NCBI RefSeq assembly: GCF_030028105.1 | Contig: NC_092372.1 | Span: 209,599,898 to 209,663,897 of the forward strand | Origin: Mobula birostris | Taxonomy: Eukaryota | Direction: 5' to 3' | Length of the DNA: 64,000 nt | In this document: piece after piece, positions 1 to 64,000 of the stretch | Layout of the letters: each line of letters opens with the position of its first letter | Numbering within the stretch: position 1 is the stretch's first letter | Notes under the pieces: generated by a model | What the model saw: only the letters and a program-made list of their open reading frames with translations | What the model was told of the DNA's origin: nothing | The model's database searches: none | Translations under genes and position numbers: made by a program

Positions 1-136
1 GAGGGAATAATTTTTTCAAAAACAGTACAGTGGTTCGGCCTCAATAGCCACAGTCAACACTGCTTGACAAACCAGTGACTACCAGAGGCGCAGTACACAT
101 GGTCGACCATGACCGACAGAGGCCCCCCCCCCTCCC

Positions 137-168
137 CACACACATACACACACACACACACACACACA
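137..168. repeat. (CA)n microsatellite
   Basis: Directly visible. Confidence 0.9.
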
Positions 169-188
169 TGCACGAGAAATAATATTGT

Positions 189-322
189 AAACAAAGAGAT
201 TCAGCAGATGCTAGAATTCTTGAGCAACACACACAAAATACTGAAGGAACTCAGCGAGTCAGGCAGCATCTATGAAGGGGAATGAACAGTTAATGTTTCA
301 GTCCAAGACCCTTCATCAGGAC
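189..322 (-). mobile_element. Penelope-like terminal repeat fragment with hammerhead-like motif
   Basis: Minus strand reads GTC-CTGATGA-A-GGGTCTTGGACT-GAAA-C-ATT-AACTG, followed by the family's GATGCTGCCTG...GAGTTCC...CATCTGC tract. Confidence 0.75.
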
Positions 323-894
323 AAATAATATTGTACATTAATGATCATATTCTACAGTAGAAGGGGAAAATATTAAGGGATAGACCTGCTTAGATTTTAA
401 AAGAATGGATTAGGTACCAAAGGTTATTTCAAAATCAAATAGCATTCTAGATGTCATGTAGCGCAATATTGAAAACAAGGTATTGAGTGGAAGAAAAGAC
501 ATTAGAACTACATTTTTTTTGTTGTTTAGAAAGTGGCATCAAGGTTAGGCCATATTCATAACAGATACATTAAATTATATCTGGCTTGTACCCTCCAAAT
601 ATACAGACCTACCTCTCGGTTTTTTTACACTACCTTACTTTCTATTTTTCTATTGTTTATTTATGATTTATAATTTAAATTTTTAATATTTACTATCAAT
701 TTGTAATCCAGGGAGCGGGAAGTGCAGAATCAAATATCGCTATGATGATGGTGTGTTCTAGTATCAATTGTTTGGTGACAATAAAGTATAAAGTATAAAG
801 TAATGTATAGGGAATTTTCATTGGAATAAAGGTTATGGGCAAGGGGAAAGCTAACAGATATTTTCAAAATTATTAAAATTTATCTCTAAATGTG

Positions 895-1655
895 ACCGGT
901 CAAATAGATAGGGTGGTATAGAAAGTGTTTACATACTTGCTTCCATTGGTTGGGTCGATGCTTATGAGTTAGTAAGTCATGTTGATTCAGTCACATTTGG
1001 AAGGTTGCTTACAGTTCTGACTGCTGCATTGCAGAATGAGCATAAGGTCCTGATACAGGATTTCAACCCAAAACATCAACAAATTGTTTCCCCCTACACG
1101 TGCTGCTTGATCATTTTGAGTTCTTTCAGCACGTCATTTGTTGCTACAGGAGGAAGGTTGAGGCTTGGGAAAGGGTGCAGAAGAGGTTCACCAAGATATT
1201 GTCTGGATTGTGGAGCATTAGCTATATCCAGAGTTTGGACAAACTTGGATAATTTTCACTGGAGGCTGAGGGGTAACCCGATAGAAGCATAAAATTACAA
1301 GAGGCATAGATAACGTAGAGTTGTAGACAATCAGTCTTTTTCCCTAGAGTGAAAATGTCAAACATTAGAAGGCATGGCTTTAAGATGAGATGGGGAAAGA
1401 TTTGCAAGGCAAAGCTTTTTTTACACAGAAAGTGGTAGGTGCCCAGAATGCACTCCCACAGCAGCTGATGGAAGCATGTCACCACACAGTGTTTAAGAGG
1501 CATGTCAACATGTACATGGACAGACAGAGAATGAGGGGATATGGACTATACACAGGCAAATAGGATTCATTTAAATTGGGTTTGTGGTCAGCACAACCAT
1601 TGTGAGCTAAAGGAGCTGTACGTGTGCTGTAATGATCTAAGTTCTATGTTCTTAT
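895..1655 (+). mobile_element. Degenerate CR1 LINE 3' fragment containing a short Penelope-like insert (~1045-1146)
   Basis: Similar to the other CR1 3' ends in the window (GGGTGCAGAAGAGGTTCACCAAG...; TTCTATGTTCT tail). Confidence 0.65.
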
Positions 1656-2201
1656 GGGAGAGGGAATAGTGAATGACGGGATTCACAGCCTTATGCCTTG
1701 GTGACAAAGAGATGCAGACTTAATCTTATCTCTGAAACAATGAATGTGGATGTAACATTTCCACAGAGGACTGTTCTATCACAAGCAGTCTGTGAAATGA
1801 TCTTGGATAAGTATTTGTAAAAGGACAGAGAAATCAGGGTAGATAATTCCACTTAGGTTGCTGAAACCTGTAGAAGATAAAAAAAAAACAGAATAGTCAT
1901 CTTCTGTGTTGAACTCTTTCATGATCTGTTGAAAGTTTCACATAATCATCAAGTCCAAAAAAAGAATTATGTGGTTTAGGCTATTGTGCTGAAATCAGAT
2001 CAATGAGATACGTCTTCAATAGATTAATTTAAATTCATACACCTAACATTCTATGGAGAGCTTAAAATTCTGGAAAACTTTGTAGCTACGATTTCATTGA
2101 CCGCTGTCCAAGTACTAGCTTAAGAAATAAGGACACCTTCCCTTTTAATGTCCTCGCTAATTTTCTTAGAAAAGGGGCGACTTGAGCAGGAAACTACAAT
2201 G

Positions 2202-2273
2202 TTAAATATATTATACTCAAAGGTTCTGTTTGAAATTAAATATATTGTACCCAAAGGTTCTGTTTGAAATTAA
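2202..2273. repeat. Tandem duplication, 34-bp period, 2 copies
   Basis: TTAAATATATTATACTCAAAGGTTCTGTTTGAAA repeated with 2 mismatches. Confidence 0.85.
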
Positions 2274-5200
2274 GTGTGATTTCTAATAGCAAACTTCGCA
2301 TCCAACGAGAAACAGGAAACCTTCAAACGGTATTGTCACATAATTGTTGTTCTTCGCTTTTCAAGGATCAACTTTATTCGCCATATACTTTTACATGTAC
2401 TGGGAAATTGATGTGGCGTGTTGGCGCGACTTGCAACAAAAATCGACAACATTCAACGATTATGCAGAACAAAGAATTACATGAAAATAAAGTTCTAAGT
2501 ATAGATATGGAAGAAAATGTGCATAAATAGATACATACCAGCACGTACTTACCATGTAAACAGCACTAAAAGTGGTTTAAGTTAGTTTAACTCTGGAATT
2601 ACAAGATTTAACAGATGCTTTCATAACTCACGCAATATTTTAGCTTTATCTTCCCTCAATTTAATGCCCAGATATTTAACAGAATTTTAAACTTAACGCA
2701 TTTGTCCCGTAAAACAATTTTTTAAGTGTGAAATCGCCGCTCCGTTAACTTAAGGGCAAAAAAGTTATTTTTCGGATTAAAAAAAACTATGTAATTCCGT
2801 TTACCACCTGTTGAACAGTATGTGCATTTTGTCTGAAAGCTGAGTGAAACGAATGTCTGTCAAACTCAACAAAAACAACATTTTTCGTTACCGGCTCTTC
2901 TTTAAGCGAATGTTCCGTCATATTGCTTAAGATGCGCGTTTTTTGTTTCTTTGTGTTTGTAAAGTAGGTGGTGCTGGAATTGATTTGGGCCGGGGTCTGA
3001 CTATGTGTATTTAGAAGATGGAGGCATCCCCGACCCAGGTTGAGCTGGGCGGCCATAAACAAGTGGGACAAATAAAAATCTTGGGTGTAAATATGTCACA
3101 GGAAAGCAAAAAAAAAGCAACATCTATGCTGTTTAAAAATAGTCTGCCAATGCGAGAGAAAGAGCTAGTGCAATTATGCACATACCTCCAGCGCTACCAT
3201 GGACTAATGAATACAGTGGTTACCATGGCTAGGGCTGACTTCGAGGTGGACTTTGGGGGCCAGGCATTGTCTTCAAGCTTTACCCAAACACAGAGTCCCA
3301 GCTCTCGGCCGCAAGTCTGTGTACTTTGGGCAAACCAGGCCCCTCCTTCCTGGGCCAGAGAGCACAGGTTTCCTTCACTTAAGCATCATGCTTTTGAGTT
3401 TCTCTTGACATCCCCCTTCAGGAGACTGCCAGATCGTTAGTAAGCAACGATGGATGTACTTTTACTTAACTCTAAACAGTACGTGGTGGAGGAGATTGTT
3501 CACACGCCCATGCAACGTTGCAACAAAGCGGTTGCCTGGACTCTTGCTCAATAAGTTTCAAACTCCAATGGACTGCCCTACCTTACTTTTTTTATATATA
3601 ATACGGTCTTGTGATGTCCACACCTTTCCAATCTTACCTTTTAATGGTAACTGTAGGTGCTTTACAATTTCCTAAACAACTCTGGGCTACGTTAGACGGT
3701 TTCAAACACCCAAAGTTCAACATTCTAAGTAAATTTATGATCAAAGTACGTATATACTACCTTGCGGTTCATTTCCTTGCAGGCATTCACAATAGAATCC
3801 ATGAAAATATAAACAAGACTGACAAACAACTAATGTGCAAAAGAAGACAGAGAGTGCAGATCCAAAAACAACCAATAATAAATAAATAAATATTTTTGAG
3901 AACGTGAGTTGTAGAGTCCTTGAAAGTAAATCCATAGGCTGTGGAATCAGTTCAGTGTTGAGTTGAGTGAAGTTATCCGGCTGTTTCAGGAGACCTGTTG
4001 TTATTTTTGTAGGTTATAGCTTTCTAACTATAAAATTCAATCCGAAAAATACATTGATCTAACATTATCTGTCTCTCCACCAATTCTACCAGCCTATCGT
4101 TGTCCGACTCATTGAACTCGTTGAGTTGTAAGGTTTGTTTCATTACAGTATGTAATATGTTTTGTTGTGTAGAACTAAAGATAGACAACAACAACAAAAA
4201 AAATCACCTTTCCCATCTTCGGAACGTCCCAAAACCACTTCACTGTTGGATGTTAATTATTCTGGACGGGTAATTTTTGTCCGTAGATGGATGGATTTAA
4301 TCATGCGGTGCATTTACAGTTTAAACTCTTCAGAGATCTCTGCACATAAGCGAGAGACCTCGCACAGATCCACTTGTTACTGTGGATTAAAATTAAGTTA
4401 TTTTGTAAGGATCTTCGAATGGCAATAATCGCGGTTGCCTCTAATAATTTTACGTGTCTTCTCGATCTTTCAGTGGGGTAGAATGGCCGTTGCGTTTCAA
4501 TTGAAAAGTTTGTGTTTGGAAAATCGACATGTTAACAATAAGTCATCAAAACCCACAGCTGAGAGCCCGGCTCGCGGGTCGGATGGGGGGGGGGTGTTCG
4601 TGGATGAACGCAATCACATTGAAAAAGTTATCTTAATTGATCAACACCATGTGTAAAGTAATCTAATAAAACTTAACGTGGTGAAGAGAGCGTTCAGTTC
4701 TATTTTGCCTGTATAGACCGTGTATCGAGACAAAACAAACTAATAAGAGTCCCTTAGCAACGATATGTTGACTATTGGGGTGTCCTCTGTGTTAACAAAA
4801 AACAAATATTTTTAACAGCGTTCCTTGGATTTGTCATGGAGGCAGAGAGAGAGTTTAAGTTTCATTTCAGTGGCAATGCTTAAGTTTACTATTAAAATAT
4901 CCTTTTATAGGGAAAGTTTCCCAAAGTTAAATTAGGCATCAGAGTAGTGAGTAATATAAAATAGCCGTTATTATCATTAATGTTGTAAAAAAAAAGAACG
5001 AGCATCTCCACAATGTGATCGCTTCCTCGAGCAGCCTATATGGAGTAGGCAACAAGACCAAGGTGGGAGTTATGTGAAAACTTTTAATAACTTCTCGAGT
5101 CACCCCGCCCGCGTGTTGTCTGCGAAAGTTACTTTGATATTGTCCAGTGATTTTTTTTTGAAAGAGGCTTGCCACTGGAAACAAGATAAAAGCAAAATGG

Positions 5201-7229
5201 GGCTTTATGTGCGTGTGTGTTGGTTAGTGGAAGGGGAGGGGGCTGAAACTCCACGCTATCTGAAATGCGGTTCCTCGCCCAGTTTTAATCGGGAACATCG
5301 ACAGGTGATTGTCTTTTTCACTGAACACATCAAAGTTCTTCAAACAAAATTCTATACACAGTGACTGCCACTGTATGGAAACAAAACAAAAAGAAAATCA
5401 AAGACGGTACAAAAGATACAAAATCAATCAGCTATTGAGTGCCAATGAGCCCTGTCGAGGTGCCAAAACGAACTTTCTCAGTGATCACACTTTTGGGTTT
5501 CGTCTGGGAGGCACTGATTCACTAAGACAAAAGAAGAGACAGAATGCGTTAACCAGAAACGAACTCGGGAAGATGCACAAACACAAAGCCAATTGGTTCG
5601 AGGGTGAATATTAGATTAATTGGTAATTAACCCCAGTCTGTTATTGTTTATAAGTGTATCCCTGTGACTAACGCCTTTGGCTGTTAGTGTTAATAAATAA
5701 AGTTATTTAAAACAAAATATTGGGATACTTAAATATATTGAAAATGTATCAACATATATCTCGCACAACCGGAGCTCACACGTTCTCCGTCTCCTACCCC
5801 CACCCCCACCCTCTCCCTCTCCCTTTCTCACTCTTAGGTATGTGAACTGTTTGAGTTAATGCCATAAACATATTCAAGAAAACAACTTGATCTCTTATAC
5901 TGATCTTTAGCATAACCCCAGAGTGAAATTTAGAAGTAAACGGCGGTTGTAGGCAGGGGAGATAGCGGGTCGCCTCAACAGACTGACAGATTTGTTACCT
6001 TCTTTTGCCATTGAATCCCTTTGCAACTTCAAGCGGTTGCGATCTGAGAACCATGTAAAAACTTCAAAATTTTCCCTTTAAAAATATCGCTACTGATGAA
6101 TTCATAATACATGTCACTTAACCAGGAACTCAGATCGCTGAAATATTTAAAACAGTCACAGTGTGAGCAGTTGAATGCGTGCTAGAAGTTTTCTGTTGAT
6201 TAAGTTAGCTGCTGGACACTCCGCTTTGTGTCCCTAGAAACCTCTATCTGCCTCTCTGTTCTCATATTGGGCATCATTTTGCTTGAGGTAACATTTCAGC
6301 AATAAGTTTGACATTAAACTCATATTGCGGATCATCTTTGCCAGATTATATTTGCCATCCCATCCTGAAAGTGCCTGGGAGCAGTGGTGACTTGAGAGAA
6401 GGTATTATTTCACAACCAGTTATCAGCAAATGTGGGCATCTCCTGCCTTGTCTGCGGTGCCCAACGTGTCAATGTGTTTACAGAAAATATTTTCGGCCTG
6501 ATTAACTGGTACTTCTTAATTATTTATGTTTTATTTGATACGTATTCTGCCTGGATTATTTAATTAGAAGCACGTGTCAGAAACGCGCTGTTCAAATAAA
6601 TAATGAAACTTTTAAAGTCCGCAATTCTTATCACCATTTTATTCCCAATGTGTTATTATTGTGCTTAAGAGGAGCGTGCATGTTAACTTGAGGAGTAAGT
6701 CGTTCAATACCGTATTGGAACACGAGTTATCCACTTTGTTTATTTGAAATATAAGAAAATTAATCAATCGTTAAATTAAACCTCCGAAGCATATACTTGT
6801 AGTTATTAACTTTGCAAACTTTTGAGGGAAGATCTGACCTCTTGTATTTGAGGAAGGTGGGAGAGGTGAAAGTCTATCGAAAAATATCAAAGCGGTGTTT
6901 AAGAAATATTGTTTTAAACGGTACTTTAAATCGGCTCGCCTAATGGCAGGCGTTAAAAATAAATAGTTCAGAAATTAAATCGCTTGTTTAATTTCAACCG
7001 CGCCACTGGTTCGTATATGGAACGAGAATATGTTACGTTAAAGTCAGTCAGTCCGGTGATTGATTAGGATTGCCCGGGATGGGGTGGGAAGGAGAGGTGA
7101 GGGGAAAACTGAGCAATGAAAATAAGTTGTAATTGATGTTTTCATAACAAGGAGAGTGAGTCCTCCTCCCGCTCCTGATACGCCAGACTTCAGGTGAATT
7201 TTCAGAAACTGTTGGTTTTAGTGAACACA

Positions 7230-7300
7230 TCAGAAGCCAATAGCTGCTCGCTGGCCAATCAGATCTCACCGTTGTGCCTTTTGAGGCTATATTACATTGC
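7230..7300 (+). promoter_or_regulatory. Putative shh core promoter (tandem CCAAT boxes, TATA-like element)
   Basis: CCAAT at 7237-7241 and 7255-7259, followed by CTATATTAC at 7287-7295, about 200 bp upstream of the ATG. The transcription start itself cannot be seen. Confidence 0.6.
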
Positions 7301-7405
7301 TGTGCAGCCAGTCTTTCTTGCGCGTCTCCAGACTTCGTGTCCTTATATCACCATTTGTCCCTTTTCCCAAAAATACAAAATCCCTGACCCTGCGCCCAGC
7401 CCCTG

Positions 7406-7498
7406 ATGTGCCACCGTTGTCGGGGATCTGACTGTGGGGACATTGGAAGAAAAGAAGACCAGCGAGATAGCGAGAACGGCACAGAAGCCCCCGAGTGA
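7406..7498 (+). other. Upstream ORF (30 aa) in presumed shh 5'UTR
   Basis: ATG 7406 to TGA 7496-7498: [30 protein letters not shown]. Ends 2 nt before the main ATG. Translation not shown. Confidence 0.45.
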
Positions 7499-7500
7499 AC

Positions 7501-7797
7501 ATGATGCTGACAAGAATTGTGTTAGTGGGACTGATCTGCTGTTCTCTCGTCTCGTCTGTGAAGGCTTGTGGGCCGGGCCGGGGTTATGGGAGAAGGAAGC
7601 ATCCTAGAAAATTAACCCCACTGGCCTACAAACAATTCATTCCGAACGTGGCAGAAAAGACTCTGGGTGCAAGTGGCAGGTACGAGGGAAAGATTACCAG
7701 GAACTCGGAGAGATTTAAAGAACTGACTCCCAATTACAACCCAGACATTATTTTTAAGGACGAAGAGAACACGGGAGCGGACAGGCTGATGACACAG
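7501..7797 (+). CDS. shh: Sonic hedgehog coding exon 1 (signal peptide + start of Hh-N signalling domain)
   Basis: ATG 7501 gives [22 protein letters not shown]|[77 protein letters not shown]. Palmitoylated Cys codon at 7567. Donor CAG|GTACGG at 7797/7798, phase 0, as in vertebrate hedgehog genes. Confidence 0.97.
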
Positions 7798-8980
7798 GTA
7801 CGGGTCAAATCTCCAATTGTATTTTCCCCATTCCCCTTCAGTGTAGGCGGACTAGGGTCGCTGCCGGTGACGGATCAAACCAACATGTCGAAGGTGGGTA
7901 ATATCTGTTGGAGGAAAGTTTGGGGATTCTGGTGGATCTTTATTTTTCTACCCTTTTCTGAACCTTTCTTTTTCTTTTGCTTGTTAGGGGTGCGTGCAAC
8001 GCTTCTTGCGACTCGCTGTGTAAATGTGTGTGCAGTAATCCCCTGAGTTTGTACTTTGATCAATCAGAGTGTACACTGTGAAGAAGGGTCTCCCATGTGT
8101 ATGCATACTACCGGCCCACTTGCTAACCTGCAGTCCTGCGCGTTTACAGCTAACCTGCAGTCGTTTACTTCATCTCTCTCACTCTCTCTCTCTCTCTCTC
8201 CCCCCACCCTCCTCCCTCCTGTTAAAGTATCTTCTAAATCTCACAGTTCTGAGCGGAGATGACTTAATGAGGCTGACTTGTCTAAATATAGGAGAGATAG
8301 CGAGAGATAGACTGGGGGCGAAATCGACCCGTCTTTCCCTCGCTTGCCTTGTCTTTGCAATCTGTTCAATTGACGCCGTTCACATCGAAACTCTATCTTC
8401 TATCTCAGCGTTTACCGAAGCGTTAATTTATTGTCATTTCTTTAGGGGCAAATTGCAGTGCCAGAACCGCAGAAATATAAAGAAGGTCACAACCGTTCGC
8501 TTACTTGAAAGTTTTATTGCAAACCCTAAAAATTACAATCACAGCTAAGGTCATTGGAAGTTCCTCCTTAACGGGGCACAACGTGCCCATATGCGCGAGT
8601 GCCATTTGGTGGGACCGTCTAAAAGTCATTAAGATTTAATGCACATTTAAAAATCTCTATCTCTCGTTTAATGAACATGTATGATGAAACATAACCGAAG
8701 GGAAAGGCAGATGGTGCAATTTTTCCCCGAACAATGATATTACCCTTTTAAGCAATTAAAATCACCGAATGTTTACAAGCAGCGCGTGTCGTCCCTCGAT
8801 GCTTCATGTGGTCACCCTGTATCGCATTTTAAATAATATGAAGGCCACTGGCCGGGTTGTTCAGTGTGACACTGTGCACACAGCAAGGTTAAGACAAGTC
8901 CCGGATCTCCGACAGTCGCCGCGACAGTGAGACACGGTAACACCGAGAGAGACCTCCAGGTACCTCCGCCCCCCCCCCCA

Positions 8981-8982
<2 letters not shown>

Positions 8983-9037
<55 letters not shown>

Positions 9038-9230
9038 TGCGTCTCGCATTTTGAGTTTCACTTCCTCTTCTATTATCGATCGCGGCTGACTGAAATTGCA
9101 CATTTCATCTCCTTCTCTCGCTATCCCTTTCTCTCTTTCTTTCGCTCTCTCCCTCTCTCTCTCTCTCTCTTTCCCTCTCCCTGTCTCTCTCTTTCTCTGT
9201 CTCTGGCTGCCTGTCTCTCTCTCTCTCTGC
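8983..9230. repeat. (CA)n microsatellite and (CT)-rich tract in intron 1
   Basis: (CA)n at 8983-9034; CT-rich run at about 9110-9230. Confidence 0.9.
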
Positions 9231-11099
9231 TCAGAAACAGTAGGTAAAAGCGATTTATAGGAGCGGTGGCGCTTATGGGCAGATGGTCATACATAAAGGA
9301 AATACATGTAAAAATTTTTAAAGCCACAAGATAAAAATTGCGCTGCTCTTTTAAGATTCCTTCGGCCACTTCAGAATAACTGGGCTGCTGCAGCAGCCGC
9401 TCTCCACGCCCCGCGTACACAATGCACTGAGTGGGAAGGACGCGTCCCTGGGAATAGACCGTCTCTCAACACGGATCCCGCATTAGCTGCCAGTGTTTGC
9501 ACTTCTGACCTTCAGTCAATGCCCCCAAATATGAAAGCACCGGCAGCATAAAGTCGCGCCTTCCATGTGCGTTTTATTAAATATTCTTTACAGAAATATA
9601 TCAATGAAAAAACGTCCGGATCTCAAGTTCAACAACCCTCCGCCCACCCAGTTCACCCAAGCACAGTCTGCCTGCGTTTGTTTCGTGTAACATTTGAGGC
9701 ACCTCAGCGGGCCCCGGGAATAATCGATTGGCGATCGATCTGTGTGTGGAATTTAGTGAGTGTGTGGTGGGGGGGGGGAGAATAGAGAGCAGATTGAAAT
9801 GCCTACCCACCTGCCTCCCTACACACACATATACACACGAGGGTGAGATCGAGAAGGCGCGGTGAGCTGCTGGCATTGACGGCTATCTTTGCGTTCTTTC
9901 AAATATGTCAATTCATATCACAACCCAGCGTAAATAGAGTAAGACGTGAGCACAAGCGATGATTCGTCAAGCGCTATGTTACCTCGCCGAGGGCGAGCGA
10001 AGGTATCACGCTGAGCTTGGCTGGTGGCTGGTCAGATCTGGGTTTCATTCACGGCACACGACCCAATGAATTAATAAATAGGGTTTGTTTTGGCACTGTC
10101 GCTGCGGGTCGCTCACCGCTCTTTGCACTTCCACCGCCTCTGTATGCAGGCTCTGCCGCTCTAAAGGAAGCACTCAGAGCGGCGCAGCACGTCCTTGAAG
10201 CGTTCGTCCTGCCCGCTCGGAGGTTGTTCGAGCTACTAATGAGAGGAGCGGTGGGGTTCCTGGGGTGCGGTCCGGTCCGTCGCCAGTACAGAAACCGCGT
10301 GTGCGCACTAGCGAGCTGGTGCGGCAGACCAGGGTGAGAATGGTATCACAGCCAGTCGGGCAATTTCCAAAGAAAACTTGCTCAAAATCCAGGCCTCAAT
10401 AACCGAGGAAGGTGCGGGAATGTGCTCGGATTTTACCCAGTCTATCTGCGCGCACAGAGCGTGGGTCTGGCTAGCCCTGTTCATGTGCATAATGCCTTAA
10501 TCCAGAGTGCAGCTGAAAACGAGGAAATCACTCCCTCTCCTGCCCGCTGACAGAGTCGATAGTACGCTTTATTTATTGACTAATTGAGCGTTAAGGCAAA
10601 ATCAGCTCCCCATACATTAGCTAGATTCCCTGATAACAGCCGGAGGCTGCCTTTTGCAGGACGGCGCATTTCACAGTTACTTTCATTGCTGGTCGCAGCA
10701 CGCGCAATGTTGTCACGTCCCACGGAAGTACAAGTGACAACAGGAGAAGTAATGTCAGTTTCTCTACCTCGCACACCCCACCCCCACATCCCCCTCTGAA
10801 GGAGCCTTTGTGGCTCGCAGCAGTGTTGAGATCTGGAGCGTTGTCCGGGGAGAAAGACGGATCAGTTAGAGACCAGTCGGGTGGCTGAAACGTCCCGCTA
10901 CTTCCCATTCCCCTGCGCCGGGAATGCCGCCCGTGGGAAAATTCGGCCAACATGAACTGGTGGAGCCCGCGCTATCTGTCAGTGAAACGCCTCATCATCC
11001 CGTGTCACCTTACATGTCTTCCAGACATTTCAGCCCTTACACCCGTCTGCTCCCACAAGACAGGAGCAGGCTACTGAATAGACCTGGACAGGCAATACG

Positions 11100-11390
11100 C
11101 GAGATACATCTCCCCGAAGCAGTTTGTGTTTTGTTTGTTCCCATTTGTTTTCACCAAGGTTCCACTAAGATACATGGGAGAATTGGAAAGGCAGGAGGGC
11201 ACTGGCTGTGTGGCTCATTTCTATGCGTGATGCTTGGATTTAGACATCTGTATCAGCGACGAGCTTGTCTCAGTGATATTGCCCTGTGTATGCTCATTAT
11301 TGGCCAACCTATAAATAAATGGGAGGCACCAGCTACCGTCATAATGAAATGCCTAATTGTCTCTCAGCGAGCCAATTCACGTTGGCGGGA
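11100..11390. promoter_or_regulatory. Candidate intron 1 enhancer (ar-A/ar-B-like position)
   Basis: Unique sequence with clustered forkhead-type TGTTTGT/TTTGTTT and homeobox-type TAAT motifs just upstream of exon 2. Positional inference only. Confidence 0.3.
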
Positions 11391-11434
11391 TCTTTAACTG
11401 AGTTCTTGTTTCTCCCTCCTTTCTCCCTTTTTGA

Positions 11435-11749
<315 letters not shown>

Positions 11750-14700
11750 TGATTAACGTGATCACATTTCATATCAGTATTACTCACTTCTAATCTGAAA
11801 ACACCCCAGGCGCCAGTCAAAGCTTCCTGCCACTCCTGTAAAGTGGAGACGCCGAAGAATTAGTGCTCTTTACTGATCTTGTCATAAATAATATGGTAAT
11901 CAGTTCACAGTAAGTGAGGGGGAGGACACTACCGAGATGCAATGAACCGGGACACTTTCCCGAAGGTGTCAGCTGGGCCTCAGTTGGGAGCAGTCCCGTC
12001 TTGTGCGTTATTTGGCTGTGGGTTCAAGGCGCAGTTATCAGGACCGGTCATCAGTGCAGCCGCCCTATCCGAGGAGCGGACTTTCGGCTACATCTCCCTG
12101 TTCTGTCGGGCGGTGTACCTGTATTTGAAGAACACTTGAACAGCCGATGTTGAGTGGACGTTCCTGTAGTGGAGGTGTCGAAAACCAGAGAGAGGGCGCA
12201 GCCTCAGTGTACAAGGACGTCCCTTTAGAACGGAGATTAGGAGGAATTTCTTTAAGCAGAGGGCCAATTAATTCATTTGCATAGATGGCTGTGAAAGCCA
12301 AGACATTGGGCATATTGGTTCTTGATTGGTAAGGCTGACAAAGGTTACGGAGAGAAGGCAGAAGAATGGGGCTGAGAGGGATAATAAATCGGTCATGATG
12401 GAATGGTGGGACAGACTCAATGGGTCAAATGGCCTGAATGTTCTCCTCCCCCCGTCCCCCCACCGCCACTGTAGGAAACATCCCCTCCACGTCCATTCTA
12501 TCGAGGCCTGAACCAGACCATCTGGTCAGCGGGAAATCTCGGGTTCCAGTGGGTTTTCGCCCTGAAGATGCTCGCACTGAAGGAGCACACCTCAGAAGCT
12601 CAAAGACTCAGTAACTTAAGCAAAACGTAGAAAGCACAAATGCTCAGGCGCTCTCTGTGCATAGGAAATGTCGCCGTTTACAGGCATGACCCACTGATAA
12701 ACCCCCCACGTAACTGACTATTCGCTCTGTGCAAGGCCCCGGGTAGCGACCTGGGTCCTAGGGAAGGAAGGTGGCATTCTGCAGGGGCAGATATATTCCA
12801 GCGACACTGATTGGTCAGGGACCAGTAGCATCCCGAAGTAACGGGTTTTTGATTGGCTTTGGGTAAAAAAATGACAGCTTGGAGTTGGCGAATGTTGTTG
12901 ATGGGACAACATCTCGCACCCCTTTAGAGTTCCGCCTAAGAATGTTTGCTAACTGGTCTGTGGGCGGTTAACTGGGGGATTTTGCGTTACCGCGTATGGA
13001 GAAAGAGCAGAAGTACGGACTAGCAGAATCTATATCTCAAAACGTCTCGGCTCCTGGGCTACACTGTGCCTCATTTATTTCAAGATATAATTCGTTCATT
13101 TATTCCTTGCCATGATATAAATCGTTCAAGGGAGTGGATATAGTATTTTCTACATGCACTGGGAGGTGTGGAGATTGCTTGATAAGTTTTCTCATTCAAT
13201 CTCGAAATTCAAAGTCTGCAGCTGCAACGAAATCAAGAATCGGTCACTTTATTCATCACTCAGTCTCCAAGGACACATAAAGAAACCGCAGCGCAGGCGG
13301 CCTACACTTAACCTGTCCCAGACCACAGATATATTTCTAATGAAAAGACTTTATAGACCTTAAGTAAAAAAGCGTGCAGTGGGTACTGACTAAATATAGA
13401 CCTGGGACTCTATAACAAAGCTTGGATGTTTTTACTGTTCAATATTGTGCGGATACTTGCTCTTTGTACTGCACAGTGATCTAATTATAATTGGCGGTCC
13501 TGGATATAAATCGCTCTTCTCCCTACGAAACCCATGCTTTCACAGAAACGAGTTCTTCTGACTTCTTGGTAAACATTAAATTTCAGCGTGTTAAATGTGT
13601 GATTACACTTGGCCGGACGTATAATTTCTAAGTTTCTATTTTGCTACACAGACTTTACCTGAGTAATAATATTTTAAATAGTAATTTTCCCACTACCCGC
13701 CCCCCCTGCCCTGTTCCCCCGTCCCCTTTTCCAGAGCATTTCACTGTGGCCTGGATTTGGGTCAGACTTGTCATTGGCTTTTGTTGAATCGTTCACCACT
13801 TTTCTGCAACATTGCCACAGGTTTTATCTCCGTAAGGATAACAGATCTTATTATAATCAAATAAACCCATTAATTTTTTTCATAGTCCATTTGTCGATCT
13901 CTGTCTCCCAATCTCCGTCTCTCACTCTGCCTCTGTCTCCCTCTCTCTCTCACACACACACACACACGCACTGTCCGCCTTATCTCCCCCTCCCAATGCC
14001 CATAACTGTGTTCCCTTCTACGCGCAGCTGTGAAATGACAAACTCCAAGAATTCGTAAGAATATTCATTAAAGTGATTCTGCAAAGGAACTGCGAGATCT
14101 TCGCGGGCTACCGCCAGGATCCCAGTCACTAGGATGCTGTTTTAGACCCTTAGCGCCGGAACGCGGACCCTAGTTGTTTAATAAGGAGGTGCAGGACCAC
14201 AACCGTCGTTCTTGCATCGCCACGTACTGTCTTAATGAAGAATGAACCACGCTGTGCGGGCCAAATAAAGAATTATAGGTAAAAACTCTTAGAAGACTCG
14301 TCTAATGTCGAGTATAATCTGGCCCTCCTGTTATATAGCTCTAAATAGGAGAGGGGCAAATCTGAAATTTAAAATTCTAAACACACTGGGGTATCCAGAC
14401 TCGTCTTGAGCCCATGTCATATGGGTCGTGTGATTGTACCACATAGATCTGCCGAACTATTAGAGGGGACTGTTAGTCCAGTCTCCGATCCGTTTGTTCC
14501 GCCACTATTTCATGCCTGTGAATCATATGAGAAGATTAAACGCTGTCTGCGGAGGAGAAAAATTCCAGCGAGGAAGATTCGTTTTCTACGTCTCTATTTG
14601 TAGAAAGAATGATCCCGGGGAGAGGAATGCAAAGCCGGGGTTGTCTCAAGCCTCGAGTCATTGTCAGCCTAACAGAGGAGAAGGGGCCATTGATGGCGGG

Positions 14701-14854
14701 CTATAGTCAGCCTCCAAAGCCGGGCTCGGTCATTTAAAATTCAAATACACTTCTCGAGTGTCCAGCAAAACGAACAGTGTTTCTGCTGTGTAAATACTGT
14801 TTGCAAGAGCCTTGCATTCTGGTGTGTAGTGTATGTGTGAACTGACACATAGGG

Positions 14855-14990
14855 GTTCCCGCACCTGAGCAAACAGTCAGAGGGGCTGGGAAAAGAAAGT
14901 GGAAGTGTCCTCTCGTTCGAGTGTCTCATCCATTAGCGGTATCAGAATGACAATGCAGCGCCTTTATTCGTTTTTAATTAGACGACACGG
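14855..14990. promoter_or_regulatory. ar-C / SFPE2-like midline (notochord/floor plate) enhancer in shh intron 2
   Basis: Ordered blocks GCACCTGAGCAAACAG (FoxA-type, 14861), GGAAGTGTCC (14901), AATGACAATG (14946) and CTTTATTCGTTTTTAATTAGA (homeobox-type, 14962). These match my recollection of the four conserved ar-C motifs, and the intron is the expected one. Not aligned computationally. Confidence 0.7.
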
Positions 14991-15349
14991 AGCGAGTCCT
15001 CTGAATCAGTGTACCGCACTCGTCGGCCTCGGAGGCGACTTTAGTTCACTTAAGCCCATCACCTCCGCTAGAGCAGAAGCCACCGACAGCAGCTCGCCAG
15101 AGCCCTCTGTCCTGGGCCGTGCTTTCAAGTTATCCCCAGGTATAGCTCATCGAAGTTTCTTCCTCTCTCAGGGATGAGGTCTTTGGAGCTTCTGTGGCGT
15201 TTCTGTAGCACCGTAGCCGGGCATGGCGGAGTTAACTTTAGACCAGCGCCCGCACAAACTTTTAAGTTAAAGGTGAAGCTTTTCCCGTATAAAGCAGAGG
15301 GCATAGGCACTCCTCTACTCCCAGTGTTTGCTTGCTGTAACCAGCTCAT

Positions 15350-15620
15350 TAAACTGAATCCCGTTCGGTTCCATTAAACAGAGGCGAGAAAGTCGTTAAC
15401 AAACCAATAAAATGTAATTTGCGGCTCTTTTTCGCCAATTAAAAAGCAATTTCCGAGAAATAGACACGACTTGTTTTTAATCGTGTTAAGAGAAGAGAAA
15501 GTGTACTTTGCAGAAACTCCTGAGTCTGAAGATTATAATCCTTATTTGGACCACCTTAATCAAGGCATACATTCCCCGCTGGCGCTAACAGGATGCACCG
15601 CACCTGGGCAGTGTGACCGC
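15350..15620. promoter_or_regulatory. Candidate SBE1-like brain enhancer in intron 2
   Basis: Non-repetitive cluster of CCAATAAAA, CCAATTA (15435), TAATCC (15536, Otx-type) and CATTCC (15570, TEAD-type) next to the ar-C-like block. Confidence 0.35.
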
Positions 15621-15959
15621 CCGAAATGAATCGGACTTTCGAATCCCGGCGACCATCCGATTCTGTCCCTGCTGAAATAATCGATCCCCTGCCTGGAGCC
15701 AGAGTAATTCTGCATTTCAAATGCAAAGCAGAAAACAAGTTAAATGTTTTAAATCCAGAAATAAACTGCAGTTCATGAAGTGGAACAAGTTAAGAAGGAT
15801 TGTTTTGAACTGGAAAACTCCATAAACCAACTTTCTTCATTGCTGGCCTCACACGAATTCCTTTGACTATTTCTGTATCTACCCCGTTACCTCTCTATCG
15901 CTCTGCCGAATTCTATAGCTGTCCATCCTATCTTTTTTTTACATATCTATGTGCCCATA

Positions 15960-16510
15960 TGATCTCTTCCTGTTGATCTGAGATGCTCCTTATCTTCTGC
16001 TGCCATAGCCCATCCACCTCAAGGTGTGACATGTTGTGCATTCAGAGATGCTCTTCTGCACACCACTGTTGTAACACGTGGTTATCTGAGTTACTGTCGC
16101 CTTCCCGTCAGCTTGAACTCTTCTGACTACTCGCATTAACAAGCTGCTTTTTTTTTCTCTCCCCCACCCCACAAAACTGTCACCAGCTGGATGTTTTCTG
16201 TTTTTTTTTCAACATTCTCTGTAAACTCTAGAGACTTGTGTGTGAAAATCTGAGGAAATCAGCAGTTTCTGAGATACTCAAACGAACCCAACTAGCATCA
16301 ACAGTCATTCCATGGTCAAAGTCACTTAGATCACATTTCTTCCCCATTCTGAAGTTTGGTCTGAAAAGCAACAGGACCTTTTGACCATGCCTGCCTGTTT
16401 TTATGCATTACGTTCCTGCTATATGATTGGCTGATTAGATATTTGCATTAACAGGAAATATCATTAACAGAAGGTGCACAGTGTACCTGATAAAATTGTT
16501 ACTGAGTGTG
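15960..16510 (-). mobile_element. Tc1/mariner DNA transposon remnant
   Basis: Minus ORF ...RRVQADGKATVTQITTCYNSGVQKSISECTTCHTLRWMGYGSRR resembles the Tc1 transposase HTH region. Ends in a TIR-like GTGTACCTGATAAAATTGTTACTGAGTGT. Confidence 0.75.
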
Positions 16511-16934
16511 TGTCTCTGCAATTAGAATTTCTTTAGCAACAGGGTGGGGAATTTGTAGAATTCAATGCCACAGATGGCTATGAAGGCTAAATCATTTGGC
16601 ATCTTTAAAGCAGTGGTTTATAGGTTCTTGATTAGTAAGGACATCAATAGTTATGAGGACAAGGCACGAGAATGGGGTTGAGAAGGAAAATAGATAGCCA
16701 TGATGGAATGATGGAGAAGACCCAATGGGCTGAATGGCCTAATTCTGTTCCTATGTCTAGAATCCAACCATCTTCTCTCAAATACATATATATTTTATGT
16801 ATTTATCTTTCTGTATTATTTGGATATATAGTATTAGTGATGTGTGATGAATAGACCAAAATGCACATAAAATTGTCAATAGCCTTTGCTAACATTGATA
16901 TTAACATTTTATTTTACGGCCTAGTTCCTATTAG

Positions 16935-17180
16935 AGGTAGTGGTTAGCACAACACTTTACAGTGCAGGCAACTCAGGTTCAATTCCCACCATTACCTGCA
17001 AGGGGTCTGTACGTTTCCTCCAGGTGCTCTGGTTTCCGAAGATGTGCCAGCTGGTAGGTTAATTGGTCAATATAAATTATCCTGTGATTGGCCCAGTATT
17101 AAATCAGTGGATTTCTAGGCGACATTTCTAGAAGAGCGAGGAGGGCCTATTCCATGCCTTATCTCAATAAATAAATAAAT
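16935..17180 (+). mobile_element. tRNA-derived SINE (HE1/V-SINE-like)
   Basis: A-box-like GTAGTGGTTAGCAC, B-box GGTTCAATTCC, central CCAGGTGCTCTGGTTTCC and (TAAA)n tail. Related copies near 18575-18910, 28030-28280, 28430-28580, 37255-37570, 38740-39020 and 39960-40210. Confidence 0.7.
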
Positions 17181-18052
17181 TCAGAAGGAAAATCTCTGAG
17201 GATGTAGATCTCACAACTACAGGGAGTGGGTCAAATTAATATATGAAATTTATTTTAGTGGAACTGGATGAGAGGGGCAAGGGAATACAGGATTATTCTG
17301 ATAGGTTTAGATGAGAAAAGATGGAGGGAAGTGCAGATTGTGTATTAATGTTGTTATGATCTGGTTGGGTTGAATGGCCTTTGACCTTCCATATGTACAT
17401 CTGATGTCAATTCAATTGCTCCTGCACTTTGCATCCTTGGTTGGCCTTGCACTGTGAGTCATAGCAGTCTACAGAGCAAAGTATGGACAAAATAAAAATG
17501 TTGTACTTGAATTAGCTATTATCATTAAATTCAGTGTATAATTTGTCCCTGTACTTTGACTGTGTCTGCAGTTACTTTAAAATATCTTGCCCTTCGCCTA
17601 ACTCTGCTCAGTCTTGCCCAATATCTTATTATCAGAATCACATGCTCCTTTTTATGTCTTACTCTTTAGAGTTAAGATAAACTCAGTTATACCACTCCTT
17701 CACGAAGGACAACCCTCACAACGCTACGCAATGGGTGAGACTGTTAAGGCCAAGTACTGGAATTAATAAGAAGGACTAAAGTGAAGAATAAAAGGCAAAT
17801 GGGATGTTAGTTTTCATGCAAAATGGTCTGGGGTACAAGGAAATGGAATGGTTGCTCTGTTAATTCAGAACCTATGTGAAGTATAGCATTCAATTCTTGG
17901 GCAGCCTACTCAGGAAAGATAAGGTGGTGCACTTTACAGCTACCAATATTTTTTACTTCCTTTTTTTTATGTTATTGAGATAGTGTGGAATAGGTCCTTC
18001 ATGTCGTATCACACAAAATCCCGATTCAATGATAGCCTAATCATGGGACAAT

Positions 18053-18568
18053 TTAAGAAGGATGTCAATAAAATTGAGAGAGTACAGAGGAGGTTTACTA
18101 AAATGTTGCCTGGGTTTCATCTCCTAAGTTACAGAGAAAGGTTGAACAAGTTAGGTCTTTATTCTTTGGAGCATAGAAGGTTGAGGGGAGACTTGTTAGA
18201 GGTGTTTAAAATTATGAGGGGGATTGATAGAGTTGACGTGGTTAGACTTTTTCCATTGAGAGTGGGGAAAATTCAAACAAAAGGACATGGGTTGAGAATT
18301 AGAGGACAAATGTTTAGGGGTAACATGAGGGGGGAACTTTTTTACTCAGAGAGTGGTAGCTGTATGGAATGAGCTTCCAGCAGAAGTGGTTGAGGCAGGT
18401 TCTATGTTGTTGCTTAAAGTTAAATTGGATAGATATATGGACAGGAAAGGAATGGAGAGTTATGGGCTGAGTGCAGGTCGGTGGGAATAGGATAGGGTAA
18501 GAGTTCGGCATGGACTAGAAGGGCCGAGATGGCCTGTTTCCATGTGGAAATTGTTATATGGTTATATA
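18053..18568 (+). mobile_element. CR1 LINE 3' fragment (ORF2 C-terminus + 3'UTR) in intron 2
   Basis: KDVNKIERVQRRFTKMLPG...LGLYSLEHRRLRGDL...GHGLRIRG is typical of the CR1 ORF2 C-terminus; TTATATGG-type tail. Confidence 0.9.
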
Positions 18569-20229
18569 AGATGACCAATTAACCTAAGAAACGGCGCATC
18601 TTTAGACTGTGGGAGGAAACTGGAGCACCTGGAGGAAACCCATGCGATCGCGGGGAAAACAATCAAACTCATTACAGGCAGTGGCAGGAAGTGAATCTGG
18701 GTTGCTGGGACTGTAAAGCATTGCTACCATGCCGCCCAGTGTGTGGGTTTTCCCTGGGTGCTCCAGTTTCATCCCACAGTCCAAAGAAGAACTGGGTCGG
18801 TCACTGGGTCCTGTGGTTAGGTTAGGGTTAAATGGGTTGTGGGATTGCTGGGACGGTGTGGCTCGAAGAGCTGGAAAAGCATATTCTACACTGTATCGCT
18901 AAATAAATTAATTAAACTGATACGGTAACCAGTAAGAAGCCACTACCTCTGGCGGGGAAGTCCAGGAACGGGAGTTGTGGGTACAAAACCTTAAAATTAG
19001 AGCTGCACATTTAGGGTTGATAGAGCACGTCACATAAAAACAGTACAGCTTAAGAAAAAGCCTTGCAGTCCATTATATCTGTGCCGGTCATGAGGCCAGT
19101 GTAAACTAATCACAGCTGCCTGCATATGTTCTATGTCCCTATATCCCTGCCTGTTCATGTTCCTGTCTAAACTCCTCTTAAACATTGCTGCTGCATTTGC
19201 CTCCACCACCAACTCTCGTCAGTGAGCTCCAGGCATCTACAACAACGTATTAAAAAAAAACTTGACATACACATCTTCCTTAAACATTCCCCCTCTTGTA
19301 TTAAACCTCTGTCCTCTTCTATTTGACATTTACACACGGTGAAAAGAATTTGATTATATACCCTATTATACAATATCAGGTCACCCCTCAGACTCTGGTG
19401 CTCCAGAGAAAATAACAAACAAGTCTGTCCAACCTCCCCTTATAACTCATGCACTGCAATCCAGATGTCAGACAGAATTTCATCACATGAAAACCCTATA
19501 GATTCACTGGTATTTCTATTGTTGAAACAGGAATGTCAAAACTAACACGCAGTTTTTAAAGCCGATAAAATAGAGATTTTAGAATAAAGACCAGTGATTT
19601 GCATTTAGGTGCAAATGAAAACTGCCTTAGGGGATTGAGTGGCCTACCCAAGCTCTCTTCTCCCTGCTGTCACCAAGAAGGAGGTACAGGAGCCTGAGGT
19701 TCCACTCCAAGTTCAGGAACGGTTATTACCCTTCAACCATCGGGTCCCTGAGCCAGCATGGATAACTTCACTCACCTCAATACTGAACACAACTTGAGGA
19801 CTTTTATGTTTCATATTCTCAGTATTATTTATTTAATTACTTACCTATCATTATTATTGTTTGTGTATTAGCACAGTTTCTCTTCTTTTGCACATTGGCT
19901 GCTTGTCAGTCTGTTTATGTGTATCTTTTCGTTGATTCTATTGTATTTCGTCATTCTACTGTGGATGCCTGCAAGAAAATGAATCTTATGTTAGTACCTA
20001 ATTAGTACTTTGATAATGAACTTAATTTGAACTTTGAAGCTCTCGGATTGCCAACGTAGACGGTGAGACAGAAACCAATGCTTTGGGACAGGAGGGGTTT
20101 CTGACATAGATAAGGAACACAGATGTGCATGATAGGTCAATATCTATGATGGCAATTGTCTTTGAAACAGATTCTGATTTTTGGGTTTGTGGAAGAAATA
20201 TCAACAGTTCCAAGAGTACTGTTTATGGA

Positions 20230-20915
20230 TGGAATGTTTTCTCAGCTGGTCCATACCGACCAAGATTCCCATTTAATCTACACCCATTGGCCCATATTTT
20301 CCCATATTCCTCTAAACCTAAATCCATGTACCTGTTCAGGTATTTTTAACTGGTTTTTAATGTACCTGTTTCAACCATTTCTTCTGACATCTCATTCCAT
20401 ATCCTGACCACGCTCTGGGTGAAAAAGTTGCCTCTCAATTCTTAGTAAATCTTACCCCCTCACCCTAAATCTATGCCTTCTAGTTCTTGATTCTCCATCC
20501 CTGGGAAACAGACTGAATGTATTGCCCTTTTCCACAACCTTGTGATTTTATACGCATGTACAAGATCACTCCTCACTCTCCTGTACTCTAACGAAAATTA
20601 CCTACCTGCCCAACTTAATTACCTCCATAACTTAGTCTCTCAACTGTAGCCGATATCCTTGCAAGTCTTCTCTGCGCACTTTACAGCCCAATGGCATCTT
20701 TCCCATAGCAGGATGACCAAAGCTGAACATATTATTCCAAACGTGGTCTCAGCAATGTCTTGCACAAATGCAACATAATGTCCTGACTTCTATACTCAGT
20801 ACCCTGATTATTGAGGGTCAACATGCCCAAACCATTCTTCACCACCCTGTCTACTCGCTACACCACTTTCAAGGAACCATGCGTTAGTACTCCTAGGTCC
20901 CTCTCATCTACAACA
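20230..20915 (-). mobile_element. Older CR1 LINE 3' fragment
   Basis: Degenerate similarity to the 22525-23245 copy. Confidence 0.65.
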
Positions 20916-20994
20916 GTGAATATTTCAGCATGTAAACACCCCTGAAAATTGAAATGAACAAATAAGATTATCCTTGGATGCAAAGACTAAAAGG

Positions 20995-21597
20995 GCAATT
21001 GTAGCATTTCCCAGTGGTCAACCATTTTAATTCCAGTCCCCTCTCCCATTCCACAACGTTGGTCCATGGCCTCCTCTGAGGCCGTTATCAGGTTGGAGGA
21101 GCAGCAACTCATATTCTGTCTGGGTAGCCTCAAACATATTGGCGTGAATATCGATTTCTCTAACTTTCGGTAATTTCTTCCCCTCTCCTTCCATTCCCTC
21201 CTCTGACTCACCTCTTACCTCTTCCCCTCATCAGCCCATCATCTCCCCTGGTGTTCCTCTTACTTCCCTTTTTCACATGGTATGTTCTCCTCTCCTATCA
21301 GATTCCTCCTTCTTCGGCCCTTTTTTTCCCCAATTATCGTCTCCCAGCTTCTCACTTCATCCCCCTTCCCAGACCCACCTGGCTTCATCTTTCACCTTTT
21401 AGATTGTACTCCTTTCCCACCCTCACCGTCTTATTCTGGCTTTCTCCACCTTCCTTTCCAGTCATCATGACAGGTCTCTGCCCAAAGCATCGACTGTTTA
21501 TTCCTTTATATATGCTGCCTGGCCTGCTGAGTTCCTCCAGCATTTTGTGTGCATTATTCTGGATTTCCAGCATCTGCAGAATACATTGGGTTTGTGT
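20995..21597 (+). mobile_element. Penelope-like element 3' portion (GIY-YIG C-terminus, pyrimidine tract, degenerate hammerhead)
   Basis: Broken frame FPVVNHFNSSPLSH...RLEEQQLIFCLGSL...GVNIDFSNF resembles the Penelope endonuclease C-terminus. Followed by a CT-rich tract and the terminal repeat. Confidence 0.75.
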
Positions 21598-22524
21598 AGC
21601 AGAACGGATCCAGTTAAGAACAAAACAAGATAATATTGGCATTGGCCATGCTCCATGCCTGAAACTTTTGTTTGGATATGAGAACTTCACATTGTCTTTG
21701 TTTACACATCTAAGAAGTCTACTTTGTTTCTGCCATCTGAAACAACACTGAAGGTACTTGGTATATTTCAATTAACTTCTAAATAGCCCCATGCCAGATA
21801 CATTGGTGGAAGATCTGTGTCATCCTCCCACCTACATATTGTAAAGCCCAGCCACTGACAACATTTACAGATATGTGCAAGGGTTCCTTTGAAACTTTGA
21901 ACCCTCCTTCTTTCTAAGAGCAGGTGTTTGAACCTTCAAAGTTCAAAGTAAATTTATTATCAAAGTATGTATATGTCACCATGTACTATCCTGAGATTTG
22001 TCTTCTTGCAGGCATTCACAGTAAAATAATATACTATAATTTAGGAAAACTATAAATAACAAAGATTAACAAACAATGTATAAAATGAAACAAATCGTGC
22101 AAATAATAAAAAAGTAAATAGATAATAATGAGTTGCAGAGTACTTGAAAGGGAGTCTATTGGCCATAGAGTCTACTTAGCGTTGAGGCGAGTGAAGTTAT
22201 CCATGTTCTTTCAGGAGCCCCTATGGTGGTATCAGCATGGACAACTTCACTCACCTCAACACTTTACAGTACTCTATAAAGGGTAGCTCTCTTTTGAGTA
22301 AGTAAGAAAATATGTTGCAATTACTCCTTCCAGAAAGGAGGAATCTTTGTAGATGTGTATCTAGAGGGATCTCACGTCCTGGGGCTCCAGACTCTGATTA
22401 GTTCCCGTATGGTGTGATGGCAAGTGGTTAATGGCACCACTGCCAAAGGTGGATGGATGGTATATTCTTTGACCTCAAGGGAATCGGGCGACACTGAGTT
22501 AGTGCTAGAAAATTGGCACAGTAA

Positions 22525-23245
22525 CCGTTATAATCATATAACCATGTAACAATTACAGCACAGAAAAAGGCCATCTCGGCCTTTCTAGTCCGTGCCAAAC
22601 TCTTACTTTCACCTAGTCCCACCGACTTCCACTCAGCCCATAACCCTCCATTCCTTTCCTGTCCAATTTAACTTTAAATGACGGCATCGAACCTGCCTCA
22701 ACCACTTCTGCTGGAAGCTTGTTCCACACAGCCACCATGCTCCGAGTAAAGAAGTTCCCCCTCAAATTACCCCTAAACTTTTGCCCTTTAACTCTCAGCT
22801 CATGTTCTCTTGTTTGAATCTTCCCCACTCTCAATGGAAAAAGTCTATCCACGTCAACTCTATCTATCCCCCTCATAATTTTAAATACCTCTATCAAGTC
22901 CCCTCTCAACCTTCTATGTTCCAAAGAATAAAGACCCAACTTGTTCAACCTTTCTCTGTAACTTAGGTGATGAAACCCAGGTAACATTCTAGTAAATCTT
23001 CTCTGTACACTCTCTATTTTGTTGACAGCTTTCCTATAAATTGGTGACCCAAACTGTACTCAATACTCCAAATTTGGCCTCACCAATGCCTTGTACAATT
23101 TCAACATTACATCCCAACTCCTATACTCAATGCTCTGATTTATAAAGGCCAGCTTACCAAGAGCTTTCTTCACCACCCTATCCAGATGAGATTCCACCTT
23201 CAGGGAACTATGCACCATTATTCCTAGATCGCTCTGTTCTACTAT
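22525..23245 (-). mobile_element. CR1 LINE 3' fragment, same subfamily as 18053-18568
   Basis: ORF 22613-22987 MLPGFHHLSYRERLNKLGLYSLEHRRLRGDL... is nearly identical to the + copy. Confidence 0.9.
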
Positions 23246-23917
23246 AGTAGTAGTACTGTAGTAAGAGGTATCAGCATGATCTTATTGAATAGGGCAGCAG
23301 AAGCAAGTGGCCAAATAGCCTCCTCCCATTCGGCTTCTAATATTCTCCTGTACATTACTTTAAACTGGCCACCCACTACCACTGTCTGTAAACTGACAAA
23401 AAGTGGCAATATAACAGTGCTCACTGTTTTTGAACTTTGGATAAGGTATGAGCCATCAGAAAAGGTTGGACAAATGTAGGTTGTTTTCTCTGGATTGGTA
23501 GAGGCTGATAGAAATTTATAAAATTATGAGGCATAGGTAGGGTAGACAGTCTGACTCTATTATGCTAAGGTCAAAATAGTAGTGGACCTACATTTAAATT
23601 GATTGAGGGGAAGTTTAGATGAGGTGTGCAGGCAGGGCTCTTTGTATGAGGAGGGCTTTCTATGCAAAGAGTGCTCGGTGCCAGGGACAGTGGGGGAAGT
23701 AAATACTAATGTCATCTTAAGGAAGCTTTTGGATAAACACCCAAATATGCAGAGAATGGAAGGACGCAGACCTGCAGACTTAATGGATCAGTTTAATTTG
23801 ACATTGTGTTTGCCAGAGAGTCTGTTCTGATGCTACACTGTTTAGTATTCTGTGCTACAGTTCATACTGTGTCTGTTCATTCCATCACCAATGAGGTCCT
23901 GTTGCTCTTTCCAACAG

Positions 23918-24612
23918 AAAACTCGGTAGCTGCGAAGTCAGGAGGCTGTTTCCCCGCCTCGGCTCGAGTCAGCCTGGAGAATGGCAACAGCAAACGGCTC
24001 AGGGACCTGAAGCCGGGAGACCGGGTGCTGGCAGCAGACGAGCTGGGCAACCTTCTCTACAGCGATTTCATCATGTTTCTGGACAGAGCGGAGGAGGTCG
24101 AGAAGGTTTTCTACGTGATCGAGACTCGACAGCCTCGCCGGAAGCTCGCCCTCACTGCCGCGCATTTACTCTTTGTCGGGCACAGTTCGAGCGAGGGGCA
24201 GATCGAGTTCAGGGCAAGGTTCGCCAGCGACGTGAGGCCGGGCCAGCTGGTGTACGTCACCGATGGGGACGGTCAGCAGCTCCAGCCTGCCATGGTCGAC
24301 AAGGTTTACCTGGAGGAGATGACAGGTGCTTACGCCCCACTGACTGTCCAGGGCACCCTCGTGATCAACCAGGTTCTGGCCTCTTGCTATGCCGTGATAG
24401 AGGAACACACTTTGGCCCACTGGGCTTTCGCTCTTGTGCGGATGAAGCATGCAGCCACATCTTTGCTTCTGCCCAGCGACCCACTAATGGTCAACAGTAC
24501 TGTCCAGGAAGATGGAGTCCACTGGTACTCCAGTGCCTTGTATCAGATAGGCAGATGGGTTTTGGATGACGCATCAATTCATCCTTTGGGAATGACGTTG
24601 GACTCTAGCTGA
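23918..24612 (+). CDS. shh: Sonic hedgehog coding exon 3 (autoprocessing site, Hint domain, sterol-recognition region)
   Basis: Acceptor CTCTTTCCAACAG|[12 protein letters not shown]|CFP cleavage site (Cys codon 23947). Hint motifs [25 protein letters not shown] and ASCYA, plus C-terminal GVHWYS. TGA at 24610-24612. Spliced CDS is 1254 nt = 417 aa + stop. Confidence 0.97.
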
Positions 24613-25590
24613 AACCATTTACAGCCATTACAGACAGACTTTTACAGCAGAACTTACTCAAACACAAAGCAGAGTTTCGACAAGAAGACCCCAGGAAGTT
24701 TTCTTCTCGTGGGGATATTTATTTTGTTTTGCATTGTTTTTAATTGCCCGTTTCTCCTGTCCTTTGTTTATAATGTCTTCTTGTTTAACAGAAAAGAAAC
24801 TGGAACTTTGAGAGCCTTAAAACTCCTTTGATAATTTATTCCCAGGTGACCCCACCACAACAGAAAGTATTTTGTGTGGTCAGCCAAGGAGAGCAAAATA
24901 TATTTTTCTATCTGTTTTTGTCCCGTGAATCATTCTACAAACGTTTGCGACGAATTCTATTGTCGATGTATTTGTAATCTCTTGTTCCCGCCCTCGCCCT
25001 GTGTTGTTTTTTTTTTAATTTCTCTAGACTTTCGAACAAAGCTACACTGCATTTGGGGGGTCCATAAATTATATTTTTATACACAGAATTGTAAATTAGA
25101 TTTTTGGATTACTTAACTGAATCACATTTCGTTATTTGAAATAGTGTAAAATACGAGAATATATTATTTTAATTTAAAGTCTAGGTGCGAAAAAATATAA
25201 CGTTTTGACCATCCCACTGACGATGTTTTGACGTTGAACCTGCCATTTTGTAAACCAGGTGAGCTACAGGGAAAGTGCGCATGCTCGACAAACATCCGTC
25301 CCTTCATCAATAGTGACATCTTGACATCTCCATCTGGGACTGAATTTTATTGGAAGAAATTATTTTTTAAAAGTGACGAACCTTGATGATTAATAATCAT
25401 ATTCTAATGAAAGTAGTAGTTTGTACAAAGTTTTTTTGCATACGAATTAAAATTCGACAAAAAAGCTGTAAATTTACTAAACCGTATTATTTGCATATTT
25501 TGTAATAGTTTAATACAGTAGTTTTATAATATAGAAATGTGCCAAATACTCTGTCTGAATATTATTAAAATATACAGCATTTCAATTACA
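24613..25590 (+). other. Probable shh 3'UTR with candidate ATTAAA poly(A) signal
   Basis: Repeat-free AU-rich tract after the stop codon. Block 25051-25180 resembles tetrapod SHH 3'UTR as I recall it. ATTAAA at 25564-25569. The end is approximate. Confidence 0.55.
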
Positions 25591-25989
25591 CGCGACTTTT
25601 GATAATCGAGAGGTGAAGAAAGGCGTTGTGTATAGATACTTTAAAATATTTTGCAAAGTGAAAAGAGATGTTTATGTTTTAGGGTCAATCGTTTACGCCA
25701 CAACCTACTGGAGTTGGAATGGATGTATTTTCAACGGCAGGGTCCAAAAGACCAGCCATGTTTTACATTCTATTTGAATCATTCATTCTGCAACTTATAA
25801 AACAAACTGTAAGAAACGGACATATTGTTTGTAGCTATTATTTGGTCGCTTACGATCAACAGTAATTTCCCACCTCAATGCTGCTTTTCATAATTTTTTT
25901 AAATAAAATTTCTCTAAAGTCTAAACGCAGCTGTAATATGTCGGAGAACTGAAGTAAACGGAAGTGTCTGCACTGCAAAAATAAAAATC

Positions 25990-26240
25990 CGCAATGTATG
26001 TATGACCGATGTTGGAGAGCTTGGGCAAGACGCACACACTCACACCATGTTGGAAGAACTCGGCAAGTCAGGCAGAATCTATGAAGTGGTATACACAGAC
26101 GGCGTTTCGGGCCGAGATCCTTCATCACACCTTTAACAGGAGTCCTTTTGAAGGGTCTCGGCCCCATACGCCGACTGGCGATTCCCCTCCAAGATGCTGC
26201 CTGGCTGGGTGAGTTCCTCCAGCATTTTGAATGTGCACGT
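25990..26240. mobile_element. Degenerate foldback Penelope-like repeat
   Basis: Arms CGTTTCGGGCCGAGATCCTTCATCA and TGAAGGGTCTCGGCCC... lie in inverted orientation. Confidence 0.7.
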
Positions 26241-29234
26241 TTCCTTCTAAACACAAACCATGCCGCGAGTTTAAACCCCCTTTCCCAATGGAAACCTAAA
26301 CTGAGGAGTATCTGGCCAACTGCATTCATTGCAACAGATGGCCGTGGCGCCAAGTCATTGGGTAGATTTAAAGCGGAGGTTGACAGGTTCTAGGGTAGCC
26401 AGGGCGTCAAATGTTACGGGAGAGAAGGCAAGAGAACGGGTTTGAGAGCGATAATAAATCAACCATTGTGGAATGTCGGAGCAGACTCGACGGTTCCAAT
26501 GGCTTAATTCTGCTCCTATAGGTGTTTTATGATCTTATGAATTCAGAGAATCACTGGATCACCCAGAAGGCCATTTGGCCCACTGTGCGTACTAGCAAAA
26601 CACCCATTCCCCCCCCCCCCCACTTGCCTTACAAATGCCTTCAATTTCCTTTCAATGATGGTTCTGCATCCACCGCTGGAGGTGCAAATCAACGAGTAAC
26701 CGCAGCCCCACTCAGCTCTGAACCCACACGCCCTTTGACCACCAACACCCGCTGTCCCTTTAATTGCCCCCGGCGCTTGATGGACGGTTCTCAGGTACAC
26801 GATACATTCTCGGATGAGAGCAGTAACTGTTTGCATTTTCGCGATAGGATGCGCTGATTGAAGCGGTATCAATTTCTCGCAAACTCAGATTAAAACTAGT
26901 GGTCTTTTCCAAACCTCGCATGCAGGCGAAGAGACGACAAAGAATTGGTTTCCTAAGAAAGCTGTCTCTTAGTTTCCTTCTGAAGTAGTTACTATAATTA
27001 ACTAGAGGGGGGAAACCGTGCACAGACACTGATGATTGAAGGGATTTCATACGTATTTTAAATATTCAAGTTGCCCTGACAAGTAAGCGCTAACTATATG
27101 GAGCATAATGACAGCTTTAGTTTGCCTTGCGCACCACTTAACTGCTCTGGATTCTGTAATATTTACATGTGGAAAGTTGAACCAAGCTACCAAATGCAAC
27201 GGTCCCCACAGGCAACCGCAGACAAATAAGATTGCCAGTATTAATAATGGAGACAGTGGTCTTGTAGGCTCGCCCTCAAATTAAATATAACACTGTTTTA
27301 GTGCAAGGCATGAAAATTAACCTGTGTAAACAGAGGTCAGGACGCTTCCCTAAAGGCTGTACAGCGATGACTTAACACTCATTTCCAGGTTCACAAGCCT
27401 ACTCAAAGAGACATCGCCTAACCTCAATCCTAATTTGTTGGTTTAAAAGCAACTGAGGTTGCTGGAGTAGCTTAGCTTAAAAAAAAATGCACTAAACAAA
27501 ATTCATAGAAAGCCCTTGTATAAAATAAAATTACCAGGCAAATATTAATTGGTGACTTTTTAACTACAGATGCAGAAATTCTGAAATACAAGCGGTAATA
27601 GGACTGTAAGACATAGAAGCCGAATGAGGTCATTCGGTCCATCAAGTCTGCTCTGCTGTTCCTTCAAGGTTGATAATCCCCTTCCCCCATCTTCTCCCCG
27701 TAACCTTTAGCACCCTGACCAATCAAGAACCTATCAACCTCCATTTTAAACATACCCAATGACTTGGCCTCCACAGCCATCTGTAACAATGAACTCCACA
27801 GACTCACCACCCTCTGGCTAAAGAAATTCCTCCTCACCTCTGTTCTTAAAATTGGAAATAGTCTGCTGGATCGGCAAAATCAGTGGAGAGGAAAATAGAG
27901 AAGCATTCTGTGTCCAGATGAGGGGTCTCTACCTGAAGCATCACTGTCCATTTCCCTCCATTGATGCTGCCCGACCCACAGAGTTCCTCCCAATTAAACT
28001 AGTTTCTCAGGTGTTGTCTTCAAGCATAGGGTGGCATGGTGGCGCACTGGTTTGCACAACACTGTAACAGTGCCAACAGTACAGGGTCAATTCCCACCAC
28101 TGTCTTTAAGGAGCTTGTTCATTCTCCCTGTAACCATGTGGGTTTCCTCTGGGTGTTCTCATTTCCTCCCACAATCCAAAAATGTACAGGTTAGTAGGTT
28201 AGTTCCTCACGTGAGTGTAATTAGGTAGTATGAGCTCGTTGGACCAAAGAGGCCTGTTACCATTATGTAACTGCACTAAACTGTCCCTCTTCCTCCCTCA
28301 TAGGTGCTGCCTGCCCTGTCGATTATTTTCAGTATTTTCTTTTAACCTGCCCTTCCTCCAGAAGCCAGATTAGAGAATCACGGGAATCAGGTATCATCTC
28401 GTTGCCCGATGGGATACAACATCTGAGACATGGTGGCTCAGCTAGTAGATGTGCCATCTCACAGCACTAAAGACCAGGTTCGATCCTGACCTTGGGTGCT
28501 GACTGTCTGGAGTTTGCATGTTCTACCTGTGACCACATTGGCCTCCTCCTGCACTCCAAAGACATCCTGCTGGTAATTTACTTTACTTAAGCCTATTACC
28601 TCCATTGGTCCAAGGCTGCCTACCGAACCTCACCTGAATCATCTACCAGTCTCTCATGTTGTCTTCAGGTGTAGCCCATCTTCAAAGATCCTTCCTTTCT
28701 CCGGGATGAGATCTTTGGAGCTTCTGTGGCCATTTCTGTAGCTCTGGGTTTTTATGGGATGGGGTTGCTAGCCCCCTGCCCAACCCTCCTCCTTTTACAG
28801 CCGGCTTGGGACTGTCCATGGCAGAGTTAGTTTAACTGGCTGCTGCAGAGTGTTGAGTTAGTGGTAGAATATGGGAGGGGATGATAGGGATGTGGGGAGA
28901 ATAGAATATACAATTGGTCTAGAATTAATAGTCAGCGTAGACTCAGAGGGCTGAATGGCCTACTTCCATACTGTATCTCTTCTTTAAGGTGAACAGAGGA
29001 AAGTATAGGTGGATGATTGAGAGTAGGTGGTGCTTGGAACACATTGCCAGGGTGGTGGCAGATGCAGCTGCATTAGAGATCACCCGGCTGAAAGAAAAAC
29101 GGAGGGTTATGAGCTGTGTAGGAGGGAAGGGTTAGATTGATCATGGAGTCCTTTAAAAGGTTGGCACAGCATCATGAGCCAAAGTGCCCATGCTGCTCAG
29201 TTCTATGTTCAATATTCCATAACTGTCTGACCAG

Positions 29235-30065
29235 TGGTGGACCCTAACTGGCCACCACATTACACGAAGGATGTCGAGGCTTTGGAGAGGGTGCAGATGA
29301 GGATCATCAAGATGCTGCCTGGGTTAGAGGGAATCAGCTAGGCAGAGAGGTTGGACAAACTTAGATTTTTTTCCTCTGGAACAGCAGAGGCTGAAAGGCA
29401 ACCCAGTTAAATTTTATTGAGATTATAAGAGCACAAACAGGGTAAGTGGTCAGATTCTCCTTCCCAGGGTGGAAATGTCAAATACTAGAGGGAATAGCTT
29501 TAAGGTAAGAAGGGGAAAGTGGAAGGACATTTTTATTGCAGTTTCTTTTACACAGAATCAGGTTCAGTATCACTGGCATACAGTACAGACTGCCGTAAAA
29601 TGTATTGTTTTGTGGTAGCAGTACTGTGCCATGCATAAAATTCACTATAAATTAGAATAAGAAATATCTTAAAAATTAAATTAGTGTAAAAACAGAGCAA
29701 CAATGGTGAGGTAGTGTTCAGAAATCTGGTGGTCGAGGAGAAGAAGCTCCTCCTGAAACGGTGAGTGTGTGTCTTGATGCTCCAGTATCTCCTTTTTAAT
29801 GGTAGTAATGGGAAGAGGGCATGTCCCGGTTGGTGGGGTCCTTAATGATAAACGCCGCCTTTTGAAGTAGTAGTAATCTGGAACACGCTGCCTGGGGAAG
29901 TGGGGAAGCAGACATTTAGATAAGACACATGATCAGGCAGGGACCTAAGAGATATAGAGCACATCCAGGCAAACGTGCTGTTTAAATTGGCATCATAGTC
30001 GGTACTTAGATTATGGGACGTGCTTGTTTCTGTGCACCAGTGTTCCGTGCCTCTATGTTCTATAT
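29235..30065 (+). mobile_element. CR1 3' fragment interrupted by a minus-strand Rex1-like 3' end (~29555-29865)
   Basis: CR1-type GGAGAGGGTGCAGATGAGG... breaks at TTTTACACAGA and resumes at AGTAGTAGTAATCTGGAACACGCTGCC. Confidence 0.6.
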
Positions 30066-32527
30066 ACGCTGCCGCTCAGAGTACATTCTTGTCATGGAGT
30101 GGGTTTTGTTTTAACCAGTGTGAGGCTATTCCAAGGCGTTTGAATCCAAATATGTCGCCGCCGCTGATAATTGGGACCAAGTGACTCTCTCTGGGTTTTG
30201 CATGGGAGTGAGTCTGTCCTTTCACGTTCCGCGTTTATCACAGCCTCAAACAAACTTTGTCTTCTCAAAACAATCGTAGCAATCGGGCAGGGTAGATCCT
30301 GATAACAGGAGTCAAGGTCCCGTCTTTGGTTAAATGACACGTAGGGTTGATGATTAATGAGCGCTGGTCTCCAACTCCTGGGAAAGATGCCTCAGAATCC
30401 AGGAGTCTCACTAAATTCTTTTCAGCTCCGGAAACGTTTCAAGATTCAAGATGGTTTATTGTCATTCTTCAGAACACGAGTATTACGGGGAATAAATGCG
30501 AATCTGGATGCGGTGCAGCACAATAAGTGTGAAGAACCCGAACAAACACGATCATCTCAAGTATAAAAGCAAACCTATAAAAACAAGTTGCCAGCTAGAT
30601 CGAGCACAAAGAATCTCGATAGATGTGCCCCAGATTTATAAGAGCAGCATGCTATATATAGGGCAAGCGATTGGGATGGAATATATTTCAGAACATTGAG
30701 ATATTCCCCATTTCCACCGTGTGTCACCATCAGCATGAGAATCTACGACACTAAGTTACTGTCCTGCTGTTCCGTCAAGTGTGTATCCTCACACCAGACT
30801 TATGTTCATGCAGCACACGCAAAAGACTCCAGACTCCAGAATCGTGGACTCCTACCAGGTTCTCATTTTCCAGAAGGAATCAGTCCTGGAGTCAACTGGA
30901 AGTGGAATGAGCTCTGGATTCGTGGGAATGATTCCCGATTTGTGGGGATGAGCTTCAGATTTGGATTCGGTGAGCTAGCAGAAACAAACGCGTTCCGTGC
31001 TCCTTGAATGATTGAAATGTACAGCAGAGAAAGAGGCCATTCAGTCCATCGTCTTCCTGCAAAGATTTTTATGAGGAAACTCTTTTAAATAAAACGTTGA
31101 CTCGGAGATGGCAAAATGCTGCAGAAACGTTGAGGAAATTGAGCCAATCGGCACAGAGAGAACGGTGAGGCTTCAGCTCCTCCGGACCCACAAGTTTCAT
31201 GGATAGCTTGTGCGAGATACTGGAGTATGAGACCATAACTCGGGATGCGAGATGCATGCAGAAGCGCGAGTCTCACTCTAAGTTAGCCCTAAATTTAAAT
31301 TGGAAGATGAATGAGGCACACTTAACTGGCCTCCCCTGGATTTTCCTAAACATAGAACAGTACAGTACAGGCCCATGATGGTGTGCCAACCCATTGATCT
31401 ATCTAAGGTCGCTCTAACCCCTCCCTGCCACATGGACCAATAGAACACAGATACCTTGCTGTTTAACTCAGACTGCGTCTCATCATCCCCGGGGCTGCCA
31501 ACTAGCACCAGCTCCCCCACTAAGCAATGCCTCCACTTTAACCTTTACATCCGCCTCTACAGATCCCTGGATGGGCTCAGTCCGTCTTCTCTCGGCCGCA
31601 TCCCCTCCCTCTCGCCGTATTATCCTCCAATCCCAACTCACAAATCACATATCTGTGCTCCCCGGCTTCTTGTTCGCCCTTTTTTTCTATCAACTTTTGT
31701 TTCGCTGCATCAGATTTATAATACTGTATGCTTGAAGTTACTATTGTAGTCAAAAACCCTGAACTGAGCGATGCCTCCATCGTACCGCATGGAAAGAGGC
31801 CCTTCTGCCCAGCAAGTCCATGCTAACCATCGATCAGCTACCTATCTGAATTTCTTTAGCCAGATGGTAGTGAATCGGTGAAATTCGCCGCCACAGTTGA
31901 CTGGATTTATTTTATTTTATTTTATTCAGCGAAACAGCAAGGGGTATTTATTTTACTCCGTGATACGGCATCTTCCGGCCCTTCAGGCCACGTTGCCCCA
32001 GCAACCCCACAACCCCAATTAACCTTAATCAAACCACAGGACAGTTTTACAATAACCATTGAACCTACCCGGTACATCTTTGCACTTTGGGAAGAAACCA
32101 GAACACCCAGGGAAACAGACACACTTCGCACAGGGAGGCTGTACGGAGACTCCGGCACCGGAATTGATCTTCAAACTTCGGAATGCCCCATCGCGCTCGC
32201 CGCTACGCCACTGACACACTGGCTATATTTAAAGCAGCGGTTGATAGGTTCTTCATTAGTAAGGGTGTCAAAGGCTGTGGGGAGAAATCAGGAGAACGGG
32301 GTTGAGAGGGATCATAATTCAGCCCTGGTGGAATGGTGGAGCAGGCTGCACGGGCAGAACAGCCTAATTCTGCACCTATAACCAGCAATAAAATTAACAG
32401 GTTCCCATTTAAAAACTTCTTATTTCCAAAATCTATTGAAATGTATTACTGTTTTTATTTGTTTTAAGTTTACCAACAGACAGAAATTTAATCAAGAAGC
32501 ATACTTGTGGCTTAAACCAAAAATTAA

Positions 32528-35212
32528 TGGTAATGCCTTCACCATCGTTTTGGGAGATTTTAACCAGGCCAGTCTGAAAAAAATTACTAAGCAACTACTA
32601 TCAACAGATCATTTGCAATACCAGAGGAAACAACACACTGGACCATTGCTACACCACCATCAAGAATGCCTACTGTACTATTCAACGCCCTCACTTCAGG
32701 AAGTCTGGTCACCTGGCTGTATTTCTACTCCCTGAGTATAGGCAGAGACTGAAGACTGCAGCACCAGCAGTGAGGGCCAAGAAGGTTTGGACAAGGGAAG
32801 CACAGGAGTGCCTACAGGACTGCTTTGAATCAGTGGACTGGACTGTGTTCAGGGATTCATTTTTGAACCTGGATGAGTGTGCTGCAGTTGTTACCGACTT
32901 CATTAAAACCTGTGTGGATGAGTGTGTGCCTACAAAGACTTACTGTACATTCCCAAACCAAAAGCTGTGGATGAACCAGGAGGTACATCGTCTACTGAAG
33001 GCTAGATCTGTGGCATTCAAGTCTGGCAACCCAGGCCTGTACCAGAAAACCAGGTATGATTTGCAGAGGGCTATTTCAGGGGTGAAGAGACAATTTCAAA
33101 CGAGGTTGGCGGCGATATTGGATGCACGGCAACTCTGGCAGAGTTTGCAGGACATTACTTCCTACAAAACGAAACCCAATAGTATGAATGGCGGCGATGC
33201 TTCACTACCAGATGAACTCAACACCTTCAGAACGAGGGGTCACAGTTTGAGGATAAAGGGAAGCCTCTTAGGACTGAGATTAGGAAAAACTTCTTCACAC
33301 AGAGAGTGGTGAATCTGTGGAATTCTCTGCCACAGGAAACAGTTGAGGCCAGTTCATTGGCTATATTTAAGAGGGAGTTAGATATGGCCCTTGTGGCTAA
33401 AAGGATCAGCGGGTATGAAGGGAAGGCTGGTACAGGGTTCTGAGTTGGATGATCAGCCATGATCATACTGAATGGCGGTGCAGGCTCGAAGGGCCGAATG
33501 GCCTACTCCTGCACTTACTTTCTATGTTTCTATACACGATTTGAAAAGGAGAACACAACTACAGCTGTGAAGATCCCTGCTGCACCTGATGACCCTGTGA
33601 TCTCCGTCTCAGAGGCCGATGTTAGACTGTCTTCAAAGAGAGTGAACTCTCACAAGGTGGAATGTCCAGCTGGAGTACCTGGTAAGGCTCTGAAAACCTG
33701 TGCCAACCAACTAGTGGGAGTATTCAAGGACATTTTCAACCTCTTACTGCTACGGGTGGAAGTTCCCACTGGCATCAAAAAGGCAACAGTTCTACCAGTG
33801 CCTAAGAAGAATAATGTGAGCTGCCTTAATGACTATCACCCGGCAGCACTCACATCTACAGTGATGAAATGCTTTGAGAGGTTGGCCATGACTAGACTGA
33901 ACTCCTGCCTCGGCAAGGACCTGGACCCATTGCAATTTGCCTATCGCCACAATAGGTCAACGGCAGACACAATCTCAATGGCTCTCCACAAGGCTTTAGA
34001 CCACCTGGACAACACAAGCACCTTCTTCAGGATGCTGTTCTTCAACCATAGCTCAGCATTTAATACCATCATTCCCATAATCCTGTTTGAGAAGTTGCAG
34101 AACCTGGACCTCTGTACCTCCCTCTGCAATTGGATCCTCAACTTCCTAAATGGAAGACCACAACCTGTGCAGACTGGTGATAACATATCCTCCTCACAGA
34201 TGATCAACACTGGTGCACCTCAAAGGTGTGTGCTTAGCCCACTGCTCTACTCTCTATATACATATAGCTGTGTGGCTAGGCATAGCTCAAATACTATCTA
34301 TAAATTTGCTGATGATACAGCCATTGTAGGTAGAATCTCAGGTGCTGATGAGAGGACGTACAGGAGTGAGATATGCCAACTAGTGGAGTGGTGCCACAGC
34401 AACAACCTGGCACTCAATGTCAGTAAGATGAAAGAGCTGATTGTGGACTTCAGGAAAGGTAAGATGAAGGAACACATACCAATCCTCATAGAGGGATCGG
34501 AAGTGGAGAGAGTGAGCAGCTTCAAGTTCCTGGGTGTCAATATCTCTGATGATCTGACCTGGTCCCAATATATCAATGTAGTTATAAAGAAGGCAAGACA
34601 GCGGCTATACTTTATTAGGAGTTTGAAGAGATTTGGTACGTCAACAAATACACTCAAAAACTTCTATAGTTGTACTGTGGAGAGCATTCTGACAGGCTGC
34701 ATCACTGTCTGGTATGGAGGGGCTACTGCACAGGACTGAAAGAAGCTGCAGAAGGTTGTAAATCTAGTCAGCTCCATCTTGGGTACTAGCCTACAAAGCA
34801 CCCAGGACATCTTTAGGGACCAGTGTCTCAGAGAGGCAGCGTCCATTATTAAGGACCTCCAGCACCCAGGGCATGCCCTTTTCTCACTGTTACCATTAGG
34901 TAGGAGGTACAGAAGCCTGAAGACACACACTCAGGGATTCAGGAACGGCTTCTTCCCCTCTGCCATCCGATTCCTAAATGGACATTGAATCCTTGAACAC
35001 TACCTCACTTTTTTTTTAATATACAGTGTTTCTGTTTTTGCATGTTTTAATCTATTCAATATATGTAATTGATTTGCTTATTTATTGATTATTATAATTT
35101 TTATTTTATTTATTTATTTTTCTCTGTTAGATTATGTATTGCATTGAACTGCTGCTGCTAAATTAACAAATTTCACGTCACATGCCAGTTATAATAAAGC
35201 TGATTCTGATTT
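32528..35212 (+). mobile_element. Rex1/Babar-like LINE, 5'-truncated, degenerate EN-RT ORF
   Basis: IVLGDFN (EN), PVPKK...LNDYHPAALTSTVMKCFERL, LDPLQFAYR, TGAPQRCVLSPLLYSLYT, YKFADDT (RT). Ends AATAAA-GCTGATTCTGATT. Contains a CR1 insert. Confidence 0.92.
33229..33530 (+). mobile_element. Young CR1 3' end inserted into the Rex1 ORF
   Basis: Splits Rex1 DELNTF|YTRFEKE. TTCTATGT tail. Nearly identical to 51650-51944. Confidence 0.9.
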
Positions 35213-35236
35213 GATGATTTGGTTTAGTGGACTCTT

Positions 35237-35270
35237 AGCGCCACCTGCTGTGGAGAACGTGCAATGCAGC
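35237..35270 (-). promoter_or_regulatory. CTCF-like binding site
   Basis: Minus strand reads GCTGCATTGCACGTTCTCC-ACAGCAGGTGGCGCT: a near-consensus core (CCAGCAGGTGGCGC, one mismatch) plus an upstream TGCA-containing module. Confidence 0.55.
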
Positions 35271-38200
35271 AGTGGCAGGCATCTGACGCTTACTCCAAAC
35301 AGTACCAAGATACAGCTAACTTAAAAAAGTCCAAACTATCCGATCAGGAGACCAACTGCCCTTCCATGCTGCCACTCATGGTTGTTGTTATAGCCCATAG
35401 GTAGAAATTCTACATCCAGATTGATCGAGGCAATACTCCTAGAACCAGAATCCAAATAATGTGAGATCTTTAGCATCCAAGAGGTTCACTCAGACTGAAA
35501 GACTGAGGGCTGGTGGTCCTGATGGATCTTATGTAGACACACAAAGCTGAGCAAACCTATACTGCACATCCTCTGGGGTTCACTTCTGACCTCTGGTGCT
35601 CCCTTTTTGGAAAGGCACATTCTCCTTGACACCGTGTGGGTGAAAAAGTTGCTCCTCAGGTTCCTATTAAATTTTCCCCCCTCACCTTAAGCTTCTTCCT
35701 TCTGGATTTTGATTACAAAATCCTGGCAAACAGACAGTGTCTCTACTCTGCATGAATTTATATGCCACGGTGAGATCACCCCTCATTCTCCTGCTTCAAC
35801 CTGCTCAACATTTCTCCATAATTCAGTCCCTCAAGACTTGGGAACATCCTCCTAAATCTCTTCTGCACTTTTTCCAACTTACTAACATCTCTAAGCCTAC
35901 TGCACTTCAAGCTGTCCATGGACAGAATGGTTATTTTCCCAATTGATATCATTTTACGGGATATGGACAAAGGCAGCACACACAGCAATGACTTGATGTG
36001 AAAATGAGATCTTGAGCTTCATTCTGTCCGCAACCCGCGGGTCTTGCTTTCCTGTTGGTGCAGAGGACACAGATTTGAGGTTTAGAGGGAATCTGAGGAA
36101 CAGGCAGGACTTGAGGGAGTGATGGAGGCAGGTACACTCACAATATTTAAGGAGCATTTAGCTGAGTGCTCGAAACGCCATGGCTTTAAGATACAAGTGC
36201 TGGAAAGCAGCATTAGTATAAATGGGTTCTTGGTGGGTAAGAATGGACTTGATGGAGCGAAGAGCCATCTGCAGCGCATCACTGGCACCAGCCTATTTGC
36301 CATCATGGATATATGGTATACAGAGAAAGACAGAAAAAGACACACAATGTCATGAAGGATCCCACCCACCCTGCTAATGAACCGTTTGTCCCACTCCCAT
36401 CAGGGAAGAGGCTGCACAGCTTCCACACCAGGACCACAAGATTCAAAAAAAGGTTTCTTCCCCCAAGCCATCAGACTGGTGAACGCTCCCACCAAAACAC
36501 TTCCCACCACCGCTATTTTATCAATTCCTGTCAGAGTCACCTCATGTACAGACACTCCTGTACCCAGCATCACTTTATGTTCATACAAATCATCTTATGG
36601 ATATATGACCATATTCAAATAGTTACTCATAAATTGTGCTTATTGGATTGCTTTTATATTTCTACTTATTATGCTTTTTTTACTGTGTTCTTTATGCTTA
36701 TAGTGTGTTCTGTTTAGTTGAATAGGATGCAAAGTAACAACCATTTTGTTCTCCTTTACAATGTGTACTGAAGAATGACAATCTTGAATCATGAATCCGG
36801 TGTGACTCCACGACTCCCTGATATGCAACAGATTGCCCTCCGAATCTCTAGCAAGAGACTGTGCCCTGCCCACTGCCCAGACACACCACCCGCCCAACCG
36901 CCCAGGACACAGGGCAAAGGAGCCACTGGGCAAATGAACCGGCGTTCCGCACCCGGGGAATGTCCTGTGTAGGCAGGATGGTCTCCTGGCTGTGCCAGAT
37001 GAGGAGGAAGTTATTCAGTGAGACGGTGATGAATCTGTGGAATTCATTGCCACAGATGCCGGAGGAGACATATTTAAAGCAGAGGATGATAGGCTCTCGA
37101 TTAGTAAGGGCCTCAAAGGTTACAGGAAGAAAACAGGAGAATGGGATTGAACAGCATAATAAAACAGTCATGACAGAATGATGGACTAGGCTCGATGGGC
37201 CGATAGGCCTAATTGTACTCGTACAGTATGTCTCATGGTCTCATTCCTCACAGTATGGTATGGTAGTGCAGCAGATAGCGAAATAATTCACAGTGCAAGC
37301 AGTAAGATGGGGTTTCAATTCCACCCCCCCCCCAACACCCCACTGTCTGTGAGGAGTTTTTACATTATCACTGTGACCATGTGGGTTCCTCCAGGGGTTC
37401 TGGTATCGAGGACATGTGGATTAGGGTTTATATGCTGTGGGCATGCTATTTTGGCACTCGAACTCTGGCCACACTTCTGGGCTGCACCCAGTATATGGGG
37501 AGTGTGTTGGTCTTCAGCACAAACAACGCATTTCACTGTATCTTTCGATGTACACTTCACAAATTAAACCATCTCTTTTCTTTCATTTCTTTAGCCAATA
37601 GTTTTGAACGCAGTATAAATGGCAATATCTGATTTACCTCACAGGACACAGTTCCAACCCATTGACCTTGGTCAGAATGCTACTGATTACTGAGTTCTGC
37701 AGATTAATCGTTATGTTACTGGATTAGATGTCTTTAAATACATCTGGAATAAAATGCTAGGATCAGTTATGATGACTATGAATTACCAGAGTGCTACAAA
37801 CCTAACAGGTTCAATGTATGGTCCAAAGATAAGAAATATTCTATCCTTGTCTGGTTTGACCTGTATCTTACTCCAGACTCACCAATGCATCCTTTGAACC
37901 AGTCTCACAACACGTTCGTTTCAGGGAGCTACTAAGGATGGATATTGACATCTTCTGATTGAATGCAAGGTATGGTTGAATTCCATTGAATTATAATTGG
38001 AGAGTCACTGGCCTGAAAAGTACCTTCTTAGTAGTTCCAGAGGGAATTGCCTGTTATATTCTCCTTGCAGGCCAGCTGGTCTCTGACTTCTGCATTTGTA
38101 CTGAGAGCATAGACCAACTAGAGGCTATATGCTGACACAGCTGACTGCACACTCCAGCGCTAGACTCAGGACTTCTCAAAGTACAAACTTCTCAATTGAG

Positions 38201-39622
38201 AGAGCGGATGCATTTCACACCTGGCTCCTCAGTTTACCCTGGCTGGTGTATATAATGCACCCCACATACGTGAAAGAATAACCGGTCTGGTAATTGTAGA
38301 TAAGTGCTTTACATTCTTCTTTTCACTTAAACAATATTTAAATTATAGCACGTAAATGCATTTTAAGTAAACTTATCACTTTATAATTTTTAAGTTTTCT
38401 TTTGAACTGTTTTTAAATGTATTTGATCATCAGAAGCATTTTAAAGCATTTCAAAGGCAGTCAAACTTCTCACAAGTTGGCCATAAATGGTAGACCTCAA
38501 GACACGTAGAACATTGGGATCACAAAACGTGAGTATGGATGCAGGATTACCTTCTGGTGAAGCATGGGATGTGGGCCATATCAGGTACAGTTCAGCACAA
38601 TATCACTTAAGGGGCACTAACTGCATTTGGGCATATCTTCATTACTTCAGCTCAAGTTATATTCCTTAGTAAATAGGAATAAGAACAGGATTTAGCTCAA
38701 CATAAACATGAAGGTAAGCTTAATCTGTCACATGTACATTGAACCGTTAAAGCATACAGTGAAATACGTCACTTATGTCTACAGTCTACACAGTTCAGGG
38801 ATGTGCCTGTAAGTGTCTCCATGCTTCCGGTGCCAACATAGTATGCACACGTACAAATCCTAACATGACATCTTCGGAATGTGGGAGGAAACTGGAAAAC
38901 CCAGAGGAAATCCTCCCAGTCACGGGAAGAACATACAACCTCCTTACAGACAGTGGCAGGAATTGAACCCAGGCCGCTGCTGGTGAGAAGTTTTACACAA
39001 ACGGCTATGTTACCATGTCGTCCGTTCTCAGCCAGATTTTCCTGAAATTCACATCCCTGCCTGATTTCTAGTACTCCCAATTCCGAAAGCACGCGGCGAC
39101 GAACGCTCAGTTACTGAGCTGCTAATGCCTCTGGTGAAGAGTCAGAGATCTTTGGGTGAAGAGGTTTCTTCCCAACTCAGTTTGTGACCCTTCACCCTGA
39201 CGTTATGCCCCCAGTTCTGCTCCCCTCCCTAAGGAAATAGTTTCTCACCATCTACTACTCCTGCCTCTTAAAATCATTGTCAGTTTTGATGAGATTATCT
39301 TTCATTCTTCCAAACTATAGCGAACATGGACAAACTCTGGTCAAACACTCCCCATAGTAAAGCCCTTGAGCCTCAGAATTACATAAGAAAACAGGAGGAC
39401 AAGGCCACACTGCTCTTGAAGCCTGCCCTGCCTTTCAATATAATTACGGTTGATCTGTCTCAGTCCTCATCTCTTTAAGCATATGGTCTAGTCATTAGCC
39501 TAATGAGGCATATACACCACCTCTGCTGCAGTTGTCTCCTTGTTTCCAAATCCAGAAAGGCTTTGTTAATCTAAGTAGCCCCTTGCTATTAAGAATAATG
39601 TACAAATTTCCTACCTAATTGT

Positions 39623-39925
39623 GTGGGCACCTGCCCAAGTGGTTAGGGCATTGGACTAGCGACCTGAAGGTCGTGAGTTCGAGCCCCAGCCGAGGCAACG
39701 TGTTATGTCCTTGAGCGAGGCACTTAATCACACATTGCTCTGCGACGACACTGGTGCCAAGCTGTATGGGTCCTAATGCCCTTCCCTTGAACAACATCGA
39801 TGTCATGGAGAGGGGAGACTTGCAGCTGGTCTTCCATACAACCTTGCCCAGGCCTGCGCCCTGGAGAGTGAAGACTTTCCAGGCGCAGATCCATGGTCTC
39901 ACAAGACTAACGGATGCCTTTATTA
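39623..39925 (+). mobile_element. tRNA-head SINE with CORE-like middle
   Basis: A box TGCCCAAGTGG, B box GAGTTCGAGCC, TGTCCTTGAGCGAGGCACTTAA middle and short TTTATTATT tail. Confidence 0.8.
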
Positions 39926-40350
39926 TTCATGCTTGCTGGTAACTTTATTTCATCTTTAGGTGCACGGTAGCGGAGTGGTTAGCACAGCACTTTAGAATAC
40001 TAGCGACCCAGGTTCAATTCCAGTCGCTGTCTGTAAGGAGTTTGTACGCTCTCCCTGTGAAAGCACGAGTTTCCTCCAGGTGCTCCCACAGTACCGGTTG
40101 GTAGGTTAAATGGCGATTTTAAATTGCCCTGTGGTCCCACGGTGAAATCAGGGATTGCAGGATGACATGGAAGAGCCTATTCAGCACTGTATCTCAATAA
40201 ATAACAATTAAAATAAATAAATAAATAAAAATCTTTAAGCACCAAAATTTAATGGTTTCTCGTTGTTCAAAGTTCAATACAAATTTATTATCGAAGTACA
40301 TTTCTGTCACCAGATACAACCCTGAGATTTGTCTGCTCGTGGGCATTAAG

Positions 40351-41635
40351 TTAGACAACCTCTCCTCCTCCACTCTCACCCTGAACACCGGCGTGCCTCA
40401 AGGCTGTGTGCTGAGCCCTCTTCTGTACTCCCTTTTCACCTATGACTGCGTTCCTGTACATGATTCTAACTCCATAATCAAGTTCGCAGACGACACCACG
40501 GTGGTTGGTCTGATCAGAGGGGATGACAAGACGGCCTACAGGGACGAGGTCCAGCACCTGGCCACGTGGTGTGCCGACAACAACCTGGCCCTTAACACCC
40601 AGAAGACCAAGGAGATCATTGTGGGCTTCAGGCATGCTAGGAGCCACATTCACATCCCCAACTACATCAACGGATCTGTGGTGGAGCGTGTATCAAGCTT
40701 CAGATTCCTTGGTGTCCACATTTCCACGGATCTCACCTGGTCCCTGAACTCCTCCATCCTGATCAAAAAGACGCAATAGCGCCTTTATTTCCTGTGGAGC
40801 AACAAGAAAACTCACCTCTGTCCCAGGATACTGACGGATTTTTACCACTGTACCATTGAGAGCATACTGACCAACTGCATCTCAGTGTGGTATGGCAATT
40901 GTCCCGTATCAGACTGCAAAGCACTCCAATGTGTGGGGAAAACTGCCCAGTGGATTATCGCCATCCAATTGCCCACCATTGAGAACATCTACCATAAACA
41001 CTGCCTGGTGTTATCAAGGATGCATTTCACCCTAACCATAGTCATAGTCATAGTCATAGTCATAGTCATAGTCATACTTTATTGATCCCGGGGGAAATTG
41101 GTTTTTGTTACAGTTGCACCATAAATAATAAATAGTAATAGAACCATAAATAGTTAAATAGTAATATGTAAATTTATGCCAGTAAATTATGAAATAAGTC
41201 CAGGACCAGTCTATTGGCTCAGAGTGTCTGACCCGCCAAGGGAGGAGTTGTAAAGTTTGATGGCCACAAGCAGGAATGACTTCCTATGATGCTCTGCGCT
41301 GCAAACCATGGACTTTTTACTCTCCTCCCATCCAGTAGGCACTACAGAAGCCTCCGCTCCCGCACCAGCAGGCACAAAAAGAGCTTCTTCCCTGAGGCTG
41401 TGACCCTGCTGAACCTCACATCACAGCGCTAAGCAGTATTGCACCCATATTGTACTGTCTCAGTACTTTTATATTTGTGTGCTGTAGCACTTACTTTTTA
41501 TTCACAGTTATTTTGTAAGTAACACTATTCTCTGCATTTCTGATTAGATGCTAACTGCATTTCATTGACTTTGTATCTGTACTCCGCACAATGACAATAA
41601 GGTTGAATCTAATCAAATCTCATCTAATCTAATTC
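40351..41635 (+). mobile_element. Rex1-like LINE 3' half with nested minus-strand insert (41040-41303)
   Basis: NTGVPQGCVLSPLLYSLFT...KFADDTT; (AATCT)-like tail. Insert has a (CATAGT)n tail and an AACCAT duplication at 41034 and 41304. Confidence 0.88.
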
Positions 41636-43619
41636 TCAATAAATCCATTATAGAATAATAACCTTAACAGAATCAATGAAAGTTCTTCATGCTATCAAAG
41701 TGAAAATCTTGCACTTTGCCATATCCCACTGTCACCTCTTGCCCAGTTAACCTATCCTTACTCTTTGCAGACCCTCTGCAACCCCCGCTGAGCACTTTGC
41801 CAACCAACATTTTGTTTACAGCATCTAAACTGAAATGCTTTGAAGCCAGATTGCAGTTAGTTACCACCTCAGTACTGATCCCTGCTTGCAACAGTCTGAA
41901 AATAGCATAGTTATTCACTATGTCTGTTCCCTTTCCTTTAAGCAATTCTCTGTGCACAAATATTATCTCACACTTGTGAAGTCTTCACTTGGCTAACAAC
42001 TGTTTTTCGATCTTACATATCCCATGGTTACAACCTGCAACACACAAAATGCTGGAGGAACTCAGCAGGTCAGGTAATGACTACGGGGCGAAGCAGTGGA
42101 CTTTTTGGGCAGAGGCCTTTCACTGGGATTGCTCATCTGTAGATGCTGCCTGACCCACTGAATTCCTCCGGCATCTTGCTGAAGATTTCCAACATCTGCA
42201 GTATCTCTTGTATTTCCTTAAATATTTCCGGCAGATTTATTGAAAGTTACTTGGCCCGCGGTGACTCGGTTCAGTATTAGTGGGATTCTCAATGACTGTT
42301 TCTTTCTTAGTGATGCATTCCAGCACTTTACGACCATAAGATATAGGAGCAGAATTAGGCCATTTGGCCCATCGAGTCTGCACCACCATTCCATCATGGC
42401 TGATTTATTATCCTTCTCAACCCCATTCTCCAGCTTTCTCCACATAACTTGTCATGCCCTTGGGCTCCACAGCCATCTATGGCAATGAATTCCACAGATT
42501 TACCACCCTCTGGCTAAAGAAATTTTTTGCAATGTCTGTTCTAAGCAGACGTCCCTCTAGTCTGGGGCTGTGCCTGCTGGCCTAGACTCCCCCACTATAG
42601 GAAACGCCTTCCCCACATCCACTCTATCCAGGCCTCTCAATATTCAATAGGTTTCAATGCAATCCCCGCCCCCCATTCTTCTGAACTCCAGTGAGCACAG
42701 GCCCAAGCCATCAAATACTTCTCACATTCACCCTTTCCTTCCCAGAATCATACTCGTGAACCTCCTCTGGACCCTCTCCAACTCCCTTTGCTCCACTGAT
42801 CTTTGAATTTTCTCCCCATTTTGAAAATAGTCTATATTTTTATTCCTTCTACCAAAGTGCATGATCGTACAGTTCCCGTAACTATATTCAATCTGCCACT
42901 TCTTTGCCCATTCTTCTAATCCTCACATCGTCCGCAAACTCACAAAGCTATCAATTCCATCATCCAAATCATTAACATACAATGTGAAAAGAAGTGGCCC
43001 TAACAGCAACCCCTGCAGAACATCAATAGTCACCAGCAGACAACCAGAAAAGGCCCCCTTTTTTCCTGCCAGTCAGCCAAACTACCTATGCTCATATTTT
43101 CCCTGTAATACCATGGGCTCTTGTTAAATAGCCTTAGGTGTGGCACCTTGCCAAATGCATTCTGAAAATCCAAGTATACAACTTCCACTGACTCTCCTTT
43201 GTCTATCCTGCCTGTTACTTCCTTAAGAATTACAACAGATTTGTCAGGCAAGATTTCCCTTTAAAGAAACCATGCTGACTTGGGCCTATTTTATCATGTG
43301 CCTCTGAGTACTATGGAGCTTCATCCTTAATAATTCAAGTTAACTGGCCTATAATTTCCTTGTTCTGCATCCCTCTCTTCTTAAAGAGAGGAGTGACATA
43401 TGCAATTTTTCAGTCCTCCCAAACCACTGCAGAATCTAGTGATTTTTGAAACATCACTACCAATGCCTCCACAATCTCTTCAGCCACCTCTTTCCGAACC
43501 AAATGGGGTGTAGTCCATCTGGTCTTGGAGACATATCTACCTTCAGATCTTTCAGATTCCCAATCCCCTCTCCTTATTTCTGCCCCCGACATGTTTGAAT
43601 TTCTGGCGTATAGCTAGTT

Positions 43620-45571
43620 GGCTAAAGAGGAAGACAGTAGAGGGCTGGAGAACAGGCTTGGCAAAGTAGCACATAGGAGGTGTGGGGAAGCATGAAGAAT
43701 ATCACTGGCTTTAATCAGCCTAGCTGTAAAGCCTCAGAATGCAGCCATGAATGGGTTAATGAGTTAAACCAATTCTTTAATAGGTTTGACAATTGCCCTC
43801 CTGTTCACACCCCCCTCAGCACACCAGTCCAGGTGCTGAGGCAACCAATGCTCACTCAGCACCAACACCTCCCCTCCCCTCCCCTCCAATTCAGTATGTG
43901 GATGAACAACAGAGGCTACCACTGTCTACATCCCCCCCTTTCCCTGCACCTACCATCCACACCTCCACATACCAACTGCTATTGTCTCGATCTTCACCTC
44001 CCCCAGTCACCACCTTCCACCAACTGCCCAGTCCTCATGGACTCACCTTCATCACTGAGCAGGTGAGAAGGGCTCTGGGGAAACTCAGACATGGCAAAGC
44101 ATTGGGACTGGATGGTGTGAACACTAGGGTCCTGAATGATTTGCTGAGCAGCTGTATGGGGATCTCCAGTGCATTTTCAATCTGAGTCTCAGCCTGGAAA
44201 GGGGTCCGACTGTGTGGAAAACATCATGTGAGATCCCAGTACCCTAGAAGGGCCAAATGAAAGTCTTGACTGACTACCCTCCGGTGGTCCTAACTTCACA
44301 CATCATGAAGACCCTAGAGAGGCCAGTCTTGGCTCACCTCCGACCCCTGGTCAGATCAACTCTCGATCCCCTGCAGTTTGCCTACCAGGAGCACATGGAG
44401 TCAACAATGCTGTCATCTACCTGCTGAACAGAGCCTACTCCCATTTGGATAAGCAGGGCAGCACTTTGAGGATCATGTTTTTTTTTGATTTCTCAAGTGC
44501 CTTCAATACCGTACAGCCCTCACTGCTGAGGGGAAAGCTCCATTCAATGCAGGCTGGCACTTCCACTCTGTCCTGGATAACGGATTACCTGACTGGCAGA
44601 CAACAGTTTGTGCAGCTTCAGAGCTGTCAGACATGGCTATAATTAGCACTGGAGCCACACAGGGGATTGTATTGGCTCCCTTCCTTTTTACCCTGCATAC
44701 TTCAAACTTTAGATACAACACTGAGTCATGTCATCTGCTGAAATTCTCCGATGATTCAGCAATAGTTGGGTGTATAAAGGGAGGTCAGGAAGATGAATAC
44801 AAGGCCCTGGTGGAGGACTTTGTCAAATGGTGCAAGCTGAATAATCTACAGCTCAACATCTGTAAGACAAAGGAGATGGTGATGGACTTAGGGAAGGCTA
44901 AGCCTGCATTACTCTGTTACTATTGATGGTGATGACATGGATATGGTGAGGATCTACAAGTACCTGGGGGTGCACCTGGATGACAGACTTGAGTGGAGCA
45001 CCAACATGGAGGTTGTGTACAAGGGCCAGAGTCGCCTCTACTTCCTGAGGACACTGAGGTCCTTTGGAGTATCTCCTTCACATATTCTACCAGTCTGCTG
45101 TCATCAGTACAATCCTCTATGCAGTGGTGTGCTGGGTCAATGGCATCACAACGGGTGATGACAACAGGCTCAATAAACTGATTAGAGAGGCTGGCTCTGT
45201 TATAGGAGTTAAACTGGACACACTGGAGGCTGGGGTAGAACAAATGACCCTACAGAAAATCCTGGCAATTCTGGACAATGTTTCTCATCCTCTGCATGCC
45301 ACTTTGGCTGAACAGAGGAGCACTTTTAGTAATAGACTAAGACAACTGTGCTGCTCCAAAGAGCACTATATGAGGTCATTCTTATCCTCGGCCGTTATGC
45401 TCTATGATGAGTCAATCTATAGCTGGGGAAGTGATGACCTCCTCCTGTTAGACTGTTTTTTATTCTTTCTTACTTCTCCTAATATTTGTATATTTGTATG
45501 TCTGTGTACTTGTAATGCTACCATAACACTGTAACTTCCTTTGGGACCAAGAAAGTATCTATCTATCTACC
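43620..45571 (+). mobile_element. Rex1-like LINE (decayed) nested in CR1
   Basis: FFDFSSAFNTVQP, STGATQGIVLAPFLFTL, KFSDDSAIVG, YKYLGVHLDDRL; (TATC)n tail at 45557-45570. Confidence 0.85.
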
Positions 45572-47021
45572 TGTGTCTTCCACGGTGAAGACTGACACAA
45601 AATGCTTATTAATTCCATCTGCTATTTCTCTTTCCCCCATTACTACCTCCCCAGCATGGCTTTTTAGTTGCCTTCAGCTGTTTTTTAAAAGCTTCTCCAT
45701 CCTTTAACTTCCCACTAATTGTTACTCCATTATATGCCCTCCCTTTCTTTTTGCTGTCTTTCCTTGTCAGCCCAGTTTGTGTCATCCTCCTTTTAGAATA
45801 CTTCCTTGGGATGTATTTATTTTGCACCTTCCGAATTGCTCCCAGAATCTCCATTCATAACTGTTATGCCATCATCCCTGTTAGTGTCCCCTTCAATTAG
45901 GTTTGGTCAGCTCCTCTCCCATGACTCTAAAATTCCCTTTACTCTGTAGACTATGATACTGATATATCTGACTTTATCTTCTCCCTCTCAAACTGCAGGG
46001 TGAATTCTATCATTACGATCACAGTCTCCTAAGGGTTGCTTTATTTTAAGATCCCTAATCAAATCTGGTTCATTAAACAACACTCAATCCAGAATTACCT
46101 TTTCGCTAGAGGGATAAACCACAAGCTGCTCTAAAGGGCATCTCATAAGCATTCTACAAATTCCCTCCCTTCAGATCCAGTACCAACCCAATTTTCCCAA
46201 TTTACCGGTATATTGAAATTCCCCATGACAATTGTAACATTGTCCTTTCTACATGCCTTTTCCAACTCTTGGTATAATTTATATCTATATTGTGGCTACT
46301 GTTCAGAGGCCTGTATATAATTCCTGTCAGGTCTTTTCACCCTTGAAGTTTCTTAACTCAACCCAGAATGATTCTACATCTTCTGATCCTATGTAACCAC
46401 TTTCTAAGGATTTGATTTCATTTTTTATCGACAGAGCCACCCCATCCCCTCTGCCTACCTGCTGGTCCTTTCAATACAAGTTGTACCCTTGGATGTTAAG
46501 CACCCAATTATGATCTTTTTTTCAGCTATGACTCAGTGATGCCCACAATGTTGGACCTGCTAATCTCTAACTGTGCTACAAGATCCATTATTCCATACAC
46601 TGTGCACATTTAAATATTACACCTTCAGTCCTGTATTCATCACCCTTTTCAATTTTGCCCCCATGTTACACCTTAACTAATCCCACTGCCCCATCTTCTG
46701 CCTGTCCATCCTCCCAGTCTCACTACACGCTGCATCAACTGCTCCATGCTTAGCCCTATCACGCCAGTTTCACGCCACTGCAGAATTAGTTTAAACTCTC
46801 CCCAACAGTGCTAGCGCACCTGCCCACAAGGATATTGGTCCCGCTTGGATTCAGGTGTAAGCCATCCTTCTTGTTCAGGTCATACCTTCCCCAGAAGAGA
46901 TCAGGATGATCCAGAATTTGAAGCTGTGCCCCCTGCACCGAACCTTCAGCCATGCATTCATCCGCCAACCCTCTCTGGCACGTGGTACAGGCAGCACTCC
47001 AGAGCTTGCTACCCTTGAGGT

Positions 47022-47243
47022 AACAACAGGAATTCTGCAGATGCTGGAAATTCAAGCAACACACATCAAAGTTGCTGGTAAACACAGCAGGCCAGGCAGC
47101 ATCTATTGGAAGAGTTTCAGTCGACGTTTCAGGCCGAAACCCTTCACCAGTCCTGACGAAGGGTCTCGGCCTCAAACGTCGACTGAAACTCTTCCAATAG
47201 ATGCTGCCTGGCCTGCTGCGTTTACCAGCAACTTTGATGTGTG
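47022..47243. mobile_element. 222-bp foldback Penelope-derived element with 12-bp TSD
   Basis: TACCCTTGAGGT at 47010-47021 and 47244-47255. Inverted arms 47059-47145 and 47158-47244. Confidence 0.9.
47148..47185 (+). ncRNA. Type I hammerhead ribozyme-like motif (representative copy; G12 mutated)
   Basis: CAGTC-CTGACGA-A-GGGTCTCGGCCT-CAAA-C-GTC-GACTG. Stem I CAGTC/GACTG is perfect and the GUC cleavage triplet is present, but GAAA is changed to CAAA. Confidence 0.7.
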
Positions 47244-50044
47244 TACCCTTGAGGTCCTGCTTTTTAGCTTTCGAACTAACCTCCTGTATTCTCTCTTCAG
47301 GACTCCATCCATTTTGCTACCTATGGCATTGGTACCAATATGTACCACGAATTCCGGCTGTTCACCCTCCCCCTTTAGAATGCCGCAGACCCGATCCGAG
47401 TCCTCCCTGACTTTGGCACATGGGAGGCAACATACCCATCCAGGTGTCTCTTTCACGTTCACAGAATCTCCTGTTTGCCCCTCTTAACTGTGGAATCCCC
47501 CTTCGCTTCTGAGCACAACGCTGCATGCCCCCCTGGAAGATGGGCCCCTCACCCACCCCACAACAGTATCCAAAGCGGTATACTTATTATCGAGGGGACC
47601 GGCCACAGGGGTACTCTGCACGGGCTGCCTATTCCCTTTCCCTCTCCCTGCAGTTGCCCAGGTACCTGCCTCCCGCATCTACCTCCCTTACGAGGTGGCT
47701 CCTATCACTTCATTTCCCCTTAAGAGCTGAAGGTCATCTAGCAACCAATCCTGTTCCTTAACACGGTCTCTGAGGAGCTGCAGCTCGATGCAGCTTGCGG
47801 ATGTAGTTTTCAGGGCGATCGGAGGGTCGCCCAGAGTTCCCAAATTTTCACACAAAGAACAATACCACTAACCCCGGATCCATTCTCAATGCACTCGCTG
47901 TGCACTAATAGGCGAAGATTAAAAACTCACTGGAAACTTGCTGCATTTTCTGGCAAGAGATGCCGGAATTTGATCTGTTTTTCCTTCCCGCTCGTGAACA
48001 AGTTCACAGCTCATTAAGGACGTTATGTGCAAATTTCCCCTCACCTCGTTGCTGACGGCAATGAAGGGGAAATTATTCCGTTTGTGTAGCGCCCGTAGCA
48101 AAGTTAAAACATCCCAGGGCACTTTTCCACCTTCCCAAAATGCAGTCACTGTCAGCGTTGTTTACTCTGCGGTGCCTGGGGTACGAACCGCGAGAGTCTA
48201 AACTCTCGATTATCTGTCAGTATCGATTCTCCGCTCTGGCTGCGGAAGATGGAGCTTCCTCTGAGGAATACACGAATTAAGTGGGGTGAAGGAAGGCTGC
48301 TCTTGGGGTCTAAAAGCAATTTAATCCTGTAGACGGACTAACAACTTGGAATTGACCCGAATATTTTTTAAAAATGTAGGAATATTTTCACTTGCAGTTA
48401 AATTTGCGTTGTTGAACGCAGGCAGCCCGGAGTTAACGATTCTGAAGAGGTTAACACTACAGTAAGGTTGCCTGAGATTATCCCGCAGCGTTTCCGTTTT
48501 GCTGCTGTCATATGATTGTTCACAATAGTGTTTGTTCCTTCCACGTGTCTTCCCTTCCACGTTATCTGCCCGTTCCCGAGGTGATTTAAAAGTGCCTCCC
48601 TGGGTGCAGAAGGACATCATTTCCTCAGGGGGCAGGATCGCCTTCGGAAACGGACGACGGGGCAGGGAGGGGACAGAGAGACGGGGCGGGTGGGTGATGG
48701 CGGAGTATCAGGATCCGCCGCTGCCAGACCGCGAGAGGTGGAGGAGAGGAGGATGTCATATTGTTCCTGGGCTGAGATGACATCGCAAAGGTTCCTTAAG
48801 TATGGACATCCGCTGCAAAGCTCCGGGAGTAGTGCTGTCAAATTGCCGCATTCAGCTGAGACCACCAGGAACAAGGTTTCCCAATCTGGGGTTCAGGGAC
48901 CCTCCATTAATGGTAACATACAGCTCGGGAATCCCTGACTGGCAACTTGTCCGGGATCTGTTGCCTGATTTTGGAGTGTCTCCAATCAAAACAACTTTTA
49001 TAGACGACCTGTCACCGCCGTTTTAACTTCTGTTGTTTATTTCAAGATTAAACTTGATAAAAAGAATTAACACGCCCTAGAGCTCTTACTGTTCTTAATG
49101 CCATTGGTCAATACATTCAGCAGTGCTAGCTCATAGCACCATGTTTTTTTATGTTAAATGTTTAATTTTTTCTTGTGAATGCTGCTTATACGATGCTATA
49201 TGCCTGCGATGCTGCTATGTTAGATTTAATTGTGCCTGCGCACACATACACCGTACCTATATCCCACCCAGCTGCACCGTGGCTTGCTAAGGCAACTCAT
49301 GTGCTTCTGCAGATGCTGGAAATCCGGAGAAACACACACAAAATGCTGCACTGGTGAGGGGTCTCAGCCTGCAACATTGACTGTTGCATCATCCTCCACA
49401 GGTGCTGCCTGACCTGCTGAGTTCCACCAGCATTTTGCGTGTGTGTTATTCTGGTGTGGCAACTACGCAGCCCATGACAAGAAACTGCCGAGGGCTGGGG
49501 ACAGAGCTCAGCACATCACAGAAATCACACTCCCTCCTTGGACTGGACACTCTTCATTGCCTTGGTAACATTGCCAGCATAATCAAAGATCCCAGACATT
49601 TTCCCTTCTCCCCTCTTCCATTGGGTAAAAGCCTGAAAACATGTTGGGCAGCTTCTTCCCCAGTGTTATAAGAATACTGAGTGATTCGCTAGTGCAACAA
49701 GATGGACTCTCGACCTCACAATCTGCCTCATTGTGACCTTGCACCTTACTATCTACCTGCACTTCACTCTCTCTGTACCGTAACACTTCAATCTGTACTC
49801 GGTTATTGTTTCATCTTGCACTTCCTCAATGCCCTGTTGTAATGAATTGATCTATATGGATGGCAGGAAAGTTTCTCACTGGGCCTCAGTACATGTGACA
49901 GTAATAAACCAATTTGCCAATTTCCTTTTGTATATGACATAAACTGATTTTTGACTTTTGGCTTTGGCTGTTTTTCCCATCTGAAACAGTAAGGCCAGAT
50001 CAAGGGCAGTTTAGTTTACATAAGCCATAAATGTCCGGTATGAA

Positions 50045-50890
50045 GATACTCAGCAGGACAGGCAGCATCTATGGAGAAGAGAACATTCAACGTTTCAGGC
50101 AGAGACTCCTCAGCAGGACTGGAGAAAAGAAGACGAGGAGTCAGAGCTAGAAGGTTGGGGGGGGGGGAGAAACACAGCGTGATGGGTGAAACTGGGAGGA
50201 GGGACAGGTGAAGTAAAGAGCTGGGAAGTTCATTAGTGAAAGAGGTACAGGGCTGGAGAATGGGGAGTCTGATAGCAGAGGACAGAAGGCCGTGGAAGAA
50301 AAGGGGGGAGGAGCACCAGAGGGAGACGATGGACAGGCAAGGAAATACGGTGAGAGAGAGAAAAGGGAAGGGGGAATGGAGAAGTGCGGGGGGGGGGGGG
50401 TGGGACATTACCAGAAGTTTCAGAAATCGATGTTCATGCAATCAGGTTGGAGGCTACCCAGACAGAATACAAGATGTTGCTCCTCTAACCTGAGTGTGGC
50501 CTCTTCACTCTCTCGCTTTATCTCTTTGCCTGCCTATCACCTCCCTCTGGTGCTCCTCCCCCCTTTTCTTTCTTTCATGGCCTTCTGTCCTCTCATTAGA
50601 TTTCCCCTTCTCCAGCCCTGTATCTCTTTCACCAATAAACTTCCCACTCTTTACTTCACCTCTCCCCCTCTCCCGGTTTCACCTGTCACCTACCGCCTTG
50701 TACTTCTTCCTCTCCTCCCCCCACCTTCTTGCTCTGACTTCTAATCTCTTTTCTCCAGTTCTGCTGAAGGGTCTCAGCCCGAAACATCGACTGTACTCTT
50801 TTCCATAGATGCTGCCTGGCCTGCTGAGTTCCTCCAGCATTTTGTGTTTGTTGATTGGATTTCCAGCATCTGTAGATTTTCTCTTGCTTG
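50045..50890. mobile_element. Inverted pair of Penelope-like 3' portions
   Basis: Minus copy about 50045-50505 and plus copy about 50506-50890. Hammerhead-like motifs at about 50085-50122 (-) and 50756-50793 (+; CAGTT-CTGCTGA-A-GGGTCTCAGCCC-GAAA-C-ATC-GACTG). Confidence 0.8.
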
Positions 50891-51139
50891 CGAATATAAA
50901 GATGCTGTCTCTTTTACAGTAGAGAATCCCAGTTCAAAGTGATGGCATATTCACAGCTGACTGTCAGGTCACAAGTCCTGTGGCAGCATTGTACTCAGTG
51001 TTTTCCATAATGTAGGATTGATGAGTTCAGATTTGGAGATGAACCACTCCCACTTTGAAATGACCTTCCATATATATGGATTGTCAGGAAATATGGCCTG
51101 GTTATCAGATCTACTGTACAGACAACTGATTCTGCAGAT

Positions 51140-52150
51140 AACGCAAACACGAGGAAATCTGCAGATGCTGGAATTTCAAGCACTTTTATTTGTGATTCTG
51201 CAGATGATGGATTCCAGGGCATCACACACAAAATGCTGGAGGAACTCAGAAGGTCAAGAACATCTATGGAAATGAATAAACAGTTGATATTTTGGGCTGA
51301 AACCCTTCATCAGGACTAGAAAGGAAGGGGGAAAGATGAGAAGGTGGGAAGAGCAGAAGGGGTACAAGCTAGAAGGTGATAGGTGAACCTGAATGGGTGG
51401 AGGATGAAGTAAAAAACAGAGGTGATAGATGCAAAAAAAGGGCTGGAGAAGAAGGAATTTGATAGAAGAGGAGAGTGGGCCATGGGAGAAAGGGAAGGAG
51501 GAGGGGCACCGAGGAAGTGATAGTCAGATGAGGAGAAGAGAAAGGTAAGGGGAGGGGCAGAGTGGGGAATTGAAGAAGACAGAAGATGTAGGGAGAAATT
51601 ACCAGAAGTTAGAGAAATTGATGTTATACCATCAGGTTGGAGGCTACTCCAGTTTGAGGATAAAGGGGAAGCCTTTTAGGACCGAGATTAGGAAAAACTT
51701 CTTCACACAGAGAGTGGTGAATCTGTGGAATTCTCTGCCACAGGAAACAGTTGAGGCCAGTTCATTGGCTATATTTAAGAGGGAGTTAGATATGGCCCTT
51801 GTGGCTAAAGGGATCAGGGGGTATGGAGGGAAGGCTGGTACAGCGTTCTGAGTTGGATGATCAGCCATGATCATACTGAATGGCGGTGCAGGCTCGAAGG
51901 GCTGAATGGCCTACTCCTGCACCTATTTTCTATGTTTCTATGTTTACCCAGATGGTCTATGAGCTGTTGCTCACTGTCCAACCTGAGAGTGGCCTCATCT
52001 TGGCTGTAGAGGAGGCCATGTACTCATATATCAGAATGGGAGTGGAGATTGGAATTAAAATGGTTGGCCACTGGGAAATCCTGCTTTTTTGAGGATGGAG
52101 CGAAGGTGCTCGACAAAGCAGTCCCCCAATCTATATTGTATCTCACCAAT
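51140..52150 (-). mobile_element. Penelope-like element interrupted by young CR1 3' end (51650-51944, +)
   Basis: Hammerhead-like motif at 51281-51319 (-), purine tract and GIY-YIG C-terminal remnant. CR1 piece translates LRIKGKPFRTEIRKNFFTQRVVNLWNSLP. Confidence 0.8.
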
Positions 52151-52249
52151 ATTATCAGGTGTGTTATTTTCACCTGTCTTTCCATAATAAGTTAAAATAA
52201 ACAGGGATCAATAACATGCCTGGAGGATTCATACCAGGGGAACATCGAC

Positions 52250-52459
52250 TCAGACCATGAGAGGCCTGCGTCGGGCATTTTCATGCCTTACAAGGCGCAG
52301 AGTGGAAGACTGTGTGGGGCGCCACTCCTCACACAGACTAGAGCAATGTGTGATTAAGTGCCTTGCTCAAGGGCACGAACACGCTGCCACAGCTGAGGCT
52401 CGAACTAGCGACCTTGAGATCACTAGACAAACGCCTTAACCACTTGGCCACGTGCCCAA
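52250..52459 (-). mobile_element. tRNA-head CORE-like SINE related to 39623-39925
   Basis: Shares the head and CCTTGAGCAAGGCACTTAATCACACATTGCTCT; the 3' part differs. Confidence 0.75.
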
Positions 52460-52861
52460 CACAAATTCATACCAAATGCCGTTTCACAACTTTGCTCATA
52501 GAAACCTACAATCATGGAAAGATTACAGAACAGGCCATTCCATCCATCCAATCCATTCCAGCCAAAACAAACCTTTAGAGATGTATCTCACTTGCCGGCA
52601 GTCTTTAAAGGCTCTAACACATCCACATTATTTTTTGACTGTTACTGAGGCTGTCCTCTCCACCGCACCTTCAAGCAGTAAGATCTAGAGGGCCCCCGCT
52701 CTTTGGGTGAAAGCTGTCCAAAATGACCAGTCTAAAATGTCCAGTACAAATTACGTTCAGATTTATTTTGACTTCCCTGGATTTTGTTCTAGTTTGAAAA
52801 GCCACACTGTAGAAGCCAGATTAGATTCCTATTCAGATTTATTTATTACATTTATCTGGAA

Positions 52862-53119
52862 GCCGGCTGGTGGGGTAGTGGCATCAGCGCTGGACTGCGG
52901 GGCAGAGGTTCCGAATTTCAAACCCAGCCGGCTCTCCCCGGCACACTTTCCATCCGTGCGGGGTTACGAGCTGGTGATCTTAAAACAAAACTCACCTGGC
53001 AGAAGGCAAAGGCAAACCACCGCTGTAACTTGCCTCGTACGCGAATCCCCACTATGTCAGAACAGCGTGGGAGGAAGTCGTCCACTACCCGGAAAAATTC
53101 CGGATGCGGATTATTATTA
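52862..53119 (+). mobile_element. tRNA-head SINE with RTE-like internal segment and 10-bp TSD
   Basis: TSD TTATCTGGAA at 52852-52861 and 53120-53129. Head GCCGGCTGG...CCAGCCGGC; internal GAAGGCAAAGGCAAACCACCGCTG; (TTA)n tail. Confidence 0.8.
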
Positions 53120-53132
53120 TTATCTGGAAACA

Positions 53133-53275
53133 TACAGTACTGTATAAAAGTCTTAGGCACATGTAAAAAAAAATTCTGTAAAGCAAAGATGCTTCCAAAA
53201 ATAATGAAATGAGCAGTTTCTAAATACAGAATCAAAAAAATACTATGAAGAGCAGTAAACAGTAAAAATAACTGT
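53133..53275 (+). mobile_element. Tc1-like terminal remnant
   Basis: TA-CAGTACTGTATAAAAGTCTTAGGCAC resembles Tc1-family TIRs; the partner end is not seen. Confidence 0.45.
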
Positions 53276-54134
53276 CACAGGCAGACAAGTGATATCTGAT
53301 GGTGCTAATGAGGGTGTCTTTGGTGAGATGGTGCCTTCCTTCTATCAAATGCCACCTGTTCTCAACTGGGCCTTCCCTGCGACCATTCCAGAAGTTCCTT
53401 CTCCACTTGGAATAGTTGTGGGTCAAGGAATCTGAGGAGTCAGTGGAGGTGTTGCATTTCTTCAAGAAGTCTTGACCACAGCCCTGAATCTTTTCATCTG
53501 TCCACACGATGATCTCTTGCCATGGCAGACTTCAGAATAGAGTGTCTGTTTCAGGAAATGGGTGTCAATTGACACTAATGAAGTAAATTTGGGTCCTTAA
53601 TATTAGGGATGTTGGGCTGGGAGATGATGGTGATACGGCCATTTATCCTTCCACTGGATCTGAAAGAATTTATGGATACTGTGCTGCCCTGCCTGTTTTC
53701 AGCCCACTAACCAAAGTGCACTGTCACTCTCAACAATATTGAATTTACTTTTAGATTCAGTCTTTTCACATAGAACTTACCCTAGGACAGTACCTTTGGG
53801 AGATCACACAGCAATTCTCATTGAGAGGTCAGCAGTGGAGGGTGTGCGGATTCAAGCTCCTGGACATCACTATCTCAGAGGGTCTATCCTCAGCCCAACA
53901 CGTTAATACAATCGTGAAGAAGGCATGCCAGCCGCTCTGCTTCATTGGGGTTTTGAGGAGATTTGGTGCGTCACCAGAGGAACTTGCAAATTACTGTCAT
54001 ATTATGATGGCAAGCATACTGCCGGGTTGCATCACCATCTGGTATGGAGGTGTAAAGTGCAGGATGAAGGAGGCTGCAAAGGGTTGTAGAGTCAGCCAGC
54101 ACCATCACGGGCACAACCCTCCCAACCAACGAAG

Positions 54135-54765
54135 AGGGAGAAGATGGCGGTGCGCGCGGCCATTCTTAACGAGTATCAATTATGTGTAACTAGGGGCCAT
54201 GCCAATCTGGATTTGATGGAGACAGCCGTGAGAAGCGCAGAGGAACATTTGGAGTAACTTCTGAAATGCCTGCTTTGCTGCCGCTGCTACTGTGCGATCG
54301 AGAATCTCCGGAGACGAAGGCCCCAAATCCTCAGCTTTGCGTATCGCCTGTTGCCGGGGCTGGGGTCGAAGCGCTCAGCAGAGATGGTGCTCGGTGCTCG
54401 GTGTCGAAGAGGGGGGTCAGAGGCTTGGAGTTTTCGGATGGACTCGGAGTCGGTCTATGGTCAGATGCTTCCAGGATGCTGCACCGGCAAGTTGACGGCC
54501 CTGGAGGTTTACCGTCTGCGCGAGATGATGGGACTTTCGAGAGACTTTGAGACTTTTACTGTGCCATGGTCTGTTCTTATCAAATTACGGTATTGCTTTG
54601 TACATTGTAACTATATGTTATAATTACGTGGATTTTGTTAGTTTTTAAGTCGGTTTGTCATGTGTTTTCGTGATATCATTCTGGAAACACATTTTATCAT
54701 TTCTTAATGCATGCATTACTAAATGACAATAAAAGGGGACTGCGTGTCCTCATAATCATATCATA
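54135..54765 (+). mobile_element. Short non-coding retroposon nested in a Rex1-like 3' fragment (53820-55015)
   Basis: Starts GGGAGAAGATGGCGG, CpG-rich, ends ACAATAAA...CATAATCATATCATA. The flanks join into a Rex1-like C-terminal sequence. Confidence 0.6.
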
Positions 54766-55374
54766 TACCTTCAGAAGGTGGCGTCTCACAAAGGTGGCAT
54801 CAGGGACCCTCATCATCTGGGGCATGGCATCTTCTCATTTCTACCATCAGAGAGGAGGTACAGGAGCCCGAAGACCCATACAATGTGTTAGGAACATCTA
54901 CTTACACTCCCATCAGATTCCTGAACAGTCCATGGCACTACCTCGCTATTTCTCTTTTGCATTATTTATTTATCTTTAAATTTCATGACATCAGTGATAA
55001 TAAATGTGAATCTGATACTGAGTACAGGATGGGACATAATAGCTCGGTATAGCAACTACTCTGCATGTGACTGCAAGAAACTGCAGAGAACTGTTGTTCA
55101 ATACATCTAGAAAGCAGCCTCCCCTGCATGGACTTGTTGCTTCAGTAAAAGCAGCCAGCGTAATCAAAGATCCCACCCACCCTAAACATTCTCATTTCCC
55201 CTCTTCTATTGGGCAGAAGATACAAAAGCCAGGGTACACGTACCACCAGGCTCAAGGACAGCCTCTACCCACTGTTATAAGAGGACTGAATATTTTGTTG
55301 GTATCATAAAATGGATTCTGAACCTCACTCTACCCTGTGATGATCTTGCACTGTATTGTTTACCTGAACTGCAC

Positions 55375-56076
55375 TTTCCAACATGTTGGTCCATGGCCTC
55401 CTCTACTGGAATGATGAGACCATTCTCAGGGTGGAGGAGCAATATCTCATATTTCATCTGGGTAGACTCCAACCTGATGGCCATGAACATTAGTTCCTCT
55501 AACTTCCAGTGACTTTTCCTCATGCCCCTTCCCTCTTCTTCAATTCCCCTCTCTGGCCCCGCTCTTATTTTTTCTCTTCTCGCCACCTGCCTATCACCTC
55601 CCCCCAGTGCTCTTTCTCCTTCCCTTTCTCCCATGGCCCACTCTCCTCTCCTATTGGATCCTTCTTTTCCACTTATCACCTCGTAGCTTCTTACTTTATC
55701 CCCCTCCCCTACCTGGCTTCACCTATCACCTATCCTGACGAAGGGTCTCGGCCTGAAAAGTCAACTGCACCTCTTCCTATAGATGCTGCCTGGCCTGCTG
55801 CGTTCACCAGCAACTTTTATGTGTGTTGCTTGAATTTCCAGCATCTGCAGAATTCCTGTTGTTCACCTATCACCATCTAGCTTGTACTCCTTCCCCCCCC
55901 CCCCCACCTCCTTATTCTGGCTTCTTCCCCCTTCCTTTCCGGTCCTGATGAAGGGTCTGGACCCAAAACGTCGAGGGCTTACTCCTCTCCATAGATGCTG
56001 CCTGACCTGCAGAGCCCCTCCAGCATTTTGTATTTGTTGCTAAGGATTTCCAGCATCTGCAACATTTCTTGTGTTT
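55375..56076 (+). mobile_element. Penelope-like element with a younger terminal-repeat copy (55731-55861) inserted inside
   Basis: MLVHGLLYWNDETILRVEEQYLIFHLGRLQPDG. TSD TTCACCTATCACC at 55718-55730 and 55862-55874. Hammerhead-like cores at 55735 and 55945. Confidence 0.85.
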
Positions 56077-56899
56077 ATGATTTGCTGTATCTCGTGGTGC
56101 CCTTTGCACTTTATTCAATGTTGTTATTGTTTTACCTTATTCTATGTCAATGCACTGTGTAATGATTTCATCTGTATGAACAGTATGCAAGACAAGGTAT
56201 TTGCCGTACTTCAGTGCATGTGACAATAGTAAACCAATTCTACTTCCTTTGGCCCAACTCATCCATGTTGAACCAAATGTCGATGTGAACTAGTCTAGAT
56301 CTCCCTCAATGTTCTCTGTCTGTATACGCATCTAAATGTAATTGTACCTGCCTCTACCACTTCCTCTGGCAGCTCACAGGCATCCATGTGAAAAACCTGC
56401 CCATCAGGTTTTCTTTAAATCATTTCCCTAATATTCTAAGCCCATGCTCTCTCATTTTAGGCTCCCTGTCCTTGGAAAAAATGATCCTATCCATGTCATT
56501 CATAATTTTATAGTTCCCTACAAGGTCACCCCTCAGCCTTCTATGAACGTTGAACATAGAACTTTACAACACAGCAAAGGCCCTTTAGCCCACAATATTG
56601 TGCCAACCCTTTAACATACTCAAAGATCAAACTAACATTTCTGTCCGATATAACCCTCTATTTTTCTCTCATGCATCTTAGCACAAGGTCTATTTGGAAA
56701 GATTGGGTGTGGGGTGAAATGTGGCAGCGAGGTCCAAGCCCAGAGCCTATCAAAGCAACAAGGCCCGGGTCCTAGACCAAGGAATGACCCAATGTTCGGA
56801 CAATTTAAACACCAGCCAGACTGAATGGCAGGGTTTCGAGGGACGACACGAGGGTTGGGCCGGTTCTGCTTGCTGCTTCATGATGTTTATGAAATTACA

Positions 56900-57723
56900 G
56901 TAATTACAGAGGCATGAGAGAGGAGTTGGCCAGAATTGATTGGAAAAGAACACTGGCAGGGATGATGGCAGAGCAGCAATGGCTGAAATTTCTGAAACAA
57001 TTCGGAAGGCACAGGATATATACATCTCAAACAGGAAGAAGTATTCTAAAGACAAGATAACACACCCATGGCTAACAAGGGAAGTTAAAGAAACATAAAA
57101 GCCAAAGAGAGGACATATAATTGAGCAAAAAATTAGTTGGGAAGCTTTTAAATACCAACAGAAGACAAGTAAAAAGTAATTAAAAAGGGAAAGATGGAAT
57201 ATGAAAGTAAGCCAGCCAATAATATTAAAGAGTGAGCCAAAAGTTTCTTCAGATGCATAAAGTGTAAAAGAGAGGCAAGAGTGGATTTTGGACCACTGAA
57301 AAACGATGCTGGAGAGGTAGTAACAGGGGATGAGAAAAGGCAGAAGAACTGAATAAGTATTTTGTATCAGTGTTTACTGTGGAAGGCTCTAGCAGTATGG
57401 TGGAAGTTCTAGGTGCCAAGGGCTATGAAGTGTGTGAAATTACCATTACTAGGGAGAAGGTTCTTGGGAACCTGAGAGGTCTGAAGGTAGATAAGTCACC
57501 TGGACCAGATAGTCTATACCCCACGGTTCTGAAAGAAGTGGTTGAAGAGATCGTGGAGGCATTAGTAATGATCTTTCAAGAATCACTAGATTCTGGAATG
57601 GTTCCAGAAGACTGGAAAATTGCAAATGTCACTCTGCACTTCAAGAAGGGAGAGAGGCGGAAGAAAAGAAATTATAAGCCAGTCAGTCTGACCTCGGTGT
57701 TTGAGAAGGTGCTGAAGTCGATT
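56900..57723 (+). mobile_element. CR1 ORF2 internal fragment
   Basis: LKVDKSPGPDSLYPTVLKE...VPEDWKIANVT...NYKPVSLTSV. Confidence 0.85.
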
Positions 57724-58100
57724 CAACACACACAAAATGTTGGAGGAACTCAGCAAACCAGGCAGCATCTGTGGAAAAAAGTACAGTCGACATTTCGGGC
57801 CGAAACCCTTCGGCAGGACTGGAGGAAAAAAAGCTGAGGAGCAAATTTAAAAGGTGGGGGGAGGGGAGTGAGAAACACGAGGAGATAGGTGAAACTGGAA
57901 TGGGGAGGGAATGAGGTAGAGCTGGGAAGTAAATTGGTAAAAGAGACAGAAGGCCATGGAAGAAAGAAAAGTGGGGGAGGAGCACCAGAGGGAGACGACG
58001 GGCAGGCAAGGAGATAAGGTGAGAGAGGGAAAAGGGGGTGGGAAATGGTGAAAGGGAGGGGGATGGGGGGCATTACCAGATGTTGGAGAAACCGATGTAA
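57724..58100 (-). mobile_element. Penelope-like 3' portion with hammerhead-like motif
   Basis: Minus strand CAGTC-CTGCCGA-A-GGGTTTCGGCCC-GAAA-T-GTC-GACTG at 57784-57821. Confidence 0.8.
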
Positions 58101-59596
58101 ACCGTGTGGTATAAGCTGGCGGCAAAGACATGTTCCCAGAAAGGATACAAGGCTGCAGCAGCAGGTCTGGGTAAGCACGTGGTTGAAGAGTCGGAGAGCA
58201 GCAGGGATCACAGAGAGGGGGCGGCGAGAGAGGGTTTCACTGAACTCCCGTAGGGAGAAGATTTAAACTTTTTCAGGCTAGGCATCCCTGGAAGAGATTT
58301 CACAGTGTAGTGATCCAATCACAAACAAGAGAAACTCTGCAGCTGCCGGAAGTCCAAGCAACACACGCAAAATGGACAGCAGAAATGTGGCAAATGTTCA
58401 GGGGATATTTGCATGGGGTTCTGCGTAGATACGTTCCAATGAGACAGGGAAAGGATGGTGGAGTACAGGAACCGTGGTGTACAAAGGCTGTTGTAAATCT
58501 AGTCAAGATGAAAGAAAAGCTTATGAAAGGTTCAAAAAATTAGGTAATGATAGAGATCTAGAAGATTATAAGGCTATCAGGAAGGAACTTAAGAATGAAA
58601 TTAGGAGAGCCAGAAGGGGCCATGAGAAGGCCTTGGTGGACAGGATTAAGGAAAACCCCAAGGCATTCTACAAGTATGTGAAGAGCAAGAGGATAAGATA
58701 TGAAAGAATAGGACCAAACAAATATGACAGTGGAAAAGTGTGTATGGAACCGGAGGAGATAGTAGAGATACTTAATGAATACTTTGCTTCAGTATTCACC
58801 ACGGAAAAGGATCTTGGCAATTGTAGGGATGACTTGCAGTGGACTGAAAAGCTTCAGCATGTAGATATTAAGGAAGGGGATGTGCTGGAGCTTTTGGAAA
58901 GCATCAAGTTGGATTAAGTCAACGGGACCGGATGTGATGTACCCCAGGCTACTGTGGGAAGCAAGGGTGGAGATTGCTGAGCCACTGGCGATGATCTTTG
59001 CATCATCAGTGAGGACAGGAGAGGTTCCGGAGGATTGGAGGGTTGCAGATGTTGTTCCCTTATCCAAGAAAGGCAGTAGGGATAGCCCAAGAAATTATAG
59101 ACCAGTGAGTCTTACTTCAGTGGCTGGTAAGTTGAGGGAGAAGATCCTGAGAAGCAGGATTTATGAACATTTGGAGAGGCATATGACCAGGAATAGTCAG
59201 CATGACTTTGTGAAAGGCAGGTCGTGCCTTACAAGCCTGATTGAATTTTTTGAGGATGTGACTAAACACATTGATGAAGGTAGAACCGTAGATGTAGAGT
59301 ATATGGATTTTAGCAAGACATTTGATAAGGTACCCCATTCAAGGCTTATTGAGAAAGTAAGGAGGCATGGGATCCAAGGGGACATTGTTTTGCAGATCCA
59401 GAACTGGCTTGCCCACAGAAGACAAAGAGAGGTTGTAGACGGGTCATATTCTGCATGGAGGTCTCTGACCAGTGGTGTGCCTCAGGGATCTGTCCTGGGA
59501 CTCTTACTCTTTGTGATTTTTATAAATGACCTGGATGAGGAAGTGGAGGGATGGTTTAGTAAATTTGCTGATGACACAAAAGCTGGGGGTGTTGTG

Positions 59597-62500
59597 AATT
59601 GTGAGTTTGACCATGGTTTTCTTAGCAAATTGCAACGGTGGTTTGCTGTTACCTACCATTGGGCGAACTAAAGAAATCGCCATTTCTCTTCCCAAATGTT
59701 CATCCACCTATTCTATAGCCGTTGACATTTGAGGTCCTAGCTCATCCACCTTCTCCGTCATAAGTTCAGTTACTGAACCTGCCGGATCTGCCGTCAAGAG
59801 GATCTTCAAGACAACTCTGAAGATGTTTCGCTCGGTAGGGTTGATTCTGGTCAGCAGGGGATCCCCAACCGTCATCAAGCTACTGCTCATAAAATTAAGG
59901 TAACACAAGAAAATTATTGCCACTTGGAATGTAAGAACCCTATATCAAGCGGAAAGATTGGACAATGTGATAAGTTAAATGGAAGGACTAAAGATTAACA
60001 TTATGGGAATTAGTGAAGTTCGTTGGACAGGTGCTGGAACATGTCAGATTAGAAATAAAACACTAGTTTATTCTTGTGGAACATCCCATACTAATGGAGT
60101 AGGAATTCTTATGGATGAAAACATGGCAAAAAGTGTTTTAGGACATTGGGAAATATCAGAAAGAATGCTCCTTGTCAGATTCAGAGGACAACCATTTGAT
60201 TTAGCAATTATACAGGTATATGCACCAACAACAGATGGAACAAATGAGGATATAGATAAATTCTATGAAGAGCTTGAACAAGCAAAGTATGGATGCAAAT
60301 CTCAAGATATTGTTATTGTCATGGGAGATCTAAATGCTAAATTAGGACAAGGTGCTGATGGAAATACCATAGGAAAATTTAGACTAGGGGAAAGAAATGA
60401 AAGAGGTGAGAAATGGGTAGAATGGTGCAAGATGAATAATCAGGTCATTATGAATACCTACTTTAAAAACCATCCATGAAGCTTGTGGACCTGGAAAAGT
60501 CCAGGTGATAACACCAGAAATCAAATTGACTTTATTACTATAAACCAAAGATTCAGAAACTCAGTGACTCAATGCAAAACATATCCAGGTGCAGACTGTA
60601 ATAGCGACCATAACCCATAACATTACATGTCATGTAAAAGTAAAACTTTTAAAACTAAAGAAGCAGATACCTGAACAATCCCTTGACTACTTGCAATGAA
60701 TTAAAGAAGAAAACATAAGACAAAAATTTACAATTGAAGTAAGGAATGGATTTCAAAGTCTAGAAATAGAATCTGTTGAAGATGATAGAAATCATGTAGA
60801 AATGAAATTTAACTCCCTAAAGGATGCCTTGGTAGAATCAGCAAAGTCAGTGATTCCTAAAAAAAGAAAAAAGCACAAAGAATAAATGGATGACAGATGA
60901 AATCAAAAATCTAATGAAAGAAAGGAGACAGAAGAAAGTAAATCCTATAGAATGTAGGTCCATAGATAAAAAAGTTAAAAGCTTATGTCAAAAAGCCAAA
61001 GAAGAATGGTTAAACCGGGAATGTGAGCTAATAGAAAGAATCCCTATTACGGATCCAAAAAGGTTACATCAACAAATCAAGAATATCACTGGTAAATGCA
61101 CCTCTGTTCTTCAGGTGGATGTTTGAAAGCAAAGGACGGTACCATTATCACGAAAAAAGATGAGATTATGAACAGATAAACTGAGTATATTCAGGAATTG
61201 TTTGAAGACGATCGAGGTGAAAAACCAGAAATTAAGAAAAACATTGAAGGTCCAAGTATTTTAAAATCTGAAGTTCGTAATGCAATAAATAAGATGAAGA
61301 AAGGAAAGGCAGCAGGTCCTGATGAATTAGTAATAGAACAAATTATTGCCCTTGAAGATTATGGAATTGAAAAACTTACTGTTTTAATCAATGACATTTA
61401 TGAGACTGGAATAATACCTGAAGAGATGAAAAAATCAGTACTTATCACTCTTGCTAAGAAAGCTGGAGCAATAGAATGTGAATTACATAGGACCATAAGC
61501 TTAATGAGTCATATCACCAAGATACTTCTAAGAATTTTGATGACAAGAGCTAAAAGTAAGATACAAGCTGAAATAGGTAAAGGACAATGCGGTTTTGTGA
61601 AAGACAAAGGTACAAGAAACGCAATATTGACGTTAAGGATACTATCAGAACGAGCTATTCAAGTGCAAAAAGATTTGTTTGTTTGTTTTATCGACTACAC
61701 AAAAGCATTTGATAAAGTGAAGTACAATAAGTTATTCAAAATATTACAGGAAACTCTAGATCTAGATTCGAAAGACCTCCGTCTAATCAAAAATCTGTAC
61801 TGGGAACAAACTGCCGCTGTAAGAATAAATGGAGAAGTGAGTCAGTTCACGAAGATCAAGAGAGGCGTTAGACAAGGGTGTGTTTTCTCCCCTGATTTAT
61901 TTAATGTGTACAGTGAAACAATATTACAAAAAATAAGAGACATCTTGGGAATCAAAGTTGGCAGTGAAAACATCAATAATTTCAGATATGCAGATGACAC
62001 TGTATTAATTGCAAGTACGGAGTAAGAACTACAAAACTTAATTGATATAATTGTTGAAGAAAGTGCAAAAATGGATCTATCTATCCATTGCAAAAAAACA
62101 GAATGTATGGTGATATCCAAAAAGAAGGAGAATCCTATCTGCAGGCTGAGAATAAACGGGGAAGACATAAAACAAGTACAGAACTTTTGCTACTTAGGAA
62201 GCTGGGTGACATCAGATGGCAGGTGCGACTTGGACATCAAAAGAAGAATAGGGATTTCAAAAGACACCTTTACGAGAATGAAGAGTATACTGACCAATAC
62301 CAAACTAGGCATGACAACCCGCCTCATTGTACTGAAATGTTACGTTTATCCAGTTATGTTATATGGCTCCGAATGTTGGACAATATCCAGTAACATGAGG
62401 AAACAAATTGTAGCAGCAGAGTTGTGGTTTTTGAGGAGGATGCAAAGAATATCATGGATGAAACGTATCTGACGAGGATGTCATGTACAGAGCAAACACA

Positions 62501-63490
62501 AAAACAGAAATAATGTATGAGATCATGAAAAGGCAACGTAACTTTATTGGACATGTGATTAGGAAAGAGGAGTTAGAATGCATGGTAATTAGACCATAAG
62601 ACCATAAGACAAAGGAGCAGAAGTAGGCCATTCAGCCCATCGAGTCTGCTCCGCCATTTTATCATGAGCTGATCCATTTTATCCTATTTAGTCCCACTGC
62701 CCCGCCTTCTCACCATAACCTTTGATGCCCTGGCTACTCAGATACCTATCAATCTCTGCCTTAAATACACCCAATGACTTGGCCTCCACTGCTGCCCGTG
62801 GCAACAAATTCCATAGATTCACCACCCTCTGACCAAAAAAATTTTTTCGCATTTCTGTTCTGAAAGGGTGCCCTTCAATCCTGAAGTCATGCCCTCTCGT
62901 ACTAGACTCCCCCATCATGGGAAACAACTTTGCCACATCCACTCTGTCCATGCCTTTTAACATTCGAAATGTTTCTATGAGGTCTCCCCTCATTCTTCTA
63001 AACTCCAAGGAATACAGTCCAAGAGCGGACAAACGTTCCTCATATGTTAACCCTCTCATTCCCGGAATCATTCTAGTGAATCTTCTCTGTACCCTCTCCA
63101 ACGTCAGCACATCCTTTCTTAAATAAGGAGACCAAAACTGCCCACAGTACTCCAAGTGAGGTCTCACCAGCGCCTTATAGCGCCTCAACATCATATCCCT
63201 GCTCCTATACTCTATTCCTCTAGAAATGAATGCCAACATTGCATTTGCCTTCTTCATTACTGACTCAACCTGGAGGTTAACTTTAAGGGAATCCTGTACT
63301 TTAAGGTAATTATGGGAAAGATTGAAGGGAAGAAAGCAAGAGGAAGACAAAGACAAATGATGATGGAGACAGCAGCTAGAGAACTGGAAATGAATGCCAA
63401 TGAATTGATCCACTTGACCCAAAACAGGAGTGTGTGGGCCATGGCAGTCAAAGTTCAAACTGGGCATGGCACCTGATGATGATGATGATG
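59597..63490 (+). mobile_element. Near full-length RTE-clade LINE with inverted 5' segment
   Basis: ATWNVRTL, MGISEVRW, IIQVYAPT, VMGDLNAK (APE endonuclease); HRTISLMSH, FIDYTKAFD, GVRQGCVFSP, FRYADDT (RT); (GAT)n tail at 63474-63490. Several stops. Confidence 0.92.
62592..63304 (-). mobile_element. Young CR1 3' fragment nested in the RTE
   Basis: Open ORF ...LVRPHLEYCGQFWSPYLRKD...NFFGQRVVNLWN; (CTTATGGT)n tail; TSD GGTAATTA at 62584-62591 and 63305-63312. Confidence 0.92.
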
Positions 63491-64000
63491 GTGTGGATAG
63501 CGTGGAGGGCTGTCAGAGGTTACAGCGAGACATTGATAGGATGCAAAACTGGGCTGAGAAGTGGCAGATGGAGTTCAACCCAGATAAGTGTGAGGTGGTT
63601 CATTTTGGTAGGTCAAATATGATGGCAGAATATAGCATTAATGGTAAGATTATTGGCAGTGTGGAGGATCAGAGGGATCTTGGGGTCCGAGTCTATAAGA
63701 CACTCAAACCTGCTATGTAGGTTGACTCTGTGGTTAAGGAGGTATACAGTGTATTGGCCTTCATCAATTATGGAATTGAATTTAGGAGCTGAGAGGTAAT
63801 GTTGCAGCTTTATAGAACCCTGGTCAGACCCCACTTGGAGTACTGTGCTCAGTTCTGGTCGCCTCACTACAGGAACGATGTGGAAACCATAGAAAGGGTG
63901 TAGAGGAGATTTACAAGGATGTTGCCTGGATTGAGGAGCATACCATATGAGAGTAGGTTGAGTGAACTTGGCTTTTTCTCCTTAGAGCAACTGAGGATGA

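What the first reader, a model, noticed from the sequence alone, without database searches (positions are those of the whole stretch)
287..57821. Dispersed family of minimal hammerhead ribozyme motifs carried by Penelope-like repeats around shh
Seen: about 16 copies of one motif, at roughly 287(-), 1045, 21459, 26097(-), 26148, 27913, 42095(-), 47118(-), 47148, 49351, 50088(-), 50756, 51281(-), 55735, 55941 and 57784(-). The by-eye consensus CAGTC-CTGATGA-A-GGGT-CTCG-GCCC-GAAA-C-GTC-GACTG gives stem I CAGTC/GACTG, core CUGANGA, a short stem II hairpin, GAAA, a palindromic ACGU in place of stem III and a GUC cleavage triplet. In longer copies it follows a GIY-YIG-like C-terminus. Established: Penelope-like elements carry minimal type I hammerheads whose palindromic stem III favours dimeric cleavage. 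Inference: this is a very abundant self-cleaving-RNA-bearing family in this genome. Every copy here has at least one lesion, but the lesions differ, so the ancestral consensus looks intact. I cannot tell whether this family has been described.
Basis: partly seen in the sequence, partly recalled or inferred. Interest (0 to 1): 0.85.

Follow-up and report, generated by a model that had tools for sequence, protein, structure and literature searches.

The report
Decayed Penelope-element hammerhead ribozyme copies
The window is littered with broken tail-end fragments of a Penelope-like jumping gene, each carrying the small hammerhead ribozyme motif that such elements are already known to carry, so the sighting is real but ordinary.

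Summary
All 16 listed motif copies exist, far beyond chance: 7 matches against 0 expected for a 25-nt pattern. They come from about 13 insertions of one repeat.

The longer copies read: GIY-YIG endonuclease C-terminus, stop, about 285 nt of CT-rich 3'UTR, the 39-nt motif, then a tail of about 96 nt. A profile of the protein remnants finds 51 relatives (best E 9e-16), some above Pfam's GIY-YIG cut-off. Inverted 5'-truncated pairs, a 12-bp target duplication and a one-sided 37-nt tail fit published Penelope-like element (PLE) anatomy (PMC8557442).

The majority motif has every trait of the PLE "min-HHR" of Cervera and de la Pena 2014 (PMC4209133).

Against this:
- Rfam's hammerhead models find nothing.
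- There is no covariation.
- No copy here is intact.
- The link to a reverse transcriptase could not be shown with tools.
- Cleavage was not tested.

The family is extremely abundant in a related genome's DNA run. Three first-reader notes report the same motif elsewhere in this genome (unchecked). Verdict: a known kind, of low interest.

The parts
204..329 (-). PLE 3'-end fragment, 5'-truncated at the motif; motif at 287-325
   Evidence: nhmmer E 2.8e-33; register; core intact but 4 broken pairs
1044..1145 (+). Old, heavily decayed fragment; motif at 1044-1082
   Evidence: nhmmer E 4.4e-05; 14 differences from the majority
20978..21582 (+). Long fragment: GIY-YIG C-terminal remnant 20978-21170, stop, 285-nt 3'UTR, motif 21458-21496, tail. 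Lies in the hedgehog intron, sense to the gene
   Evidence: tblastn to P0156 and P0003; 4 core lesions; gene exons
26015..26235 (.). Inverted pair of truncated copies; motifs at 26096-26134(-) and 26139-26177(+)
   Evidence: inverted repeat 26082-26124 / 26149-26191, 77% complementary; nhmmer
27906..27990 (+). Decayed fragment; motif at 27909-27946
   Evidence: nhmmer E 4.2e-12; 12 differences including a 1-nt deletion
42039..42199 (.). Minus-strand fragment with motif 42094-42132, abutting a tail-only plus-strand arm at 42137-42199
   Evidence: nhmmer hits on opposite strands; the repeat finder reported no inverted repeat of 30 nt or more here
47010..47021 (.). Left copy of the 12-bp target-site duplication of the foldback insertion
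   Evidence: read directly; the same 12 letters recur at 47244-47255
47022..47243 (.). Youngest insertion: 222-bp head-to-head foldback. Motifs at 47118-47156(-) and 47147-47185(+). The minus arm carries 37 extra tail bases (47022-47058) that the plus arm lacks
   Evidence: arms 47059-47150 / 47153-47244, 95% complementary; sequence read
47244..47255 (.). Right copy of the 12-bp target-site duplication
49309..49450 (.). Plus-strand fragment with motif 49345-49383, abutting an inverted tail-only piece at 49309-49368(-)
   Evidence: nhmmer hits on both strands; alignment row; the repeat finder reported no inverted repeat of 30 nt or more
50041..50890 (.). Head-to-head pair of long copies (lineage X). 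Minus arm about 50041-50520, with GIY-YIG remnant 50402-50515 and motif 50084-50122. Plus arm about 50500-50890, with motif 50755-50793. Both motifs have C at core position A6
   Evidence: four inverted-repeat segments, 76-87% complementary
51195..52207 (-). Longest fragment: nearly the whole GIY-YIG domain (51946-52207) in three frame-shifted pieces, an unrelated repeat inserted at 51650-51941, 3'UTR, motif 51281-51319, tail
55368..55866 (+). Fragment of the young lineage: GIY-YIG remnant 55371-55481, 3'UTR with an internal deletion of about 65 nt, motif 55729-55767, full tail
   Evidence: 92% identical to the 47022-47243 insertion over 129 nt
55862..56079 (+). Older 5'-truncated fragment directly downstream of the previous one; motif at 55939-55977
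   Evidence: (74% identity to its neighbour)
57707..58100 (-). Lineage X fragment; motif at 57784-57822 with all 11 pairs intact and A6 to C as its only core change

Best explanation
The 16 motifs are the hammerhead-like element of the terminal (pseudo-LTR, 3') region of an endonuclease-bearing Penelope-like retrotransposon, probably of the Neptune-like type. They are scattered as about 13 dead insertions, mostly 5'-truncated.

Shown here:
- Each unit reads GIY-YIG C-terminus, stop, about 285 nt of CT-rich UTR, the 39-nt motif, then a tail of about 96 nt holding a conserved 9-bp long-range stem.
- The copies are 5'-truncated at varied points.
- Three insertions are inverted pairs by two methods, and two more by nhmmer only.
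- One pair has a 12-bp target duplication, and two pairs carry extra tail bases on one arm only.

Inferred from the published work on PLEs: active source elements are transcribed from tandem or partial-tandem arrays. The motif lacks its own helix III, so it folds with a second copy through the palindromic ACGU into a double hammerhead. This cuts after GUC, slowly and probably helped by the element's own protein. The reverse transcriptase starts cDNA synthesis inside the tail at a GIY-YIG nick.

The copies in this window have been decaying neutrally since insertion, largely by CpG deamination. None is expected to cleave.
For: - Family and register.
- Unit anatomy. The stop-to-motif distance is 285-286 nt in the two copies measured, worked out from the coordinates.
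- GIY-YIG: the profile of six window pieces (A2) found 51 proteins at E<=0.01 among 88 candidates, best 9.2e-16. Pfam GIY-YIG scored above its cut-off in 2 of the 9 scanned, and at E<=1 in 6 of 9. tblastn of 6 relatives places remnants at 4 window loci. Atlas neighbours are eukaryotic GIY-YIG clusters.
- Linker: a C-x4-C-x2-C motif sits just upstream of the endonuclease in longer relatives. PMC8557442 (passages) ties such a linker to Neptune-type PLEs.
- Insertion anatomy: against PMC8557442 (inverted 5'-truncated copy; a 30-40 bp tail often present at one end only) and PMC11167929 (passages: reverse transcription starts internally, giving the 'tail' signature).
- Motif traits: an unpaired base after A9 in all 16 copies (A in 12 of 16, counted by eye on the alignment); G10.1-C11.1 or G-U in 14 of 16; ACGU in the majority; C17 in 13 of 16 and U in 3. 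These match the four unforced features listed in PMC4209133 (read: abstract, results, discussion).
- Constraint in the source elements: identity between the two lineages is 59% in the 3'UTR, but 75% in the motif, 69% in the tail and 70% in the coding end. Those last three equal the within-lineage values.
- Abundance: 341,648 contigs of one DNA run of a close relative lay on 4.6 kb. Summed word depth was 6.0 million in the bin 50750-50903, against about 14-26 in unique bins.
Against: - No Rfam hammerhead family matches, at gathering score or at E<=10, either over the whole window or on two small stretches around the best copies.
- There is no covariation. 77.1% of cells pair, against 78.4% in shuffles (449 of 500 shuffles at least as high), and only 2 cells have changes on both sides.
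- Core position A6 is changed in 7 of 16 copies. It is C in all 3 motifs of lineage X (2 insertion events), so one lineage seems to have moved with a crippled core.
- The majority motif's lowest-energy fold (-13.0 kcal/mol) pairs part of the core. The hammerhead fold is 2.2 kcal/mol worse.
- No copy in the window reaches a reverse transcriptase.
- In relatives, RT-like motifs were seen by eye only. Pfam RVT_1 hit 0 of 10, the PDB sequence search found nothing relevant, hhalign to two LINE RT ORFs gave probability 0.2%, and the AlphaFold model was unusable at pLDDT 38.
- A single 50-aa piece found nothing among 1.84 billion proteins.
- All runs were contigs, so no RNA ends could be seen, and the 'RNA?' labels are guesses.
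Confidence: 0.88

Rival explanations
1. The motif is kept in the source elements for a non-catalytic job, such as binding the element's protein or marking the template for reverse transcription. On this view hammerhead cleavage plays no part in this family's life cycle.
For: - Lineage X carries C at the invariant A6 in all 3 of its motifs, which come from 2 insertion events.
- PMC11167929 (passages) reports that hammerhead mutants do not affect insertion in vitro, that cleavage needed the protein, and that no RNA-seq reads began or ended at the cut site.
- PMC8557442 (passages) notes that clades without hammerheads proliferate well.
- PMC4209133 reports low activity in vitro.
Against: The majority state keeps all 11 scored core bases plus the GUC site and the palindrome, which a mere binding site need not do. 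Two events are a thin basis. The effect of A6 to C on activity is recalled from the hammerhead mutagenesis literature and was not checked here.
Confidence: 0.25
2. Some or all copies belong to short non-autonomous derivatives (non-LTR retrozymes or SINE-like riders on the PLE tail) and are not truncated autonomous PLEs.
For: The youngest lineage (47022-47243, 55368-55866) is seen only as short pieces, and one has an internal 3'UTR deletion. A 2026 preprint (10.64898/2026.07.22.740005; abstract and first part of results read) derives animal retrozymes from PLE terminal repeats.
Against: 55368-55866 still begins inside the GIY-YIG coding end. Tandem Repeats Finder finds no tandem array holding the motif (8 rows, none at a motif). 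Truncation points vary as in target-primed reverse transcription.
Confidence: 0.07
3. This is the 3' tail of an ordinary LINE or SINE that merely resembles a hammerhead by chance.
For: The window holds several non-PLE LINE remains (RVT_1 ORFs and an AP-endonuclease ORF). The core boxes alone are not rarer than chance. Rfam sees no hammerhead.
Against: The coding end upstream is GIY-YIG, not an AP or REL endonuclease. No LINE RT ORF is collinear with a motif copy. The motif shares four unforced traits with published PLE min-HHRs (PMC4209133).
Confidence: 0.03

Closest known systems
Minimal type I hammerheads (min-HHR) of metazoan Penelope-like elements (Cervera and de la Pena 2014, PMC4209133). 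Lunse, Weinberg and Breaker (RNA Biol) is known to me only through its citation in PMC6765202.
   Same: - Core boxes, an unpaired base between A9 and 10.1, G10.1-C11.1, and a 5-bp helix I.
- No helix III of its own, but a palindromic 15.2-16.2.
- Location in the terminal repeat region of PLEs.
- Mostly single dispersed motifs in truncated elements.
- Pairs on opposite strands 100-700 bp apart; the pairs here lie as close as overlapping.
- Presence in non-mammalian vertebrates.
   Different: Helix II here is 4 bp with a 4-nt loop, against 7-8 bp in the schistosome families. The density here (16 motifs in 64 kb) and the depth suggest far more copies than the roughly 4,000-9,000 intact motifs reported for coelacanth and Xenopus. 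However, none of the 16 copies here would pass a descriptor.
Poseidon element PAc of Anolis carolinensis (Frangieh et al. 2024, PMC11167929)
   Same: A hammerhead lies upstream of the place where genomic insertions end. There is a tail made by internal start of reverse transcription near a stem-loop. The endonuclease is GIY-YIG.
   Different: In PAc the motif overlaps the ORF start. Here it lies about 285 nt after the stop codon of the preceding unit, and what follows it in a full element is unknown. The linker motif in relatives points to Neptune-type, not Poseidon-type.
Animal non-LTR retrozymes (PMC7229834, listing and abstract only; preprint 10.64898/2026.07.22.740005)
   Same: Type I hammerheads related to PLE terminal repeats.
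   Different: Retrozymes are tandem arrays of short ORF-less units with a canonical helix III. Here there are no tandem arrays, and coding remnants are attached.

Membership tests
PLE minimal hammerhead (min-HHR) | Core boxes CUGANGA and GAAA, plus U16.1 and an H at position 17 | tested here: met
   Present in the majority of the 16 copies. All 11 scored core bases are intact in only 2 of 16 single copies. Position 17 is C in 13 copies and U in 3.
PLE minimal hammerhead (min-HHR) | Helices I and II formed | tested here: met
   Helix I has 69.6% of cells paired and helix II 90.6%. Slid controls give 15-40% overall. The structure was derived from the consensus, which favours it.
PLE minimal hammerhead (min-HHR) | Unpaired base between A9 and 10.1, and a G10.1-C11.1 pair | tested here: met
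   The extra base is present in all 16 copies (A in 12, counted by eye). The 10.1-11.1 pair is G-C in 7, G-U in 7 and unpaired in 2.
PLE minimal hammerhead (min-HHR) | No helix III of its own; palindromic 15.2-16.2 that allows a dimer | tested here: met
   ACGU in the majority. The C-G is kept in 6 of 16 copies; the rest are mostly lost by CpG decay.
PLE minimal hammerhead (min-HHR) | Compensatory changes between family members | tested here: not met
   The covariation score is 0.153 against 0.177 in shuffles, and 2 cells have changes on both sides. With 16 neutrally decaying copies this is a weak test.
PLE minimal hammerhead (min-HHR) | Self-cleavage after GUC, as a dimer | not testable with these tools
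   All runs were contigs, so no RNA ends could be seen.
Rfam hammerhead families (covariance models) | A match to any hammerhead model | tested here: not met
   0 hammerhead hits at gathering score and at E<=10 on the whole window, on 57740-57870 and on 47090-47215. PMC4209133 needed a special descriptor for these helix-III-less motifs.
Penelope-like elements, endonuclease-bearing | C-terminal GIY-YIG endonuclease | tested here: met
   Remnants lie at 4 loci. The profile found 51 relatives, best E 9.2e-16. Pfam PF01541 scored above its cut-off in P0017, P0006 and P0156. The window pieces alone gave no Pfam hit.
Penelope-like elements, endonuclease-bearing | PLE-type reverse transcriptase in the same ORF | tested here: inconclusive
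   No window copy reaches that far. Relatives P0164 and P0162 show RT-like motifs upstream of the linker, by eye only.
Penelope-like elements, endonuclease-bearing | 5' truncation with tandem or inverted partial copies | tested here: met
   3 inverted pairs by the repeat finder and nhmmer, and 2 more by nhmmer only, of about 13 insertions. Truncation points vary.
Penelope-like elements, endonuclease-bearing | A 30-40 bp tail present at one end only; target-site duplication | tested here: met
   The foldback 47022-47243 has a 37-nt one-sided extension and a 12-bp duplication. The 50041-50890 pair has about 37 extra model positions on one arm. The 26015-26235 pair shows no such difference.
Neptune-type PLEs | Cys motif (CX2-5CxxC) in the linker before the endonuclease | tested here: inconclusive
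   C-x4-C-x2-C was seen by eye in relatives P0089, P0108, P0072, P0147, P0156, P0162, P0164, P0149 and P0167. No window copy includes the linker.
Non-LTR retrozymes | Tandem arrays of short ORF-less hammerhead units | tested here: not met
   Tandem Repeats Finder gave 8 rows, none at a motif. Coding remnants are attached in 4 insertions.

The most novel reading that the evidence does not exclude
One sub-lineage of this element (50041-50890 and 57707-58100) transposed at least twice while carrying C at the invariant hammerhead position A6. Yet the motif and tail as a whole stayed as conserved between lineages as the coding sequence. That would mean the 'ribozyme' is kept in PLEs for something other than, or besides, self-cleavage, such as recognition by the element's protein.
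Probability: 0.2. Interest if true: 0.45.

Novelty: already known. Interest (0 to 1): 0.2.

Why it matters
It gives a clean worked example of how Penelope-like elements look after insertion: hammerhead, tail, foldbacks and target duplication. It also shows that this genome is saturated with them, at about one motif per 4 kb beside and inside a hedgehog gene. The kind has been in print since 2014.

Whether this particular family is catalogued could not be checked. Repbase and Dfam are not on hand and supplements were closed. A 14-nt string of the motif occurs in no held paper.

The only point with some research value is the A6-to-C sub-lineage. It bears on the open question of whether hammerhead catalysis is needed for PLE mobility.

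Tried and rejected
- Rfam at gathering and permissive thresholds gave no hammerhead hit.
- Pfam on ten long ORFs near the copies and on seven short remnant pieces gave nothing for the element.
- An Atlas look-up of a 50-aa remnant gave no usable hit.
- phmmer of that piece against 1.84 billion representatives gave 0 hits.
- Profile and walk searches reached relatives of up to 304 aa but no Pfam RT.
- The PDB sequence search, hhalign against the window's LINE RT ORFs and an AlphaFold model (pLDDT 38.2) did not establish an RT. No fold search was run on so poor a model.
- Read laying gave abundance and orthology only. All four runs were contigs, so no starts or ends were available. The runs labelled 'RNA?' cannot be told from low-coverage DNA: unique bins are empty and repeat bins are deep. 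I therefore draw no conclusion on expression.
- I considered and dropped the idea that the tail opens the element's ORF. An ATG-led open frame follows the motif, but nothing tested it.
- The organism was not identified, because run and organism names are coded. I did not try to get round that.
- The hedgehog gene's paralogue (shh or another) was not tested.
- Supplementary files were not opened. They include Table S1 and Figs S2-S4 of PMC4209133 and the species tables of the 2026 preprint, and they could show whether this family is already listed.

Full report
OBSERVATION. The motif family is real.

A 25-nt pattern taken from the one exact core match gave 7 matches at up to 3 mismatches, against 0.00 expected in 100 shuffles. 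The bare boxes CTGATGA...GAAAC gave only 1 match against 0.37 expected. So the signal lies in the repeated family and not in the boxes.

A profile built from the 7 matches with their flanks found 23 hits at E<=10 and 18 at E<0.001. The 7 seeds match it by construction. Two hits are tail-only pieces.

No copy is intact. 14 of 16 have at least one change in the 11 scored core bases, and the other two have four broken pairs each. 34 of 123 differences are CpG transitions at 8 of 39 positions. This fits methylated-CpG decay after insertion.

WHAT THE REPEAT IS. Seven longer copies align over up to about 600 columns.

Upstream of the motif lies about 285 nt of CT-rich sequence. Before that is a reading frame ending in a stop. 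Its translation looks like the end of a GIY-YIG nuclease.

The window pieces alone gave nothing in Pfam, in the Atlas or by phmmer against 1.84 billion proteins. A profile of six pieces, however, found 51 proteins at E<=0.01 among 88 candidates, best 9.2e-16. They are 80-105 aa long and all come from one unnamed 'eukprot' gene set.

Pfam GIY-YIG scored above its cut-off in 2 of the 9 scanned, and at E<=1 in 6 of 9. It was above cut-off again in 1 of 10 longer relatives. A second search showed at least 266 paralogues at E<=1e-10, so this is a repeat-encoded protein. tblastn of six relatives places remnants at four window loci: 20978-21170, 50402-50515, 51946-52150 and 55371-55481.

Longer relatives carry a C-x4-C-x2-C motif just before the endonuclease. 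Craig et al. 2021 (PMC8557442, passages) associate such a motif with Neptune-type PLEs.

Two relatives also carry what look by eye like RT motifs upstream. No tool confirmed an RT. No window copy reaches that far.

INSERTION ANATOMY. The 16 motifs come from about 13 insertions.

Three are head-to-head inverted pairs by both repeat finder and nhmmer, at 26015-26235, 47022-47243 and 50041-50890. Two more are supported by nhmmer only, at 42039-42199 and 49309-49450.

The youngest is 47022-47243. Its arms are 95% complementary. It is flanked by a 12-bp direct duplication, and one arm runs 37 nt further into the tail than the other.

PMC8557442 describes exactly this picture: 5'-truncation, an adjacent inverted truncated copy, and a 30-40 bp tail often at one end only. 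Frangieh et al. 2024 (PMC11167929, passages) explain the tail by reverse transcription starting inside the template RNA near a stem-loop.

The tail here holds a conserved 9-bp long-range stem, without compensatory changes.

No tandem array holds the motif.

THE MOTIF AS A HAMMERHEAD. The majority has the following:
- a 5-bp helix I and the CUGAUGA box;
- one unpaired base after A9;
- a 4-bp helix II starting with G-C, closed by a 4-nt loop;
- GAAA, then ACGU with no loop;
- C17.

Cervera and de la Pena 2014 (PMC4209133; abstract, results, discussion and the start of methods read) list four features that emerged unforced in PLE min-HHRs: consensus families, the base between 9 and 10.1, G10.1-C11.1, and palindromic 15.2-16.2. 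The last three are all present here. They also report single dispersed motifs in truncated PLEs, and pairs on opposite strands, in fishes, coelacanth, Xenopus and reptiles.

EVIDENCE AGAINST, TOLD IN FULL.
- Rfam's hammerhead models give nothing in four searches.
- The 16 copies show no covariation: 77.1% of cells pair against 78.4% in shuffles. The named structure does beat all slid registers, which give 15-40%, but it was derived from the consensus.
- The majority's lowest-energy fold is 2.2 kcal/mol better than the hammerhead fold.
- A6 is changed in 7 of 16 copies.

EVIDENCE FOR CONSTRAINT IN THE SOURCE ELEMENTS. Two lineages can be told apart by their 3'UTRs. Between them the 3'UTR is 59% identical, against 75-79% within lineages. 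The motif (75%), tail (69%) and coding end (70%) are as alike between lineages as within them. So the masters kept the motif and tail while the UTR drifted.

All three motifs of one lineage, from two insertion events, nevertheless share C at A6.

ABUNDANCE AND RELATIVES. The best holders are DNA runs of 'organism A' and of a relative, 'organism B'.

Contigs of the relative cover unique parts of 47618-51169 at about 97% identity, including the flank of the 49345 copy. So at least that insertion predates their split (table 8).

341,648 contigs of that run lay on the 4.6-kb stretch at 85% likeness or more. Summed word depth was 0.4-6.0 million over the motif-bearing bins, against about 14-26 over unique bins. 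The tool warns that this is not a copy number, but the family is clearly very abundant.

Loose-end consensus strings from other copies repeat the 3' half of the motif.

Nothing can be said on expression or cleavage.

MECHANISM.
- Shown: the anatomy, the GIY-YIG link, the insertion signatures, the intact majority motif, and decay of the copies.
- Inferred from the literature: dimeric cleavage through the ACGU palindrome in tandem transcripts, slow and probably protein-assisted (PMC4209133; PMC6765202 passages; PMC11167929 passages), and insertion by nick-primed reverse transcription starting in the tail.
- Open: whether cleavage is needed at all. Frangieh et al. found it dispensable in vitro.

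NOVELTY. The kind is known. Three first-reader notes report the same motif on other pieces of this genome, two of them describing an intact copy and one a parent RT-GIY-YIG element. These are unchecked and are not counted as support.

I could not check whether this family is catalogued. Repbase and Dfam are not on hand, supplements were closed, and a 14-nt motif string is in no held paper. Three papers hold 'hammerhead ribozyme', 'Penelope' and 'Chondrichthyes' together. The organism here is unknown to me.

VERDICT. This is an ordinary, already described kind of element, of low interest.

Noticed in passing
window 28780-28833 (-): Sub-threshold match to the type-P1 twister ribozyme (RF03160): 34.9 bits against a gathering score of 67.2, E 0.0008 over the whole window. 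The UAA, GUCCCAAGC and GGAGGG boxes and the P2 and P4 pairs are kept. One optional hairpin is missing and P1 is poor. It could be a second kind of self-cleaving motif near the hedgehog gene.
   Followed up: partly
window 7495-8046 (+) and 23806-24612 (+): Hedgehog gene exons: HH_signal, E 5.5e-34, and Hint, E 3.2e-78. The PLE fragment 20978-21582 lies in the intron before the Hint exon, in sense orientation. Its motif has 4 core lesions. Which hedgehog paralogue this is was not tested.
   Followed up: partly
window 50084-50122 (-), 50755-50793 (+), 57784-57822 (-): All three motifs of one sub-lineage (two insertion events) share C at the invariant hammerhead position A6. This suggests the lineage moved with a crippled core.
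   Followed up: partly
window 47090-47215: The young foldback scores as a generic long hairpin against many miRNA-precursor models, all far below gathering score (best MIR6136, 56.5 bits against 99). PLE foldbacks could be a source of hairpin RNAs.
   Followed up: no
window 33459-34739 (+), 40252-40779 (+), 58880-59671 (+), 59979-60479 (+), 61198-62025 (+): Remains of ordinary LINEs (RVT_1 ORFs and one AP-endonuclease ORF), unrelated to the motif family. An unrelated repeat at 51650-51941 is 96.6% identical to 33243-33533 and interrupts a PLE fragment.
   Followed up: no
tail after each motif, e.g. window 50794-50890 (+): The roughly 96-nt tail has a conserved 9-bp long-range stem around a GU-rich loop. 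Copies end either inside the GU-rich run or just after the stem, giving two classes of 3' end. This may mark two start points of reverse transcription.
   Followed up: partly

Follow-up and report, generated by a model that had tools for sequence, protein, structure and literature searches.

The DNA analyzed here, a 64,000-nucleotide stretch of the Mobula birostris genome (the window), carries a near-perfect hairpin inside a LINE reading frame, and it raises the question of whether such a hairpin is a unit that moves as a palindrome or a by-product of the reverse transcription of another element. The insert spans 47022-47243 (222 bp), as placed by a first-pass annotation, and is flanked by a perfect 12-bp target-site duplication, TACCCTTGAGGT. 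This 12-mer occurs only twice when both strands of the window are searched, and the duplication cannot be extended; a direct repeat of at least 12 bp at the same spacing was found in 5 of 5000 random window pairs. Two arms of 87 bp (47059-47145 and 47158-47244) enclose a 12-bp centre, and the roughly three mismatches previously reported between them number exactly three (47084/47219, 47130/47173 and 47138/47165). The hairpin has a predicted folding energy of -184.2 kcal/mol (z = -23.3), equalled by 0 of 200 shuffled sequences. The insert had been described as folding back over its whole length; however, 37 nt at its left end, overlooked in that description, have no partner within it, and it is thus not a full palindrome. 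Poly(A) is absent, both arms cover the same 87 bp, and no conserved open reading frame is evident by eye in the stub. The insert consists of two inverted, 5′-truncated copies of the 3′ end of a Penelope-like element (PLE), with a single 12-bp duplication around both. This 3′ end comprises a minimal hammerhead and a tail, and one copy has the tail whereas the other does not.

The host sequence is the ORF1 esterase of a CR1/L2-type LINE, in agreement with the CR1 ORF1 location given earlier. The right flank matches PDB 4c1b, 'ORF1-encoded protein' (E = 2e-5), as well as SGNH-type proteins (PF13472, PF17182), and when the insert and one duplication are taken out the host reading frame runs unbroken across the site.

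Table. Features of the insert, its host and related copies, in window coordinates.
Feature	Position	Strand	Remarks
Host LINE ORF1 esterase remnant, C-terminal part	46786..47009	-	one frameshift further on
Left target-site duplication	47010..47021	+	12 bp
Penelope-type tail, unpaired	47022..47058	-	37 nt; ends at the family's long end, the same end as copy 55731-55861
Left arm, tail-bearing 5′-truncated pLTR copy	47059..47145	-	up to the last bases of the hammerhead CUGANGA box
Centre, arm-arm junction	47146..47157	no strand	mostly part of the right arm
Right arm, tail-less pLTR copy	47147..47243	+	extends from helix I of the hammerhead as far as the family's short end
Minimal type I hammerhead motif	47148..47185	+	by inspection against features in PMC4209133
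Right target-site duplication	47244..47255	+	first base could belong to the right arm as well
Host LINE ORF1 esterase remnant, N-terminal part	47256..47483	-	
Pair D, older inverted	49295..49449		short tail-bearing arm truncated at +79, tail-less arm from about +5; approximate bounds
Pair E, older inverted	42037..42218		tail-less arm from about +1 to +9, tail-bearing arm from +50; approximate bounds
Pair F, older inverted	25975..26236		decayed left tail, tail-less arm from +1; approximate bounds
Pair G, long inverted	50048..50893		arms start upstream of helix I: tail-less arm by 379 nt, in the GIY-YIG end; tail-bearing arm by 257 nt
Solo stub B, young, hammerhead to tail	55731..55861	+	inside older copy; 13-bp duplication 55718-55730 / 55862-55874
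Solo stub I, older, hammerhead to tail	190..322	-	13-bp duplication 177-189 / 323-335
Insert C, tail only	51140..51192	-	13-bp duplication 51127-51139 / 51193-51205; family sequence ends at short end
Longest GIY-YIG endonuclease remnant of parent family in window, broken	51946..52150	-	

At four places in the window, the hammerhead-tail sequence comes after GIY-YIG C-terminal coding remnants and a pyrimidine-rich UTR. Because the same sequence lies behind the ends of GIY-YIG endonucleases, we assign the insert to the 3′ end of a PLE. The remnants at four window loci match proteins P0006 and P0011 at 52-79%, and a profile built from three remnants retrieved 45 proteins. Among the 45, P0011 combines RT-type motifs with a GIY-YIG motif and a Cys-rich linker; PF00078, PF26215 and PF01541 were found in its relatives, and P0006 matched PF01541 weakly (E = 0.0021, under the curated cut-off). 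A reverse transcriptase with a C-terminal GIY-YIG endonuclease is thereby a property of the parent family and not of the stub itself. The Cys-rich linker is found in P0006, P0011, P0021 and P0037 and fits Neptune or Nematis by description; a zinc-finger-like motif between RT and endonuclease is described for the Neptune clade (PMC8557442). Six host or family fragments, and three further fragments or remnants, gave no Pfam match, and a word search with a 41-aa endonuclease remnant returned no homolog. Scans with DNA patterns yielded 0 matches among viral contigs and 0 among metagenome contigs; the single match among genome contigs lay in a bacterial contig, had 24 bases in common and was discarded as chance. 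No full-length partial-tandem copy was found within the window.

The plus-strand hammerhead pairs 47148-47152 with 47181-47185 in helix I and 47161-47164 with 47169-47172 in helix II, with CUGACGA at 47153-47159 and a GUC triplet at 47178-47180; an unpaired base preceding helix II and a palindromic CG were also seen by inspection. As annotated at the outset, its GAAA is changed to CAAA (at 47173, where G makes up 93% of the family depth in public-run contigs), and the minus-strand motif reads CUGGUGA (CTGGTGA in the DNA) and has no helix I. The earlier description of a hammerhead on both strands reflects only the inverted duplication; an Rfam search of the window returned no hammerhead match. 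Neither hammerhead is intact, and this copy is, judged by its sequence, inert as a ribozyme. Of 15 copies in the window, four (B, I, G- and O) have both core boxes matching a loose pattern. Hammerhead cleavage was also considered as the origin of the 5′ edge and rejected, the predicted cut (after 47180) lying about 32 nt inside the stubs.

The three older fold-backs previously listed at about 25990-26240, 42036-42212 and 49300-49450 are present (pairs F, E and D). Pair G, a larger inverted pair, was missing from that list. The tail is confined to one end in all five inverted pairs of the window, a small sample in which four pairs are old, and the tail-less arm extends further 5′ in four of the five (no call for F). 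Each pair has its own junction, and 9 of 19 arms start within about -5 to +9 of helix I. Duplications of 12-13 bp were detected at 4 of the 10 loci scanned (12 bp at our insert, 13 bp at three others); the scan gave none at old loci E, F, G, H and J and just 7 bp at D. The 5′ end of solo stub B was set by its duplication, the local alignment having extended into the host copy.

In contigs from public runs, the family is very abundant (arm depth 1-3 million). Loose, mixed flanks occur before 47022 in 299-320 contigs per large run and behind 47244 in 181-218, and in three large runs the loose ends cluster separately for the long and the short end. There are 940 joints on the stretch; the 15 listed all have different breakpoints. 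One arm ends at 0 to +8 in nine of these 15. This clustering near +1 is in part imposed by the reference, in which nothing of the family lies upstream of 47149, and by the mark 'between: not known' on nine of the 15. No empty-site joint was seen among the 15 of 940. At three positions, both arms carry letters that are scarce among family members, making up at most 1.2%, 4-7% and 16% of the summed depth, and the presence of the same rare letters in both arms is expected if the two had one source template. The first-pass annotation had called the shared variant absent from other copies and had one arm templated from the other; the variant is indeed rare, its privacy to this locus is unsupported, and the templating is better described as copying of both arms from one source.

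We propose, with a probability of about 0.6, that both nicked strands primed reverse transcription of the element RNA at two start sites that bracket the tail, in one event, and that both copies ended near the 5′ edge of the hammerhead. The endonuclease would cut the two strands 12 nt apart. Of the two resulting ends, that of the top strand would prime at the end of the tail, the long start site (position +133 counted from hammerhead helix I), and that of the bottom strand would use the short start site at +95. Both cDNAs would halt near the hammerhead 5′ edge, likely the 5′ end of the RNA, and their ends would then join, possibly via a CAG/CTG overlap, with the gaps filled by repair. The centre is consistent with a 3-nt CAG/CTG overlap of the arms, which requires one CpG change and one wobble; the joints listed (15 of 940) have overlaps of 0-4 letters. 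The hairpin would be near-perfect because both copies happened to reach almost the same edge, and it is likely a by-product rather than a palindrome-mobile unit. The suggestion made from the sequence at first pass, that reverse transcription of Penelope yields such fold-backs recurrently, is supported.

Biochemical data from a purified PLE protein provide a precedent for priming by both strands: the protein nicks and extends both strands without a need for primer homology, starts internally at two sites bracketing the tail on sense RNA as template, and is predicted to form a dimer (PMC11167929). Several observations count against such priming here. The sense strand has two U/G-rich ends, whereas the in vitro starts of the Poseidon-clade protein are AC-rich; the arms copy one and the same region, so that strand displacement, two pLTRs or two RNAs would have to be invoked; and the tail-less arm of pair G halts about 20 nt short of the short site. 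At the +1 edge, an initiator-like site and a splice acceptor fit equally well. A narrower version, which we put forward only tentatively, assigns the event to one dimer on one RNA: the leading RT would run from the short site to the transcript 5′ end at helix I, and the trailing RT, starting from the tail end, would have to displace the first copy and so halt early. If true, this rule would cover the one-ended tail, the longer tail-less arm and the tail-only inserts that halt at the short site; it would also yield the 131-133 nt solo stubs, possibly a SINE-like class, and ray genomes would contain on the order of 100,000 records of one-dimer priming.

Self-priming offers another, rather unlikely, route to an inverted pair: antisense RNA or the first cDNA would fold at a short palindrome near the hammerhead start, giving a hairpin from which the endonuclease trims one tail at integration. 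Such self-priming has been put forward for head-to-head PLE inversions with junction palindromes (PMC3846280), and the tail has been ascribed to endonuclease resolution (PMC8557442). The layout predicted by the published model (PMC3846280) is similar to the one seen here. The centre contains a natural CAG-TC-CTG mini-palindrome, a perfectly symmetric junction exists elsewhere (47106 to 47197, one letter between, depth 175-195), and rare variants in both arms fit equally well. However, snap-back of a tail-less cDNA cannot provide the tail, and snap-back of a tail-bearing cDNA would make the tail-bearing arm the longer, the opposite of what is found in D, E, G and the 47054-47149 joint. We rejected simple cDNA snap-back on these grounds: it leaves the tail unexplained or its arm-length prediction is contradicted. 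Only the antisense-RNA version is left, which presupposes an antisense RNA with a fixed 3′ end and a fixed stopping point, and the template in vitro is sense RNA (PMC11167929).

It is improbable that the insert is a discrete, non-autonomous hairpin element of the MITE- or retrozyme-like kind first suggested for it, its whole palindrome copied by Penelope proteins. Some junctions are covered to a depth of 100-265, compared with 7-13 in contigs of single-copy sequence, which may mean that a few fold-backs have been amplified at least tenfold, and a contig from a different locus runs across a centre like this one, with 6 other letters and 5 gaps; these depths are for junctions other than the exact one, which is itself the reference. 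Breakpoints differing at every locus had been named beforehand as an argument against a discrete family, and they differ in all five window pairs and in the 15 joints listed of 940, at an arm depth of 1-3 million. In addition, the termini are not inverted repeats, the family is in 0 of 13 tandem-repeat rows of the window, with no head-to-tail units or hammerhead arrays, and both hammerheads are broken, forcing the plus-strand one within the hairpin costing about 44 kcal/mol.

We regard it as very improbable that two insertions hit the site separately, or that a single insertion was afterwards palindromised or homogenised by hairpin repair or gene conversion. Stubs B and C do sit in older family copies, and arms could be made alike by cruciform conversion; but a single duplication surrounds both arms with none inside, letters at no more than 1-16% of the family are common to both, and the one-tail pattern is repeated in five of five pairs. 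An assembly or library fold-back artefact is extremely improbable: the exact centre is spanned by none of the listed contigs, but the arms differ at three positions and one is longer by 37 bases, the insert sits between clean duplications in a host frame that stays continuous, 26 bases of the element are joined to the right duplication and its flank in one contig from organism B (below the 31-letter bridging rule), and older pairs have the same layout.

The insert can also be set against known systems. MITEs are short and non-coding, with a strong hairpin and a target duplication, and it resembles them in all of these; it differs in that its ends are not mutual inverted repeats, its junctions vary and its parent is a retroelement. 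Hairpins of this kind can be mistaken for MITEs, or for microRNA precursors, during annotation. Non-LTR retrozymes (bioRxiv 10.64898/2026.07.22.740005) are likewise short and non-coding and have a type I hammerhead derived from PLE pLTRs, but they are head-to-tail tandems with intact ribozymes, whereas our insert is head-to-head, single and broken. L1 twin or dual priming (PMC2837659) similarly leaves two inverted pieces of a single element within one duplication, with the second primer supplied by a second nick. Classical twin priming, however, gives non-overlapping fragments (PMC2837659); here there is no poly(A), the arms cover one common region rather than bordering a deletion, and both outer ends lie at family-specific sites.

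Further parallels are found among PLEs themselves. PAc, the Poseidon element of Anolis carolinensis (PMC11167929), also has two ends about one tail apart, downstream of the hammerhead, and a primer match of 0-2 nt; the inserts here retain the hammerhead core upstream of the cut site, which points to uncut RNA as template, as in PAc. PAc belongs to another clade by its linker motif and has AC-rich starts, compared with U/G-rich here. The layout of our insert is already known for PLEs, for which an inverted 5′-truncated copy with a 30-40 bp tail at one end only has been published (PMC8557442; PMC3846280). The endonuclease-containing PLEs with inverted pLTRs (PMC8557442; Pen2a_Av, PMC3846280; Drosophila virilis Penelope, PMC2377424) share with it the head-to-head 5′-truncated copy, the one-ended 30-40 bp tail (37 nt here), a target duplication, a hammerhead in the terminal repeat and a parent with RT and C-terminal GIY-YIG. 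They differ in that our insert has no ORF, both arms being stubs of 97-125 nt, so that it is nearly pure hairpin; its family's duplications are 12-13 bp, versus the 8-10 bp described for A. vaga. The origin of the tandem and inverted structures of PLEs is called undefined in PMC8557442, and the main text of PMC11167929 reports two start sites and both-strand extension in vitro without explaining inverted pairs or tying these activities to inversions. Our insert is one more truncated Penelope insertion, and its worth lies in being a minimal case for PLE inversions. Since the family is abundant, with clean 12-13 bp duplications and two discrete ends, a count over one assembly would test the priming model directly; both-strand priming, if true, would explain the long-unexplained habit of PLE inversion.

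The 12-bp target-site duplication (TSD) claimed in the first-pass annotation proved correct, and a direct repeat of that length occurred in 5 of 5000 random window pairs. Recomputation gave the same arms (87 bp each, 3 mismatches, 12-bp centre), which pair strongly (fold z -23.3; 0 of 200 shuffles as good). The foldback reading thus holds for the arms; however, it passed over 37 bases at 47022-47058, here called the tail, that are unpaired and proved diagnostic of the nature of the insert. The earlier placement inside CR1 ORF1 also fits: both flanks are a minus-strand remnant of a LINE ORF1 esterase (PDB 4c1b, E 2e-5), 3 of 55 candidate relatives carry PF13472/PF17182, and the reading frame is continuous across the site after deletion of the insert and one TSD copy; 4c1b we take to be a protein of the CR1/L2 clade. 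The insert lies about 22 kb beyond the Hint exon of a hedgehog locus of vertebrate type (Pfam: HH_signal 7474-7800, Hint 23797-24609). Copies of its Penelope-like element (PLE) family at 21000-21590 are within the hedgehog gene intron.

The insert sequence is repeated at about a dozen window loci; ahead of it, the longer copies have a stretch rich in pyrimidines and the end of a GIY-YIG endonuclease coding region. A profile built from three such ends retrieved 45 proteins, many of them host gene models that took in the repeat, with a weak GIY-YIG match in only 2 of the 20 scanned. In one of these proteins, P0011, a Cys-rich linker accompanies RT-type motifs and an endonuclease motif; P0011 matches the window remnants at 57-74% and has its closest named relatives among stingray, devil ray and shark annotations, and a ray is accordingly the likely host. 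Because the endonuclease end precedes the insert sequence in the longer copies and the P0011 family carries PF00078, PF26215 and PF01541, the parent is, judged from sequence, an endonuclease-bearing (EN+) PLE, and its linker makes it appear Neptune- or Nematis-like by the available portion of PMC8557442. Whatever the mechanism, the insert is almost certainly a PLE product; Penelope reverse transcription had been one of the options in the annotation. Five host gene models (P0001, P0005, P0014, P0018 and P0019; types GPCR, ATP synthase c, LAMP2-like and RecQ5-like) start or stop within the family endonuclease sequence, as annotation noise or exonisation.

A minimal type I hammerhead motif, as described in PLE repeats (PMC4209133, available portion), stands at the start of the + arm. 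Its core has CAAA for GAAA, as previously reported, with G at the changed position in 93% of family depth; the - arm, said to lack part of stem I, is without helix I. Rfam detected neither arm's hammerhead, and forcing the + hammerhead within the hairpin cost about 44 kcal/mol (helix II placed one base off the computed fold). Elsewhere, a Twister-P1-like ribozyme match at 28780-28833 (-), perhaps where another retroelement has its 5′ end, scored 34.9 bits (E 0.0008; cut-off for that ribozyme family 67.2); a 43-bp piece of the surrounding stretch is repeated at 15168-15209.

Family positions take the base that opens hammerhead helix I, 47149, as +1. The older foldbacks annotated at about 25990-26240, 42036-42212 and 49300-49450 are inverted pairs, at 25975, 42037 and 49295; an 850-bp pair at 50048-50893, including the endonuclease end, was not listed there. 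The tail is at one end only in all five pairs, the insert included (decayed at 25975), and the tail-less arm extends further 5′ in four, those other than 25975; at 50048 the tail-less arm ends about 20 nt early. Of the 19 arms, 9 start between about -5 and +9 and 4 at or beyond +50; the other 6 extend upstream by 58 nt or more. In the contig data, an arm end falls at 0 to +8 in 9 of the 15 joints listed, a number partly forced by the reference. The context of +1 is equally compatible with initiator-like and splice-acceptor consensus patterns. The solo stubs at 190-322 (old subfamily) and 55731-55861 (young subfamily) may constitute a SINE-like class or simply result from run-off. The tabulated tail-only insert is located in the tail of an older same-family copy; a second, also about 50 bp, is at 58320-58372. 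No duplication above 7 bp was found at 6 of 10 window loci scanned. A long tail-less copy at 57724-58100 (-), within another LINE and with no evident inverted partner or duplication, is an exception to the pairing rule.

Features of the insert family in the window
Feature	Position	Extent or arm starts	Context
TSD TACCCTTGAGGT	47010-47021 and 47244-47255		frames 222-bp insert; absent elsewhere in window
Insert pair	47022	tail-less about -1, tail-bearing +5 to +10	
Inverted pair	49295	tail-less +5, tail-bearing +79	
Inverted pair	42037	tail-less +9, tail-bearing +50	
Inverted pair	50048	tail-less -379, tail-bearing -257	
Solo stub	55731-55861	131 nt, helix I to tail end	inside 13-bp duplication
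Solo stub	190-322	133 nt, helix I to tail end	inside 13-bp duplication
Tail-only insert	51140-51192	about 50 bp, stops at short end	inside 13-bp duplication

Four public runs of 24 listed, from at most three samples, were compared as contigs with 46400-47900 at 88% likeness. Summed depth across the insert in one run, X1, was 1.0-3.2 million versus 7-13 for single-copy contigs, which suggests family copies on the order of 100,000, summed depth being no copy number. Loose ends with long, mixed flanks piled up in X1 before 47022 (299 contigs) and 47028 (350) and behind 47244 (181); the family therefore has two ends, one long and one short. The two arms agree in a rare letter at each of three positions (no more than 1.2%, 4-7% and 16% of the family's depth), which makes a single source likely. 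The shared variant, previously thought absent from other copies, is rare, but the depth that carries it still runs to thousands of units, and it may therefore belong to a small subfamily. In a second organism (organism B), one contig runs from 26 bases of the element into the right TSD and flank with 2 differences, below the 31-letter rule, and is suggestive of an insertion common to the host and a close relative. A fully symmetric fold-back junction of the family, mapping to 47106/47197 (one letter between arms; depth 175 in X1; also in organism B) is a candidate hot spot or multiplied fold-back.

We propose, with a probability of about 0.6, that the insert was made by priming from both cut strands. 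Two cuts 12 nt apart would yield two 3′ ends, the top priming at +133 to give the tail-bearing arm and the bottom at +95 to give the tail-less arm; both cDNA copies would stop near +1 and then join. In vitro, according to the available portion of PMC11167929, a PLE protein nicks and extends both strands of its target on an uncut RNA template, dispenses with primer homology and begins synthesis internally, at two sites that lie on either side of the tail. Primer matches for the proposed start sites are 0-2 nt against the loose-end consensus. However, the in vitro sites are AC-rich, whereas those of the insert family are U/G-rich, and the sample is small. A model of PLE inversions in general, with one RNA and two enzymes, is more tentative. 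Self-priming on an antisense template, proposed for inverted PLEs with 8-10 bp duplications (PMC3846280, available portion), predicts a picture similar to that of priming from both strands; we consider it unlikely. That the palindrome moves as a discrete unit, as the annotation suggested, is improbable: the 15 joints listed, of 940 in total (depths up to 265), all differ in breakpoints, the outcome it had named as arguing against such a family; this count covers junctions other than the exact centre of the insert, which is itself the reference. Later conversion is less probable still, and an artefact least of all.

The insert is the smallest version of a layout already in print, and the family member is new as far as the present analysis goes. 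In the available portions of these sources, PLEs carry a 5′-truncated copy in inverted orientation beside the 5′ end, together with a tail of 30-40 bp that is frequently confined to one end (PMC8557442); Schistosoma has opposite-strand hammerhead pairs spaced 100-700 bp, and the intron of Penelope has its 3′ end at hammerhead helix I (PMC4209133); new PLE insertions have a median length of 128 bp (PMC9977147); and Penelope has an internal promoter (PMC2377424). The accessible part of a retrozyme preprint (bioRxiv 10.64898/2026.07.22.740005) deals with tandem units and monomers and leaves inversions aside. 'Twin priming' was absent from the PLE-focused papers in our literature search and occurred alongside PLE terms in three general papers, weak evidence that a priming explanation of PLE inversions is unpublished, because most subscription papers, including older PLE reviews, fell outside its coverage. 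Priming from both strands, as proposed here, would work like the twin or dual priming of L1 described in the available portion of PMC2837659; the insert departs from the L1 twin-priming definition there in that poly(A) is absent and its arms overlap.
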